DNA of 64,000 nucleotides, taken from contig PS015439.1 in assembly GCA_048213135.1 (NCBI GenBank), positions 1-64,000 on the forward strand, read 5' to 3'. Within the stretch, counting starts at the first letter, position 1. Each line of letters opens with the position of its first letter. The translations under genes and the position numbers were made by a program. Origin of the DNA: Reclinomonas americana ATCC 50394 (lineage: Eukaryota). Shown here piece by piece: positions 1-64,000 of this stretch. The notes beneath the pieces were generated by a model, which was not told where the DNA came from, ran no database searches, and was given only the letters and a program-made list of their open reading frames with translations.

Positions 1-1
1 T

Positions 2-86
2 TTATCGCGACACTTGCCCGACGTGTCGATGGAGATGCAAGACATTGACACGCGACTCGGCGCCTTGCAGGATTTGTTGAAACGCG
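2..86 (+). CDS. Exon fragment resembling the CCDC61 C-terminal helix (LSRHLPDVSMEMQDIDTRLGALQDLLKR), on the opposite strand to the CCDC61 gene
   Basis: Frame +2 translation resembles the animal CCDC61 C-terminus (DMAEIDARLKALQEYM, from memory); followed by a possible GT donor; separated from the gene by an N-gap. Confidence 0.5.
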
Positions 87-929
87 GTCCTCGATAATGA
101 TGATGATGATGATGGACTGATGTGACATGTGTCTCGCCCAAACGCCTCTTCATTGAGTGAGTGAGAGACGCGCGACTGAGTTCTGCGAGTGCTTGTGCAC
201 GTGCATGCACACACGTGAAGGATGGAGTTCGACCGTGTGTGTGCTCTCGACGATGCGGCGCAAGCCTCGCGCAAGAATTACCCAGTCATCTCCATGACTT
301 ACACGAGGTCCATGGACTTGCTCTACTCGGGTGCGTCTTTNNNNNNNNNNNNNNNNNNNNNNNNNNNNNNNNNNNNNNNNNNNNNNNNNNNNNNNNNNNN
401 NNNNNNNNNNNNNNNNNNNNNNNNNNNNNNNNNNNNNNNNNNNNNNNNNNNNNNNNNNNNNNNNNNNNNNNNNNNNNNNNNNNNNNNNNNNNNNNNNNNN
501 NNNNNNNNNNNNNNNNNNNNNNNNNNNNNNNNNNNNNNNNNNNNNNNNNNNNNNNNNNNNNNNNNNNNNNNNNNNNNNNNNNNNNNNNNNNNNNNNNNNN
601 NNNNNNNNNNNNNNNNNNNNNNNNNNNNNNNNNNNNNNNNNNNNNNNNNNNNNNNNNNNNNNNNNNNNNNNNNNNNNNNNNNNNNNNNNNNNNNNNNNNN
701 NNNNNNNNNNNNNNNNNNNNNNNNNNNNNNNNNNNNNNNNNNNNNNNNNNNNNNNNNNNNNNNNNNNNNNNNNNNNNNNNNNNNNNNNNNNNNNNNNNNN
801 NNNNNNNNNNNNNNNNNNNNNNNNNNNNNNNNNNNNNNNNNNNNNNNNNNNNNNNNNNNNNNNNNNNTTTTCTGCGTTGTTTCGTGAGTGCACGGAATGG
901 CGGATTCGAACAAGGGACAACTCACTGAC

Positions 930-3686
930 CTCGACGTGCGAGAGGCGGGGCTCCTGCTGCTCCACCTGCTGCCGCCGTGGCGCTGTCATTGGAGGACCGA
1001 TGGCCTGCGGAGCCGGTGGACGAGGCCGATCGTTGCGACGGTGGCCGATCGCGATCCCGGCTGCCATTGGCGACGAATGCAGTGGGGCTTTCGGCTCGCA
1101 CCGGCGACGGCGTGCGACGCCATGAACTGCGCCTGTTTTTTTAGTGGTGCGGCATCAACAACAGCAACGTACTCATCATCATAAACGTACCGTTCACCGC
1201 TGCCTGTTCTCCTGGCCGCATCCACGACCGTGGCCGATGGCGAGGGCGACGGTCGCCGCGGTGATGGTCTCTGGTGCCGGGGCGACGGATTGCGCGGAGC
1301 AGCAGTGTTGGCGGAGCGCGGGGGACGACCGGCTGCCGACGATGCCGAGCCGTGACTGTCTTGCGAGAGACGACGGCGCGGATGTGCGGCGGTAGCGGAG
1401 GCCAGCGACAATGGCGGTGGGGGAGCTCCGCCCGTGCCGCTGCGACTCGGACTCGACGATGGCCTTCTCCGCGGTCGCTCCAGTGACGAGTCGCGCGAGG
1501 AAGTTCGCGGGGAACGAGATCGCGTCGATGAGTTGGATCGACGTCGCGACTCCTCTGCTGGTGCGGCGACACCACTTCTGCACGCATGAAAGTAAGAAAA
1601 AATGACGCCACGACAATCACTTTCCACATGTAACGCAACAATGACGACAATGCACTCCCGCCACCACCACTGGTGCGTCGGCCTTGCGGCGACGGCTGGC
1701 GACGGCGTGTCGGGGTCGGGGTTCGCGATGAGCGCCCACTGCCACGCGAACTGTCGCTGGCGCGTTGCGGATCACGTTCACGCATGCGTCGACGCAGCTG
1801 CGCCTCGGCCTCCTGCGCTCGCGCCAACTCTCCCAGCGTACTCTCCATCTCGCGCTTGTGGCGTGTCACTGCGCGTCGCAATTTCTCCCGCTCCACCGCC
1901 AGCTCATCCTCCAGTCGTCGCACTTGGCGCTTGGCCTTTCGCAGCAACTCGGGATCCACTCCACCACCAACATCACTACTACCACCACCACCACCACTAC
2001 CACCTCGTGACCGTAATCGCTCGATTTGCAAGCCCTGCGACCTGTGTGAGCTCGGCGACGCCATGCCTACTGCTTCTTCTCGCTCTCTCTCTCTCTCNNN
2101 NNNNNNNNNNNNNNNNNNNNNNNNNNNNNNNNNNNNNNNNNNNNNNNNNNNNNNNNNNNNNNNNNNNNNNNNNNNNNNNNNNNNNNNNNNNNNNNNNNNN
2201 NNNNNNNNNNNNNNNNNNNNNNNNNNNNNNNNNNNNNNNNNNNNNNNNNNNNNNNNNNNNNNNNNNNNNNNNNNNNNNNNNNNNNNNNNNNNNNNNNNNN
2301 NNNNNNNNNNNNNNNNNNNNNNNNNNNNNNNNNNNNNNNNNNNNNNNNNNNNNNNNNNNNNNNNNNNNNNNNNNNNNNNNNNNNNNNNNNNNNNNNNNNN
2401 NNNNNNNNNNNNNNNNNNNNNNNNNNNNNNNNNNNNNNNNNNNNNNNNNNNNNNNNNNNNNNNNNNNNNNNNNNNNNNNNNNNNNNNNNNNNNNNNNNNN
2501 NNNNNNNNNNNNNNNNNNNNNNNNNNNNNNNNNNNNNNNNNNNNNNNNNNNNNNNNNNNNNNNNNNNNNNNNNNNNNNNNNNNNNNNNNNNNNNNNNNNN
2601 NNNNNNNNNNNNNNNNNNNNNNNNNNNNNNNNNNNNNNNNNNNNNNNNNNNNNNNNNNNNNNNNNNNNNNNNNNNNNNNNNNNNNNNNNNNNNNNNNNNN
2701 NNNNNNNNNNNNNNNNNNNNNNNNNNNNNNNNNNNNNNNNNNNNNNNNNNNNNNNNNNNNNNNNNNNNNNNNNNNNNNNNNNNNNNNNNNNNNNNNNNNN
2801 NNNNNNNNNNNNNNNNNNNNNNNNNNNNNNNNNNNNNNNNNNNNNNNNNNNNNNNNNNNNNNNNNNNNNNNNNNNNNNNNNNNNNNNNNNNNNNNNNNNN
2901 NNNTGCGAGCGCGCCGTCAACACCCGCCGATCGACGCACACGCATCCTTCCTCTCTCTCTCTCTCTTTCCCTCACCTGTTGCCGCAGCATCGCATTCTCG
3001 TCGCGCAATCGTTCCACCTCGACCGACGACGACGAGCCAGTCACGCCTGTCGATGCCGACGAGGCAGCCAGCTTGGCACGCAACTCCCGAATGGTGTTCT
3101 TCAGGCGACTCGGATCGGGCGAGTCCTCAAAGAACAGCGGCAGCGGGTAGTGGATGCGATCAAACTCCATGACATAGGTCAGAATGAGGTACCTCTTGTT
3201 GGTGGATCGCGAGCCGAGCGAGGCCGACGCCCCCACCACCACACTGTTGTCGCCATTGGCGGACTTGGCCGACTGCAAGCGCGCCAGGTCCTGGAACGTG
3301 AGCAGATCGACAAACACCGAGCGCGAATCGCCCGTCAACGCCGCCAACAGCATGCGACAGAACACGGAAAACTTCTTCGCACTGCCCGCCTTGTGCGTCG
3401 TCTTCTCAATGACTGCGCGTGGCAATCGTCGTTGAGCGACACCAACGCAAACATGTATGTGTCTGTGCACGTAACATTGACGAGTGAACTCTCCTCTCCA
3501 CGAGTCTCCACTGCCTCGCTCCTCCGCTTGCACCACCAACACAGCGCGCTCATCGTCGACTTCATGCTGCTCATCGCCGCTTCCCGAGGCCGCGCCACCC
3601 ACCACACTCACACTCATGATGTAGTCGAGCCCATGAAACCGCTTCTCACTCTCCACCAACAGCGGTGTCTCGCCACCGCCACTCAT
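930..3686 (-). CDS. CCDC61: Coiled-coil domain-containing protein 61 / VFL3 (basal-body protein), multi-exon, interrupted by gaps; 3' end not reached
   Basis: Spliced translation WRGEFTRQ-F-IEKTTHKAGSAKKFSVFCRML...VDLLTFQDL...NKRYLILTYVMEFDRIHYPLPL matches the CCDC61 head domain; then coiled coil and S/R-rich tail. ATG at 3686; intron 3413-3475. Confidence 0.92.
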
Positions 3687-3798
3687 CCTCGTCTGTGTAA
3701 CGGTGCAAAAAAAGCGGCTTCCCGCGCTTTCTCGTTTGGATTTGTCCTTGAATTTTCGATCTTCACAACCTCCATCCACCATATCACACACAGGCAGC

Positions 3799-6683
3799 AT
3801 GAGTCGGCATTACACCGACGGCGTCAGTGTGATCGAGGCGCGCGTGCCTCTGCTGGATGTTGCGTGTCCTCTTTGTCGTGTGTGTGTGTATGTGTGCGCG
3901 TGCAGGCGAAAACGAGCGAGTCCGAAGATGGTCATGTCCTGGGCTCACTCTCTCTCGCTCTCTCCAGCTCTCCACTGCGTCGCAGCGGCAGGCGGCATCG
4001 GGGAGCTTTGGTCGTCCTTCTGTGCGATCGGTGCCGGGAGTGCCGACTCTGGGCGCACGAAGGTGCGTCTCTGCTCTGTCTTTCTGTGAGAGAGAAAACC
4101 GTGCGATTGATCCGATGGCGCACAGCTGGCGCGTGACTGCGCAAGTGTACACGCATGGACGTGCGCCGGTGGTCAGTGCCGCGCTGTTGGAGCCTGTGCT
4201 GCGTCGATCGTCTGTTGCGTTGCAGTCGTCTCTCCCTGCCACCAGAGTGATCGATCCCACGCTCAACACTGTCACACAGCGACTGGGAAGCACGGGTGCG
4301 TCGCCGCCACGCATCACCGAAGTCGATGATGATGGGCACACGATTCCCATGACGACGGCCAGATCGATGGATTCCATGTCGACCATGGAGGTGGCCACGG
4401 CGCGCGATGCATCGCCTCGACAGTTGCGCTTCTTGTGTGTGTGCTCTGGTGTGTGTTTCGCGCATGATCGTGACATGGTGTGCTTGGGCAGTGGTGAGTT
4501 GCCGTACTTGGAGCCCGAGGCGCCTCCGCAGGCCGAGTGGACGCGCGTGGTGCGACACGAGTCGCCGAGTATCACCAAGCGAGTGGCGGCGTCGCTCTTT
4601 TATCGAGTTGCGTGCTCACTGCGTGCGAGTCGGGTTCGTCCCACTGCTGACCATGTGCATGCATGTTCACAGACACCGGTGGTGGCTGGGGCTGCGAATC
4701 CTGCGGCGTCGCCCCGATGGAACCGACCCGACTCGAATGCGTTGGACGCGGCAGGTGGACGCCGAGTCAATGTGGTCGACACGGCGTGGGATACGGAGAG
4801 AAAGAGTCTGTCGGGTTCACAGCGCACGTCGCCGAGTCCATCGCCGCGCCCCCTGCGTCTGGATGTGCCGGGGGCGGTTGGCACGCCGACGTCAAGAGGC
4901 TCCACACGGCCGCCGACTTCTCTCTCGGCCATTGATGTGGCCTCGACGCCGCGCTCCATGTCACGCCCGGGCACATCCGACAGCCTGTTGCGACCCGAAG
5001 GTTGTTCTTCAGCTCAGTCTCCAAAGTGCGCGCGTGGACTAAACTCTGCGGGGCTTGCAGGTGCAGGATCACCGCGCTCGCAGTCACCGCACGGAGTTCG
5101 GATACCCAGACCACCGCTTATGCGCGGCATGGTGGAGCGCGACGAGCATCCGTACTCTGGCTCTGTCACCGACTTGCCGAAACCGCCACTCACCATGGAG
5201 CGTGCGAGGCAGATTGTCTCCGAGTTTCAACGAGTTGTGTAATATCGCGAATTTCATGGTGGGCGCGTATCCCCACGCTCACCGTTTGCACAGCACTTTG
5301 AGACATCGTCGGTGCCGACCACGGTGGCTCGCCAGTTGAAGATTGCCCCGCGTGGTGAGAACGGCAAGCCAGTGTCCAATAGTGTGGACGGACCCGAGAA
5401 TGTTGCGTCTTTTTTGCTCGTCGCTGACGCGGATACGTGTCTTGCTCACCCGCTGATTGTAGTTTGGCAAGCTGGCGGCCAGCATTCGCGATGGTGTTGA
5501 TTTTGTGACCAGTGCGCTGCAGTCGTCGGGTGGAGTGCAGATGCCGCTCGACACGCTGCAGTCGCTGCAAGGTGAACTGCTGGAGGCCCACGTGCGCATT
5601 CAGCAAAAGGTGAGTGCTGTCATTGTCTTGGCATGTCGGTTGCTCTTGGTTCTCACTGCTGAGTGCTGTGAAAAGATCGAGGAGACGCAAACATTAATGC
5701 TGACCGATCAAGGCATCGGCACCGACGCAGTGGCGCTGCCGGAACCGTGGCAAGACCTCACACGCACTCCCCGACACACTTTTGATCCCGCCCATGCCAT
5801 CGAGGGTATGATTCTGTTTGTGGAAAAGGACAAGCGCGGACACGTGCTGGATGAGTTGTCGGTTGCGTGCAGTACTTTTCTCGTCGCCATCCTCTGGCGT
5901 ATTCTCATGTTGCGATCGCGGCAGGGCGAGGCATTCACGGCTGTCAAGGAACTGGTCAATGAGATTGTGTACGTGTCGATTTTCGAGGGTCAGCAGCGAG
6001 AGGAAGCGCGGCGGCAGGAGCAGCTGCGCAGAGAACAAGAGGAGCGCTCTCGTCAACGTTGAGTGACCAGCAGTGCCGTCGTTTTTTTGTGGTGGTGGTG
6101 ATCACCAACTGACAAGAGATGGTGATGCAGGGGAGCTGGTGCTCTTGTCACACGAAGACTTTGACAGTCATCGACTTCGCGATTTTGAGCGGTACCTGAT
6201 GCGGCAGGCGATTGAGTGGAGGGAGCGCGAGATGGAGAGACTGCGTGCGGAGGTCAGTTGCTTTTGTCGTCCGTCCGTCGCCTCTGTCCCTTTCATCTCA
6301 CTGTGTGCACACACAGGAGGCGCGCATGGTGGTGCACGGCGCGTATGAGACTGTCATGGCATGCGTCTCGCACGCCATGTCCATGTCGCAGGCGTCGGAC
6401 ATTGATTTCTGCTCGCTGATGGTGCAGAGCTGTTTCGAGCGTGCGGTGTTTATCAGGTGGCGTTTCTCTCACCGCCCAATACGAGCAGAGTGACCGCAGA
6501 GAGGGGGATAGATAGAGAGGGAGGGAGGGAGAGGGAGAGAGGGAGAGAGAACAGGGAGAAGTTTCACCATGAAAGGGAGGGGTGCGTTTGGGAGCTGACA
6601 GTNNNNNNNNNNNNNNNNNNNNAGGTAGGAACGGTAGGAGTAGGAAGAGGATAGGAGAGACGGAGGAGAGGAGACGAGGAGAG

Positions 6684-6757
<74 letters not shown>

Positions 6758-7792
6758 AGGGAGGGAGGGAGGGAGAAAGAGAGAGAGAGAACAGGGAGAA
6801 GTTTCACCATGAATATGGAGGGGTGCTTTGGGAGCAGACAGAACACAGACAGTGAGAGGGAGAGGGTGAGTGAAATAGAGAGTGAGTGTGTGAAACGGGA
6901 GAGGGAGAGAGAGACAGTAGAGGGGTGCTGTGGGAGCAGACAGTGAGAGGGAGAGGGTGAGTGAAAGAGAGAGTAAGTGTGTGAAACGGAGAGGGAGAGA
7001 GACACAGTAGGCAGGTTCACCGTGGAAATGGAGGGGTGCTGTGGGAGCAGACAGTGAGAGGGAGAGGGTGAGTGAGAGTGAGTGAGTGAAACGGGGGACA
7101 GAGAGCGCGCGCGCAGACAGAACTGAGATAGTAACCGAGAGAGAGAGAGAAAGAGAGAGTGAGAGAGAGAGAGAGTAGAAAAAGGGAGAGATAGTGAGAG
7201 AGAGAGAGAGAGAGAAAAAGAGAGTGCCTGTGAATATGGTGCTGACGGTGAATTGTCCGTGGTTATCGCAGTGACGAGACCATCACCACGGAGATGCGTG
7301 CCATGGTGTACAGCTGCGCCAACGCGGCGATATTCCTGGTGGATGCCGGTCTGGATGACCCCGCCGACATTGGTGTGAATTGGAGACAGTCGACGACGAT
7401 TGCCATGCAGCATGCGTACAGTCATCCGATGTCTCGCGCCGGCACTGGGCACACCCATGTTGCGTCGGAGACCGAATCGTGCAGACGAGTGCTTGCAAAC
7501 CCTCACAGCTTACCCTTAACAAACACACAGGACTCGTCGGTGCAAGCCGGTGTGATGGACATGTTCGTTGACGATGAGCTTTTTGCACGATCGCGGTCGG
7601 CAGTGGATGCACGCACGGTGTTGCACGATCTGGGGTACATGCAGGGACCGCCCGCGGTGAATCTGCGACGACCCACTCGTGCGGCCTCGGCCGGTAACAC
7701 GTACCGTCGACGATCGGCACGCTCCCTCCAACCGGGCTCGGTGAGCGTGCGATTGAGACGTGGTTATTGCATGCAATCCGAATGTCGCTCAC

Positions 7793-7840
<48 letters not shown>

Positions 7841-9035
7841 GGCAGCCACACCGGCACTGGGAGACCTCTTCGGATGGCGAAGACGCTGACTTGTTCAACT
7901 TGCACACGTCACCCGCGCGCGGTCGCATTCCCAATTCACCACCAAGCAATTATCTCGGACCCGAGTTTGCCTTGCGCGTCCCGCCACACAAGGTGTGTGA
8001 ACGCAGGGGGGGCAGGGCGGGCGGGCGCCAAATGTTTCTTTTGAATACTCATCATCCCGTTGTTGGCGACAGACCTCATCACCCAGCCTCCCGAATCCCG
8101 ACCCGCAAGTTCTCTCGCTGCCCTTCTACAAGCGCTTCCGTATCTCGCGGCGCACAACGGGCACCGTGCCGCAGGGCGCCGCCAGCACACACCCGTATCT
8201 GATTGCTCGGTCGCCCACCGGTCGACCGTCCTTCCCGCTGCCGGCACCGCTGACGCACGCCAATGGGGAAGGTGAAGCTGGAGAGGAGGAGGCCATGTCG
8301 GTGGAGGTGTACGCGGAGCCACCGAGTGCACGGCGGCGGTCGTCGCGGTCACCCGCGGCACGCTCGCGCCCCACCACCGCTTCGTCGGAGCCGAGTTCGC
8401 GCACGCTAGTCACCTTTGTCAACACGGATTCCAAGGCCGCCGCTGTGTCACAACCACCACCTCCACCACAGCCACTGCCGCCGCGCCGACGCATGTATCG
8501 CGCCGCAGAACCGATTGAGGCCCTGGCGTCGCCGCCCGCGCCACCACCCAACGACTCGCCGAGCTTCCACGCCGGCCTGGATGCCGCTCGACGTGATCTG
8601 GCCGATCAGGAGACCGACTGGCAGCGCAGCAGCGTGCGCAGTCCGTCCGAGTACGAGGTGACGGACAGTGAGGCCAGCGAGGTGGAGCAGGACGAGGTGG
8701 ATGCGAACGCGGAGAGTGACACCGACAAGGAGGAGGTGGAGCACTACGGCATGTACTTTGTCGTGGACTGGCGCAACACCGTGTCGTGTGTGGTGGACAC
8801 GTTTATGCAGCAGTTGATGACGGATGTGGTGGAGGAGGTGGAGAAGTGGGAGAAGGGCGTGCTGGAGCGGGAGGATGGTAAGTGGGGGTGGAGTGGGGGA
8901 GGGAGAGAGGGAGTGCGTGCTCACTGTGTTGTTGATGCAGCTCGCAAGTCAGCGACACCGTACGGCCGCGGTCTCAAATTGGGGGGTGGCATGGCGGGAT
9001 TGCGCTCCGTTGCTCGGCGTGCCATGCGGTTCTGA
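3799..9035 (+). CDS. Multi-exon hypothetical protein (S/P/R-rich disordered regions, short coiled coil, acidic C-terminal part); start uncertain
   Basis: Chain of GT-AG-joined exons in consistent frame (donors at 4423, 4607, 5234, 5402, 5610, 5862, 6058, 7459); stop at 9035. No family recognised. Confidence 0.65.
6495..7225. repeat. Purine-rich (GA)n microsatellite plus degenerate minisatellite inside an ~810-nt intron
   Basis: (GA)n run ~6690-6750; unit GAGAGAACAGGGAGAAGTTTCACCATGAA twice; unit GAGGGGTGCT(G/T)TGGGAGCAGACAG..GAGAGGGAGAGGGTGAGTGA about three times. Confidence 0.85.
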
Positions 9036-9287
9036 GGATGGGCGTTGTGAAGCAAAAGCAGATTGTTTAAGAGCGTGTGATATCGATGTAGATGAATGTG
9101 GACAGATGATATGTTTCGTGTGTACTGGGATGGTGGTGGCGATGGTGGAAGAAGTGGTGTCTCGTGGTGTGGTATCAAAAGGGCGGTGAGATGCGGTCGC
9201 AGCTGCGGCTCGTCGGAATTTTGACACAATTTTAACAACGACGGAACACAGCACTGGACGCACGTGCACACCGAGACGCGCGTAGCA

Positions 9288-12200
9288 ATGCGAGCGGCAT
9301 TCATCACTGTGCTTGTGCTTACCGTTGTTGGAGTGGCGCTTTACAGGTGAGGGAACAGCATCGCGTGTGTGTACGTACTAGTCGGTGTGAGAGCACACAC
9401 AAGGGCGTGGTGCATTTCAGCGCGTCGGTATACTTCTTCGGCTGGCAGTCGAGAGCTGGCGCAGCATATAATGTCTCGCGGCTGGCGCGCGAAATCGGTG
9501 AGTTGTGCACATGTGGTCGCATCTTGACTGTGCATGCATTCCTCCGCTCACTCTACTGCCATGCCGATTCTTGTCAACAACACAGGCGACTCGACGCTGG
9601 CGCTGACAGAGCGCCTCGGGGCGTTTCGCGACGAACTCGGCAGTGCATGTGACGAGCTGCAGCTGGAGCTCGATGCGCGGTGGGCGAATACTGGCGTGAA
9701 TCGTTTGTCTGCGGATCACGTTCTCCTGGCATGCAAGGATGCGCTGGTAAGGGCTGTCAAGTTCACTCTGTGGGAATCGCTGCGCGCAGCACGTGTGTGG
9801 ATAACGTACGATGTGTTGTCGACAACAGTCTGTACTCAAAGCCACCGGCGATGGCACCGAGAGAGACATAATCGAATCAGTGCGCGCTCGTGCGCAAACA
9901 TTCGAGGAAGAAGTGACTGTTGAGTGACCAGTGCAGTGTTCCACCGATGGGTGTTGCGCACTGACGCTTCACGTCACCTTGGTGCACAGAAATACGCGGA
10001 GCAGGAGTTTATCAAGCATGCGCACACGGTCTCATCGAGCCCGTTGGAGATATTCAGCAAGTTGCCCGAGTCGTGGAAAGCCCTGCAGCCCAAGTTCAAC
10101 AACCTTCGCGAACGACACCAACGGCTTGAAGAGCAAACAAGCTGGAGGCCAGCTGTACAGGTCGCCATCTCGACTTTGTGGGTGGTCTATGGTGTTGCGG
10201 TTGCCATTCTTATTGCGAGACGGTGTTCGCGAGGAGACCAACCAGCGCCCGCGCCACCGTTGCCTCCACCTCCACCAGCTGTGCCGAGGGAAAACGAAGA
10301 GAGACCGGAAGAGGACGCGGCAGTGGGTGAGTGCAGAGGTGGTTTGCTTTCTTGCAGCAGCAGCTCTCACTGTGGGATGCGCCGAGGAAGACAACGGCGA
10401 TGACGACGCGCCGAAAGTCCGCAACCTCAACCTTGTACACCAACAACGACGTCAGCAACAACCTGTCCACCATCGTCATCACCTGCATCATCCTCAGCAG
10501 CAGGGCCACGTGCAACAACGACGAGTGGTGGTACCACGTGCGGACAATGGTGTGGTGCGTGAACCTTCGGCATTTCCAGGGAATGCCCTTGATCAATTCT
10601 GATTACTTGGCGCAGTGCACCTTCTGGCGCGTAATGGCACTTGTGCTGCTCGGCATTGCGCTGCTGGTATTCACTGTTGGATTTTACAAACGTGCGTAGT
10701 GTCTCGTTTTGTTGTGTCGTCCCGCTGTGTGCTGGTGTTGTGTTAGCTCACCCCTTCCGCGCTCTCGGGCACAGTACGTTGGTTCTCCATGTCCGTTGCC
10801 CCACTCGCGGTGCGGTCACTCAATAAGTGCGAATCGATGAGAGCAGACCTCTCTCGCCACTGTGAGGCGCTTCAAGGTTCTATCAATGAGCTGCGAAATG
10901 GCTTTGGCATGTTTGTGAAGTACGAGAGCTTAATGTGCGTTACTGGTCGCTTCTCGTGTCGCGCAGTTCTACAAAAATTGATTTAGTTGGTGTCGCGATG
11001 TGTAATGCAGGACACAGCAAATGATTGAAACATCGCTGCAGGTTATCCGAAACACCAGTCCTTATGCGCCACGTGCTGTATACGAGACGCACATATCCAA
11101 GGCTCTGGCAACTCTTGAATCACAGGAGGTGCCGACATGTTTCCTCTTTATTCTTGCTGGTGGTACTCTCGATTGAATTTGTGGTCAACCTCGCAGCGGG
11201 GCCGGTGCGGGAAGCATGTGGCGCCAGTGTTGAACGCTTTGCGGGAATACCAACGATATGTGATGAAATTTGGAGACGAAATTGTGTCAGTGCTCAGGGA
11301 CGCTCACGAAATGACCAGGCTAGTACACTTGTATTTCAGTTCTATGTATGTGCTCTCCAAACACTGAATTCTTCTATTTGTTGCTTGCAGTTTATTCCGT
11401 GAGAAAATGCATTTTTTCCAGGAGCACGCAGAAAGGGGTAAGTCGCTGTGACGCGTACGTGCTGATACCGTGACCTCGATCTCGACCTCACACTGCCATG
11501 CGCAGGCGATGTCCACATCACTGATGCTCTTCTCGAGACCATGCATCGTAAGTACAAGGAGATGCGGGCTGGCGTGCTTGGCTCCGAAAAGAAGCTGATG
11601 CCTATCAGCACTGCCAACGAGCAGGTTTGAAACTCAGTTGCTGTAGATCAGTTTCTTGGGGTTGAATGGCAGTATTCTTGCAGGTCAAGGCACAGCAGGA
11701 ACTGGCGGAGCCGGGTATTGAAAATGCTATTGATCGCTCTCGAAGGCCAGCAATTGTCGGTGCTATCGCCGGTGCTTTGGTTGCCGTTTTTGTTGCGTCT
11801 GCTTGCTGCAAGTGGGTCTTGCAACGTTGAAACTTGGATACATGTATTGCTGCTGTTCACGCGTACGCTTTGAAAAATAACTATTTTCGATATCTTGTCG
11901 ATGCAGAATCCGGTGGCTGGAGCTGTAGTACTAGCAGCCGACGGTGGCTATGCGGTGCACAATGAGAGCACATTCGTCCGAGGTCTGTGTTTATATTGTG
12001 TGGGTTGATTATTTCTTGCCAACCACCACTCGCACCACTGAAATGAATGCATTAATGCTTTGCAGATTGCAAAGCAGTAGTGGGAGTGCTGCAAGACCTT
12101 CGTGATTCTATCACAAAGGCATGTACACGTGCTGTGACGTGCTTATCTCACTCATCATCTTAACTTGGCAGTCATCACATCATGTAGGACGACGAGTCTG

Positions 12201-12571
12201 TTCGCGAAGCCAGTGATGCGTTAATTGCGACGGAGACTGCGCTCAATATGGTGCTGGAAGGCATTCGTACCAGCCACAAGGCTTTTGAAAGCGTCAATCC
12301 GTTGAGGTTGACTGCGGCCAGAAAGCAACAAGCAGGTATCAATTATTTCGACATCACCGACATTGACGAAGCCGAAGACTTGCGCGGCAAGTTGGATCGA
12401 CTCATCGAAGAAGCCAGCGACGACGACGAGTTGCTAATCCGGATTGCCATTGAGGCGTTGCAGCGAGACCATAGCCTACTGGAAGGTGCGGTGGAGCGAA
12501 TTCAGGAGGCAATCGGCATCAACATTCAAGGAACGGCGGATAGACAGCCTGTGAGAGGCCAGCTACAATGA
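9288..12571 (+). CDS. Family A copy 1: ~730-aa membrane protein (signal peptide, helical N-domain, TM1, Pro/acidic/His-Gln loop, TM2, helical domain with hydrophobic hairpin); 16 exons
   Basis: All 16 exons join in frame at the same intron positions as copies 2-4; N-terminus MRAAFITVLVLTVVGVALYS; GC donors at 11319 and 12119; the exon-6 CAG acceptor is mutated but an in-frame AAG lies 6 nt downstream. Confidence 0.85.
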
Positions 12572-12682
12572 CAACAATTGTACATGAGCAGTATCGCTCA
12601 CTGATGTCGTCACCCCCATCATACATATATACAAAACTGCATGTAAGCGCATCTCCATGAACACTCTCATACATGACTTTCA

Positions 12683-13944
12683 CTACGAGCTCGATGACGT
12701 CGCTGTTGCCCCTGCCGCAGCTGCGCCTCCCGACTCGCCATCCGCATGCCGCGAGCTCCGCCCAATCGCCGCCGCCACGTGACTGCTCGCCTGCAGCGCC
12801 ACCAACGCCGCATCGTGCACCTCCCGCACCTGCGCAGCACTGCCCCGCATCTGCGCCAGCACATCCTCAATCGTGCTGCTGCTCAGCGGAATCGGTGCGC
12901 CCGCCAGCCGCTGCACACCGCCCCACCCGAGCCACACCAGCACCACACCCAGAAGCACAATGCCCAGCATTCTCCGCATGCACTGCTTTGCCGCATCCAC
13001 CTGCTTCTGCACCTCCAGCCGCCGCTCCTCCAGCTCGCGCATCTCACGCTGCTGCTCCTCCTCCGCGGAGTCGTCTCGACGCATCACAACGCGCAGCTGC
13101 TCCACCCGCTCACGCAGCTCCCGCAACTGCGCTTGCAACCCCGCCTCACGCTGCCGGTACCCCACAACGCCGACCACCGCAATCGCGCACAGGCACACAC
13201 CGATGCCTTGCAACGACTGCACCCAGTCCAACCAGCTCTCGCTCGCCGCCGCATACGTGAACAGCGCACGCACTTGCATCTCCACGTCCTCCAGCTCCCG
13301 CTGCAGCGCCGTGCTCACAATCGGTGCGGCCACCGCCTGCAGCCGCGTTGCCGCACGATGCATGATCAGTGCCAGCTCCTTGTCGGCCTTGCTGTGTGGC
13401 AACACCGCATTTGCCTGCGCCATATCCGACGCCAGCAGCATCGCCACCGCCGTCTTCAGCGCCACCACCGTCTCCTGCAGAGTAGCGGTAGCAGTGAGCG
13501 AGGCATGTGAATGAGTGAATGAGAGAGAGGGAGAGAGACGCAACCCGCAGTTTGCTGCACGCCTCTCGTGCGACAGTGAGTTGCTGTCTGGCCGCCACCG
13601 ACACCTGTGCCAGTGCCGCGCCCAGCTCCGACGCATTCACCGCGTCGTCCACGTTCTTGAAGTAGGCCTCGAAATGATCAGTCGCCAGCTGCAAAGCGCA
13701 GCGAGTGATTCCATCATCATTCATCATCCATCATCGTCGACACTCGAGTGGAGGAACGCACCGACAAGTCGACGAGCAGAGCATTGGCTTGCTCGTGCGA
13801 CGACGCCGTCACTCTGCGCGCGAGGGAGGAACACGTGTTTGCGTGAGCGAGTGAATGCACAATGCAGAGTTGCGAGCACGAACGCAACAACAAGAGACAC
13901 ACTGCCACAAGCAGCAGAGCGAGCGCGGTGGAGTGCAGCCGCAT
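12683..13944 (-). CDS. Family B copy 1: ~350-aa signal peptide + 2 TM + coiled-coil protein; truncated distant paralog of family A; 4 exons
   Basis: MRLHSTALALLLVAVCLLL signal; 3 introns join in frame; TM1 GIGVCLCAIAVVGVVGY; E/R-rich coiled coil; TM2 MLGIVLLGVVLVWLGW. Confidence 0.85.
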
Positions 13945-13952
13945 CGCAAGTC

Positions 13953-13970
13953 TTGTCGGATAATTGACAC
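13953..13970. promoter_or_regulatory. Candidate cis-element TTGTCGGATAATTGACAC in the 106-bp B1/A2 divergent spacer
   Basis: Identical copy at 17406-17423 before A3; 14/18 match at 9210-9227 before A1; contains a TGTC-N8-GACA inverted repeat. Confidence 0.45.
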
Positions 13971-14050
13971 CTTTTGTCGGATTTCCAGATCACGAACAAC
14001 ACATCACTGGAGCCAAACTCGACGCACGCACAACGAGACGCGCACACGCA

Positions 14051-17000
14051 ATGCGAGCGCGTTTCATCGCTGTGATTGTGCTCGCCGTTGTTGGAGCATT
14101 GCTCTGCAGGTATGCGAACAACTGCATCGCGTGTGCGCGTGCGTGAGAGAGAGCGAGCACTCACACTTATGCTTGGTGCCAGTGCATCACCACACTTGGC
14201 CGACTGGCAGTCGCGAGCAGGCGCAGCACGTAATGCCTCGCGTCTAGCGCACATTATCAGTGTGTCTCGGTCGCATCTTCCGCGCATGCATTCCTCCGCT
14301 AATCCATCATGTTGACACAGGCTTTGCAACGCTGACGCTGACGCAGCACCTTGGTGCGTTTCGCGATGAACTCGGCAGTGCATGTGACGAGCTGCGGCTG
14401 GAGCTCGACGCGCGGTGGGCGTATAGTGGCGTGAATCGTCTGCATGCGGATCACGTTCGCCTGGCTTGTGAGGACGCGTTGGTATGTGCTGTCAAGCTTG
14501 CGCTTTGTGTGTATCCCTTCGCTGCACATGTGTGCATAACGTGCAAGGTGTTGTCGATCACAGGCTACACTCCGTGATCGCGAGGGAGACATAATCGAAT
14601 CAGCGCGTGCTCGTGCGCTTACATTCGAGAAAGATGTGACAGTTGAGTGGCCAGTGCAGCGTTCCGCCAGTGGGTGTTGCGCGCTCACCCTTCCCATCAC
14701 CTTGGTACACAGAAATACACGGAGCAGAAGTTTGTCAAGTATGCGCACACGCTTTCGTCGAGCACGTTGGAGATGTTCAGCAAGTTGCCGGAGTCGTGGG
14801 TGGCCTTGCAGCCCAAGTTCTACAACCTGCGCGAACGGTTCCAGCGGCTTGATGATCGCGCAAGCTGGCGGCCAGCAATGCAGGTCGCCATCTCGACGCT
14901 GTGGATTGTGTATGGCGCTGTAGTGGCCATTCTCGCTATCGTCTGGCTCGTGAAATGGTGCTTGCGCTGTTTTCGACGCGCACCCGCGCCACTGTTGCCT
15001 CCACCTCCACCAGCTGCGCCAATTGAAGACTGGGAGCCGGAGGAGAACTATGAAGTGTTTGGTGAGTGCTGAGGTGGTTTGCTTTCTTGCAGCAGCAGCT
15101 CTCACTGTGGGATGCGCAGAGGCAGACAATGGCGATGAGGATGTGCCGTTGGTCCGCAACCGCAATCTTGTTCACCATGGCCAGCAACAGCGACTTCGAC
15201 AAGCCATTCAGCATCAGTACTACTATCAATATCATCCTCAGCAGCAGCATCAAGTGCATCGACGACCAGCGCCTGCACGTGAAGATGTCAATGTGGTACG
15301 TGGGTGACTTGCTCGAGCAGCTGGAATGCGGTTGTCTGATGTTGACTGTCTGGTGCAGTGCCCTATTCGCTGTGTTTTGTTGATTCTGGTACTTGTGCTG
15401 GTCGGCGTTGCCTTGCTGGTATTCACTGTTGGACTTCACCAACGTGCGCGCTAAATTCACAGTGTCGTTCTCTCCTTGCGCTGTGCTCACTCTTGCCGCA
15501 CTCGGGCACAGTGCATTGGTTCTCTGTCGCTCCGCACGCAGCGAGATCACTCGACACGTGCGAATCCATGAGAACATTTGTCTCTCACAGCAGTGGGGCG
15601 CTACGCGGTCCCATCAACGAGCTTCGGCAAGGGTTTGACGCGTTCGTGAAATACGAGACCGCACTGTGCGTTGCTACTTGCTTCACTAGTCGTGACCGAC
15701 TCACGAAGCTGATTCGCTTGTGGTGGACTACGGGCGACGCAGGGCGCAGCAGGAGATCAAAAAGTCTCTGCAGGTCATCCGTAGCACCAACCCGTATGTG
15801 CATTTAGTCGGGAAGCATGATCCAAACATTTCGAAGGCGCTGGTAACACTCGAATCACAAGAGGTGTTGTTGCCACCGTGACGCGAGTACTGCTCGTTGG
15901 TAACCATGACATGCGCTGAGAATGCTATGCTCAACCATGCAGCGGGGTTATTGTAGTGCGCATGTGGCACCAGTGGTGAAGGCCGTGCGCAAATATCTCG
16001 ACCATCTGAAGGAGTTTGGCGACGAACTGAATCCAGTACTTGTTGAAGCATACGATATCGCCAGGTTTGTGCACACATCGTCAGTTTCATGATCATTTCT
16101 GTGTACTCTACGCACTGAATTCGTCCGTCTGCTGCGAGTAGTTTCTTCCAGCGCCACAAGCACACCATCCAACAGCACGCAGAAAAGGGTGCGTCGCTGC
16201 GATGACATGCTCGGACAGCTATCTCACACAGCAATTCGCAGGTGATATCCACATCACCGATGCCTTCCTCGAAACCATGCAACGACTGTTCGAAAATTTA
16301 GAGACAGGTGTGGGCAATTCGATCGGGAGACTTAAGCCTTTGGAGAGAGCTAAGGAGCAGGTGCGATGCCGCGCATAGTCGATGTTTTACATTGCTTAGC
16401 CAATTAATTAATTTGTTGTCGTTTCTGTCGTCGCCAACGTGCGTCAATACGCAGATCCACAAGGAGCGGGAGAGGGCACCGTCAGGTATCGACGATGCGG
16501 TTTCCAGATCTCGAAGGACGGCTCTTCTCGGCGGTATCCTCAGTGCTATTGTCGCGTTCTTTGTTGCGTCCTGTGGCTCTTATGCACGACGTGTCCACTG
16601 TTCGGCAAGTATAACCGTCAATCGTGTCGATGTAGGCACCGCCGGTGGGATTCGCTATGATGGCTGCTGACGGCGTCTATGCGGCATACAATGAGGCAAC
16701 ATTCGTCCGAGGTTTGCGTTGTCTTTCAGCGCACGCTGCGCGCAGCGCATCGTGCTTCAACCCGCGCCACTGATTCGACCACTTCGCAGAGTGTGGCGAA
16801 TTTGTCGCAGTGCTGCAAGAGTTGAAGACCTCGATAACGGAAGTGCGTGTGAATGCATGTCCTATTCGCTTCGTGTCTCTCGTGATGTTAACGCCGACAA
16901 TCTACTCGTAGGACGACAAGGCTGTTCGTGAAACCAGCAGCGCTCTGGCCGAGGCGGAGAAGGTACTCGAGACGCTGCTGAAGGGCGTAGAGCATGGCCG

Positions 17001-17274
17001 TACGGATTTCAGAAACGTCAAACCACGTGCACTGAGTACGCAAAAGAGTGGCAGCGAATACTTCTCGACAGCAGAGCGAGAGGCAAGAGACGACGAAGAA
17101 GTTCATGTGCGCGTCCCCCTGGATGGACTTCAGCGAGACCATCGCATATTGCAGGATGTGATGCAACAGATTGTAGATGCACTCAAGGGCCCTGCGGCTG
17201 GCAAGGCAACTGGCAACCGATTGGAGGATAGACCACGGCCGCGGGCGGAATTACCACACGGCCGGCGGCAATGA
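14051..17274 (+). CDS. Family A copy 2 (16 exons, intact, most divergent C-terminus)
   Basis: MRARFIAVIVLAVVGALLCS start; same 15 intron positions; only in-frame indels; TGA at 17272-17274. Confidence 0.85.
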
Positions 17275-17487
17275 AATGCAGTCAAGCTCATCGTTATCGA
17301 TGAGAAGACAGAATTGTTGACCGCTCTGTGAAACGATATGAACACCAAGTTTCTTCACTGCGACGTAGACGACTGAACAGTTGGAGTCAGAACCTGCATG
17401 CAGTCTTGTCGGATAATTGACACCTTTTGTCGGATTTCCAGATCACGAACAACACATCACTGGAGCCAAACTCGACGCGCACACGCA

Positions 17488-20400
17488 ATGCGAGCGCGTT
17501 TCATTACTGTGCTTGTGCTCGTTGTTGTTGGAGCATTGCTATGCAGGTGAGCGAATAACTGCATTGCGTATGTGTGTGCGAGAGGGAGAGCAAGCACACA
17601 CACAAGAGGTGCGTGTCAGTGCATCATCACGCTTGGCCGACTGGCAGTCGAGAGCAGGCGCGGCTCGTGAAGCCTCGCGGCTCGCACGCGAAATCGGTGA
17701 GTCGTGGTTGCAACTTTCACTGTGTGCGCATTCCTCTCGCTCACTCTTCGTCTCAACAACACAGGTGACTCAACGCTGGCGCTGGCAGTGAACCTTAGCC
17801 AGGTCAGCGATGGGCTTGACAGTGCGTGTGAAGAGCTGCAGCTGGAGGAACTTGGCGAGCGATTGGCAAAAGACGGTGTCATGAATCGTAAGTATCTGAC
17901 CAGAGTGCGCCTGGTTTGCGACGACGCGATGGTCAGTGCTATCAAGCTCGCTCTGTGGGCATCGCTGTACGCAGCACGTATGTAAGAATAACGTGCGGAA
18001 TGCTGTCGACAACAGGCAGCACTCCAGGTTGCAGGAGTGGGCACCGATGGAGACACAGCCGAGTCCGTGCGCGCTCGTGCGCTGACATTCGAGGAAGATG
18101 TGACAGTTGAGTGACCTGCGCAGCGTTCCGCCGCGGTGTATCACGAGCTCACGATTTCCGTCACTTTTTTCGATGCAGAGATTCACGGAGAAAGAGTTTG
18201 TCAAGTCTGTGCACACGTTCTCGTCGAGCACGTTGGAGATGTTCAGCAAGTTGCCAGAGTCGTGGTTGGCCTTGCATCCCATCTTCAACGACCTGCGCGA
18301 ACAATTCCAGCAGCTTGAAGAGCAAGCAGGCTGGAGGCCAACAGTGCAAGTTGTCATCTTGACGCTATTGGCGGTCTCCGGAGCTGCAGTGATCATTCTC
18401 GCTGCAGTCTGGCTCGTGAAATCATGCTTGCAGCGTTGTCGACGAGCGCCCGCGCCACGTGCACGTTTACCTCCACCTCCACCAGCTGCGCCGATCGAAG
18501 ATGTGGAGCAGGAAGCGGACGATGAGGTAGTCGGTGAGTGCTGTGGTGGCTTGCTTTCTTGCAGCAGCAGCTCTCACTGTGGGATGCGCAGAGGCAGACG
18601 ATGGCGATGACGATGCGCCGTTAGTCCACAACCGTAACCGTGCTCACCAGCAACAACGTCAGCAACAGCCTGTCCACCATCGTCATCACCTGCATCATCC
18701 TCGACAGCAGGGCCACGTGCAACGACGACGAGTGGTAGAACGTGCGGATAGTGGTGTGGTGCGTGAACCTGCATGCAGCATTTCCAGGGAATGCCCTTGA
18801 TCAATTCTGATTACTTGGCGCAGTGCACCTTCTGGCGCGTAATGGCATTTGTGCTGCTCGGCATTGCGCTGCTGGTATTCACTGTTGGATTTTACAAACG
18901 TGCGCAGTGTCTCGTTCTGTTGTGTCATCCCTCTCGTTGGCTCACCCTGGCTGCACAGTGTACTGGTTCTCGGTGGCCCCGTACGCGGCGCGGTCACTTG
19001 ACAAATGCGAGTCTATGAGAGCAGACCTCTCTCGCCACAGTGAGGCGCTTCGCGGCTCCATCAACGAGCTGCGAAATGGCTTTGACGCGTTTGTGAAATT
19101 CGAGACCTCACTGTGCGCTGCGTCGCTGCTTGCTCCCTGTTCGCGCAGTAATACGAAACTCATTCTGTTGTCGTGGTGGTGGGTTTGGGCGATGCAGGAT
19201 GCAACAAAAGATTGGGACAGCTTTGCGTGTCGTGCATGACACGAATCCATATCCGCGGCTGTCGGGCCCTTTGGTACAATATGAAACAGAAATATCAACG
19301 GCGCTGGCTGCTCTGCAGATACACGAAAAGGTGTCGCTGCTGATGTGTTGCCTCTTCATTGTTGCAAGAGTCACTCACCCTGGATACGTGTTCCACCTTG
19401 CAGAGGGGTCAGTGCGGTAAGCATGTGGCGCCAGTGGTGAGTGCTCTGCGGGAGTATCAACGTTATCTGAAGGATTTTGGCGGCGAGCTGCTGCCGGTAC
19501 TCATGGATGCTCACGACATTATCGGGCAAGTGCCGCCTTTCTTTTTGTCCTATGTTTGAACTCAAAACACTGAATTCACTGTCTGCTGCAAACAGTTTCT
19601 TTCGGTACAACAAACGCTCCATCCAAAAGTACGCAGAAAAAGGTGCGTCGCGACGTGTACTTATTGATACTGTGATCTCGATCTCCACCTCACACTGTCA
19701 TGCACAGGCGATGTCCACCTCACTGATGCTTTTCTCGAGGCCATGCATCGTGTGTACAAGAGACTGCGGTCTGGCGTGCACGGAACGGCTGAGAAGTTGA
19801 AGCCTGTGCGCTATGCCAAGGAGCAGGTGTGAAGTCGAGCTCAGTCGCCGGAGTCCAGGTTGACACAATCGTTCACACAGTTCCATTCGAGCAGGTCAAG
19901 GAGAAGCGAGATTTGTCTCAGCCGGAAGTTGAAGGCGCGATTGATAGTTCTCGAGGGTCAGTCATTGTCGGTGCTCTCGTCGGTGCTATTGTTACAGTTC
20001 TTGTTGCGTCTGCTAGATACGTGTCGCGTGTCTTGCAGACCCTCAGTGATGCTCTTCGCGACAAGAGTGACCGCTTATCGTGTTGATGCAGAATCCGGTG
20101 GCTGGCGCTGTACTACTGGCAGCCGACGGTGGGTATGCGATGTACAATGAGAATACGTTTGTTCGAGGTTTGTGTGATCTTCTTGGTCATTGTTTACCAC
20201 CCACCGCCCGCACTGATGTGAATTCTTCGCAGACTGTGGCGAAGTTGTGGCAGTGCTAGAAGAGCTTCAAGCCTCAATCAGCAAGGTATATGCGTACGTA
20301 TGTCACGTGCCTTGATTCGTGATCACTCGTGATGTTTACACAGGCGCTCCTCACTTGCAGGACGACAAGTCCATTCGCGAAACTGAAGACGCGCTGATTG

Positions 20401-20762
20401 AGACGAAGACGACGCTTAAGATGTTGACGACAGGCGTTGGTACCAGCCGCAAGGCTTTTGAAAGCGTTAATCCAGTTCGCCTGCAAGAGGCAGTCGCAAG
20501 AAAGCAGCAAGCGAATAGCCACTATTTCGACAACGCCGACGATGATGAAGACGATCGAAAAGATGAAGACTTGCACGACAAGTTGGAACGACTCATCGAA
20601 GAAGCCAGCGACGACGACGAGTTGCTAATCCGGATTGCCATTGAGGCGCTGCAGCGAGACCATAGCCTACTGGAAGGTGCGGTGGAGCGAATTCAGGAGG
20701 CAATCGGCATCAACATTCAAGGAACGGCAGAAAGACAGCCTGTGAGAGGCCAGCTACAATGA
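17488..20762 (+). CDS. Family A copy 3 (16 exons, intact)
   Basis: MRARFITVLVLVVVGALLCS start; same intron positions; GC donor at 19526; last ~60 codons almost identical to copy 1. Confidence 0.85.
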
Positions 20763-22120
20763 CAACAATTGTACATGAGCAGTATCGCTCACTGATGTCG
20801 TCACCCCCATCATACATATATACAAAACTGCATGTAAGCGCATCTCCATGAACACCCTCATACATGCCTTTCACTACGAGCTCGATGACGTCGCTGTTGC
20901 CCCTGCCGCAGCTGCGCCACCCGACTCGCCATCCGCATGCCGCGAGCTCCGTCCAGTCGCCGCCGCCACGTGACTGCTCGCCTGCAGCGCCACCAACGCC
21001 GCATCGTGCACCTCCCGCACCTGCGCAGCACTGCCCCGCATCTGCGCCAGCACATCCTCAATCGTGCTGCTGCTCAGCGGAATCGGTGCGTCCGCCAGTC
21101 GCTGCACACCGCCCCACCCGACCCACACCAGCACCACACCCAGAATCACAATGGACAGCATTCCCCGCATGCTCTGCTTTGCCGCATCCGCCTGCTTCTG
21201 CACCTCCAGCCGCCGCTCCTCCAGCTCGCGCATCTCACGCTGCTGCTCCTCCTCCGCGGAGTCGTCTCGACGCATCACAACGCGCAGCTGCTCCACCCGC
21301 TCCCACAGCTCCCGCAAGTGCGCTTGCAACCCCGCCTCACGCTGCCGGTACACCACAACGCCGACCACTGCAATCGCGCACAAGCACACACCGATGCCTT
21401 GCAACGACTGCACCCAGTCCAACCAGCTCTCGCTGGCCGCCGCGTACGTGAACAGCGCACGCACTTGCATCTCCACGTCCTCCAACTCCCGCTGCAGCGC
21501 CGTGCTCACAATCGGTGCGGCCACCGCCTGCAGCCGCGTCGCCGCACGATGCATGATCAGTGCCAGCTCCTTGTCGGCCTTGCTGTGTGGCAACACCGCA
21601 TTCGCCTGCGCCATATCCGACGCCAGCAGCATCGCCACGGCCGTCTTCAGCGCCACCACCGTCTCCTGCAGAGTAGCGGCAGCAGTGAGCGAGGCATGTG
21701 AATGAGAGAGAGGGAGAGACGCAACTCGCAGTTTGCTGCATGCCTCTCGTGCGACAGTGAGTTGCTGTCTGGCCGCCACCGACACACGTCCTAGTGCCGC
21801 ACCCAGCTCCGACGCATTCACCGCGTCGTCCACGTTCTTGAAGTAGGCCTCGAAACGATCAGTCGCCAGCTGCAAATGGATTGATCATCCATCATCATTC
21901 ATCATCCATCATCATCATCGACACTCGAGTGGAGGAACGCACCGACAAATCCCTTAGCAGAGCATTGGCTTGCTCGTGTGATGACGCCGTCACTCTCAAC
22001 ACGCCACTGCGCGCATGAGAAGAACACGTGTGTGTGCGTGAGTGAGTGAATGCACAATGCAGAGTTGCGAGCACGGACGCAACAGCAAGAGACACACTGC
22101 CACAAGCAACAGAGCGAGCG
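20565..22120. repeat. Near-identical duplicate of ~12374-13930 (3' end of A, intergenic DNA and B)
   Basis: Direct comparison: constant offset of 8191 nt over the A stop, the intergenic DNA and the B last exon, with only scattered substitutions. Confidence 0.92.
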
Positions 22121-22139
22121 CGGACGAAGGCAGTCTCAT
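20874..22139 (-). CDS. Family B copy 2 (4 exons)
   Basis: MRLPSSALALLLVAVCLLL start; collinear with B1; stop at 20874. Confidence 0.85.
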
Positions 22140-22282
22140 GGAAACGCGCGTGGTGCAACTCGCCGAAACCAACCAAAAGAAAAGACAACAAAGAGGCCGG
22201 CCGCCGGGTTGCCGGATTTGAAACGCACCGCTGGTGTGCACGTGTCCTCTTTTTTCCTCTCATCGAGCAGCGCGGACGCACA

Positions 22283-25200
22283 ATGCGAGTGTCGTTGTTG
22301 GTCACAGTGTTTGTGCTCGCAGTCGGTGGAGTGCTGCTCTGCAGGTAAGTGAGCGTGCTTGCTGCGCGCACACAGAGCGCAGTCGCACACACACGCGAGT
22401 GGTGCGTTTCAGTGCATCACCACACTTGGCCGACTGGCAGTCGAGGCCAGGCGCTGCGCGTGAGGCCTCGCGACTGGCGCACACTATCGGTCAGTTGTCC
22501 ACGCGTTCTGCGGTCGCGCGCATTGTGCTCATTCTCTCTCTCTCTTGCGCAGGCGACACGACACTGTCGGCGACTGGCGGTCTCGGCAAGTTCAGTGATG
22601 AGCTCGATAGTGCGTGTGATGAACTGCAGCTCGAGGAGCTCGGCGAGCGGTTGGGGAATGATGGATCCATGAGTCGCAAGTATCTGAGCAGTGTGCGATT
22701 GGCGTGCGAGGATGTGCAGGTGTGTGGGCATCACTGTGCGCAGCAGGTGCGCGTGTGTGTGCATAACACGCAGTCGTCGACAATAGTCGGTACTGAAGGC
22801 CGCCGGAGTGGGCATTGGTGGCGAAATGACGCGGATGGTGTACGAGCGTGCACTGGCGTTTGCGGAGGATGTGACAGTTGGGTGGTCGGCGTATCCGCCG
22901 CATGTTGCTGCACACTCACCAGCTTGGCGCTCAGAAATTCACCGAGAGGGAGTTTGTCAAGTCGGCGCACACGTTCTCGTCGAGCACGTTGGAGATGTTC
23001 AGCAAGTTGCCGGAGTCGTGGGTGGCGTTGCAGCCCAAGTTCGTTGTCTTGTACGACCAATTGCAGCGATTGGATGAGCAAACGAGCTGGAGGCCAGCTG
23101 TGGAGGTCGCCATCTCGACGCTGTGGATTGTGTATGCATTTGCGGTGGCCTTTGTCGTTGTTGTCTGGCTCGTGAAGTGGTGCTTGCGAGGGGATCGACG
23201 AGCACCTGCGCCGCCTCCACCTCCGCCTCCGCCAGCCGAAGACGAGGAGCCAGATGAGGACGAGGAAGTGATTGGTGAGTGTTTCCGTGGATCCTCGACC
23301 GAGCGACCACATTCTGACACTCGTTGTGTGCTGTGCAGAAGTAGACGATGATGACGATGCACCGACCGTACGCAATCGCGCCCTTGTCCAACAGCAGCCG
23401 CCCGGTCAGCACCGCCACCGTAATCACCACCATCACCACCACCACCATCAACGGCGTCACCACCATCCACCAGCAGGCCCAGTGCAGCCAGCGGGGGCAC
23501 GTGGTGGTGGTGGTGGTGCTGGTGCTACTGACGACGGAAGAGGGGTACGTAGGTGACTCGGTGCCGCAACGTGAGGTGGGCACTCACTCGTGGCTCTCTG
23601 GCGCAGTTTATTACACGCCTGGCATTGGTACTACTTGTGCTCGGCATTGCGCTGCTGGTATTCACCATTGGATTTTACAAACGTGCGTCACATCTCGCTC
23701 TGTGGAGTCATCCCGCACTTTGGCTCACCCTGGCCGTACAGTGCACTGGTTCTCAGTGGCCCCACACGCGGCGCGGTCACTCGAAAAGTGCGAGTCGATG
23801 AGAGCAGCGCTTTCTCGCCACTGTGAGGCGCTCCGCGGCTCCGTCAACGAGCTTCGGCAAGGCTTCGACGCGTTTGTGAAATTCGAGACCTCCCTGTGCG
23901 TTATTGCTTCCTTGATGTCCCTGTCTAGACGATGGAGCTGAACTCCTCCGGGTGGAATGCAGGATAGACAAGCAGATAGGGTCCGGATTGCGAGTCATTC
24001 ATGACACCAATCCGTATCCGCGGCTCTCCGGCACCATGGTGCACTACCGCACCGAGGTGTCCAAGGCAGTGGCGAAACTAGATGTGTTCCAGACGGTACC
24101 GTTGTAGTCTGGGTGCACGACAACGCCCGTGTTGATTTGGTGTCGCTCACGACTTTAGTGACTGTACAGCGGGGTCAGTGCGGTGCGCACGTGGTGCCAG
24201 TGTTGAATGCTTTGCAAGAGTACCAAAACTGGCTGAAGGAGTTTGGTGATGTGCTTCTGCCGGTGCTCATTGACGTGTACGACGTTATCAAGTGCGTCGT
24301 GTCGGCTCTCGTGAATGTGCAGCCTGTGCACTAACCACACGTACGATGAGCAGATTCTTCCAGGAAAACGAGGGGACTCTCCAGAAATACGCAGAGCGTG
24401 GTGAGTCGTTGTACGAGTATCCTTTCTCCCAAAGCTGTTCTCTCACAATGCAGAATGCACAGGTGATGTCCACATCACGGATGCCTTCTTCGAGGCCATG
24501 CATCGCACGTACAAGAGGCTGCGCGATGGTATGCAAGGGTCGGCCGAGAAGCTGAAGCCTGTGCGCACTGCCAAGGAGCAGGTGCGAGCGTGAGAGAGAG
24601 AATGTCTCTGTCGACTCCGTGACGGTATTCACGACGTGCTTCACGAACTTGCAGGTCAAAGAGAAGCGTGATGTTGCGGAGCCGCGAGTTGAGGGTGTGA
24701 AGCGAACCTCTCGCATCAAAGCTGGCGTCCTGGCGGCCATTGGTGGTTTGATGGCTGTCTTTGTTGCGTTGTACTGCACCTGTGTGTGGTGAGGGAGGCA
24801 AGTCGCCAACACGATGGCGAGCAGGTCCCGCCTATTGGCGTTCCTGCTGCTGCTGGTGCCGGCGGATACGTGGTGTACAATGAGAACACTACCGTGCGAG
24901 GTTGGTCTGTCGCGGCAGTGTTCCATGGATGCACCGCTAACGCGTGTACATCGATGTCGCAGATTGCAACGAAGTCGTGGAGGTTCTGCAGGAGCTGCAA
25001 GCATCGATTGCCGTGGTACGTTCCGTGTTGCACTTTTCCCTTGCCCGCTGCTTGCTGACGCGCAGAGTCATCACACGCAGGACGACAAGTCGGTTCGCGA
25101 GGCTGAGGATGCGCTGATTGAGGCGACGACCATCCTCGTGATGTTGCTGCGAGGCGTCCGCACCAGCCGCAAGGCCTTCAAAAGTGTCAACCCGGTGCGA

Positions 25201-25497
25201 CTGCAGGAGGCCACCAGGGTACGAGAGGCAAAGAGCGATTATTTCGAGAGATCCGACGACGATGCAGAGGACGACAAGCAAGACGAAGAAGATCCACGCA
25301 GCAAGATGGAGCGACTCATCGGAGAGGCCAGCGATGACGACGAGTTGCTCATTCGTGTCGCCATGGAGGCGATGAAGCTGGACCATCGTCAACTGGAAGA
25401 CGCCGTGCAGAGAGTGTTCGCGTCAGTCGGCCTTGGCATTGACGACGTGGGCACGAAGAGATTGCCACACAAGGAGGACGATCGGCGAGATACATAA
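22283..25497 (+). CDS. Family A copy 4 (~750 aa, 16 exons, intact; poly-His loop)
   Basis: MRVSLLVTVFVLAVGGVLLCS start; every exon traced in frame; loop HRHRNHHHHHHHHQRRHHH; hairpin AGVLAAIGGLMAVF-VPPIGVPAAAGAGGY. Confidence 0.87.
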
Positions 25498-25540
25498 ACA
25501 CAGAATGCCTGATGTAAAAGGGTCTCTCCTTCAATTTCGC

Positions 25541-28069
25541 CTATCGCCGCCCCCCTGCCCCGCCACGATTCCTGCCTCCAGAGGATGCGCCCGCTGCTGC
25601 GCCAGACGGCGCATTAGATGGCCCTGTGGGGCGCCGACCCGCTGGTTCGCCGCGACCCGCTCCCCCCGCCGGCTTCCCCGGACCAGCTCCCGGAGACGTC
25701 AGCAGTTCAAGCACGGCGGTGGCCTCGGTGCGCACAGCTGTATTCGCATCGCTGTCGGCCATCGTCCGCAACTGCAAGTCGATGCTGGCGGAGAAGATTT
25801 GTGCACGAATGTCGGCGTTGTCTGCTGCCGCAGTAAGTACCGGCACACGATTCACACTCGGCAAATCCTCTTCTTGCACGCAACTGGTCACACAGAACCG
25901 CAGCGTCTCCAGTACCTTGGAGCGCACCTCCACGTGCGGATTTCTCAGATACTGCGGGCCAGCAAACTGCTCCGCCAAGCCCTGGGACACGATCTGCTGC
26001 ACCAGTTTCTTGTCTGTGTGCATCGCACCGTGGTGTGGGTAAACACGCTTCGTTTCACGACTGGAGTATGACCTCATCACACGAAACCTTGAGCAAACAT
26101 GGGCAGCAGGTTGACAAACAATTTCTCGCCGACAACATCTGCCGAGCCAATCATCGACTGCACGATGATCATATGTTCGGTGAAGAATGCCGCCAGTCGA
26201 CCTCGATCTGCATATGCGGTCAACAAGCCGTGCGCAATTCTGTGGCACACAAGACGCCTCACCGCGCAAACAGTGCTGCAAGCAACGGAAGGAACTCTCG
26301 CGACACTCCTTTCCACAGTCCTTCTCGGTGACGACCTCCAGCAGCAGCGCGGAGTGTTGCGCCACGGCGTCCACGGTGGGTGCCCAACCTGTTTCACGAA
26401 TGCTTCCCTCAGCATGCTCTTTGTGGAAGGCGACAGAGACAGAAAGCGCGTCACGCAACGACAGGCAGCCTCGAGAACCGTGAGCACATCGAGCAGCATA
26501 TCACGCGGACGTGCGGCGCCCTCTTCTTTGCACTTTCCAAACTCGGTTCGGCATGCATCGGCCAGCACAGGCACCAGTTCGCAGACGGCCGTGCACTCCG
26601 AGTCCGGGCACACTGCACAATGCGCACGCGTCACACAACAATAGACAACACACATGTCCAATCGCTTTCAAGCACACCAATCACATACGCTGCCAGGAGT
26701 GCCAGAGCAGCGAACTCTCCACCGCGCTCCGCGGCCGGCAACGCAACACTGCGGCTGAGACCGCCAACCACATCACGGAGGAGAGCCAGTGGCGAGCAGC
26801 CAGCAGCCAGCAGTCGCTCTGCGGCCGGAGCACCACCTGCGACATGCAACGTGGGGTGAGACAAAGGACGACAGCGGGGAGAGGAAGCGTGTCAAGCCAA
26901 CCGTGCTTCATAGCGTTCGCCAGCAGGATCAGCATGGCATCGCGTGTTTCCGGGATCGACTCGGACACGTGCAACAGCAGCAACACGCCACCACTCTGCG
27001 ACAGAAACTCCATCGTATTCTCCACCGAGCCATCCACCAGACGCGACACCAAACGGAACCAAAAGAACATGGAGGACAAACGATCGCCATCTGTGGCGCT
27101 GCCACATACCGCAGCCGCCCACGCACACAGCGGCTCGACAAGGTCACGCAGCAGTCGCTGCAGCTGCCCGCGACCACCACTGGCATCCCCCAACATCTCC
27201 GACAGCGCACACATCAGCACCTGGCGCGTCTTATCCTCCTCCTCTACCCCGCAGTTCACCAGCGCCGACGACAAGGCGCGCACCACATTCGCCTGCGAAC
27301 TCAAAAACGAGCGGATCTTGTTGTCGCTGCGACCACCTGCGAGTTGTTGTTGCATACTGAGCAACGGTGCACGATCTACTCCCTCGCACAGTCACACCAC
27401 CGACCTTGCACGAACGACAACACGAGCCACGCAAGTGCGTTCTGCCCGCGCGACGAGTGCGCTCTCCAGTTGACCAGCGACTGCGTGAGCACCGAGTATC
27501 CATCCTGAGTCTCCGCAAACTCCACTCCCGTCTCCGCCACAACTACACACGCCAACCACGTCAACAACAACTCACACACTTTCTCAGTCACACAATCGAC
27601 ACTCACATCGCGCAAAATGAGCCAACACACTGAGACACACTGTTCGCAGCTCGCCCGCCAACGACGCATCCTGCGACATGATGCCCATCACAGTCTCGAT
27701 CCACATGCGCAAGTTCGGCCGCAGTGCGTCCACCACAGCACTCTGTCGATTCTTGGCATCCTCTGCCCAGAAAAAGACACACTCACTCAGACTCTCTCTC
27801 CCTCTCTCACTCTCTCTGTCTCTCTCTCTCATACCATCGCGAAGCATTGCAAGCAGTCGCTCAAACGTCTTGAACCGCTCCTCGTCATCCCACAGAGTGT
27901 TGTACATGCTCTCCAGTTGTGCGGCGATCAGTGCAGAGGCCGACGAGGAAGAGGCGCTGCCTCCACTGCCACTGCCACTGGCCTGTGCATCGAGAGCAGC
28001 ATAGGAGTTGCGTGCCACTGCAGCGCCTCCAGAGCCGCCCGATCGCCCACTTGCTCCACGCTTTCCCAT
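25541..28069 (-). CDS. HEAT/ARM-like alpha-solenoid protein of unknown function (~6 exons)
   Basis: Exons join in frame; Leu/Val-rich amphipathic helices; HEAT-like motifs LRNPHVEVRSKVLETL and DSDANTAVRTEATAVL. Confidence 0.65.
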
Positions 28070-28137
28070 AAGTGAGATTGAAAACGTCGAGCTTCTTCAA
28101 TGCAATTTTTGTGTGTGTTTTCTTGTCTCCCTCGCTG

Positions 28138-29100
28138 TCACTCGTCGACCACCTCCAGTGAATAATACAACAACAGCTCGCCTTCGGCGTTGGTCTTGAC
28201 GTTGCGCAGTTTGTTCAGCTTGTCAGTGGGAGGCAGCACGCGGCTCGGTGGAATGGTGTTGGCGCCCGACGGTTTCGCCGTGGCGCCGTGAATGACGACG
28301 TGGCGTGTCTCGGGCACCGACAGTTTGATGCGAACGAGCTCCATGAGTGCGCCCACCGGTGCGTTGCCGGGCACGCTGATGTGCGGCTTGGCCAGGTCAG
28401 ACAGCCTGCAGGAAGGAGGACGATGGTCAGCGAGGTGGGGCGCGGAGGAGACAAAGGCGACAGCCGGTACGCGACTCTTGGCTGTGCGGGCGCAGGAATG
28501 CGAGTGCGGGCTCCACAGGTTGCACGGCGGGGGCATGGTCGACGCTCGACGACAGCGATGCATCGTCGTCGGCCATTGCAACACCGCGCTCGTTGCCCAA
28601 GTCGTCATCGTCGTCATCGTCGTCGTCGTCGTCGTCACCATCGCGTTTAGTTAGTGGCGCAGTGGCAGCATTCCGTCCACTGCGGCGAGTACCGCTGCTT
28701 CCACGAGTGCGCATGGTTCGGGTCGACGACGCCGAGGGCTTTTGACGGGACGAGCGGCGCTTTCGTGCAGGTGCTGTAATTCACGACGAGCTGCATGAGA
28801 TTGTGGCGGGAGAAGACGGAGAGTTCGAGAACAAGAGTACCATCCGCATCCGAGGCCGACTCGACAGAAGGAGAGACTTCTTCGCGCTTCCTCTTGTTCC
28901 GCAACGTCCGTGCCGACTCCGACTTGCCCGATCCGCTTCGGGTCGTCGGCGTGGTTGCTGCGGTGGTGGCGGTGGGCGTCGATGGTTCCCCTTCGCTGCG
29001 ACGGAGACGACGGCGACTCCACTTGTGTCCCGGCGGCTTCTCCGCCGACAGACGAAGGTAGGCCAGCGGCGGACCTGTTGCTCGCTCCCATGAGATCTTT
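28138..29100 (-). CDS. C-terminal exons with NLS-like/acidic tracts ending in a RAWUL-like ubiquitin-fold domain; probably the 3' end of the Myb gene
   Basis: Spliced ...RNKRKRE...RKRR...poly-D...AFLRPHSQE-LSDLAKPHISVPGNAPVGALMELVRIKL...LPPTDKLNKL...GELLLYYS follows the RING1/PCGF RAWUL pattern. Confidence 0.55.
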
Positions 29101-29149
29101 TGAAAAAACACAAGGATGATAGCAACAACGAAGACAAACCGTGCGCATC

Positions 29150-32100
29150 AGCACCGACAATTGGAATGCATGGAAGCGACTGCGCAGCACAGCATGTCGG
29201 TCAAACAGACAAGCACGCACACAATCATCTGGTGTTGCCGTACCATGCCCTCCTTGCTCCCATCCCCACCAGCGCTGCTGCTGGGCATGGCATGCACTGG
29301 GAGCACAACGTCGTGCGATGATTGCTCGCTTGGCACCCAGAATGCGGGCACAAGCTGCATCAACTGTCAGTGCACAGTCATCGGCAGTGCAACACATGCA
29401 CGCATAAACTGAACCTCGATGGCCGGTGTCGGATGCAGAGAAATGGAGACGCGGCTGGCGTCTTGTATCGTGGCATCGACAGCTTCCACGGTAAAGTAGC
29501 CGGCTCGCAGACTTGGCGGCAGGTGCGGACGCGGCTTCTGCGCCGACGACGACGACGAATACATGCGACGTGTCGGTCGCTGCACCGTCGCCAGTGGGTC
29601 GTACGATTTTCTGGACGACTGCGGTGCAACTTGTGAGCGGGGAACCACACAAGGATCGTTTCGCGTGCTTGTGCGACGTACCTTGTGTGGCTCATTTGCG
29701 CCTGCATACGGTGGCACACGTGAGTCAATCTAGAAAGAACACAATCTCGCTCAGACATGCACACACCTGACTTGCGGTGAGAGTGTGTCACGTGTAGTGG
29801 GTGACCCTCGGGCACCGAGAACGTACTGCCTCCACTCTGCTTCCGATTCGTGAGAGACAGAGAGTCACAGCACGAGAGAGAGCGAGAGAGAGCACGCACC
29901 GCAGTGTCGGCAATGTAGCGCGCACGCATCACGACCTCATCGACATTGCGTCCCGGGTGGAAGCGAGAGCGGTGGTTCGCAAGGTGCTCAACCACAATCG
30001 AGGATATGGTGTCGGAGGTCGCCGATTGAACCTGTTGTACATCAACGAGCTCAGTTCGTGGGGACAATACAACGCACACTGCTAGACAACAACGACGCAC
30101 CCACTCCTCGAGCAATGCATCCTCAGCCTCACTGAACGGAACCACGGGTCGAACCAAACCGGCTGCGCAGGGCGGTGAAGCGTGTGAGTAAAATATGCTG
30201 TGCAAGTGGCACACACTCACACACAGATGCAGACCGAGACCACCGCGAAGGCGATCCGCAGCCGACGCGGCAGGAGCCGCCGCCGACATTGCAGACGACG
30301 GCTCCCGCGTGGCTGGAGTAGCACTCGCTGTGGCAGTGGTGGTGGTGGTGGTGGTGGTAGAGGAGGTGGCGGTGGTGGTGGTGGTGGTGGTGTGCGTGGA
30401 GGGGTGTGGCGGACTCGACGGTGGAATGTCGACAGAGGGCGGAGGAATGTTTAGCGGGACAGCCGGTGGCACCGACTCTGGCCACATTGTCTGCGTCACG
30501 TCGGTCGCCGACATCACTGCCGATGCCGCTGGTGCCAGGGGTGGAGGCGGCGGTGGAGGCGGCGGGGGCGGCGGTGGCGGGGGAACATGGGGCGCGAAAG
30601 CGCCGCCCGGTATCGACAGCACAGTGAGATAAGTGTTGCCATCGGTGCCATTCTGCGTCGCCACCGGTGCAGCATCTGTCGCAGGAACCACGAGGCCTTC
30701 TGCTGCCAACAACACACATCATCGATTGGTCACCGTCACCATGAAGGGGGCACACAAGACGACACACGTACCGCCACCCGAGCGACGGTTTCGGGCCTTG
30801 ATGGTGGATGCGTCACGCTCCTTGATCTGGTACCAACGATGGCGGCACTGGATATCTGCGAACAGAGAGCCCACCGACGAAGCTAAGCAAGCAGGACGGA
30901 GGAGTGAAAGAAAAAGAGAAAGAAAAGAGAGAGTCGTACCTGTGCGACCGGGCACACGATCCGACACGCGCGTCCATGTGGTCTCTCCCAGCTCCGTCAC
31001 CGCGGCACGCAGTCGCGCGTCCTCGGCTGCGAGACGCACACATGAGCAACACATCGATGATAAGCAAAACAACGCGACGCGGCTCCTCACCTTCGCCCCA
31101 CTCGCCCTTGACAATGGCCGGATTGAGCACGCGGTGCCAGTGTTGATCTGCTCGCAGTGAGTGCCAAACCTCACCCCCACCCCCACAATCAAAGTGTGCG
31201 ACGCAACTGCACTGATCGGCCGTGAATCCGCCACCGACCTGGCGGGCAATGTCCTTCCAGTTGCGTGCGCCATTCTGTTGCACAGCATCGCGGAGCTTCT
31301 GATCCAATTCCTGCAATACGGAACACGACTTTTTGTCATCGCCACGACACTGATAGTGATCGAGAAAAGGCACACAAACCTCGGTCCAGCGGCCCTTGCG
31401 ATCCTTGACGCGGCGGGACTTGGTCTTGTCGCTTGTCTGCCAGCGCCAGAAGCAACTTCAGTCAACGCACACAAAACCCCAATACAAAACCATCCACAAA
31501 CCGGTGATGACGGCGCCTCTGCTTGTATGAATGGCGCCGAGGGTGGCGGCAAGCTCGACGCCTGTGCTTGAGCCTGTATGGCCGCCTGGAGATGAATCAT
31601 GCTGATCACACTCTGCGCGAAGAGATTTCAGCAAGCTGCGACAACAACATCAACGCGCGTCACATACCTCCGGACTCATTACCACCGGCATCGAGTTGAC
31701 ATCCGCCGATTGCTGTGTGCACCCGCGCAGTGAGCAACTGAGAAGCAACACAAACGCGTGCGCGCAAAAAGAGAGAGAGGGAGAGAGCAAACCATCGGTT
31801 GCATCGAGTAAATCATCGGCACCTGAAACGCACACGTGAGAAGACACACACATGCACACACACGCACGAGAGCACAACACAACTGCGAACTGCATCATCG
31901 CCGCCGACCTGCGACACAAAAATGCGTTTTATGTAAGTATTGGCGCCAACGCATCGACAATGCAAACAACTCGTGATGAGATTGATTCACACACACACAA
32001 TGCACGCACAAAATGCGCATGCCCACACAGACGCACGTGTGTGTGTGCGCGAGAGAGAGTGTGCACACATCACACACAAGTGCGTGCGTGTGTGCAACGA

Positions 32101-32516
32101 CACTTACACTACGCACTCTACGACAACCGTAGTAGCGCACAGTACACAACCCCACATACGAAACACACTCACCCGTCACCACCCGACGCCTGCCCCATGA
32201 AGTGAAACCCTGCACACACGCACGCACGCAACACACACACGCACAACATTCAGCGCACATAAAGTGTCACATTCATCGACTTTATCTCACCTGGAGGTGG
32301 CGGAGGCGGCGGCGGAGGTGGCGGCGGCATAGGCGGAGGCATAGGCGGAGGCGATGAGGAGCGCGCGTCTGCAGGCGGCATCCGCTGTGATGGCAACTCG
32401 GTCATTGCTTCCGAGGCCTGTGACAGCACCTGACTGCTGCTCTCTCCTGTCTCTGGAGGCGGCGACAGCGCAGAGTCGTCGTGCGCGTGGTCGTCGTTGG
32501 CCAGCGGGTGCTCCAT
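29150..32516 (-). CDS. Myb-repeat (R2R3-type) transcription factor with Pro-rich regions; 3' junctions uncertain
   Basis: KGRWTEELDQKLRDAVQQNGARNWKDIA...QCNQHWHRVLNPAIVKGEW..EDARL...WTRVSDRVPGRTDIQCRHRW; a further degenerate SANT-like segment PFSEAEDALLEEW; ATG at 32516. Confidence 0.85.
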
Positions 32517-32750
32517 GACATCGTCTGTGTGTGTGAGAGAGACAGAAGAGAGAGAGACAAAGAGTGAGAGGTGCAATGCGTTTTTGTAGGGTGACAACAA
32601 AAAAGTGAACCTTGCATGTTTTCCCTTCTGTGTCTCTCCGAGTGCACTCCTCTCTGTGTGTGCAGAGTCGTGCAGAGTCACACGCGCGCGCGTGACAAGT
32701 TCGACGATATGATGGAGAGTTGTCCGTCGATCGGCTGGAGTGAATTGTAC

Positions 32751-34769
32751 AGAAACGCCATTTCGGAAACGCCTCCTTTCCCCCCTTCTTATGGAGCGTA
32801 CTGGGCGACCACGGACTCCGCAGTCGCCTGCGGTGGTGAGTCAGAAGCGGCCGTCGTCGCCGGATCGGCGCAGTGTGGGTTCGCCGATGAGTTTGCATTC
32901 GCGCTCGGCGAGCCGCCGCAGTTTGCGCGATCTGGAGGACATTGATGGCAATGATATGAACACCACGGCCAAGAGGATTGAGGTGCGGGTGCTGTGTGAC
33001 CCCACGCTGTCTTCGTGAGAGTGTGTGTTTGTAACATGCGTGCGTGTGCCCTCAGGCGCTGTCGGTGCACGAGAGAACCATGCGCTCTCCTTCCTTTGAT
33101 CGGACCACGTCACGAGAGGCGCCGTTGACGGGCTTTGAGTACAATGAGCCCGGCGAGTTGGTGTGTACTGCCGCGCAGCAGGTTGTCTGTCGGTGCGCTC
33201 TCACTCCTCTGCGTGCAGCTGGGAGGTGATTACTCGGCTGATATCGACGAGCGCCAACTGGTTTCTCGGCGCCACCGTCCCACATCACCGCCACCGCTGG
33301 ACCTGCTGCCCTCCAGCACAATGACCATGTCTGCCCACCCGCCGCTGCACGACTTGGAGTACGACAATGTCGACTCGCCTCAGGTGTTGCCTGTGAGTCG
33401 AGTTGTTTGTCTGCTTCCTGGAGGTTGCTCCATCAGTTCACTCCTTCCTCTGCAGCACCCGAAAAGCATTCCCGACATGACCAAGATCCTGCCGCGCACC
33501 GGCCACGTGATGGACGGCCACTTGTTTGAGCACCTGTCGGCTCGCAATCGTCTCAAGAAATCGAAACTCTCACCAATCGCCACCGATCCGCCCACTCCCA
33601 AGGTCGGTCCGCTCTCCTTCAGTTTGGCGTCTGCAATCCGGTTCTCACCTCTTCCGTGTGCTCGCCACAGGGACCCCAATTCTGCCACTCGCACTGCGAA
33701 CACATCGCATGTCGCAAGAAGAGTCTCGATTATCACGCTCAACGAGTCGGGGTGAGCTCGACCGCTCTTCCACACGTCACATTCGAGGTCGCCCTCTCAC
33801 CTCTTCTTCCCTCCTCACAGACATCAGCGGCCGTGATTCTGTCGTCTCCGGTGGCTCGCCAGCGTGCGCTTAGTGTGCCGCCGAAAGTCAAGGAGAATCC
33901 TTTCGTCTATCTCAGCCTTGGCCTTGGGTTCGTGAACCGCCACCACCATCAAGGTGTTGCATTTCCACGCTGACTGTGAAGTAGTGACGAGGTTCCGGAT
34001 CTCGACAAACTGGCCGTCACCACGCCCATGTCTCCCATGGCGAGATCGTCACTTGCCGGCAGCGATTCGCGGAAGCCCTTCCCCGCTGAACCGCTGCGCA
34101 GCACCATCTCCTTCCGTGGGCGCGTCGGGCGCGACAAGAGGCCAGTGGGCGTGACCACTCCGCAGGCACCCGACAAGTGTTGCGTCGCAGTTGCAGCACC
34201 GTCAATAGGTGCTTTCTGCTTGCCCAAGCCCCTAACACTCGTCTCTCGTCGCTGCAGATTACCGCGATCCGTCGTTCTCACCACCCAAAACATGCTCGGT
34301 GAGCATCCAGCGCGCACAGACTCGCGAACAGTGGCGCAAGGCCTCACCGGCACCCGACGAGATGTACCGCTACCTCGACAAGGTGTGTACTTGTGGCAAG
34401 GTGCTATCCTGTGCATCTGTGGCGGACTGACCTGACTCTCTACTCCAGGTGTACGATGTCCGCGACACGTCGCCCAAGAAGGCCACCATCGACATGAACT
34501 ACGCATCGTCGAGGGAGACCGGCAATGCACCACTGCCGGAGACCTACTTTATCGACGGTAACACGCCGTCGAAAAAGTCCCGAGTGCCCCACCCCAAGCT
34601 GCACGCCACTGGACCACCTCTCACCGAGGCGCCCGTGTCAATCATCGAGTCGCTGGTGGATCTGGAGATTCGCAACAGTCGACGACTGCGCGAACGCGTG
34701 ATGCGCGGCTTCAAGAGCAGCGCATTCCAGAAAGAACTGTTTGCCACCACGGCTCCCACCAAGAGCTGA
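32751..34769 (+). CDS. Multi-exon hypothetical low-complexity (S/P/R-rich) protein; start not resolved
   Basis: Series of short exons with GT-AG introns; last exon ends ...FQKELFATTAPTKS*. Confidence 0.55.
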
Positions 34770-34860
34770 AAGTGCATGCATGTCAAGCATGCATGCGCTG
34801 TACAAAAACAAATGAAACAAACAATGTTGCGAACTCGTATCATCCGTCTACAGACAATCA

Positions 34861-37800
34861 TTATTCAAAGTGGAGCACAGCGACCTGCACGCCCGGAACC
34901 ACCTCTATCATGTCTTCACCTGCTACTGCTACTCTACTGCGTGCGGAGGCACCGCTGATGCCAGCCCAAGCACACACCGGTCTTGTGAAGAACGGTGCAA
35001 TGAATCGCTGCTGGATTCGTTGCAGGCGCTCGAGTGACAACTTGCCAAGGTCGGTCCGCACATTGCGCACACTTTGCATGGACTTGCCGTGCAGCTGAGG
35101 TGCACACGAAGGAGAGTTAAGAACAAAGAAAGGGCCAGGGTGCGATCCAAGTTTTGCAAGCACGTACCTCAGGCCAGTGCAAGTTGCGCACCAAGTGCCG
35201 CCAGAAGCCGGTGGTGCCGAGGCCGGCGACCACTTTCTCCATCAGAGGTTTGATCGCTTGCTGTGGAGGCCAAAGGGGGGTGAGTAGAGAAGAAGCGACA
35301 GCAGAATCAAGGCAGCAGACGCAACATCGAACTCGGTCTGCGTATACGATCCGCGCACCAACACGTCACCGATGCACTCGTGCAGCGCCTTGGCCGTCTC
35401 CTGTTCTCACTCTCCGACATGAGTGGCTGATAGTGCGTAAAAGTGATGCGTTGCGTACCTCCAGGCGATCGGGAAACGCTGTGATGCTCGCCACAGCATA
35501 ACTGTCGCCGCGCAACGCAAAAAACCGCTCGGCACAATTGACAGAGTAGCACAATCCCTTGTTCTCGCGCAGCTCCTTGAAGAGGCGATTGTTGAGGATC
35601 TCAAACAACACTGCCGAGTAGCGCAAGAAGGCGCTCGGATCCAATCCCTCAACAGCACTGCCACTGCAGTGGTGAGATGCAAGCGATGCACTGTAACTTT
35701 TCTTGACTGCGAACGCAACAGATTGCCATTGTCCGCGTGGGGCACATAGTGCGAGAAGCCGAATCGGTTCGGCAGTGCGTATCCTACCGATTGACGAGGT
35801 AAGCAAATCATGCGCATCACAAGAGAGTGGCTGTGGCTGCCGAGCAAACCGATGAGGATGTGAGCACGGTCTTCTTCCACGGTCGGCACGACAAGCCGGT
35901 ACAGAGTGCCCACTGATGGATGCGTGAGAGAAAAACGGCAAAGAGATAGAAAGTTGAAACAACAACAGCACGCACAAGGGACGTCACGCGGAAAGTTGAT
36001 TGGTTTCAGTCGGGTTTCTGGAGTTGCCCACAACTCAGGAAGACGTGCAACGATGGTCGTGCGCGACGGCACTTCTATCGGCGACGGCATCGGGTAAGTG
36101 ACAGCAGCGGTGTGAGTGCATTTTGCAGGAAACAACACACCACTGCAGCTCCGCGCCACATGATCGACCAATTGTCGGAAGGCGTGCTCCATGTCCACGG
36201 TACCGAGGAACATGAGCAGATCGCGTTCCAACTCGGCCGGCTCAAAATCACCCACCACCACCACCTTTCGCAGGGTGAGTTTGTGCACGAAATCTCACTC
36301 CACAAGCGAAATCGTACCTCGATGCAGCTGTTGTCCGCCATTCGGTAGAGTGCATGTGCCAGATCGATCAACGCCAGGCTCTCCGCTGCTAGTGGATGGC
36401 TCGCAGAGTACAACCTGCACGGATCCCCCCATGTTATTAATCTCATCATTAACAGTAGCAATAGGAGCTAAAATCAACGCACTTGGTGCTGCCGACAAGG
36501 TGGCGTCGGAAACGGTACCTGTGGAAACACGAATACCTCAGTGACTTGGAGGCAGAAGGAGGCCTGTGTGTCACGCACATGAGGTTGCCGTGCAAGTCCT
36601 TTTCACGCTCCTCGAACTGTGTCCTGACATCCTGCGACGCAGCACACACGCACACAGTCTTTCGGTTGACTGTGTGCAGATGTGAGAGAGACTGGCCTAT
36701 CGTCAGACCTTCTTGAAACGGGCCAGCGACGCAGCGTCCAGTCGAGGTCGTGTGAGGTACAAGTGCAGCAGCTCGAGCACACGAACGAGGCCACCGCCAG
36801 ACAAACTAAAGCCCGCAGAGACTACCACATTCTCTGAATCCTGTACCATCATGCCTTGTTGTCATGCTGACTGTTGCTGATCAAGAGGAAAATCGCACGC
36901 TCGTACCTTTGAGGGCGTAATGTCGAGATCGTGAATCGAGCAGAAGCGGTATATGGCGTCGGCATCAAAGTCACCACATCCGGAATCGAAGAGAACAGTC
37001 AGCGCGGCCGCCAGGTCACCCATGTCCTCCGCGAGTCGAGCTGCGAAACGAGACAGTGAGCAGGCGTCTCCCTACTCGCAAAAAAAGACACCGCGGTGCA
37101 AACCTCCAGGAACATTGAGATCGACTGCCACGTGAGCAGCAACTTGTCAGCACATGCGCAGCGATTGCAGACTTCCACACCGACTTGGTACGCAACTGGA
37201 ACACTGCATCGGCTCATAGTTGGCCTTCTTATACGTCACCGAGATGCCGTTGCTCATGCGCATTCTGCAGCAGCACGACGAACAGTGAGAAACGAATGGA
37301 AACATAACCTACGACTGCGCGTCGCACCGTACAATGCCAGTCTCCGCATCCTCCAATCGCACTGCCGTGGCATCCTGTTGAATAACAAACAGTGTGAGCG
37401 CACAAGTCTTGCCGCACGGACGGGTGAGACGAACCACGCCAGCAGCTTCCTCGCCAAACGCCGTGACGACTGGTACGTAATGCACTCCCTTCTCCTCGGC
37501 CAGGCGACGCATGGCCTCTAGTTCGTACAGCTCGGTAACCACACTCACATCCGCCGGCGATTCGACGCCCACCATGGCGGCGGCAATCACCTCGAGAATG
37601 CGCTTCTTTTCCAGCTTGCATGGCGGACCACGTGGTCGGTCGCCAGCGGCACGCCTGCACACAGGCACGAGACGGTCAACAACAAACGACGACGCTGCAT
37701 AGAAGTTGCTCGTGGGGCACACAGAACTTGAGGTAGGCCGCACGCTTGGAGACGAAATGTGCAGTGTCGTCGGCAAAGTGGCGGGCTGGATCCACCGCTG

Positions 37801-40750
37801 GCGACTCAGCCTCGTCGTCCCCTCGCCGCGCACTTCGTCGTCGTCGCAACATACCGCCACTCGCACGCTCTCCCACTCCGTCGTCCTCGTCCTCGTCTTC
37901 GTCTTCCTCTCTTCCGTCCTCATCACCGTCATCATCCTCACTGCCTTCGTCATCCTCCCCGTAGTGCTCCTCGTCGTCGTCGTCATCTCCTCCCTCTTCT
38001 CCCTCCCCGTCTTCGTCGCCACTCTCCCCACCGTCGACCTCCATGGCATCTTCAGGAGCTTTTCACGCACAACAAACGCATCGTGAGGCGCCACATCACA
38101 GAAAAAAAGGAGTGGCAGCGAGGCTACGACGCACCATCCATGAGATGCGTTGGTGCACACACAAACACACTGCCCTTCAGTCCGTCAATCGGGCCATCTG
38201 CACACAACAGCCTCGTGTGAGCGCACCAAATGGAATGCAGTCGCAACAACAAGCTTTTCATCACGAACCCGGTTGTCGAGTGCGCGCCTCACAGTAGTCA
38301 ACAATGAAGCCGAGTACCTCTCGTGCACGGGCGTTGACGCGCTCGAGTGTGATTTGCGACGCCAGCTCCTCGGTCAGGCGGTGCTCGTCACGCCGATCCA
38401 TCCATGTGCATCCTGCATCGATGAACACAATGAATATCAAGGAACCACACCGTGCCACTTGTGAGTCTTCGACGCAACGGGCGTTGACAAAGTCAATCAG
38501 ATCCTCGATCACGTCTTCACTCTGTACACAGCATCAGTTCATGAAAAGAGAAAAGCATGACACACAAGAGACGAACCGGCGACGACTCAAACGTCTCTGC
38601 TCCGCGGCTGCTCATCTTGATGTACGACGCCAGGGCCAGTTCCAGCTCGCCTTCTGTCACACCGAATTCGTGCATCCTGCGCAGCACTTGCAAGATCAGA
38701 TTGCTGCAATGAGAAGTTAAGCAGAGCACAAGATCGCCCACCGAAAGATCTCTCGAATGACGTGCGTGAGCGCCTCCTACACAGTGAATGAGTGCTGGGA
38801 TTGTGCCTGACGCACCAGCACTGCGACCTTACCTCCCAGTCATCCAAGCGTGACACCACCAGGCAGGAGTTGAGCGAACAGTTTTCGCGGAAAGAGTTGT
38901 AAAACTGCGACGAGTCAGCCTCACGAACTACAAGCGAAGAGGTCTGCACACAGAATCTTGCGCACCTCCCAGTCAATGGTGGTGAACGGCACATCTTGAA
39001 AGGAGCGCTGCAGGGTTTCAATTCGATTCTCCAGTGTGATACCTGCACGCGAGTGATGAGTCACGGGCGAGGTGGGAGGGCATGCGGCCGGCGAAACACA
39101 CACCAATCATGCAGTCGCAAATGTCATTGATGAGCGTGCCGACAGTGTCAGTGATCATGGTCGGCAACTTCAGCGTCACCGACATGACAAACTGGGCCAG
39201 TTGATTCTGCAAGCGGGGAGGCAACGTTAGCGCAGGCCAACCAGCAGTGTTGGACTGCGTCAAAGAACGCAACGTCTTGGTGAATGACAAAGTCGTCGGG
39301 CGGTGCGTCCACATACACGTGCTCGATCACGGGCGGCAAGGCCACGCATGCACTACGTGAAATGTCGGGCTCCTGCCCAAACACCTCCTCAATGGCGGCG
39401 ACGGCCACTGCCGTATCAATGTCTCCCACAATGTAGATGGTGGCCACTTGCGGGCAGTACCATTTCTCTGTGCGACGATGTGGTTAAAGTGAGAGACGAG
39501 AGGGAAAGAGATAAGAGGGCACATGTAGTGATGCACCGTAGAAGCGACGCAATGCAGCCCTGTGGAGAGAAGACATGAGTGAGTTGTGTGGCTCATCATC
39601 CACTTCAGCAATGGTGCACAACGAACCAGTCCCACGACTGAATGCACTCCTCCAACCCGATGGGGCTCCGATGCGGCAGGCAGTTCTCGTGATGAATCTG
39701 CAGAAACGTGAGCTCCTCGACCCTGCAATACACAGCGACTCGTCAGCACCACGTAGCAAGACGATTTTTCATCGGAGACGAACTTGGTCTCTGGTGTGTT
39801 GCGCATCTGCAGCTCCGACAGGACCGCCTTGCGCTGCGCCAACAACCACTTATCAGCCCCAGTTAAACACACACAGGAAGACACGAGTGACTCCTCGTTC
39901 GGACCTCAGTCTGCAACGCCTGCTCGCCGGAGAGTGTCGCTCGGAAGCAGATCTGGTGCAGCAGCTCACACACATGGCGCAGACTCGGCACTCGCGTCTC
40001 CGAATCGCCACCCACAGCCATCAACGACGGTGCTTGGAACGTGTACACAGTCTGCGCACAGAACATGAGCAAGCTTCGTCCACATGTACACACAGCGAGT
40101 CTCGAATTCGGTGAACCTTGCGGTAGTCCGTGTATGCATTCGAGTCACCACCAAACGACATGCTGCACCGGGACTCAGCAGAAGTGCACAGAAGCAGCAG
40201 AGAGAGAGAGCGCGCGCGCACTCACCCGAGCTCGACAATCGCCTGTTGCACGGCCTCGGCAGTCGGGTACTTCTCCGTGCCTACTCACCACCACCAGTGA
40301 GACGCACAATCACAACTCACACACACTTGTACGAACCAAGGAACACACAGTGCTCCAGCATGCTGCAACACACACCACCGCAGGTGAGCAGACTGCGCGC
40401 AGTGAGACACAGACACGAAAGAGAGAAAGCGCAACTGCGCAATGCCTCGCTCGCTTTCCTCCTCGTTCACCGAGCCAACAAGCATCTATGCACACACACA
40501 CGCACAGAGTAAGAACGTGCGCACATAGACACACACACAGACAACAGAGAGAGAGACCTCCAAGTGCGCCTCATAGCGACCGGGAGGCTGTGCATTCGGA
40601 AGCACCACGTACTGCAGTCCATTCGCCAGTGTGCCTCGCACCCTGCACACACACACACACACACAAAGATAAGAAAGTGCGCGCGTGTGCAGTGAGTGTG
40701 AGAGTGAGAAGACGCAACAAGCTGGGGTCCACTGGCAACGCGGTGTCCAT
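34861..40750 (-). CDS. M16 (inverzincin) metallopeptidase, stromal processing peptidase / PqqL-like; many introns
   Basis: Spliced LPVDPSLVRGTLANGLQYVVLPNAQPPGRYEAHLEMLVGSVNEEESERGIAHMLEH (HxxEH), SNAYTDY, WYCPQVATIYIVGDID, VVVGDF, PNRFGF, EILNNRLFKELRENKGLCYSV; these blocks parallel plant SPP as I recall it. Confidence 0.88.
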
Positions 40751-41055
40751 TGTTTGCAAAGAAGATGACTTGTCCTTGCGTTGTCCTTCACACACACACA
40801 CTGCTGCTTTTCTGAGTGTGAGCACAGAGGATGGAGGTCGATGAGGCATCTGCAGGTGTGTGTGTGCGTCTCCCACTGTTGCGCCTTGTGCAAGAAAGAG
40901 TGCATGTTGCTCGTCAAAGTCACTTTGGACTTCAACTCGCGACTGCACTTTTGCAACTCTGTGTGCACACGTCTGCAGTCTCTCTTGTTGTCTCTCTCTG
41001 TGCAAGTGCATGTGTGTGTGTGAGTGTGTGTGTGTTGACATGTCGCACTCACAGA

Positions 41056-41187
41056 GTTGATTGAGGACTTGTCTTCCGAGGAGGAGGAGGATGAGGAGGA
41101 GCAAGGCGACGACAAGGAGAGTATGGATAGTGACGAGGTGCGTTGCAACACTGCGCGCATGTGATTGTCTTTGTTGTGGCTCATGCA

Positions 41188-41264
<77 letters not shown>

Positions 41265-44200
41265 ANNNNNNNNNNNNNNNNNNNNNNNNNNNNNNNNNNN
41301 NNNNNNNNNNNNNNNNNNNNNNNNNNNNNNNNNNNNNNNNNNNNNNNNNNNNNNNNNNNNNNNNNNNNNNNNNNNNNNNNNNNNNNNNNNNNNNNNNNNN
41401 NNNNNNNNNNNNNNNNNNNNNNNNNNNNNNNNNNNNNNNNNNNNNNNNNNNNNNNNNNNNNNNNNNNNNNNNNNNNNNNNNNNNNNNNNNNNNNNNNNNN
41501 NNNNNNNNNNNNNNNNNNNNNNNNNNNNNNNNNNNNNNNNNNNNNNNNNNNNNNNNNNNNNNNNNNNNNNNNNNNNNNNNNNNNNNNNNNNNNNNNNNNN
41601 NNNNNNNNNNNNNNNNNNNNNNNAGACTCTTGCACACACACACACGCACACATGCACACGCACACACACACACACACACAGCGAGAGAGAGAGAGAGGAA
41701 TGCTGCTCTTGCGTTGTTGGTGCATTTCAATCTTTGAGACAAGTGCACCTTGCCTGACCTTGCTTGGAATGCGGTTGTGCAGGTGGAGTGTCTGCGTCTG
41801 GCGGGGCACGCGGAGGCGGCTCATGAGGCGCGACAAAAGTTCCACTTGTGGTTTCCGTTTGGCGAAGGTATGCGAGTGCGGTGCTCTGTGTCTTCTGTTG
41901 TGCAACTGAGCGGCGTCGTGCAGAGGTGTGGATGGAGTGGATTGCTGACCAGCATGCACTGTTCGAGCACAATGGTGGTGATGCGGAGGCAGAGCAGCTG
42001 TTGAAGTTGCATGAAAAGTCGGTGCATGATTTTCACAGTGTGCCTCTGTGGCTGGCGTACGCCAAGGTGGCGCAACTGGTGCAGTCGCGCGATGAGGCGC
42101 GTGTGGTGTTTGAGCAGGCGCTGAACATTGGTCGGCATGACTTTGCGCGGGCGGCCGATGCGTGGCGCGCCATGGTGGACTACGAACTCAGGTGCGTGAA
42201 CATGGTGGTGATGATGGCGTGTGGGCCACCGTATTCAATTTTCGTGGCCTGCAGTACCGAGGCAGACGACGCTGAAGAGCGCGTTCGCTTCCTGTATCGC
42301 GAGGCACTGACGACCCCCATGCGCGATCACGCGGCACTGCTTGCCGAGTATCTCGGGTGGGAAAAGGACGAGGAAGCCAAGGAAGACTTTACGGAGGACG
42401 ACGATGTGCGCCGGGCTGCTGAGGGCAGCGAGGCGCGCGAGAAGCACGAGGCCAAGATCGCCGAATCCAGTTGCGTTTCAGTTGTCTCCATCATTATTTG
42501 TCGAGTGTGTGCTGAAGCACTTGGCGGAAGCAGCTCCGGATCGTGTGATGAGCGAGTGGCGAGCGTATGCACAGTACGAGAAGAAAAAGGGCGAAATGGA
42601 GCGCTTCCGCTGTGTGATTGAGCGGGCGTTGGCCGAGCATGCGGACAATCCCGATTTCTGGGTGTACTATCTGGACGCGGTGGCGGTGTGTTGCACTGCT
42701 CCTCCGGATTCGTGTGGTGTGTATGTGTGTGTGCCTCGCCTCATGTTGTGTCTGCTGCAGGAGAATGGATGGTCGCCGTACTACACACAGAGCCAGACGG
42801 ACGACTCGTCGGTGTTTCGTCGTGCTGCGCGCACGTGCCCCGGCAGTGCGGCCATCTGGACCTACTACGCCTTCTTTATGGAGAGTCACGGTGCCGACGC
42901 GGCAACCATGAAAGGTGTGAAACTCGGAAGAATGCTGTGTCCGCCCTGTGTCGAGTCTCATCGCTGAAAGTGATCGCTAGGTGTGTGGGACACGGCGCTG
43001 CGGTCTGCGTCGCGCGACAGCGGCGTGATGGGAGTGGAGCTGGCAATGGCACGGTGCGACTTTGCTTTGCGTCAATTCCGCTGGCACATGCAGGATGCGG
43101 CGCTGGTGCGTTTGTATGAGCACGCCGTGTGTCGATTGTTTGTTGACGCTTGTGCTGCTGTTGTTGCAGGCCGAGCAACACAAGAACGCAGTTCGTGAGG
43201 CATTTGATGAGGCTGACCAGTTTACCGATTCTCGTTGCGTGGCATGAGGAGAGGAAGGAGTGTGTCCATCATCTCACGCCCGTGCGAAACAGTGTCCACT
43301 GGCGACCCGACGTGCCGAGTGCTGCGATTTGCCGCTCGCGTGGAGACGTACTTTTTCCAGGACGTGGAGCGCGCCACATCCATTGTTGAGCGCGTACTGC
43401 AGCGCAGCAACCAGAATGTTGAGGCCTGGTTGCAGCTGTTTGAGATACATCGGTTTGTCGCGTGGTTTGCTGTGGGGTGAAGTGCGAGGTCGCTCACGCG
43501 TTCGGTCGTGCAGTGGTGCGAATCGGCTAGCAGATGCACGCTCGACATTGCAGAAAGCTCTGTACAGCATCAAACACGACGAGCACGCCGATCGCATCGC
43601 CGAAGCGTGGCTGCAGTTTGAGCGCGAATTTGCTACTGGTGCGTACGAAGCATCAGAACATGTTTGCGGGCGTTGGTCTGAATGGTTTCGCCTTGGTACA
43701 CAGATTTCGATGTGGTCCCCGAAGGACATCAGTTTGCCTCACTCGCGCACGTGTTTGATGCGTGGCGGTCGAATCGGGCGCGCATCGACAAGATCAACCG
43801 CGCCGCCGAGGCCGCCCGCAAGGCACGTGAGCAGCGGCAGCAGCAGAAGCAGAGTGCCGTCGCAGCACCAGAGAAGAAGAACAGGAAGAAGGAGAAGCCG
43901 GCCGAGTCGGCGGCGGCGGCTGGTGATGACGATGCCGAGGGAGCGAAGAAGCGCAAGAAGGGCAAGCGTTCTCACGAGCAGGTGGACAAGGTGGAGGAGG
44001 CGGAGGGTAATGCCGAGGAAGGTGCTGGAGGTGAGGCAGCTGTGGTTGTTGCTCCCGAGGCCGACGAGGAGAGCGAGAAGGTGGCAAGTCCTGCGCACAA
44101 GCGTCGCAAGACGGAGAGTGCACCGGAGGCCCCCATGGCTCCACCGCCACCACGCGCGCGGCCGGCCAATGGCGGCGCGAGGAATGCACCTGCGGCAAGT

Positions 44201-45164
44201 GAACCGATGGATGTCTCGTCGGATGGAGACGCCGGCGACAGGAGAAACAAGAGAGGAAAGAAGAAGAGCGAGCCGGAGGCAGATCCGCGCGCCGCCGAGA
44301 AGGGTTACAACCCGGAGACGCAGTTTCGTTCCCGTGTCGCCATCCTCTTGCTTGTGTTATTGCTGTGTGCTCACGGTTTGGAGGGCCTGGGGGTTAGTGT
44401 CGAGGAGCTGGTGGCGTTTGTGTACAATTTGCATTTCCACGCCACCGAAGTCATTATCAAGGAGCACTTTACAAAGGTGTGTGGTCGCTGAAAGGGCGGC
44501 TGGATTGTTTCCGAGATTGCTTACGAAAGTTGTTTGTGTCGCGCAGCTCGGGTGCCGAGTCAAGGAGGTCCGTTTGATGCGCAATCACTACGGCAAGTCG
44601 CGCGGTCACGCGTATGTGGAGATGGAGGACAGAGTTGCGTTCTCACCCCTGCAGTGCCCCCTGCTCACGTGTTTTTTTGTGTCTGGCTCACCTCCTATCG
44701 ACAATGTGTGCAGGAGAGTGTGCAACGCGCCATCGCCACCGACGAGAAGGAGTCGCTGTTGAATCGCCCGCTGCGTGTCGACGTGTCGAGGACAGATGTG
44801 CGAGGAAAGCACAAGGATGAGAACAGTGAGCAGGCGGGGGCAGCGGCCGCAGGAGGCGCATCCGGCCGTGGCGATGCACCGTTTACCGTCAAGTTTCGTG
44901 TGCATGTGTGTGTGCCCGAGTCAGTTACCTGCTTTGTTTGCGTGCTCATTTCTCATGTCGGCGTGCAGACATGGCCGTGGCGGTCATTTGGTGCCTCGTG
45001 CCGCGCGACTCGCACCCGTCATCCTGCCGAAGCGTGCACGCGTGGATGCCAGCAACACCGAGAGTGGCAGTGGCACAAGTGACGCACCGGCTGCCAGTGC
45101 CGGTGAGACGGTCGACAGCAAGCCGCGCTCCAATGCCGAGTTTGCAAGCTTCTTGAAAAAGTGA
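41056..45164 (+). CDS. SART3: SART3/Prp24-like U4/U6 recycling factor (acidic N-terminus, HAT repeats, one RRM, Lsm-interaction motif); start uncertain, spans a gap
   Basis: ARQKFHLWFPFGEEVWMEWIADQ; HAT repeats (SVPLWLAY, IERAL..NPDFWVYY); RRM (AFVYNL, GKSRGHAYVEM); C-terminal KPRSNAEFASFLKK. Confidence 0.9.
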
Positions 45165-45312
45165 ATGGACTGCATGCAACGAACGCGAGTCAAAAAGGAA
45201 GAGTTGCTCGTTTAAATGAGTCCGCACAACGGAGGTGCGAGCAAAAGAAAGTGAGGGGAGAAAATACTAGAAGTAATAAAAATCGTCGAGAGATTACGGG
45301 GGGCGATGCAGC

Positions 45313-49735
<4,423 letters not shown>

Positions 49736-50503
49736 TGTCACGTGGCCGTCGAGCGAGTACTTGTGCAGGTGTGCATGCGTGTGTATGAAGGAAGAGGCAA
49801 AGTGTGCCGGGAAGAGATGAATACTAAGAGAGAGAGAGAGCTGGGAGAATGCTTGCGACGTTTCGAAAACAAGCTGTAAAATGCCAGTGCGTCGCTAACG
49901 GTGGTCGGGCTTTGTAGTGGTGCATCTACAGACTATCTTCCACATGCTAAGCATAAGCGAGATGCATGTCGGGAAAGTCCAGATAATTCGACTTCGCACC
50001 GAATTCTGCGTTTTTTCCCGTTTCTTTCCACGTCACCTCACGTAATCAACGCTGCTGTTAATGCTGCGGCTGGGCTACCGTACAACTGCGCAGACCATGT
50101 ATGTTATATTACCGTGTCCTGCCGCAAAACCGGACAAAGACCGCTGCCCTGGCAGAGCGCGCGATCGATATCTCTGCCTCTCTCTCTCTCTCACACACAC
50201 ACACGCATTGTGCGCGTTGTCTTGCAACACATAGGTAAGCATCGCACACACGCACACGCACAGACAATCGCAGACACACACAGAGAGAAACAGACGCGCG
50301 TGTCTGGATTTCATTTTTTTTCGCACACACACACAGAGATCAACCCTCTCTCACCAAGATACAACGCATCTGCACACACGACAATGCACACACCGCGCAC
50401 GAAAACAGCAGAGATAGATAGACAAAGTAGACGAGGACATGGCCGCGCACATCACCACACTCACCACACCACGCAGCAGTCATCAACATACAAGTGAACA
50501 AGC

Positions 50504-50767
50504 ATGAGCGGCCCGCCTCCTCCGCGCGTCTCTGGGCTGGCCAGCGCGCGCGGCACTGGCGGCAACCTCTCTCGCGCATTCAGTGCCGCCGCGCACGCTG
50601 CCTCGAGCTACTCTGCCTCAGCGGCAGCAGGAGGAGCGTCTCCCATGTTGCCTTCTCAACCGCCGCCGCGACAACGGCCGCTGGTGACGGTGCCGCGATT
50701 GGAGATGTCGCGGGTGTATGGATCGGCGGCGGCGGCGCCTAGTGCGGCCGCCTCGTCGGGTTATGCG
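50504..50767 (+). CDS. Possible first exon of an Ala/Ser/Pro-rich gene running into the gap
   Basis: ATG at 50504, open frame, then a GTTGCGT donor and (CT)-rich intron-like DNA. Confidence 0.4.
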
Positions 50768-51749
50768 TTGCGTACTTCTTGGTGGGGCTCGCTTTCTCTG
50801 TCTCTGTCTCTGTCTCTGCCTGTGTGTCTGTGTGTGTCACTCTGTATGTGTGATGATTGATTGTGGGCATTCGCGATACTGATTGCGGTGCTCTCTGCGA
50901 TTGACGGACCTCTTTCCCGCCCGTTGATCGCTCTCTCTCTCTTTCTCTTTCTCTCTCTCTCTCTCTCTCTCTNNNNNNNNNNNNNNNNNNNNNNNNNNNN
51001 NNNNNNNNNNNNNNNNNNNNNNNNNNNNNNNNNNNNNNNNNNNNNNNNNNNNNNNNNNNNNNNNNNNNNNNNNNNNNNNNNNNNNNNNNNNNNNNNNNNN
51101 NNNNNNNNNNNNNNNNNNNNNNNNNNNNNNNNNNNNNNNNNNNNNNNNNNNNNNNNNNNNNNNNNNNNNNNNNNNNNNNNNNNNNNNNNNNNNNNNNNNN
51201 NNNNNNNNNNNNNNNNNNNNNNNNNNNNNNNNNNNNNNNNNNNNNNNNNNNNNNNNNNNNNNNNNNNNNNNNNNNNNNNNNNNNNNNNNNNNNNNNNNNN
51301 NNNNNNNNNNNNNNNNNNNNNNNNNNNNNNNNNNNNNNNNNNNNNNNNNNNNNNNNNNNNNNNNNNNNNNNNNNNNNNNNNNNNNNNNNNNNNNNNNNNN
51401 NNNNNNNNNNNNNNNNNNNNNNNNNNNNNNNNNNNNNNNNNNNNNNNNNNNNNNNNNNNNNNNNNNNNNNNNNNNNNNNNNNNNNNNNNNNNNNNNNNNN
51501 NNNNNNNNNNNNNNNNNNNNNNNNNNNNNNNNNNNNNNNNNNNNNNNNNNNNNNNNNNNNNNNNNNNNNNNNNNNNNNNNNNNNNNNNNNNNNNNNNNNN
51601 NNNNNNNNNNNNNNNNNNNNNNNNNNNNNNNNNNNNNNNNNNNNNNNNNNNNNNNNNNNNNNNNNNNNNNNNNNNNNNNNNNNNNNNNNNNNNNNNNNNN
51701 NNNNNNNNNNNNNNNNNNNNNNNNNNNNNNNNNNNNNNNNNNNNNNNNN

Positions 51750-54700
51750 TTGGCAATACCAACTGACCAGCCACAGGGAACTGATGGAAGGAGCCGCCAA
51801 CGCGCACAAGTCGCAGATTGACCGTGTTGACCTCTGGCCAGTTGCACATCCACACCGGATGGTACACGTCATGACGAGTGAGCACCAGGTGCGGGATCGG
51901 TTCCACCACGGTAATAGCGCGTTCTGCGAGGCGCACACACCGAGGAAGTCAGTCAAACACCCTTCAAGAAAAGCACCGGCTCGATTTCTTGCCGTACCGA
52001 CAAGCACCACCGAGAAAACACCAAAGACACCATCGTCGAGCACGATGGTAAACTCGACCGTCTCCGAGGCCGCCAGCGACGGAATAATGGCCGTGGATAC
52101 GAGGTCAACAGGCGGTGACGACGGGACGTTCCACCAAACGCCATTCCTGAATGTGCCGTCACAAACGGTGGCGCGATCCACACTGACTGCCACCGTAGTG
52201 CTCGTGCTATTGGAAGAAGGTCGCTGCTGGAACAGCAGGTCGACATTGGCCGTGACCACGGTCGGATTCTCGCACGACCACATCAGCGAGAGCGGTTCCT
52301 GACCGTAGTATGCCACTGTATCGATGAAAGCACACATGTTGAGTGCGACATCGCCATCAATGCCAATCTACGAAAGTGAGGAACCTGGCATTGCCGACGA
52401 GGCCAGACGCGTTGTGCCAAGCATTTGCAGCTGAATGGTTGACATGAACAGCAAGTTGGCACTGATCGTGGAGAACGGATACCACGTCGACGCGTGCCGC
52501 ACACACAGCTGCAGCCGACGGGCTACCGATGCAGGCGCGCTGCCGAGGGTGTACGGCACCTGCGAGATACGAGGTGAATCTAAACGTGCAACACCGAGTT
52601 TCAATCCACGAAGAACGCAACCAGCAGTCGACTGCCACCCCCACTGGGCACACCAACAGTGCCTACTGCCACACCGGTGGCACACGAGTCGGTGGCGGCC
52701 ACAATTTGGAAGCGCTCTCGGTCGGCATTCAAGTTGACACCCATCACTGTCAGTGTGTACCACTCGTTGTCACGGTTGACACGGTGCGACGGTAAATTGT
52801 CCACCGACACTGTGAGCAACGGACGTGGTGAGAACACAACACTCCGCAATACTCAACTACCGCATGAATCGCCTCACCCAGCTGCAACGCAGTGTTGTCT
52901 GCCACTGCGCCCCACTGCACTGCGGGATCGGCGCTGGCCGGTCGCATACATACGTGGTACGCCTGCGCTGTGGCAGTTACGGGAATCGTGACTTTCACCA
53001 CCAATGTCGAGGGCACACCGCTCGCATCCAGTGTTGTGGCCACGACGTTGAGCATGGAGGGCACCAGCGGGGCAGCCGGACTGCAGTCCACGTTCCACGG
53101 AACCACCGCCACATCCGTACCCACCGTCAAGTTGATGCCACTGATGGTGACGCTGACGGACGAGAGCGAGAACGTGGCAGGAACGGTTAGCAGGCGAGGA
53201 ATCGCCACGGGAGTCAGCGCCGTCGGCCGAGCTGCGAACAGTGCAATAGTCAGACATCCTCATCCAGCCTTCGACGTACGGGACAAATACGTGACATACC
53301 CAAAGTAATGACATTCAGTCCAGCACCAGCAGCCGCGCCGACTGGTGTCCACGCAAATGCGGGATTGGCAGCTGCCGAGTTGCGTATGCACAGCTGCAAA
53401 GCCGCTGGTGCACCGGGAGATGGAGTTGTCGACGAAGTAACGGCCACCCGCAGCACGAGTTGGGTGGACGAACTGGTGGCCGCATCCACTGTGACAGAGC
53501 CGACGGGGACTGTCGATGCGCTCGAGCACGACGAATCGGCTGCCACCAAGGCAAACGAATCGCGCGAGGCGTTCAGGAACAGACCCGGGACGACGAGTGT
53601 CTTTGCCAGGCTGTCAGTGACCATCAGTGTTGGCGATACGGCACCCGTCGACACTGAGGAAGAGAAAGGGAGAAAAAGTCAACAAACAAGTGATAAAAGG
53701 CGGCATGACATGTCAACAATGCAGACCGAGGATCAGCTGCTGGCCAGGTGCAGCATCGCCAAACTGCGCACTGGCACTTCCACCCGGTTTAATGCACACC
53801 CTGCGCGCACCAAGACAGTGCATGAGTGGATTATGCACATGTACCTATCCTTGCACACCACCAGCGCAACTTATACACCCCGGCCGTCAGCGGGAGCGCC
53901 AGCGTCAGCGTAGCTGAGGAAGGTGGCGAGGTGACGACCGTGGTAGTGATGGCGGCAGCCGGACTGCTACCAGCAGGCATGGTGCACGTAGTCGACGGAA
54001 GAGCCACCACGTACTGATCGGCGGCGTCGAGGTGTGCGCCAACCAGCTGCACAGAGAGTGGCGATGTGCCGATAGAAAGAACATTGGGGACAATCGACGA
54101 GATCACCACTGCGAGAATGATCGTAAGTTATTTCAGCACGCAAACACGCTCGGGAGGGGATCGACTTTTTGTCGTACCTGCGGTGACATCGCCGTTGCTC
54201 GCCACTGGCGTGAACTCAACAAATGGCGTGCCGACATTGACCTGGATACACATGCGCAGGAATGTGCCGTTCACCAAGTCGGCTGGTACTGGCACCGTGA
54301 CCAGCAACTCAAGGGACGTGTCGGTTGGTCCAACAGGATCCACTGCACAGCGCGAATGAGCAACGCATCAGCAGAAAACGTGCAAAATGTGGTCACTTCC
54401 TCACCAGTGATAGCGCCGACAGTAGCGCCGCTGGCACATGTCGTCGACCGCAGCACCAACTTGAACATGTCACGTGCCTTGTTCAAGCCATTGCCTTGAA
54501 CGGTGATGCGCTTCGCTGATCCGTCAGCAACAACGGCATTGGGAATCAGTGCAGCCGCGCGCACTGTGCAAGAAATCAACAGGACTGCCAAGACCAACAC
54601 AAGACTCATATGCTACTACGCACCGATTGACAAGCTGGTCGTACCCACTTGCGTGTACGGCGAGACACCGTCCACCGAGAAGCACACGATGTCTGCACTC

Positions 54701-57700
54701 GATGTGAGACACACACGCACGCCACACCGCACTCGGTAGAAGGTGCACGCAACAGCTGCCGGTCGGAATGGGACCTGGAGTGACACCCAGCGGCAACGAT
54801 GCTGCCTGCGAGACCACGGTGGTCGAGGTGAGAGGAATGCCGGAGCCGTTGCAGGGAGCCGTGCTGGTAGACTGTAGCTGGAAGAACTGGGTGCTTGCCA
54901 GGTTTGTGCCGACAACAGTGAAGCCACTCGACAATGTGTCAGTGGCCGCCGTGGCTGGTAAGAATCCAGTGGCAGCGACTGCGCGCGGCGGCAATGGAAA
55001 GCTGCTGTTAGCGCTGCCAGCATACGCGACTCGCACGAGAAGAAGAGAATGAGAACGAAACTGGCGGCAATCACAAACGTCTTCTGGAACGAAGCGCCAC
55101 CGCTGTCGGTGACCCGAATGGTGACTACAAGATTGGAGGCTGTCTGTCCTGCTGCTGTGATGCGTAGCTCAGGTGGCACGGCCGCGTTGCTGATGTTGAA
55201 CAGTGCATCGCCCTGGCCAGGCACGATGGAGTACACGAAAGAATCTTGCGAGTTGGCATCGACTGCTGAGAGTGTACCGAGCACGAAATTGTTGGTCAAG
55301 GTAGGTGCCACATAATACTGCTTGCTGAGTCCAATATTTGTGGGAGGCGAGTTACCTGCACGCATTGGGTGTAAGGGAAGACGAAAAATAAGGATTGCGA
55401 GTCAGAGTCATCAAAGAATGAGAGAGAATAGGAAAGGGGTAGAGGTGACGAGAGAGGGGAGAGCAACAAGATTGCAAAGCAAGAACAAACGAAAAGACGC
55501 AACTTTCGCTGATGGTGAAAACTTCGTCTCGGAACAGGCCGGCGCTGTCGGTGGCGCGAACAATCACGCTCAAGTTGTTTCCCACCTGACCAGCGTTGCG
55601 CACTACCAACGTGGAACCGACGATTGCGAAGAGATTCATATTGGCGCCACCGACCAGCGAGAACGTTGCAATATCGGTCACGTTGTCGTCAAGCACCGTG
55701 AGATTGCCGACGGGTGTGTTGGGAGTGGTAGACGCAGGTGTGTAGGAGTACGACGACATCAGAACGGCCCGTGGCGGCACCGGAACTAGTGATGAAGCGG
55801 TGAGGAAAAGGAAATGTAACAGCGGTGAGGAAAAAGGGAGATGTAACAGAGGTTGAAGACCGAGCTACGCACCATCAGTGACGACAAACTCCTTGTCGAG
55901 TGATGCCGGGCCGAGAGTATCCGTGACGCGCTGTTTCCATGCAGTCAGTCCATTGCCATCATGCACGACCACATAATCCCCTCCAAAGAACAACCAACGC
56001 ACCACAATGACATGCAGGTTGGTGCCAACCTGGCCGGCGTTCACCAGCACCAGATTGGCACCGAGAACGTTGAACAGCGTTGAAGACGACCCGCCGACAA
56101 TGGAAAACACGTGCGCCTCCGGAGGCGAAGAATTGGCATCAACCACAGAGAGTGCACCGATGACGGTGTTCGTCGTCACAGTAGCCGGCGTGTACGTGGA
56201 GGACGACAGAGAGAGAATGGTGGGTGGCACATTTTCTATGGAGAATAGAATATACACGATGTGAGTTGTTGCCACACCAACATGCACTCACGAGCGAGCG
56301 ACGCACGTTCGGTAACCGTCAGTGTCGAATCCAGAATGCCACCAGCGCTGTCAGTGGTACGCACCACCAGCTGCATACCGTAGCCTTTAACACCAGCTGA
56401 CGAAATGCGGAGCTGATTGCCAAAGACTGCGACACAGGGCCTCATTGGNNNNNNNNNNNNNNNNNNNNNNNNNNNNNNNNNNNNNNNNNNNNNNNNNNNN
56501 NNNNNNNNNNNNNNNNNNNNNNNNNNNNNNNNNNNNNNNNNNNNNNNNNNNNNNNNNNNNNNNNNNNNNNNNNNNNNNNNNNNNNNNNNNNNNNNNNNNN
56601 NNNNNNNNNNNNNNNNNNNNNNNNNNNNNNNNNNNNNNNNNNNNNNNNNNNNNNNNNNNNNNNNNNNNNNNNNNNNNNNNNNNNNNNNNNNNNNNNNNNN
56701 NNNNNNNNNNNNNNNNNNNNNNNNNNNNNNTAATGGCGGTGGGTGGCACGGGCACTGCACAAAAAGTAGCTATAGTGAGGGAGTGGGAGAGCAAGGTGGC
56801 GACTGCTGGCGAGCACCGACGCAACAGTCGTTGATGACAAAATTGCGGTCGGAGAAGCCGCCAACCGAGTCCGTCGCTCGAATCTGTGGCGCCACAAAAA
56901 ATGTCAGTCACAAGGACGCAATGCTGCAACCACACTCTGGCTCTTCTTCGTCAAATTACCGTGAGAGTCAAGGCAGTGCCGCGCTGACCAGCCGCCACAA
57001 AGGCCAACTGGGGTGGCATCGTGGCCAGCACGGTGAAGAGGGCACCAGAGCCGCCAGGTCGCACGGTAAATGACACAGTTTGGCCAGTGTTCACATCCAC
57101 AGCACTGAGAATGCCAATAGGCTGCAGGGCGCTGGTGGTCGGTGGAGTGTAGGTGTTGTTGCTGAGGGAGATAGACGTCGGCGGCACGTTGGCTGTTGGA
57201 AAATGCGTCAGGGAGCAATCATCAACGCAGGAGACAAGCGGAGGGATTTCGCAGACCTTCGTTGATTGTGAAGGTGGACGTGATGGAAAGACCGCCCGAG
57301 TCGGTGGAACGCACTTGCACCAAAAGGCCATTACCGGAGAGTCCCGTGGTGGCCACCAACAGGCGATCGTTGCTGATGCTGAAGGCCAGCTGATTGGCAC
57401 CGCCGACAATCGAGTACGTAAATGTCTCTCCGGTATTGCTGTCGGTGGTCGTCAGCTGACCAACAGTGGCACCCACCACGCCCGGCGGCGTGTACAGTTG
57501 CGGTGAGAGTGCAAGTGCCGTTGGTGGCACATTGGCTGGCCATGGCGCGAGAAATCATGATCAGAAACAACAATCAACAAACACCAGCAGGCGGTGACCA
57601 CCGACCTTCATTGAACGTCAGCGTCTGCACCGCGCTCCGGCCAGTGTTGTCCGTCACCTGCACACAGCAGTCAGCACAAAAGCAGCGCACTTGGACACGG

Positions 57701-60700
57701 ACAATCCTGCAAACTCACCTGCACAACCACCTGCAGTCCGTTGCCCGTCTGACCCGCAGAGCGGAGAACCAACTGGTTCCCTTGCACATCAAACAAGGCG
57801 GCCGAAGCGCCACCCACGATTGAGAACGTGAACGNNNNNNNNNNNNNNNNNNNNNNNNNNNNNNNNNNNNNNNNNNNNNNNNNNNNNNNNNNNNNNNNNN
57901 NNNNNNNNNNNNNNNNNNNNNNNNNNNNNNNNNNNNNNNNNNNNNNNNNNNNNNNNNNNNNNNNNNNNNNNNNNNNNNNNNNNNNNNNNNNNNNNNNNNN
58001 NNNNNNNNNNNNNNNNNNNNNNNNNNNNNNNNNNNNNNNNNNNNNNNNNNNNNNNNNNNNNNNNNNNNNNNNNNNNNNNNNNNNNNNNNNNNNNNNNNNN
58101 NNNNNNNNNNNNNNNNNNNNNNNNNNNNNNNNNNNNNNNNNNNNNNNNNNNNNNNNNNNNNNNNNNNNNNNNNNNNNNNNNNNNNNNNNNNNNNNNNNNN
58201 NNNNNNNNNNNNNNNNNNNNNNNNNNNNNNNNNNNNNNNNNNNNNNNNNNNNNNNNNNNNNNNNNNNNNNNNNNNNNNNNNNNNNNNNNNNNNNNNNNCC
58301 AGCACTTGCAGGTTGTTCCCCGACTGGCTGGTGTTGACGAGGCGTAGCTGGTTGCCGGAGATGTAGAACAAACTGGCATCGGCACCGCCAACAATCGAAT
58401 AGGTGAATGTCGAGGCTGTGTTCGCGTCCACGCCTTGAAGGATGCCAACCACTTGCCCTGGCGTCGGATCCAGTGGCACATATGATGTGCTGTCCAGCAG
58501 GAGGTTGGAAGGCGGCACATTGGCTGCGTGAATCAACCATCACGACATGTCAGCACTGGAAACGATCGATATCGAGGAAGCGCATCAACGAGAACAACGC
58601 ACCCTCGTCCAACACAAATGGCTGATCCACAAAGTTGCCGGTGGAGTCTGTCGATCGTACCACCACCTGCAGTCCGTCACCGCGTTGCCCAGCGTTCTTG
58701 AACACCAGATTGCCATTGACAACATCAAAGAGGGCAGCGTCGGCGCCGCCAACAACCGAGTAGGTGAACGAGTCAGTCGCGTTGGAGTCAGCAGTCGTCA
58801 GAACGCCGACCACCGCATTGGTTGAGGCGGTGGGTGGCACGTAGGTACTGGAGGAGAGCGACACCGACGTAGGTGCCACGGGTACTGCGAGGGAGAGCAA
58901 TGTGAGTCTCCCAAGGCTGCGTCACATGTCAGTCAATCATCGACATACCATCGTTGACAGTGAACGGCACATCGAGTGAGGCACCGGCCGTGTCGGTGGC
59001 TCGCACAATCACGGACAGATTGGTTCCCGTCTGACCAGCATTACGCAAGCACAGCTGATTTCCAATGATGGTGAACAGCGCCTGGTTAGCACCGCCAACA
59101 ATGGAGAACGTCGCCGTGTCCCAGGCATTGAGGTCGGTGGCGCTCAACGTGCCCACTGGCTGATTCGCAGCCAACGTGGCCGGCGTGTATGTGTTCGACG
59201 AGAGAGAGATGCCGGAAGGAGCAACATTGGCTGCGAACGGGTAACGAAGGTTCTGTCTGTGTCAGTATCGCGTCACTCTCCGTACAAGGGACACGATCAA
59301 CTCTAGCACACCATCACCGAGAGACAGCGTTGTATCCACTGTTCCACCACGGCCATCATCTGTTCGCACAATCACCTGCAGGTTGCGTCCACTCAAGTTT
59401 GGCACAGCGGTGCGGATCTGCGATCCAACAACAGCGAACAAGGCCGCATCGGCGCCACCGACTCTGCAGACAGACAAGAGCGGGTGAGTGATGTGAACTT
59501 GCATCGAAGAAATGTCGTCGAGCACAATGTCGCAACATGGAATAGGTGAATAAGTCGCAGCAGTTTGCATCAACGCCTGCCAATGTGCCGACAACGGTGC
59601 CGGCAGGAGACAGCGGTGCAACGCCGGGAGACGAGATAGTGACACCAGCTGGCGGCACGTTCACTGCGCAAACACGCACAGCATAAAGATGAGACACACA
59701 AGATGTTCTTCTTCATCTCTTGAATGTCACTGACCTTCGGTAATGACAAATGACTGCGTGGTGGAGAGGCCAGTGGCGTCGGTCACTCGCACAGTGACTG
59801 GCACATTGGTACCAGTGGAGCCAGCCGAGAGCCACACCAACTGATTGCCACCGACAACACCAAAGATGCCGCCGCCAGTCACCACGCTGAATGTGAATGC
59901 GGTGTCGAGCACATTGGGGTCGATGGCGGACAGGGTGCCAATTACTTGATTTGGCACCACCGTCGGCGGCACATACGAGGTCGAGCTCAACAGCACGCCG
60001 GTCGGTGGCACGGGCACATCCGTGATGACAAACACGTGGTCGACAGAGGCTGATGCTGAATCCGTAGCTCGCACCGTGACGGAGAGATTCGCGCCAGTGA
60101 GTCCCGCCGACGTAATTCGCAGTTGGTCGCCACTAATGTTGAAGAGGGAACCGGAGCCACCCGGCAGGATCGTGTACGTCACCGTCTGACAGCAGTTGGC
60201 GTCGACAGCGGACAGTGTGCCAACCACGGTATTGGCAGCTGCCGAAGGTGGCGCATACGTTGCCGGCGACAACGAGATGCTCGACGGTGCCACGTTGACT
60301 GCAATAACAACGTGAGCAACGGGTGCGCAAGGATGGCGGGGAGCAGCACATCGCACCTTCGTTGAGGAAGAAAGTGGTGTCTTGTGAGCCGCCGTTGCCG
60401 TCACTCACGCGAACAGTGATGATGAGGTTCTGCAACAATCCACGTGAGCAAGGGTCACACACTCTCTTGCAGCCGCGTGAATATATACACACCATGCCGC
60501 TCAGCACCAGCGTCTGCACGCGCAGCTCATTACCAGCAACACCACCAATCTGCACATAGCACACAATCAGAGTCGCGCGACACCAACACAGCGAATGACA
60601 GACAGAGCGCAACGTAGAACTTGGAGTCATCGTCATTGCCAATGAGAGTGTACGAAAGACTCTGACAGCAGTTGGCGTCGGTGGCCGACAACACTCCAAT

Positions 60701-63700
60701 CAAAGCATTCTGCAAACTACGTGGAGCATAGAATGTTGTCGACAGCGCCAGGTTTGCTGGTGGCACGTTGGCTGCAGAACAAATACAATCAGTGGATAGC
60801 AGGCGCGTAGAATCACGTGCAACTGAGAATACCTTCGTTGATGCTGTGCGCGGAGAGAGAGAGAGACACACGGAGACGCACGTTGAGAAACAAAAGATAG
60901 ATGCAAGAATCAAAATGAGAACCACAAATCTCCGCGACAGCACACGCACGTAAATGTTGTCTGCAGAGTTCCACCACGACCGTCGGATACTTCGATGCGG
61001 ATGCGCAGGTTGTTGCCAGTCTGCCCGGCCAGTGCCAGCGATAGCGTCGACCCGCTGAGCACAAACAGCGACTCGTTGAAGCCGGCGACAACCGTGTACG
61101 TGTATGAGCCCAGCGTGTTGGCGTCGACGGCGGTGAGCGAGCCCACCACCACTCCGGCGGTGGGAGTTGGCGGCACATATGTGTTGGAGCTTAGCACCAA
61201 TGCCGACGGCGGCACATTCACTGTGCGTACGGACGAGTGAGATGACATACAACAGGCATGATCGACAGAGATGTGGGACCTTCAGTGATGGTGAACAGCT
61301 TGCGGACCCAGGCACCGGCCGCGTCGGTCGACTGCACTTCGACCTGCAGTGGATCACCACGAGAGTTTGCGGCGCTCAGTCGTAGTTGTGTGCCGTTGAT
61401 GTTGAACATGGCAGAGTGCGGGCCGCCAGAGATTGCTGCATTGACATTGACAAGATCACGATCATGTCAGTCTCAAATCACAGATGGTCACCCCACACAA
61501 TTGCAATCCATGCACGCAGCAGTAGGTGAATGTGTCACCAGTATTGATGTCCAACGTGGTGAAGAAGCCCACCACCACATTCGCACTCGAGGTCGGTGGA
61601 ATGTATGTCGTGCCCCACAAAATAATGTCACTTGGTGCCACGTTGACTGCAGTCGACCAATCACCCATCAGTCAGTAAGGCACACTTTGCAGTGTACGAG
61701 CTCGTCGGTCATTTCCGCAACACACACCTTCGTTGACAGTAAACGTGCGGTCCAATGAGGAAAATCCATCAGAGACACGAATGGTGACCAGCAATCCAGT
61801 GCCCGACAAGCCACCGGGAACATTGGCAAGCAAGTCGGTGCCGGAGACCGCAAACAGACCCTGGTTTGCGCCTCCAACACTGCATGATAGAGGGGATCAG
61901 CCGGCAGGCACACGAGAAGGTAAGCAGCAAAGAAAACACGGCTGGTCGTTGCGCAACATGGAGTAGGTGTGTGACTGACAACAGTTGGCGTCGATCACAA
62001 ACAGAGAGCCAATAACTGATCCCTGTGCCGCTGGCGGCACGTACGTGGATGGCGACAGCAGAAGATCACTCGGCGGCACATTAGCTGCGCAACAAGAAGT
62101 GAACCACACGCGCAGCAGATGTGCTAACCCACCGCCGGCAACACCAACCTTCAGTGATGGTCAGTGTCTGGTCGACAGAGCCGCCCGCGCCGTCGTCGGC
62201 GTGCACAATCACGGTGAGAGGCGACGTGTTGAGAGTGGCAGCTGCAACCACCAGCTGGTCTCCCGACACGGAGAACTTGCTGGCATCAGGTCCACCAACA
62301 CTGACAAAGAAGACTTGCGTGAGAACGAGATCGCAGGACGCGCCAGCTCAACGGTGAACGCACATGGAATAGGTGAACGATTGACAGCAATTGGCATCCA
62401 CAGCCGCCAGCGTGCCAACGACCGTGCCCAACGGTGACGGCGGTGTGTATGTCATCGACGACAAGGTCACCGCCGTCGGTGCCACATTGGCCTCGTCCAG
62501 CACAAATGTCTGGTCTCGAACACCACCTGCGCCGTCATCGACACGCACAACAATGCTCAGACTGTTGCCGGTGAGCGGGCCGCCACTGCTGTCGACCACC
62601 AGTTGGTTTCCAGAGATACTGAATCGAGACGCAGCAGCGCCACCAACAATCGAGTAGGTCATGCTCTGACAGCAGTTTGCGTCCCTGTGGTGGCGTGCAG
62701 AGTGAGGATTACACGAACCCCAGATGGACCATGAGCAATCATGAGTGCAAACGCACGTGGTCGAGAGCGTGGCAACGACGGTGCCAACGGGTGCGGGTAC
62801 CGGCGAGTACGTGGTGGTGGAGAGTGCCAGTGCGGACGGAGGCACATTGGCTAGCGACAGACTAGATGAGCGACACAGACACAAGAAGGCAGAGAAGCAC
62901 ATGCACGCACCTTCGTTGACGGTAAACGTCTTGTCAAAGTGCGCGCCAGACGGATCACTGACTCGGACGGTGACTTGCAAATTGTTGCCCTGCTGGCCTG
63001 CGTTGCGGAGTACTAACTGCGAGCCGACAATGTCGAAGAGAGCACTATTCGCACCACCGACGATAGACAGTGACAGTGCGTCGTTCGCATTGCCATCGAC
63101 ACCAGTGATTGTGCCCACCACCGTATTGGCAGCGGGTGTGGGTGGTGCGTAGGCCGACGAGGATAAAAGTACGTCGGTCGGGGTCACGGGCACTGCAAGC
63201 GACCGAGAGAGTGAGCAGCGACTCTCTCTGCAAACACCAAATATCGTCACTCACCGTCGTTGATGGTAAAGAACTTGGCCAGCGTTTGTCCACTGGCATT
63301 GGTTGACAGCACCTGCACTTGCAGACCGGTACCTCGCTGTCCCGCAGCTCGAATTACCAGTTGATCCCCAATGACCGAGAACACAGCAGCATCGGTTCCG
63401 CCCACCACGGCGTAGGTGTAGGGTGAAGAGGCAGATGTGTCGGTTGTGGAGAGCGTGCCAATCACCGTATTCGCGGTCGAGGTCGGTGGCGTGTAGGTGG
63501 TCGAGGATNNNNNNNNNNNNNNNNNNNNNNNNNNNNNNNNNNNNNNNNNNNNNNNNNNNNNNNNNNNNNNNNNNNNNNNNNNNNNNNNNNNNNNNNNNNN
63601 NNNNNNNNNNNNNNNNNNNNNNNNNNNNNNNNNNNNNNNNNNNNNNNNNNNNNNNNNNNNNNNNNNNNNNNNNNNNNNNNNNNNNNNNNNNNNNNNNNNN

Positions 63701-64000
63701 NNNNNNNNNNNNNNNNNNNNNNNNNNNNNNNNNNNNNNNNNNNNNNNNNNNNNNNNNNNNNNNNNNNNNNNNNNNNNNNAAACGACAAGTTGTGCGAGTG
63801 TATGTGTGTGTGAATGAACACCTTCGCTGATGACAAATGAACTTGTGGTTGAGCCACCGGCGCCGTCGCTGACCGTCACTGTTACTTGCAGGCCGTTGCC
63901 AGTGAGACTGGCCACGTTGGCACGGAGACTGTTGCCGCTGATATTGAACATGGACTGATTGGCGCCTCCGGTGACGGCGTACGTCAGCGTTTGACCCGTG
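51750..64000 (-). CDS. Giant secreted/surface repeat protein (partial): ~22 cadherin-like repeats followed by ~6 Cys-pair IPT/TIG-like repeats
   Basis: ~95-aa repeats NVPPxxLxLSxxTYxP...VVGTLxxxDxN..FTYSIVGG..LFxIxGNQL...LxVxVRxTDxxG...FxIxE; both ends lie outside the window or in a gap. Confidence 0.88.

Follow-up and report, generated by a model that had tools for sequence, protein, structure and literature searches.

Donors that pair with U1 outside the canonical register have been described in human, where, according to PMC4856993, the validated non-canonical registers together account for 1.5% of 201,541 5' splice sites and the register with a bulge at +2/+3 for 54 sites. Co-evolution of the U1 5' end with the donors has been described for Entamoeba (ACAAAC) and Mastigamoeba (ACGUAC), and the same source reports a standard U1 in Thecamonas and Mamiellales, two lineages with a +4 C preference (bioRxiv 10.1101/2022.06.08.495308). 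Whereas donors with a displaced motif are a rarity in human, in the window analyzed here (a 64-kb stretch of Reclinomonas americana DNA) they made up about 17–20% of modelled introns (35/203 overall, 28/143 outside the training family, and 29/156 with paralogs collapsed), a share that depends on our own gene models with their known errors (e.g., a wrong donor at 40348) and that bears out the "major class" proposed in the initial annotation. All figures for the class come from this one window with its approximately 20 genes.

The initial annotation had listed donors reading GTTGCG-type words, and all 36 coordinates (19 on the plus strand and 17 on the minus strand) were found to begin with them: GTTGCGT (22), GTTGAGT (4), GTTGCGC (4), GTTGCGA (1), GTTTCGT (3), GTTACGT (1), and GTTGTGT (1), although these sites are not independent and, given paralogs and internal repeats, represent about 28–29 positions. 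The exon base before the GT was G in just 2/36, in agreement with the mostly non-G base noted previously. A GT at +6/+7, described as a feature of the class, was present in most members, but not in GTTGCGA (59536) and GTTGCGC (61957, 60613, and 40435).

Two gene parses were compared: a supervised parse trained on family A, a set of paralogs that contains the class, and a blind parse, in which the donor model never saw the class. Of the listed donors, the supervised parse recovered 25/36 and the blind parse 12/36. Most of the 11 sites that the former overlooked lie in introns open in frame, so that the finder read through them. Hand splicing of 10 of these 11 sites gave motif-consistent proteins at 31207, 3475, and 56825, while at 4423, 4607, 5862, 7459, 54753, and 55061 it gave only an open spliced frame with a good acceptor, and at 44323 the acceptor was uncertain. 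Site 21725 yielded an open reading frame when spliced. Outside family A, the blind parse chose GTTG[CA]G[TC] at 10/77 sites and GTG[CA]GT at 27/144 sites, compared with 1/245 for five insertion-decoy classes together and 16/4898 for other GTs that scored equally low.

Family A consists of four diverged tandem paralogs, all on the plus strand, in which the class was kept at 2/14 intron positions in 4/4 copies. Intron 4 began with GTTGAGT in copies 1 to 3 (9919–9989, phase 0; 14642–14712; 18106–18178) and with GTTGGGT in copy 4 (22877–22934), which was absent from the initial list. Intron 13 began with GTTGCGT in all copies (11792–11906, phase 0; 16563–16635; 20003–20091; 24763–24824). These junctions were placed by paralog alignment or comparison and frame checks, and intron 4 of copy 2 was also called by the blind parse. 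Each exon had one frame that was stop-free in every copy, the third codon position varied most in 13/15 exons, and the four spliced coding sequences, of about 595 aa each, were all open. The class heptamer was kept in all four paralogs, whereas ordinary donors drifted between copies. The two copies of family B, on the minus strand, were 96% identical, and every indel between them (14 nt, 3+3 nt, and 10 nt) lay within the three introns. GTTGCGT was the donor of intron 1 in copy 1 (13814–13888; containing the 14-nt indel, with the reading frame open from ATG to stop) and, by comparison, in copy 2 (22007–22083). It was also the donor of intron 3, of 70 nt in copy 1 (13475–13544; containing the 10-nt indel, with removal needed for the reading frame) and of 60 nt in copy 2 (21666–21725), where the finder had read through and the spliced frame was open.

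The junctions that the initial annotation regarded as pinned by protein motifs held for the CCDC61 structure sequence, the Myb repeat, the M16 HxxEH motif, and the cadherin-like repeats, all encoded on the minus strand. Across the GTTACGT intron of the CCDC61-like gene (3413–3475), the exons aligned to 6hxt_A without a gap: the upstream exon corresponded to residues 29–49, followed by a split codon, and the downstream exon started from residue 53 (E = 1.5e-21). Removal of the 60-nt GTTGCGT intron in the Myb repeat (31148–31207) gave ...FTADQC^NQHWHRVLNP, and the Pfam match over the unspliced stretch spent 73 residues on 51 profile positions. In the M16 peptidase gene, splicing of a GTTGCGC intron (40363–40435) gave GIAHMLEHCVFLGTEKYP. 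Further GTTGCGT introns of this gene were found at 40643–40718 (both parses), 39207–39273 (supervised parse; spliced frame open), and 37125–37196 (supervised parse), together with unlisted ones at 35664–35719 (supervised parse) and 35261–35325 (both parses). Repeat comparison in the cadherin-like gene placed three introns at TYS^IVGG with an identical exon end (..CAT), namely an ordinary GTGCGT intron (62301–62363) in one repeat and, with spliced products, GTTGCGA (59464–59536) and GTTGCGC (61880–61957) introns in two others; some other repeats were intron-free at this position. The same gene contained a GTTGCGC intron (60550–60613) and two inter-repeat GTTGCGT introns, one of 148 nt (55356–55503; ...VFTISE^SNSPPTN) and one beside an N gap (56755–56825; ...NFVIND^LPVPPTAI).

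In the SART3-like gene on the plus strand, introns were identified at 42470–42533 (GTTGCGT; supervised parse), 43234–43292 (GTTGCGT; both parses), 44634–44713 (GTTGCGT), and 44893–44968 (GTTTCGT; both parses). The third of these lies within an RRM; its upstream exon matched RRM_1 positions 25–48, and the spliced product read ...GHAYVEMEDR^ESVQRAI.... A candidate GTTTCGT intron at 44323–44397 was open in frame and read through by the parse; a branch-like motif and a TAG were noted by eye, and its acceptor is uncertain. The initial annotation had counted five such introns among 14; the parse gives 4/11, or five introns once this candidate is included.

Other listed introns on the plus strand were found at 5234–5293 (GTTGTGT) and 6058–6130 (GTTGAGT) in both parses and at 5402–5462 (GTTGCGT) in the supervised parse. 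Plus-strand candidates included 4423–4491 (GTTGCGC; best acceptor at 69 nt, one open spliced frame) and 4607–4672 (GTTGCGT; best acceptor at 66 nt), both outside the parse, as well as 5862–5924 and 7459–7530 (both GTTGCGT, with best acceptors at 63 and 72 nt, respectively, and one open spliced frame each). On the minus strand, the parse read through two candidates, 54693–54753 (GTTGCGT; acceptor unsettled, with a 61-nt option having a branch-like motif and CAG) and 54979–55061 (GTTTCGT; best acceptor at 83 nt, spliced frame open). Unlisted GTTGCGT introns were called by the supervised parse only at 1578–1639, 26389–26459, 46424–46492, 47379–47454, and 52560–52621 on the minus strand and at 34179–34257 on the plus strand, as was a 127-nt plus-strand candidate (3859–3985). 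In addition, unlisted GTTTCGT (26014–26087; supervised parse only) and GTTGAGT (45443–45509; both parses) introns were present on the minus strand.

The two kinds of donor differed in the exon-final base. Among modelled introns, −1 G was found at 102/135 ordinary donors and at 3/35 donors of the class (p = 3e-13). At full consensus, the corresponding values were 26/41 for GTG[CA]GT and 2/29 for GTTG[CA]GT (p = 1e-6), and with paralogs collapsed they were 77/100 and 3/29. The dependence on the −1 base, a check suggested in the initial annotation, thus showed that the class in this window lacks the preference for −1 G seen in ordinary donors, and the −1 composition of the class resembled the NGTTG background. 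Positions +3 to +7 were all tightly constrained (C at +5, 82%; T at +7, 88%), and the G[CA]GT block was displaced by one base only where +3 was T. When 16 one-base insertion variants of GTGCGT were compared, clear enrichment was found only for GTTGCGT (3.0x; the rest 0 to 1.41x); T is the only extra base tolerated. The block displaced only behind T, the T-only enrichment, and the loss of the −1 G preference make up the statistical pattern expected of a register shift. The 3' signals were alike, with a branch-like motif in 69% of class and 59% of ordinary introns and C at −3 in 33/35 and 118/135, respectively. Class introns, of about 55–150 nt, overlapped ordinary introns in length range and carried the CT[CG]A[CT] branch-like motif and CAG acceptor of neighbouring introns.

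The canonical U1 5' end is written ACUUACCUG, and the canonical U6 box is ACAGAGA. On the best explanation, the cut falls at the first GT of GTTGCGT, and the recognition block G-[C/A]-G-T, normally at +3 to +6, occupies +4 to +7, with the T at +3 obligatory. As the most likely mechanism, to which we give about an even chance, U1, and probably U6 as well, would pair with the class in a shifted register. The U1 5' end would pair as though G+1 stood at the end of the exon, U+2 would face, as a mismatch, the U1 position with which G+1 usually pairs, and U+3 would stand in for the usual U+2; later steps (U6, U5, and Prp8) would cut at the sole available GU. At −1, T was the commonest base of the class and A accounted for only 26–28%, which is against the pairing of −1 A with U10 predicted by the shift. 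In RNAduplex runs with AUACUUACCUG, the sequence that PMC4856993 prints for the canonical U1 5' end, the means were −1.4 kcal/mol for the class, −6.0 kcal/mol for ordinary donors, and −2.5 kcal/mol for random GTs; in silico, therefore, no register gives good pairing between canonical U1 and GTTGCGT, and U1 pairing does not account for the strong preference for C at +5.

That the class pairs worse with canonical U1 than random GTs do would suit a dedicated or altered factor (a second U1 snRNA variant, a changed U1 5' end, or another factor) reading GUUGCGU directly, in which case it would be a separately recognized donor type rather than one on which canonical U1 tolerates a wrong register. This reading, which we regard as unlikely, is also favoured by the tight constraint from +3 to +7, by the heptamer kept in all four family A paralogs while ordinary donors drift, and by the precedents reported for Entamoeba and Mastigamoeba. 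On the other hand, Thecamonas and Mamiellales are reported to prefer +4 C and yet carry a standard U1, the 3' signals and length range are common to both donor classes, and a search for snRNA genes found none within the 64-kb window.

A further reading is a bulged U, in which U1 would pair normally with G+1 and U+2, one U of +2/+3 would bulge, and G+4 to U+7 would take on the pairing that +3 to +6 normally have. This arrangement equals the human +2/+3 bulge register, for which experimental validation in human cells is reported (PMC4856993). It makes the same demand on the sequence, namely GUU and then the displaced consensus, and a U beside U+2 is a natural bulge that could account for the T-only enrichment. 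However, the exon-final base would still face U1 C9, so −1 G should be favoured at least as strongly as in ordinary donors, and it was not (3/35 against 102/135, and 2/29 against 26/41 at full consensus). Donors with an extra C, A, or G were neither enriched nor used (three +3 decoy classes, 1/143), and we consider the bulge distinctly unlikely.

It is very improbable that there is no separate class, GTTGCGT being instead a variant of a very degenerate (GTNNGT-like) donor or arising artificially from the gene models, from codon or repeat composition, or from a family of mobile introns. Ordinary donors are indeed degenerate here (GTGAGT, GTGCGT, GTAAGT, GTATGT, GTCAGT, GTTTGT, and even GC donors), GTTGAGT by itself showed no enrichment in raw counts in the window (11 vs. 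9.7 expected), and unsupervised gene finders proved unreliable on this window. Nevertheless, GTTGCGT occurred at 24 modelled donors and at 7 blind-parse donors, where independent positions would give 0.35 and 0.05, respectively, so that, within the window, the class is more frequent than independent base frequencies predict. The word itself was counted 44 times in the 64-kb window against 14.6–15.9 expected (order-1 and order-2 Markov models), ranking 6th by z-score among GT-heptamers, with only tandem-repeat words higher. One of these copies lay outside predicted genes; within them, 38 were on the sense and 5 on the antisense strand (p = 2.5e-7), a result that was unchanged when gene orientation came from the blind parse. 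The word is conserved in paralogs, the junctions are pinned by homology, and class introns share no sequence beyond paralogs; the no-class reading is already largely refuted. Most class members do have a GT at +6/+7, but it is extremely improbable that the real cut lies at another GT, such as this one, and that these are ordinary donors mis-placed by five bases, since a 5-nt shift breaks the validated family A frames and the pinned junctions, and 59536, 61957, 60613, and 40435, which lack that GT, still give repeat- or motif-consistent protein.

GTTGCGT-type sites are therefore very probably real splice donors, as judged from frames, paralogs, and protein motifs. They constitute a class of their own, not the far end of one degenerate motif, and the class is frequent, at roughly one intron in six in this intron-rich DNA. 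On the best reading of the sequence, its members would be GT-AG introns of the major spliceosome that are recognized one base out of register.

The 64-kb window was eukaryotic nuclear DNA of ~57% G+C with nine N gaps, in which genes were densely packed and carried many very short introns each. Recognizable genes included a CCDC61 homolog (matching PDB 6hxy_A, E = 1.9e-22), a Myb protein, an M16 peptidase (34786-40750), a SART3-like protein with HAT repeats, an RRM and a weak Lsm-interaction motif (41771-45161), and cadherin-like repeat proteins. At least one very large cadherin-like gene was located on the minus strand (51800-63500), consisting of ~100-aa repeats of the pattern ..ANVPPS..TY.PP..VG.L..D.N..FTYSIVGG.., many of which contained an unusual NCCQ(S/T) motif; N gaps broke up the gene models in this region. 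Intron density was very high, with 14-15 introns per 1.8 kb CDS in the tandem paralogs referred to below as family A and ~31 in the M16 gene, and (GA)n and (GT)n microsatellites were common throughout the window. No RNA gene was found in the window by Rfam at gathering thresholds, and no tRNA was found. Exon-by-exon Pfam searches of the modelled exons gave few matches because the exons are short. A 295-aa ORF of the M16 gene had no relatives among 1.84 billion protein representatives, and a word-indexed protein collection held none for an M16 exon ORF or a SART3-like exon; given these results, the lineage seems to be poorly sampled in public protein sets. A family A exon returned no related loci from metagenome contigs.

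Two types of 5' splice site were found in these genes. Ordinary donors lie in the canonical register, mostly with G at +5, and the offset class comprises donors of the GTTGCGT or GTTGAGT type, in which the recognition block lies one base later than in GTGCGT or GTGAGT. All 36 offset donors named in the initial annotation (19 on the plus strand and 17 on the minus strand) were found to carry the words claimed for them: 22 GTTGCGT, 4 GTTGAGT, 4 GTTGCGC, 1 GTTGCGA, 3 GTTTCGT, 1 GTTACGT, and 1 GTTGTGT. They had been described as mostly following a non-G exon base, and only two of the 36 were preceded by G. Over both strands, GTTGCGT was present in 44 copies, where first- and second-order Markov models predict 14.6-15.9, and it was the sole clearly enriched word (3.0-fold) among the 16 one-base insertions into GTGCGT; the corresponding values for GTAGCGT, GTCGCGT, and GTGGCGT were 0-, 0.71-, and 0.89-fold. 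By z-score, it was the highest-ranking GT-heptamer outside repeats. Within predicted gene spans, 38 copies were in sense and 5 in antisense orientation (p = 2.5e-7), a split that was unchanged when gene orientation was taken from the blind parse described below. This sense-strand excess suggests that ~33 copies of GTTGCGT are functional in the window. A regular expression requiring a branch motif and a downstream YAG was uninformative, as 38% of all GTs passed it.

That such sites serve as donors was shown on evolutionary grounds by family A, four tandem plus-strand copies (A1-A4; ~9.3-12.2, 14.0-16.9, 17.5-20.3, and 22.3-25.1 kb) of a ~595-aa membrane-protein gene without a Pfam family above threshold, the repeat segments of which were 60-87% identical. 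In the four-way alignment, gap-free conserved blocks alternated with variable, indel-rich blocks, and 14 introns were placed at alignment columns common to the copies. For each exon, exactly one frame was stop-free in all four copies, and these frames chained over all 14 introns once a few boundaries had been adjusted, namely the acceptor of intron 5 and the donors of intron 6 in A4 and of intron 9 in A3 and A4. In 13 of 15 exons, variation was greatest at the predicted third codon position, and the four spliced CDS (591-605 codons) were all open. All 56 introns began with GT or GC and ended in AG, preceded by C or T; ~57% contained a branch-like CT[CGA]A[CT] motif, and lengths were 53-115 nt, with a single questionable exception of 31 nt in A1. 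Offset donors were present at two of the 14 intron positions in all four copies, both in phase 0: intron 4 (GTTGAGT in three copies and GTTGGGT in one) and intron 13 (GTTGCGT in four). At intron 4, the exon ended on a synonymous third codon base (ACT or ACA). Ordinary donors of this family varied freely among the copies, including GTGAGT, GTATGT, GTAAGT, GTCAGT, GTGCGT, and even GC.

GC-AG introns were observed at paralogous family A positions (11319, 19526, and ~12119; introns 10 and 15). A1 and A3 read GCTAGT and GCAAGT where A2 and A4 read GTTTGT and GTGCGT, and the A1 intron 15 donor was GCATGT, showing that donors switch between GT and GC among recent paralogs. The acceptor of A1 intron 5 (10327-10386) read CCG, compared with CAG in the other three copies, and an upstream TTGCAG would preserve the frame by adding 9 codons. 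A1 may use an alternative intron 5 acceptor or may be a decaying copy. The intron 14 donors (11983, 16712, 20168, and 24901) were GTCTGT, GTTTGCGT, GTTTGT, and GTTGGT, respectively. The 8-mer GTTTGCGT was present in 7 copies against 3.1 expected (raw counts), a slight indication that a variant offset by two bases may exist.

Family B, two 96%-identical minus-strand copies of a ~350-aa secreted or membrane coiled-coil gene without a Pfam match above threshold, was interleaved with the family A array (window 9300-25500). The sole indels between the copies (14 nt, 3+3 nt, and 10 nt) were all within three introns, two of which started with GTTGCGT. The spliced ORFs of both copies were open from ATG to stop.

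Junctions in unrelated genes had been proposed to be fixed by protein motifs, and the spliced products fitted at all four. At donor 3475 (GTTACGT) of the CCDC61 homolog, the exon upstream aligned to residues 29-49 of PDB 6hxt_A, a match that was weak alone (E = 0.6) and was the only one found, to the same protein as that matched by the downstream exon. The upstream exon continued for two residues and a split codon beyond the aligned stretch, and the first residue of the downstream exon aligned to residue 53 (E = 1.5e-21), leaving no gap. Splicing of the Myb gene at 31207 gave ...FTADQC^NQHWHRVLNP, while Pfam spanned the unspliced stretch only with 73 residues for 51 profile positions. In the M16 gene, removal of the intron at 40435 together with the one that follows gave GIAHMLEHCVFLGTEKYP, which we take to be the insulinase-type zinc motif (HxxEH). 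PDB searches with two M16 micro-exon ORFs, which were too short to confirm the motif, gave no relevant match, so this junction rests on the spliced translation and the presumed motif. The RRM junction of the SART3-like gene also fitted after splicing.

The cadherin-like repeats provided an internal comparison, as ..TYS^IVGG.. was uninterrupted in some repeats and contained an intron at exactly that point in others. The exon end was identical (..CAT|) at 62363, 61957, and 59536, where the donors were GTGCGT (an ordinary donor), GTTGCGC, and GTTGCGA, respectively. Since the latter two have no GT at +6/+7, the cut there must be at the first GT, and cleavage at a GT beginning at +6 was rejected. 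Intron presence or absence at the same position was found to vary between cadherin-like repeats, and GTGCGT and GTTGCGT-type donors replaced one another between them.

Signal models were trained on the validated family A introns, and the resulting supervised parse contained 203 introns (median 67 nt). It recovered 51 of the 55 training introns and used 25 of the 36 donors of the initial annotation; the other 11 were read through, mostly because their introns, left unspliced, do not interrupt the frame. Errors occurred in the parse, for example at 40348, where the donor chosen was wrong. Three unsupervised finders were too weak to trust and were set aside, and the conclusions do not lean on them: one that scored donors only as GT chose mostly noise, an EM on the signals inflated to 590 introns, and a hand-scored finder with decoys was inconsistent between paralogs.

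To avoid circularity, a blind parse was also made, for which the donor model was retrained on the 12 ordinary positions only, with all remaining GTs set to a uniform floor score. Outside family A, this parse used 10 of 77 GTTG[CA]G[TC] sites (13%), compared with 1 of 245 sites in five insertion-decoy classes and 16 of 4898 other GTs with equally low model scores (0.3%); the ordinary consensus GTG[CA]GT was used at 27 of 144 sites (19%). GTTGCGT was the donor of 24 introns in the supervised set and 7 in the blind set, against 0.35 and 0.05 expected from independent base frequencies, and position independence of the donor bases is rejected.

Counted as GTT[GAT][CAT]G[TC] without G at +5, the offset class accounted for 35 of the 203 modelled introns, 28 of 143 outside family A, and 29 of 156 after collapse of paralogs, with a floor of 10 of 141 from the blind parse; the share in validated family A was 2 of 14 positions. 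The class had been proposed to be a major one, and it did make up about 17-20% of modelled introns in the window, or roughly one in six, these frequencies being estimates from one window and imperfect models.

Ordinary donors (G at +5, n = 133) had G at -1 in 76% and T at +6 in 71%, with G, A, or T at +3 and C, T, or A at +4, where C was the commonest (41%). The profile of the offset class was T+3 (100%), G+4 (100%), C or A at +5 (97%; C 82%), G+6 (100%), and T+7 (88%), in which T+3, G+4, and G+6 are fixed by the selection of the class and C+5 and T+7 are not. The offset block was thus the ordinary block moved one base later and more tightly kept.

The two types differed sharply at the last exon base. 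G was found at -1 in 3 of 35 offset donors versus 102 of 135 ordinary donors (p = 3e-13), and in 3 of 29 versus 77 of 100 after collapse of paralogs. The difference persisted at full consensus (2 of 29 GTTG[CA]GT versus 26 of 41 GTG[CA]GT; p = 1e-6), so a strong intronic match making up for the lost G is not the explanation, as ordinary donors with an equally full consensus still had it. The frequency of -1 G in the class (6-10%) did not exceed the background for NGTTG (14%), and the overall -1 composition resembled the background before GTTG.

All members of the offset class started with GT and had the sequence characteristics of U2-type GT-AG introns. A branch-like CT[CGA]A[CT] motif was present in 69% of offset and 59% of ordinary introns, C was found at -3 in 33 of 35 and 118 of 135, the pyrimidine fraction was 0.59 and 0.58, and lengths were alike (medians 72 and 65 nt). 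This likeness in branch-like motif, -3 base, pyrimidine content, and length points to the same spliceosome for both types of intron.

In textbook donor recognition, U1 pairs with the donor in one fixed register. The features of the offset donors are consistent with reading in a register shifted by one base relative to this canonical pairing: G+1 would take the place where the exon-final G normally pairs, U+3 would stand where U+2 normally pairs, and G+6 and U+7 would stand where G+5 and U+6 do, and U6 would also need a one-base offset or weak pairing. Under such a shift, no G would be needed at -1 because G+1 would occupy its pairing place, and only T would be tolerated at +3 because U+3 would occupy that of U+2. 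The loss of selection for -1 G, a prediction derived here from the shift model and not taken from a published criterion, was observed when the class was compared with ordinary donors. An A at -1, also expected by the model, was not seen. Moreover, the mean duplex with the canonical U1 5' end, calculated with pseudouridines and U1 proteins ignored, was -1.4 kcal/mol for the class, -6.0 for ordinary donors, and -2.5 for random GTs. The weak predicted duplex and the missing -1 A go against a simple picture of canonical U1 shifted by one base.

These two observations leave room for a U1 variant, or some other factor, that matches GUUGCGU, and there is a substantial chance that the class has such a dedicated recognition mode. 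Co-evolved U1 5' ends have precedents in a preprint's account of Entamoeba (donor GUUUGU with U1 ACAAAC) and Mastigamoeba (GUACGU with U1 ACGUAC), although the same source describes Thecamonas (+4 C) and Mamiellales (GYGCGY) as having GTGCGT-like donors with a standard U1 (bioRxiv 10.1101/2022.06.08.495308). A register with a bulged U (+2/+3), by which the exon end stays anchored to U1, is ranked lower: GUU followed by a displaced consensus can be drawn in this way, as in the human +2/+3 bulge register reported by Roca et al. (2012) and Tan et al. (2016; PMC4856993), but pairing of -1, +1, and +2 with U1 C9, C8, and A7 should keep G favoured at -1, and this preference was absent in the class. 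U12-type introns, the 5' end of which is [AG]TATCCTT, were rejected, as the donors read GTTGCGT, GTTGAGT, and similar words and the 3' signals matched those of ordinary introns, and an introner-like mobile family was rejected likewise, all-vs-all blastn of the 35 class introns returning only paralog pairs and one low-complexity match.

We tentatively suggest that two inherited modes of 5' splice-site recognition may coexist in the same genes, with about one-sixth of introns read out of register via a fixed GUUGCGU with which canonical U1 barely pairs. If so, the organism would have a second variant of U1, and perhaps of U6, that fits the motif, or else an evolved, built-in spliceosomal tolerance for a one-nucleotide offset between cleavage site and recognition helix, and this would be the first non-canonical register to form a major donor class rather than a rare exception.

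That U1 can pair in shifted or bulged registers is established for human donors, where, according to the figures given in PMC4856993, 10,248 of 201,541 sites were predicted to use a non-canonical register, curated to 4,270 (2.1%), and 3,119 (1.5%) were in validated non-canonical registers; the +2/+3 and +3 bulge registers comprised 54 and 36 sites. Documented offset registers are limited to such rare human exceptions, the GUU type amounting to a few dozen sites (PMC4856993). Human donors with all U1 pairing positions moved by one were described by Roca and Krainer (2009), as cited in PMC4856993 and PMC6140464, and share with the present class a GUU start, a consensus one base downstream, the lack of +5 G, and a cut at the first GU. 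In contrast to those sites, which belong to the 1.5% in all non-canonical registers, the class made up ~17-20% of modelled introns here; its consensus is GUUGCGU rather than GUUAAGU-like, and it pairs poorly with canonical U1 in silico. Compared with the human +2/+3 bulge register, the lost -1 G preference argues against an exon end anchored to U1 C9.

As in the preprint's description of Entamoeba and Mastigamoeba, a lineage-specific donor motif here is poorly matched by canonical U1; the cases described there are substitutions in a single genome-wide consensus, whereas two classes with a one-base offset occurred here in the same genes. The ordinary class (GTGCGT/GTGAGT, C commonest at +4) resembles the donors given for Thecamonas and Mamiellales, but a second, offset class is not mentioned in the preprint text on those lineages. 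Literature searches for GUUGCGU-type donors as a class found none among the best matches listed, and none of the matches listed for Thecamonas splice-site donors describes such a class. The novelty lies in the scale, which exceeds the human figures by two to three orders of magnitude, in the motif itself, and in the signature at the -1 base.

For gene finding in this organism, single position-independent donor models would misplace or miss about one-sixth of introns, as illustrated by our own finder, which read through 11 of 36 offset donors. If borne out, an offset motif at ~15-20% of introns, conserved across gene duplicates, would provide a natural system for studying what fixes the cleavage site under out-of-register U1 binding, whether U6 is shifted as well, and whether snRNA variants co-evolve with donor classes.
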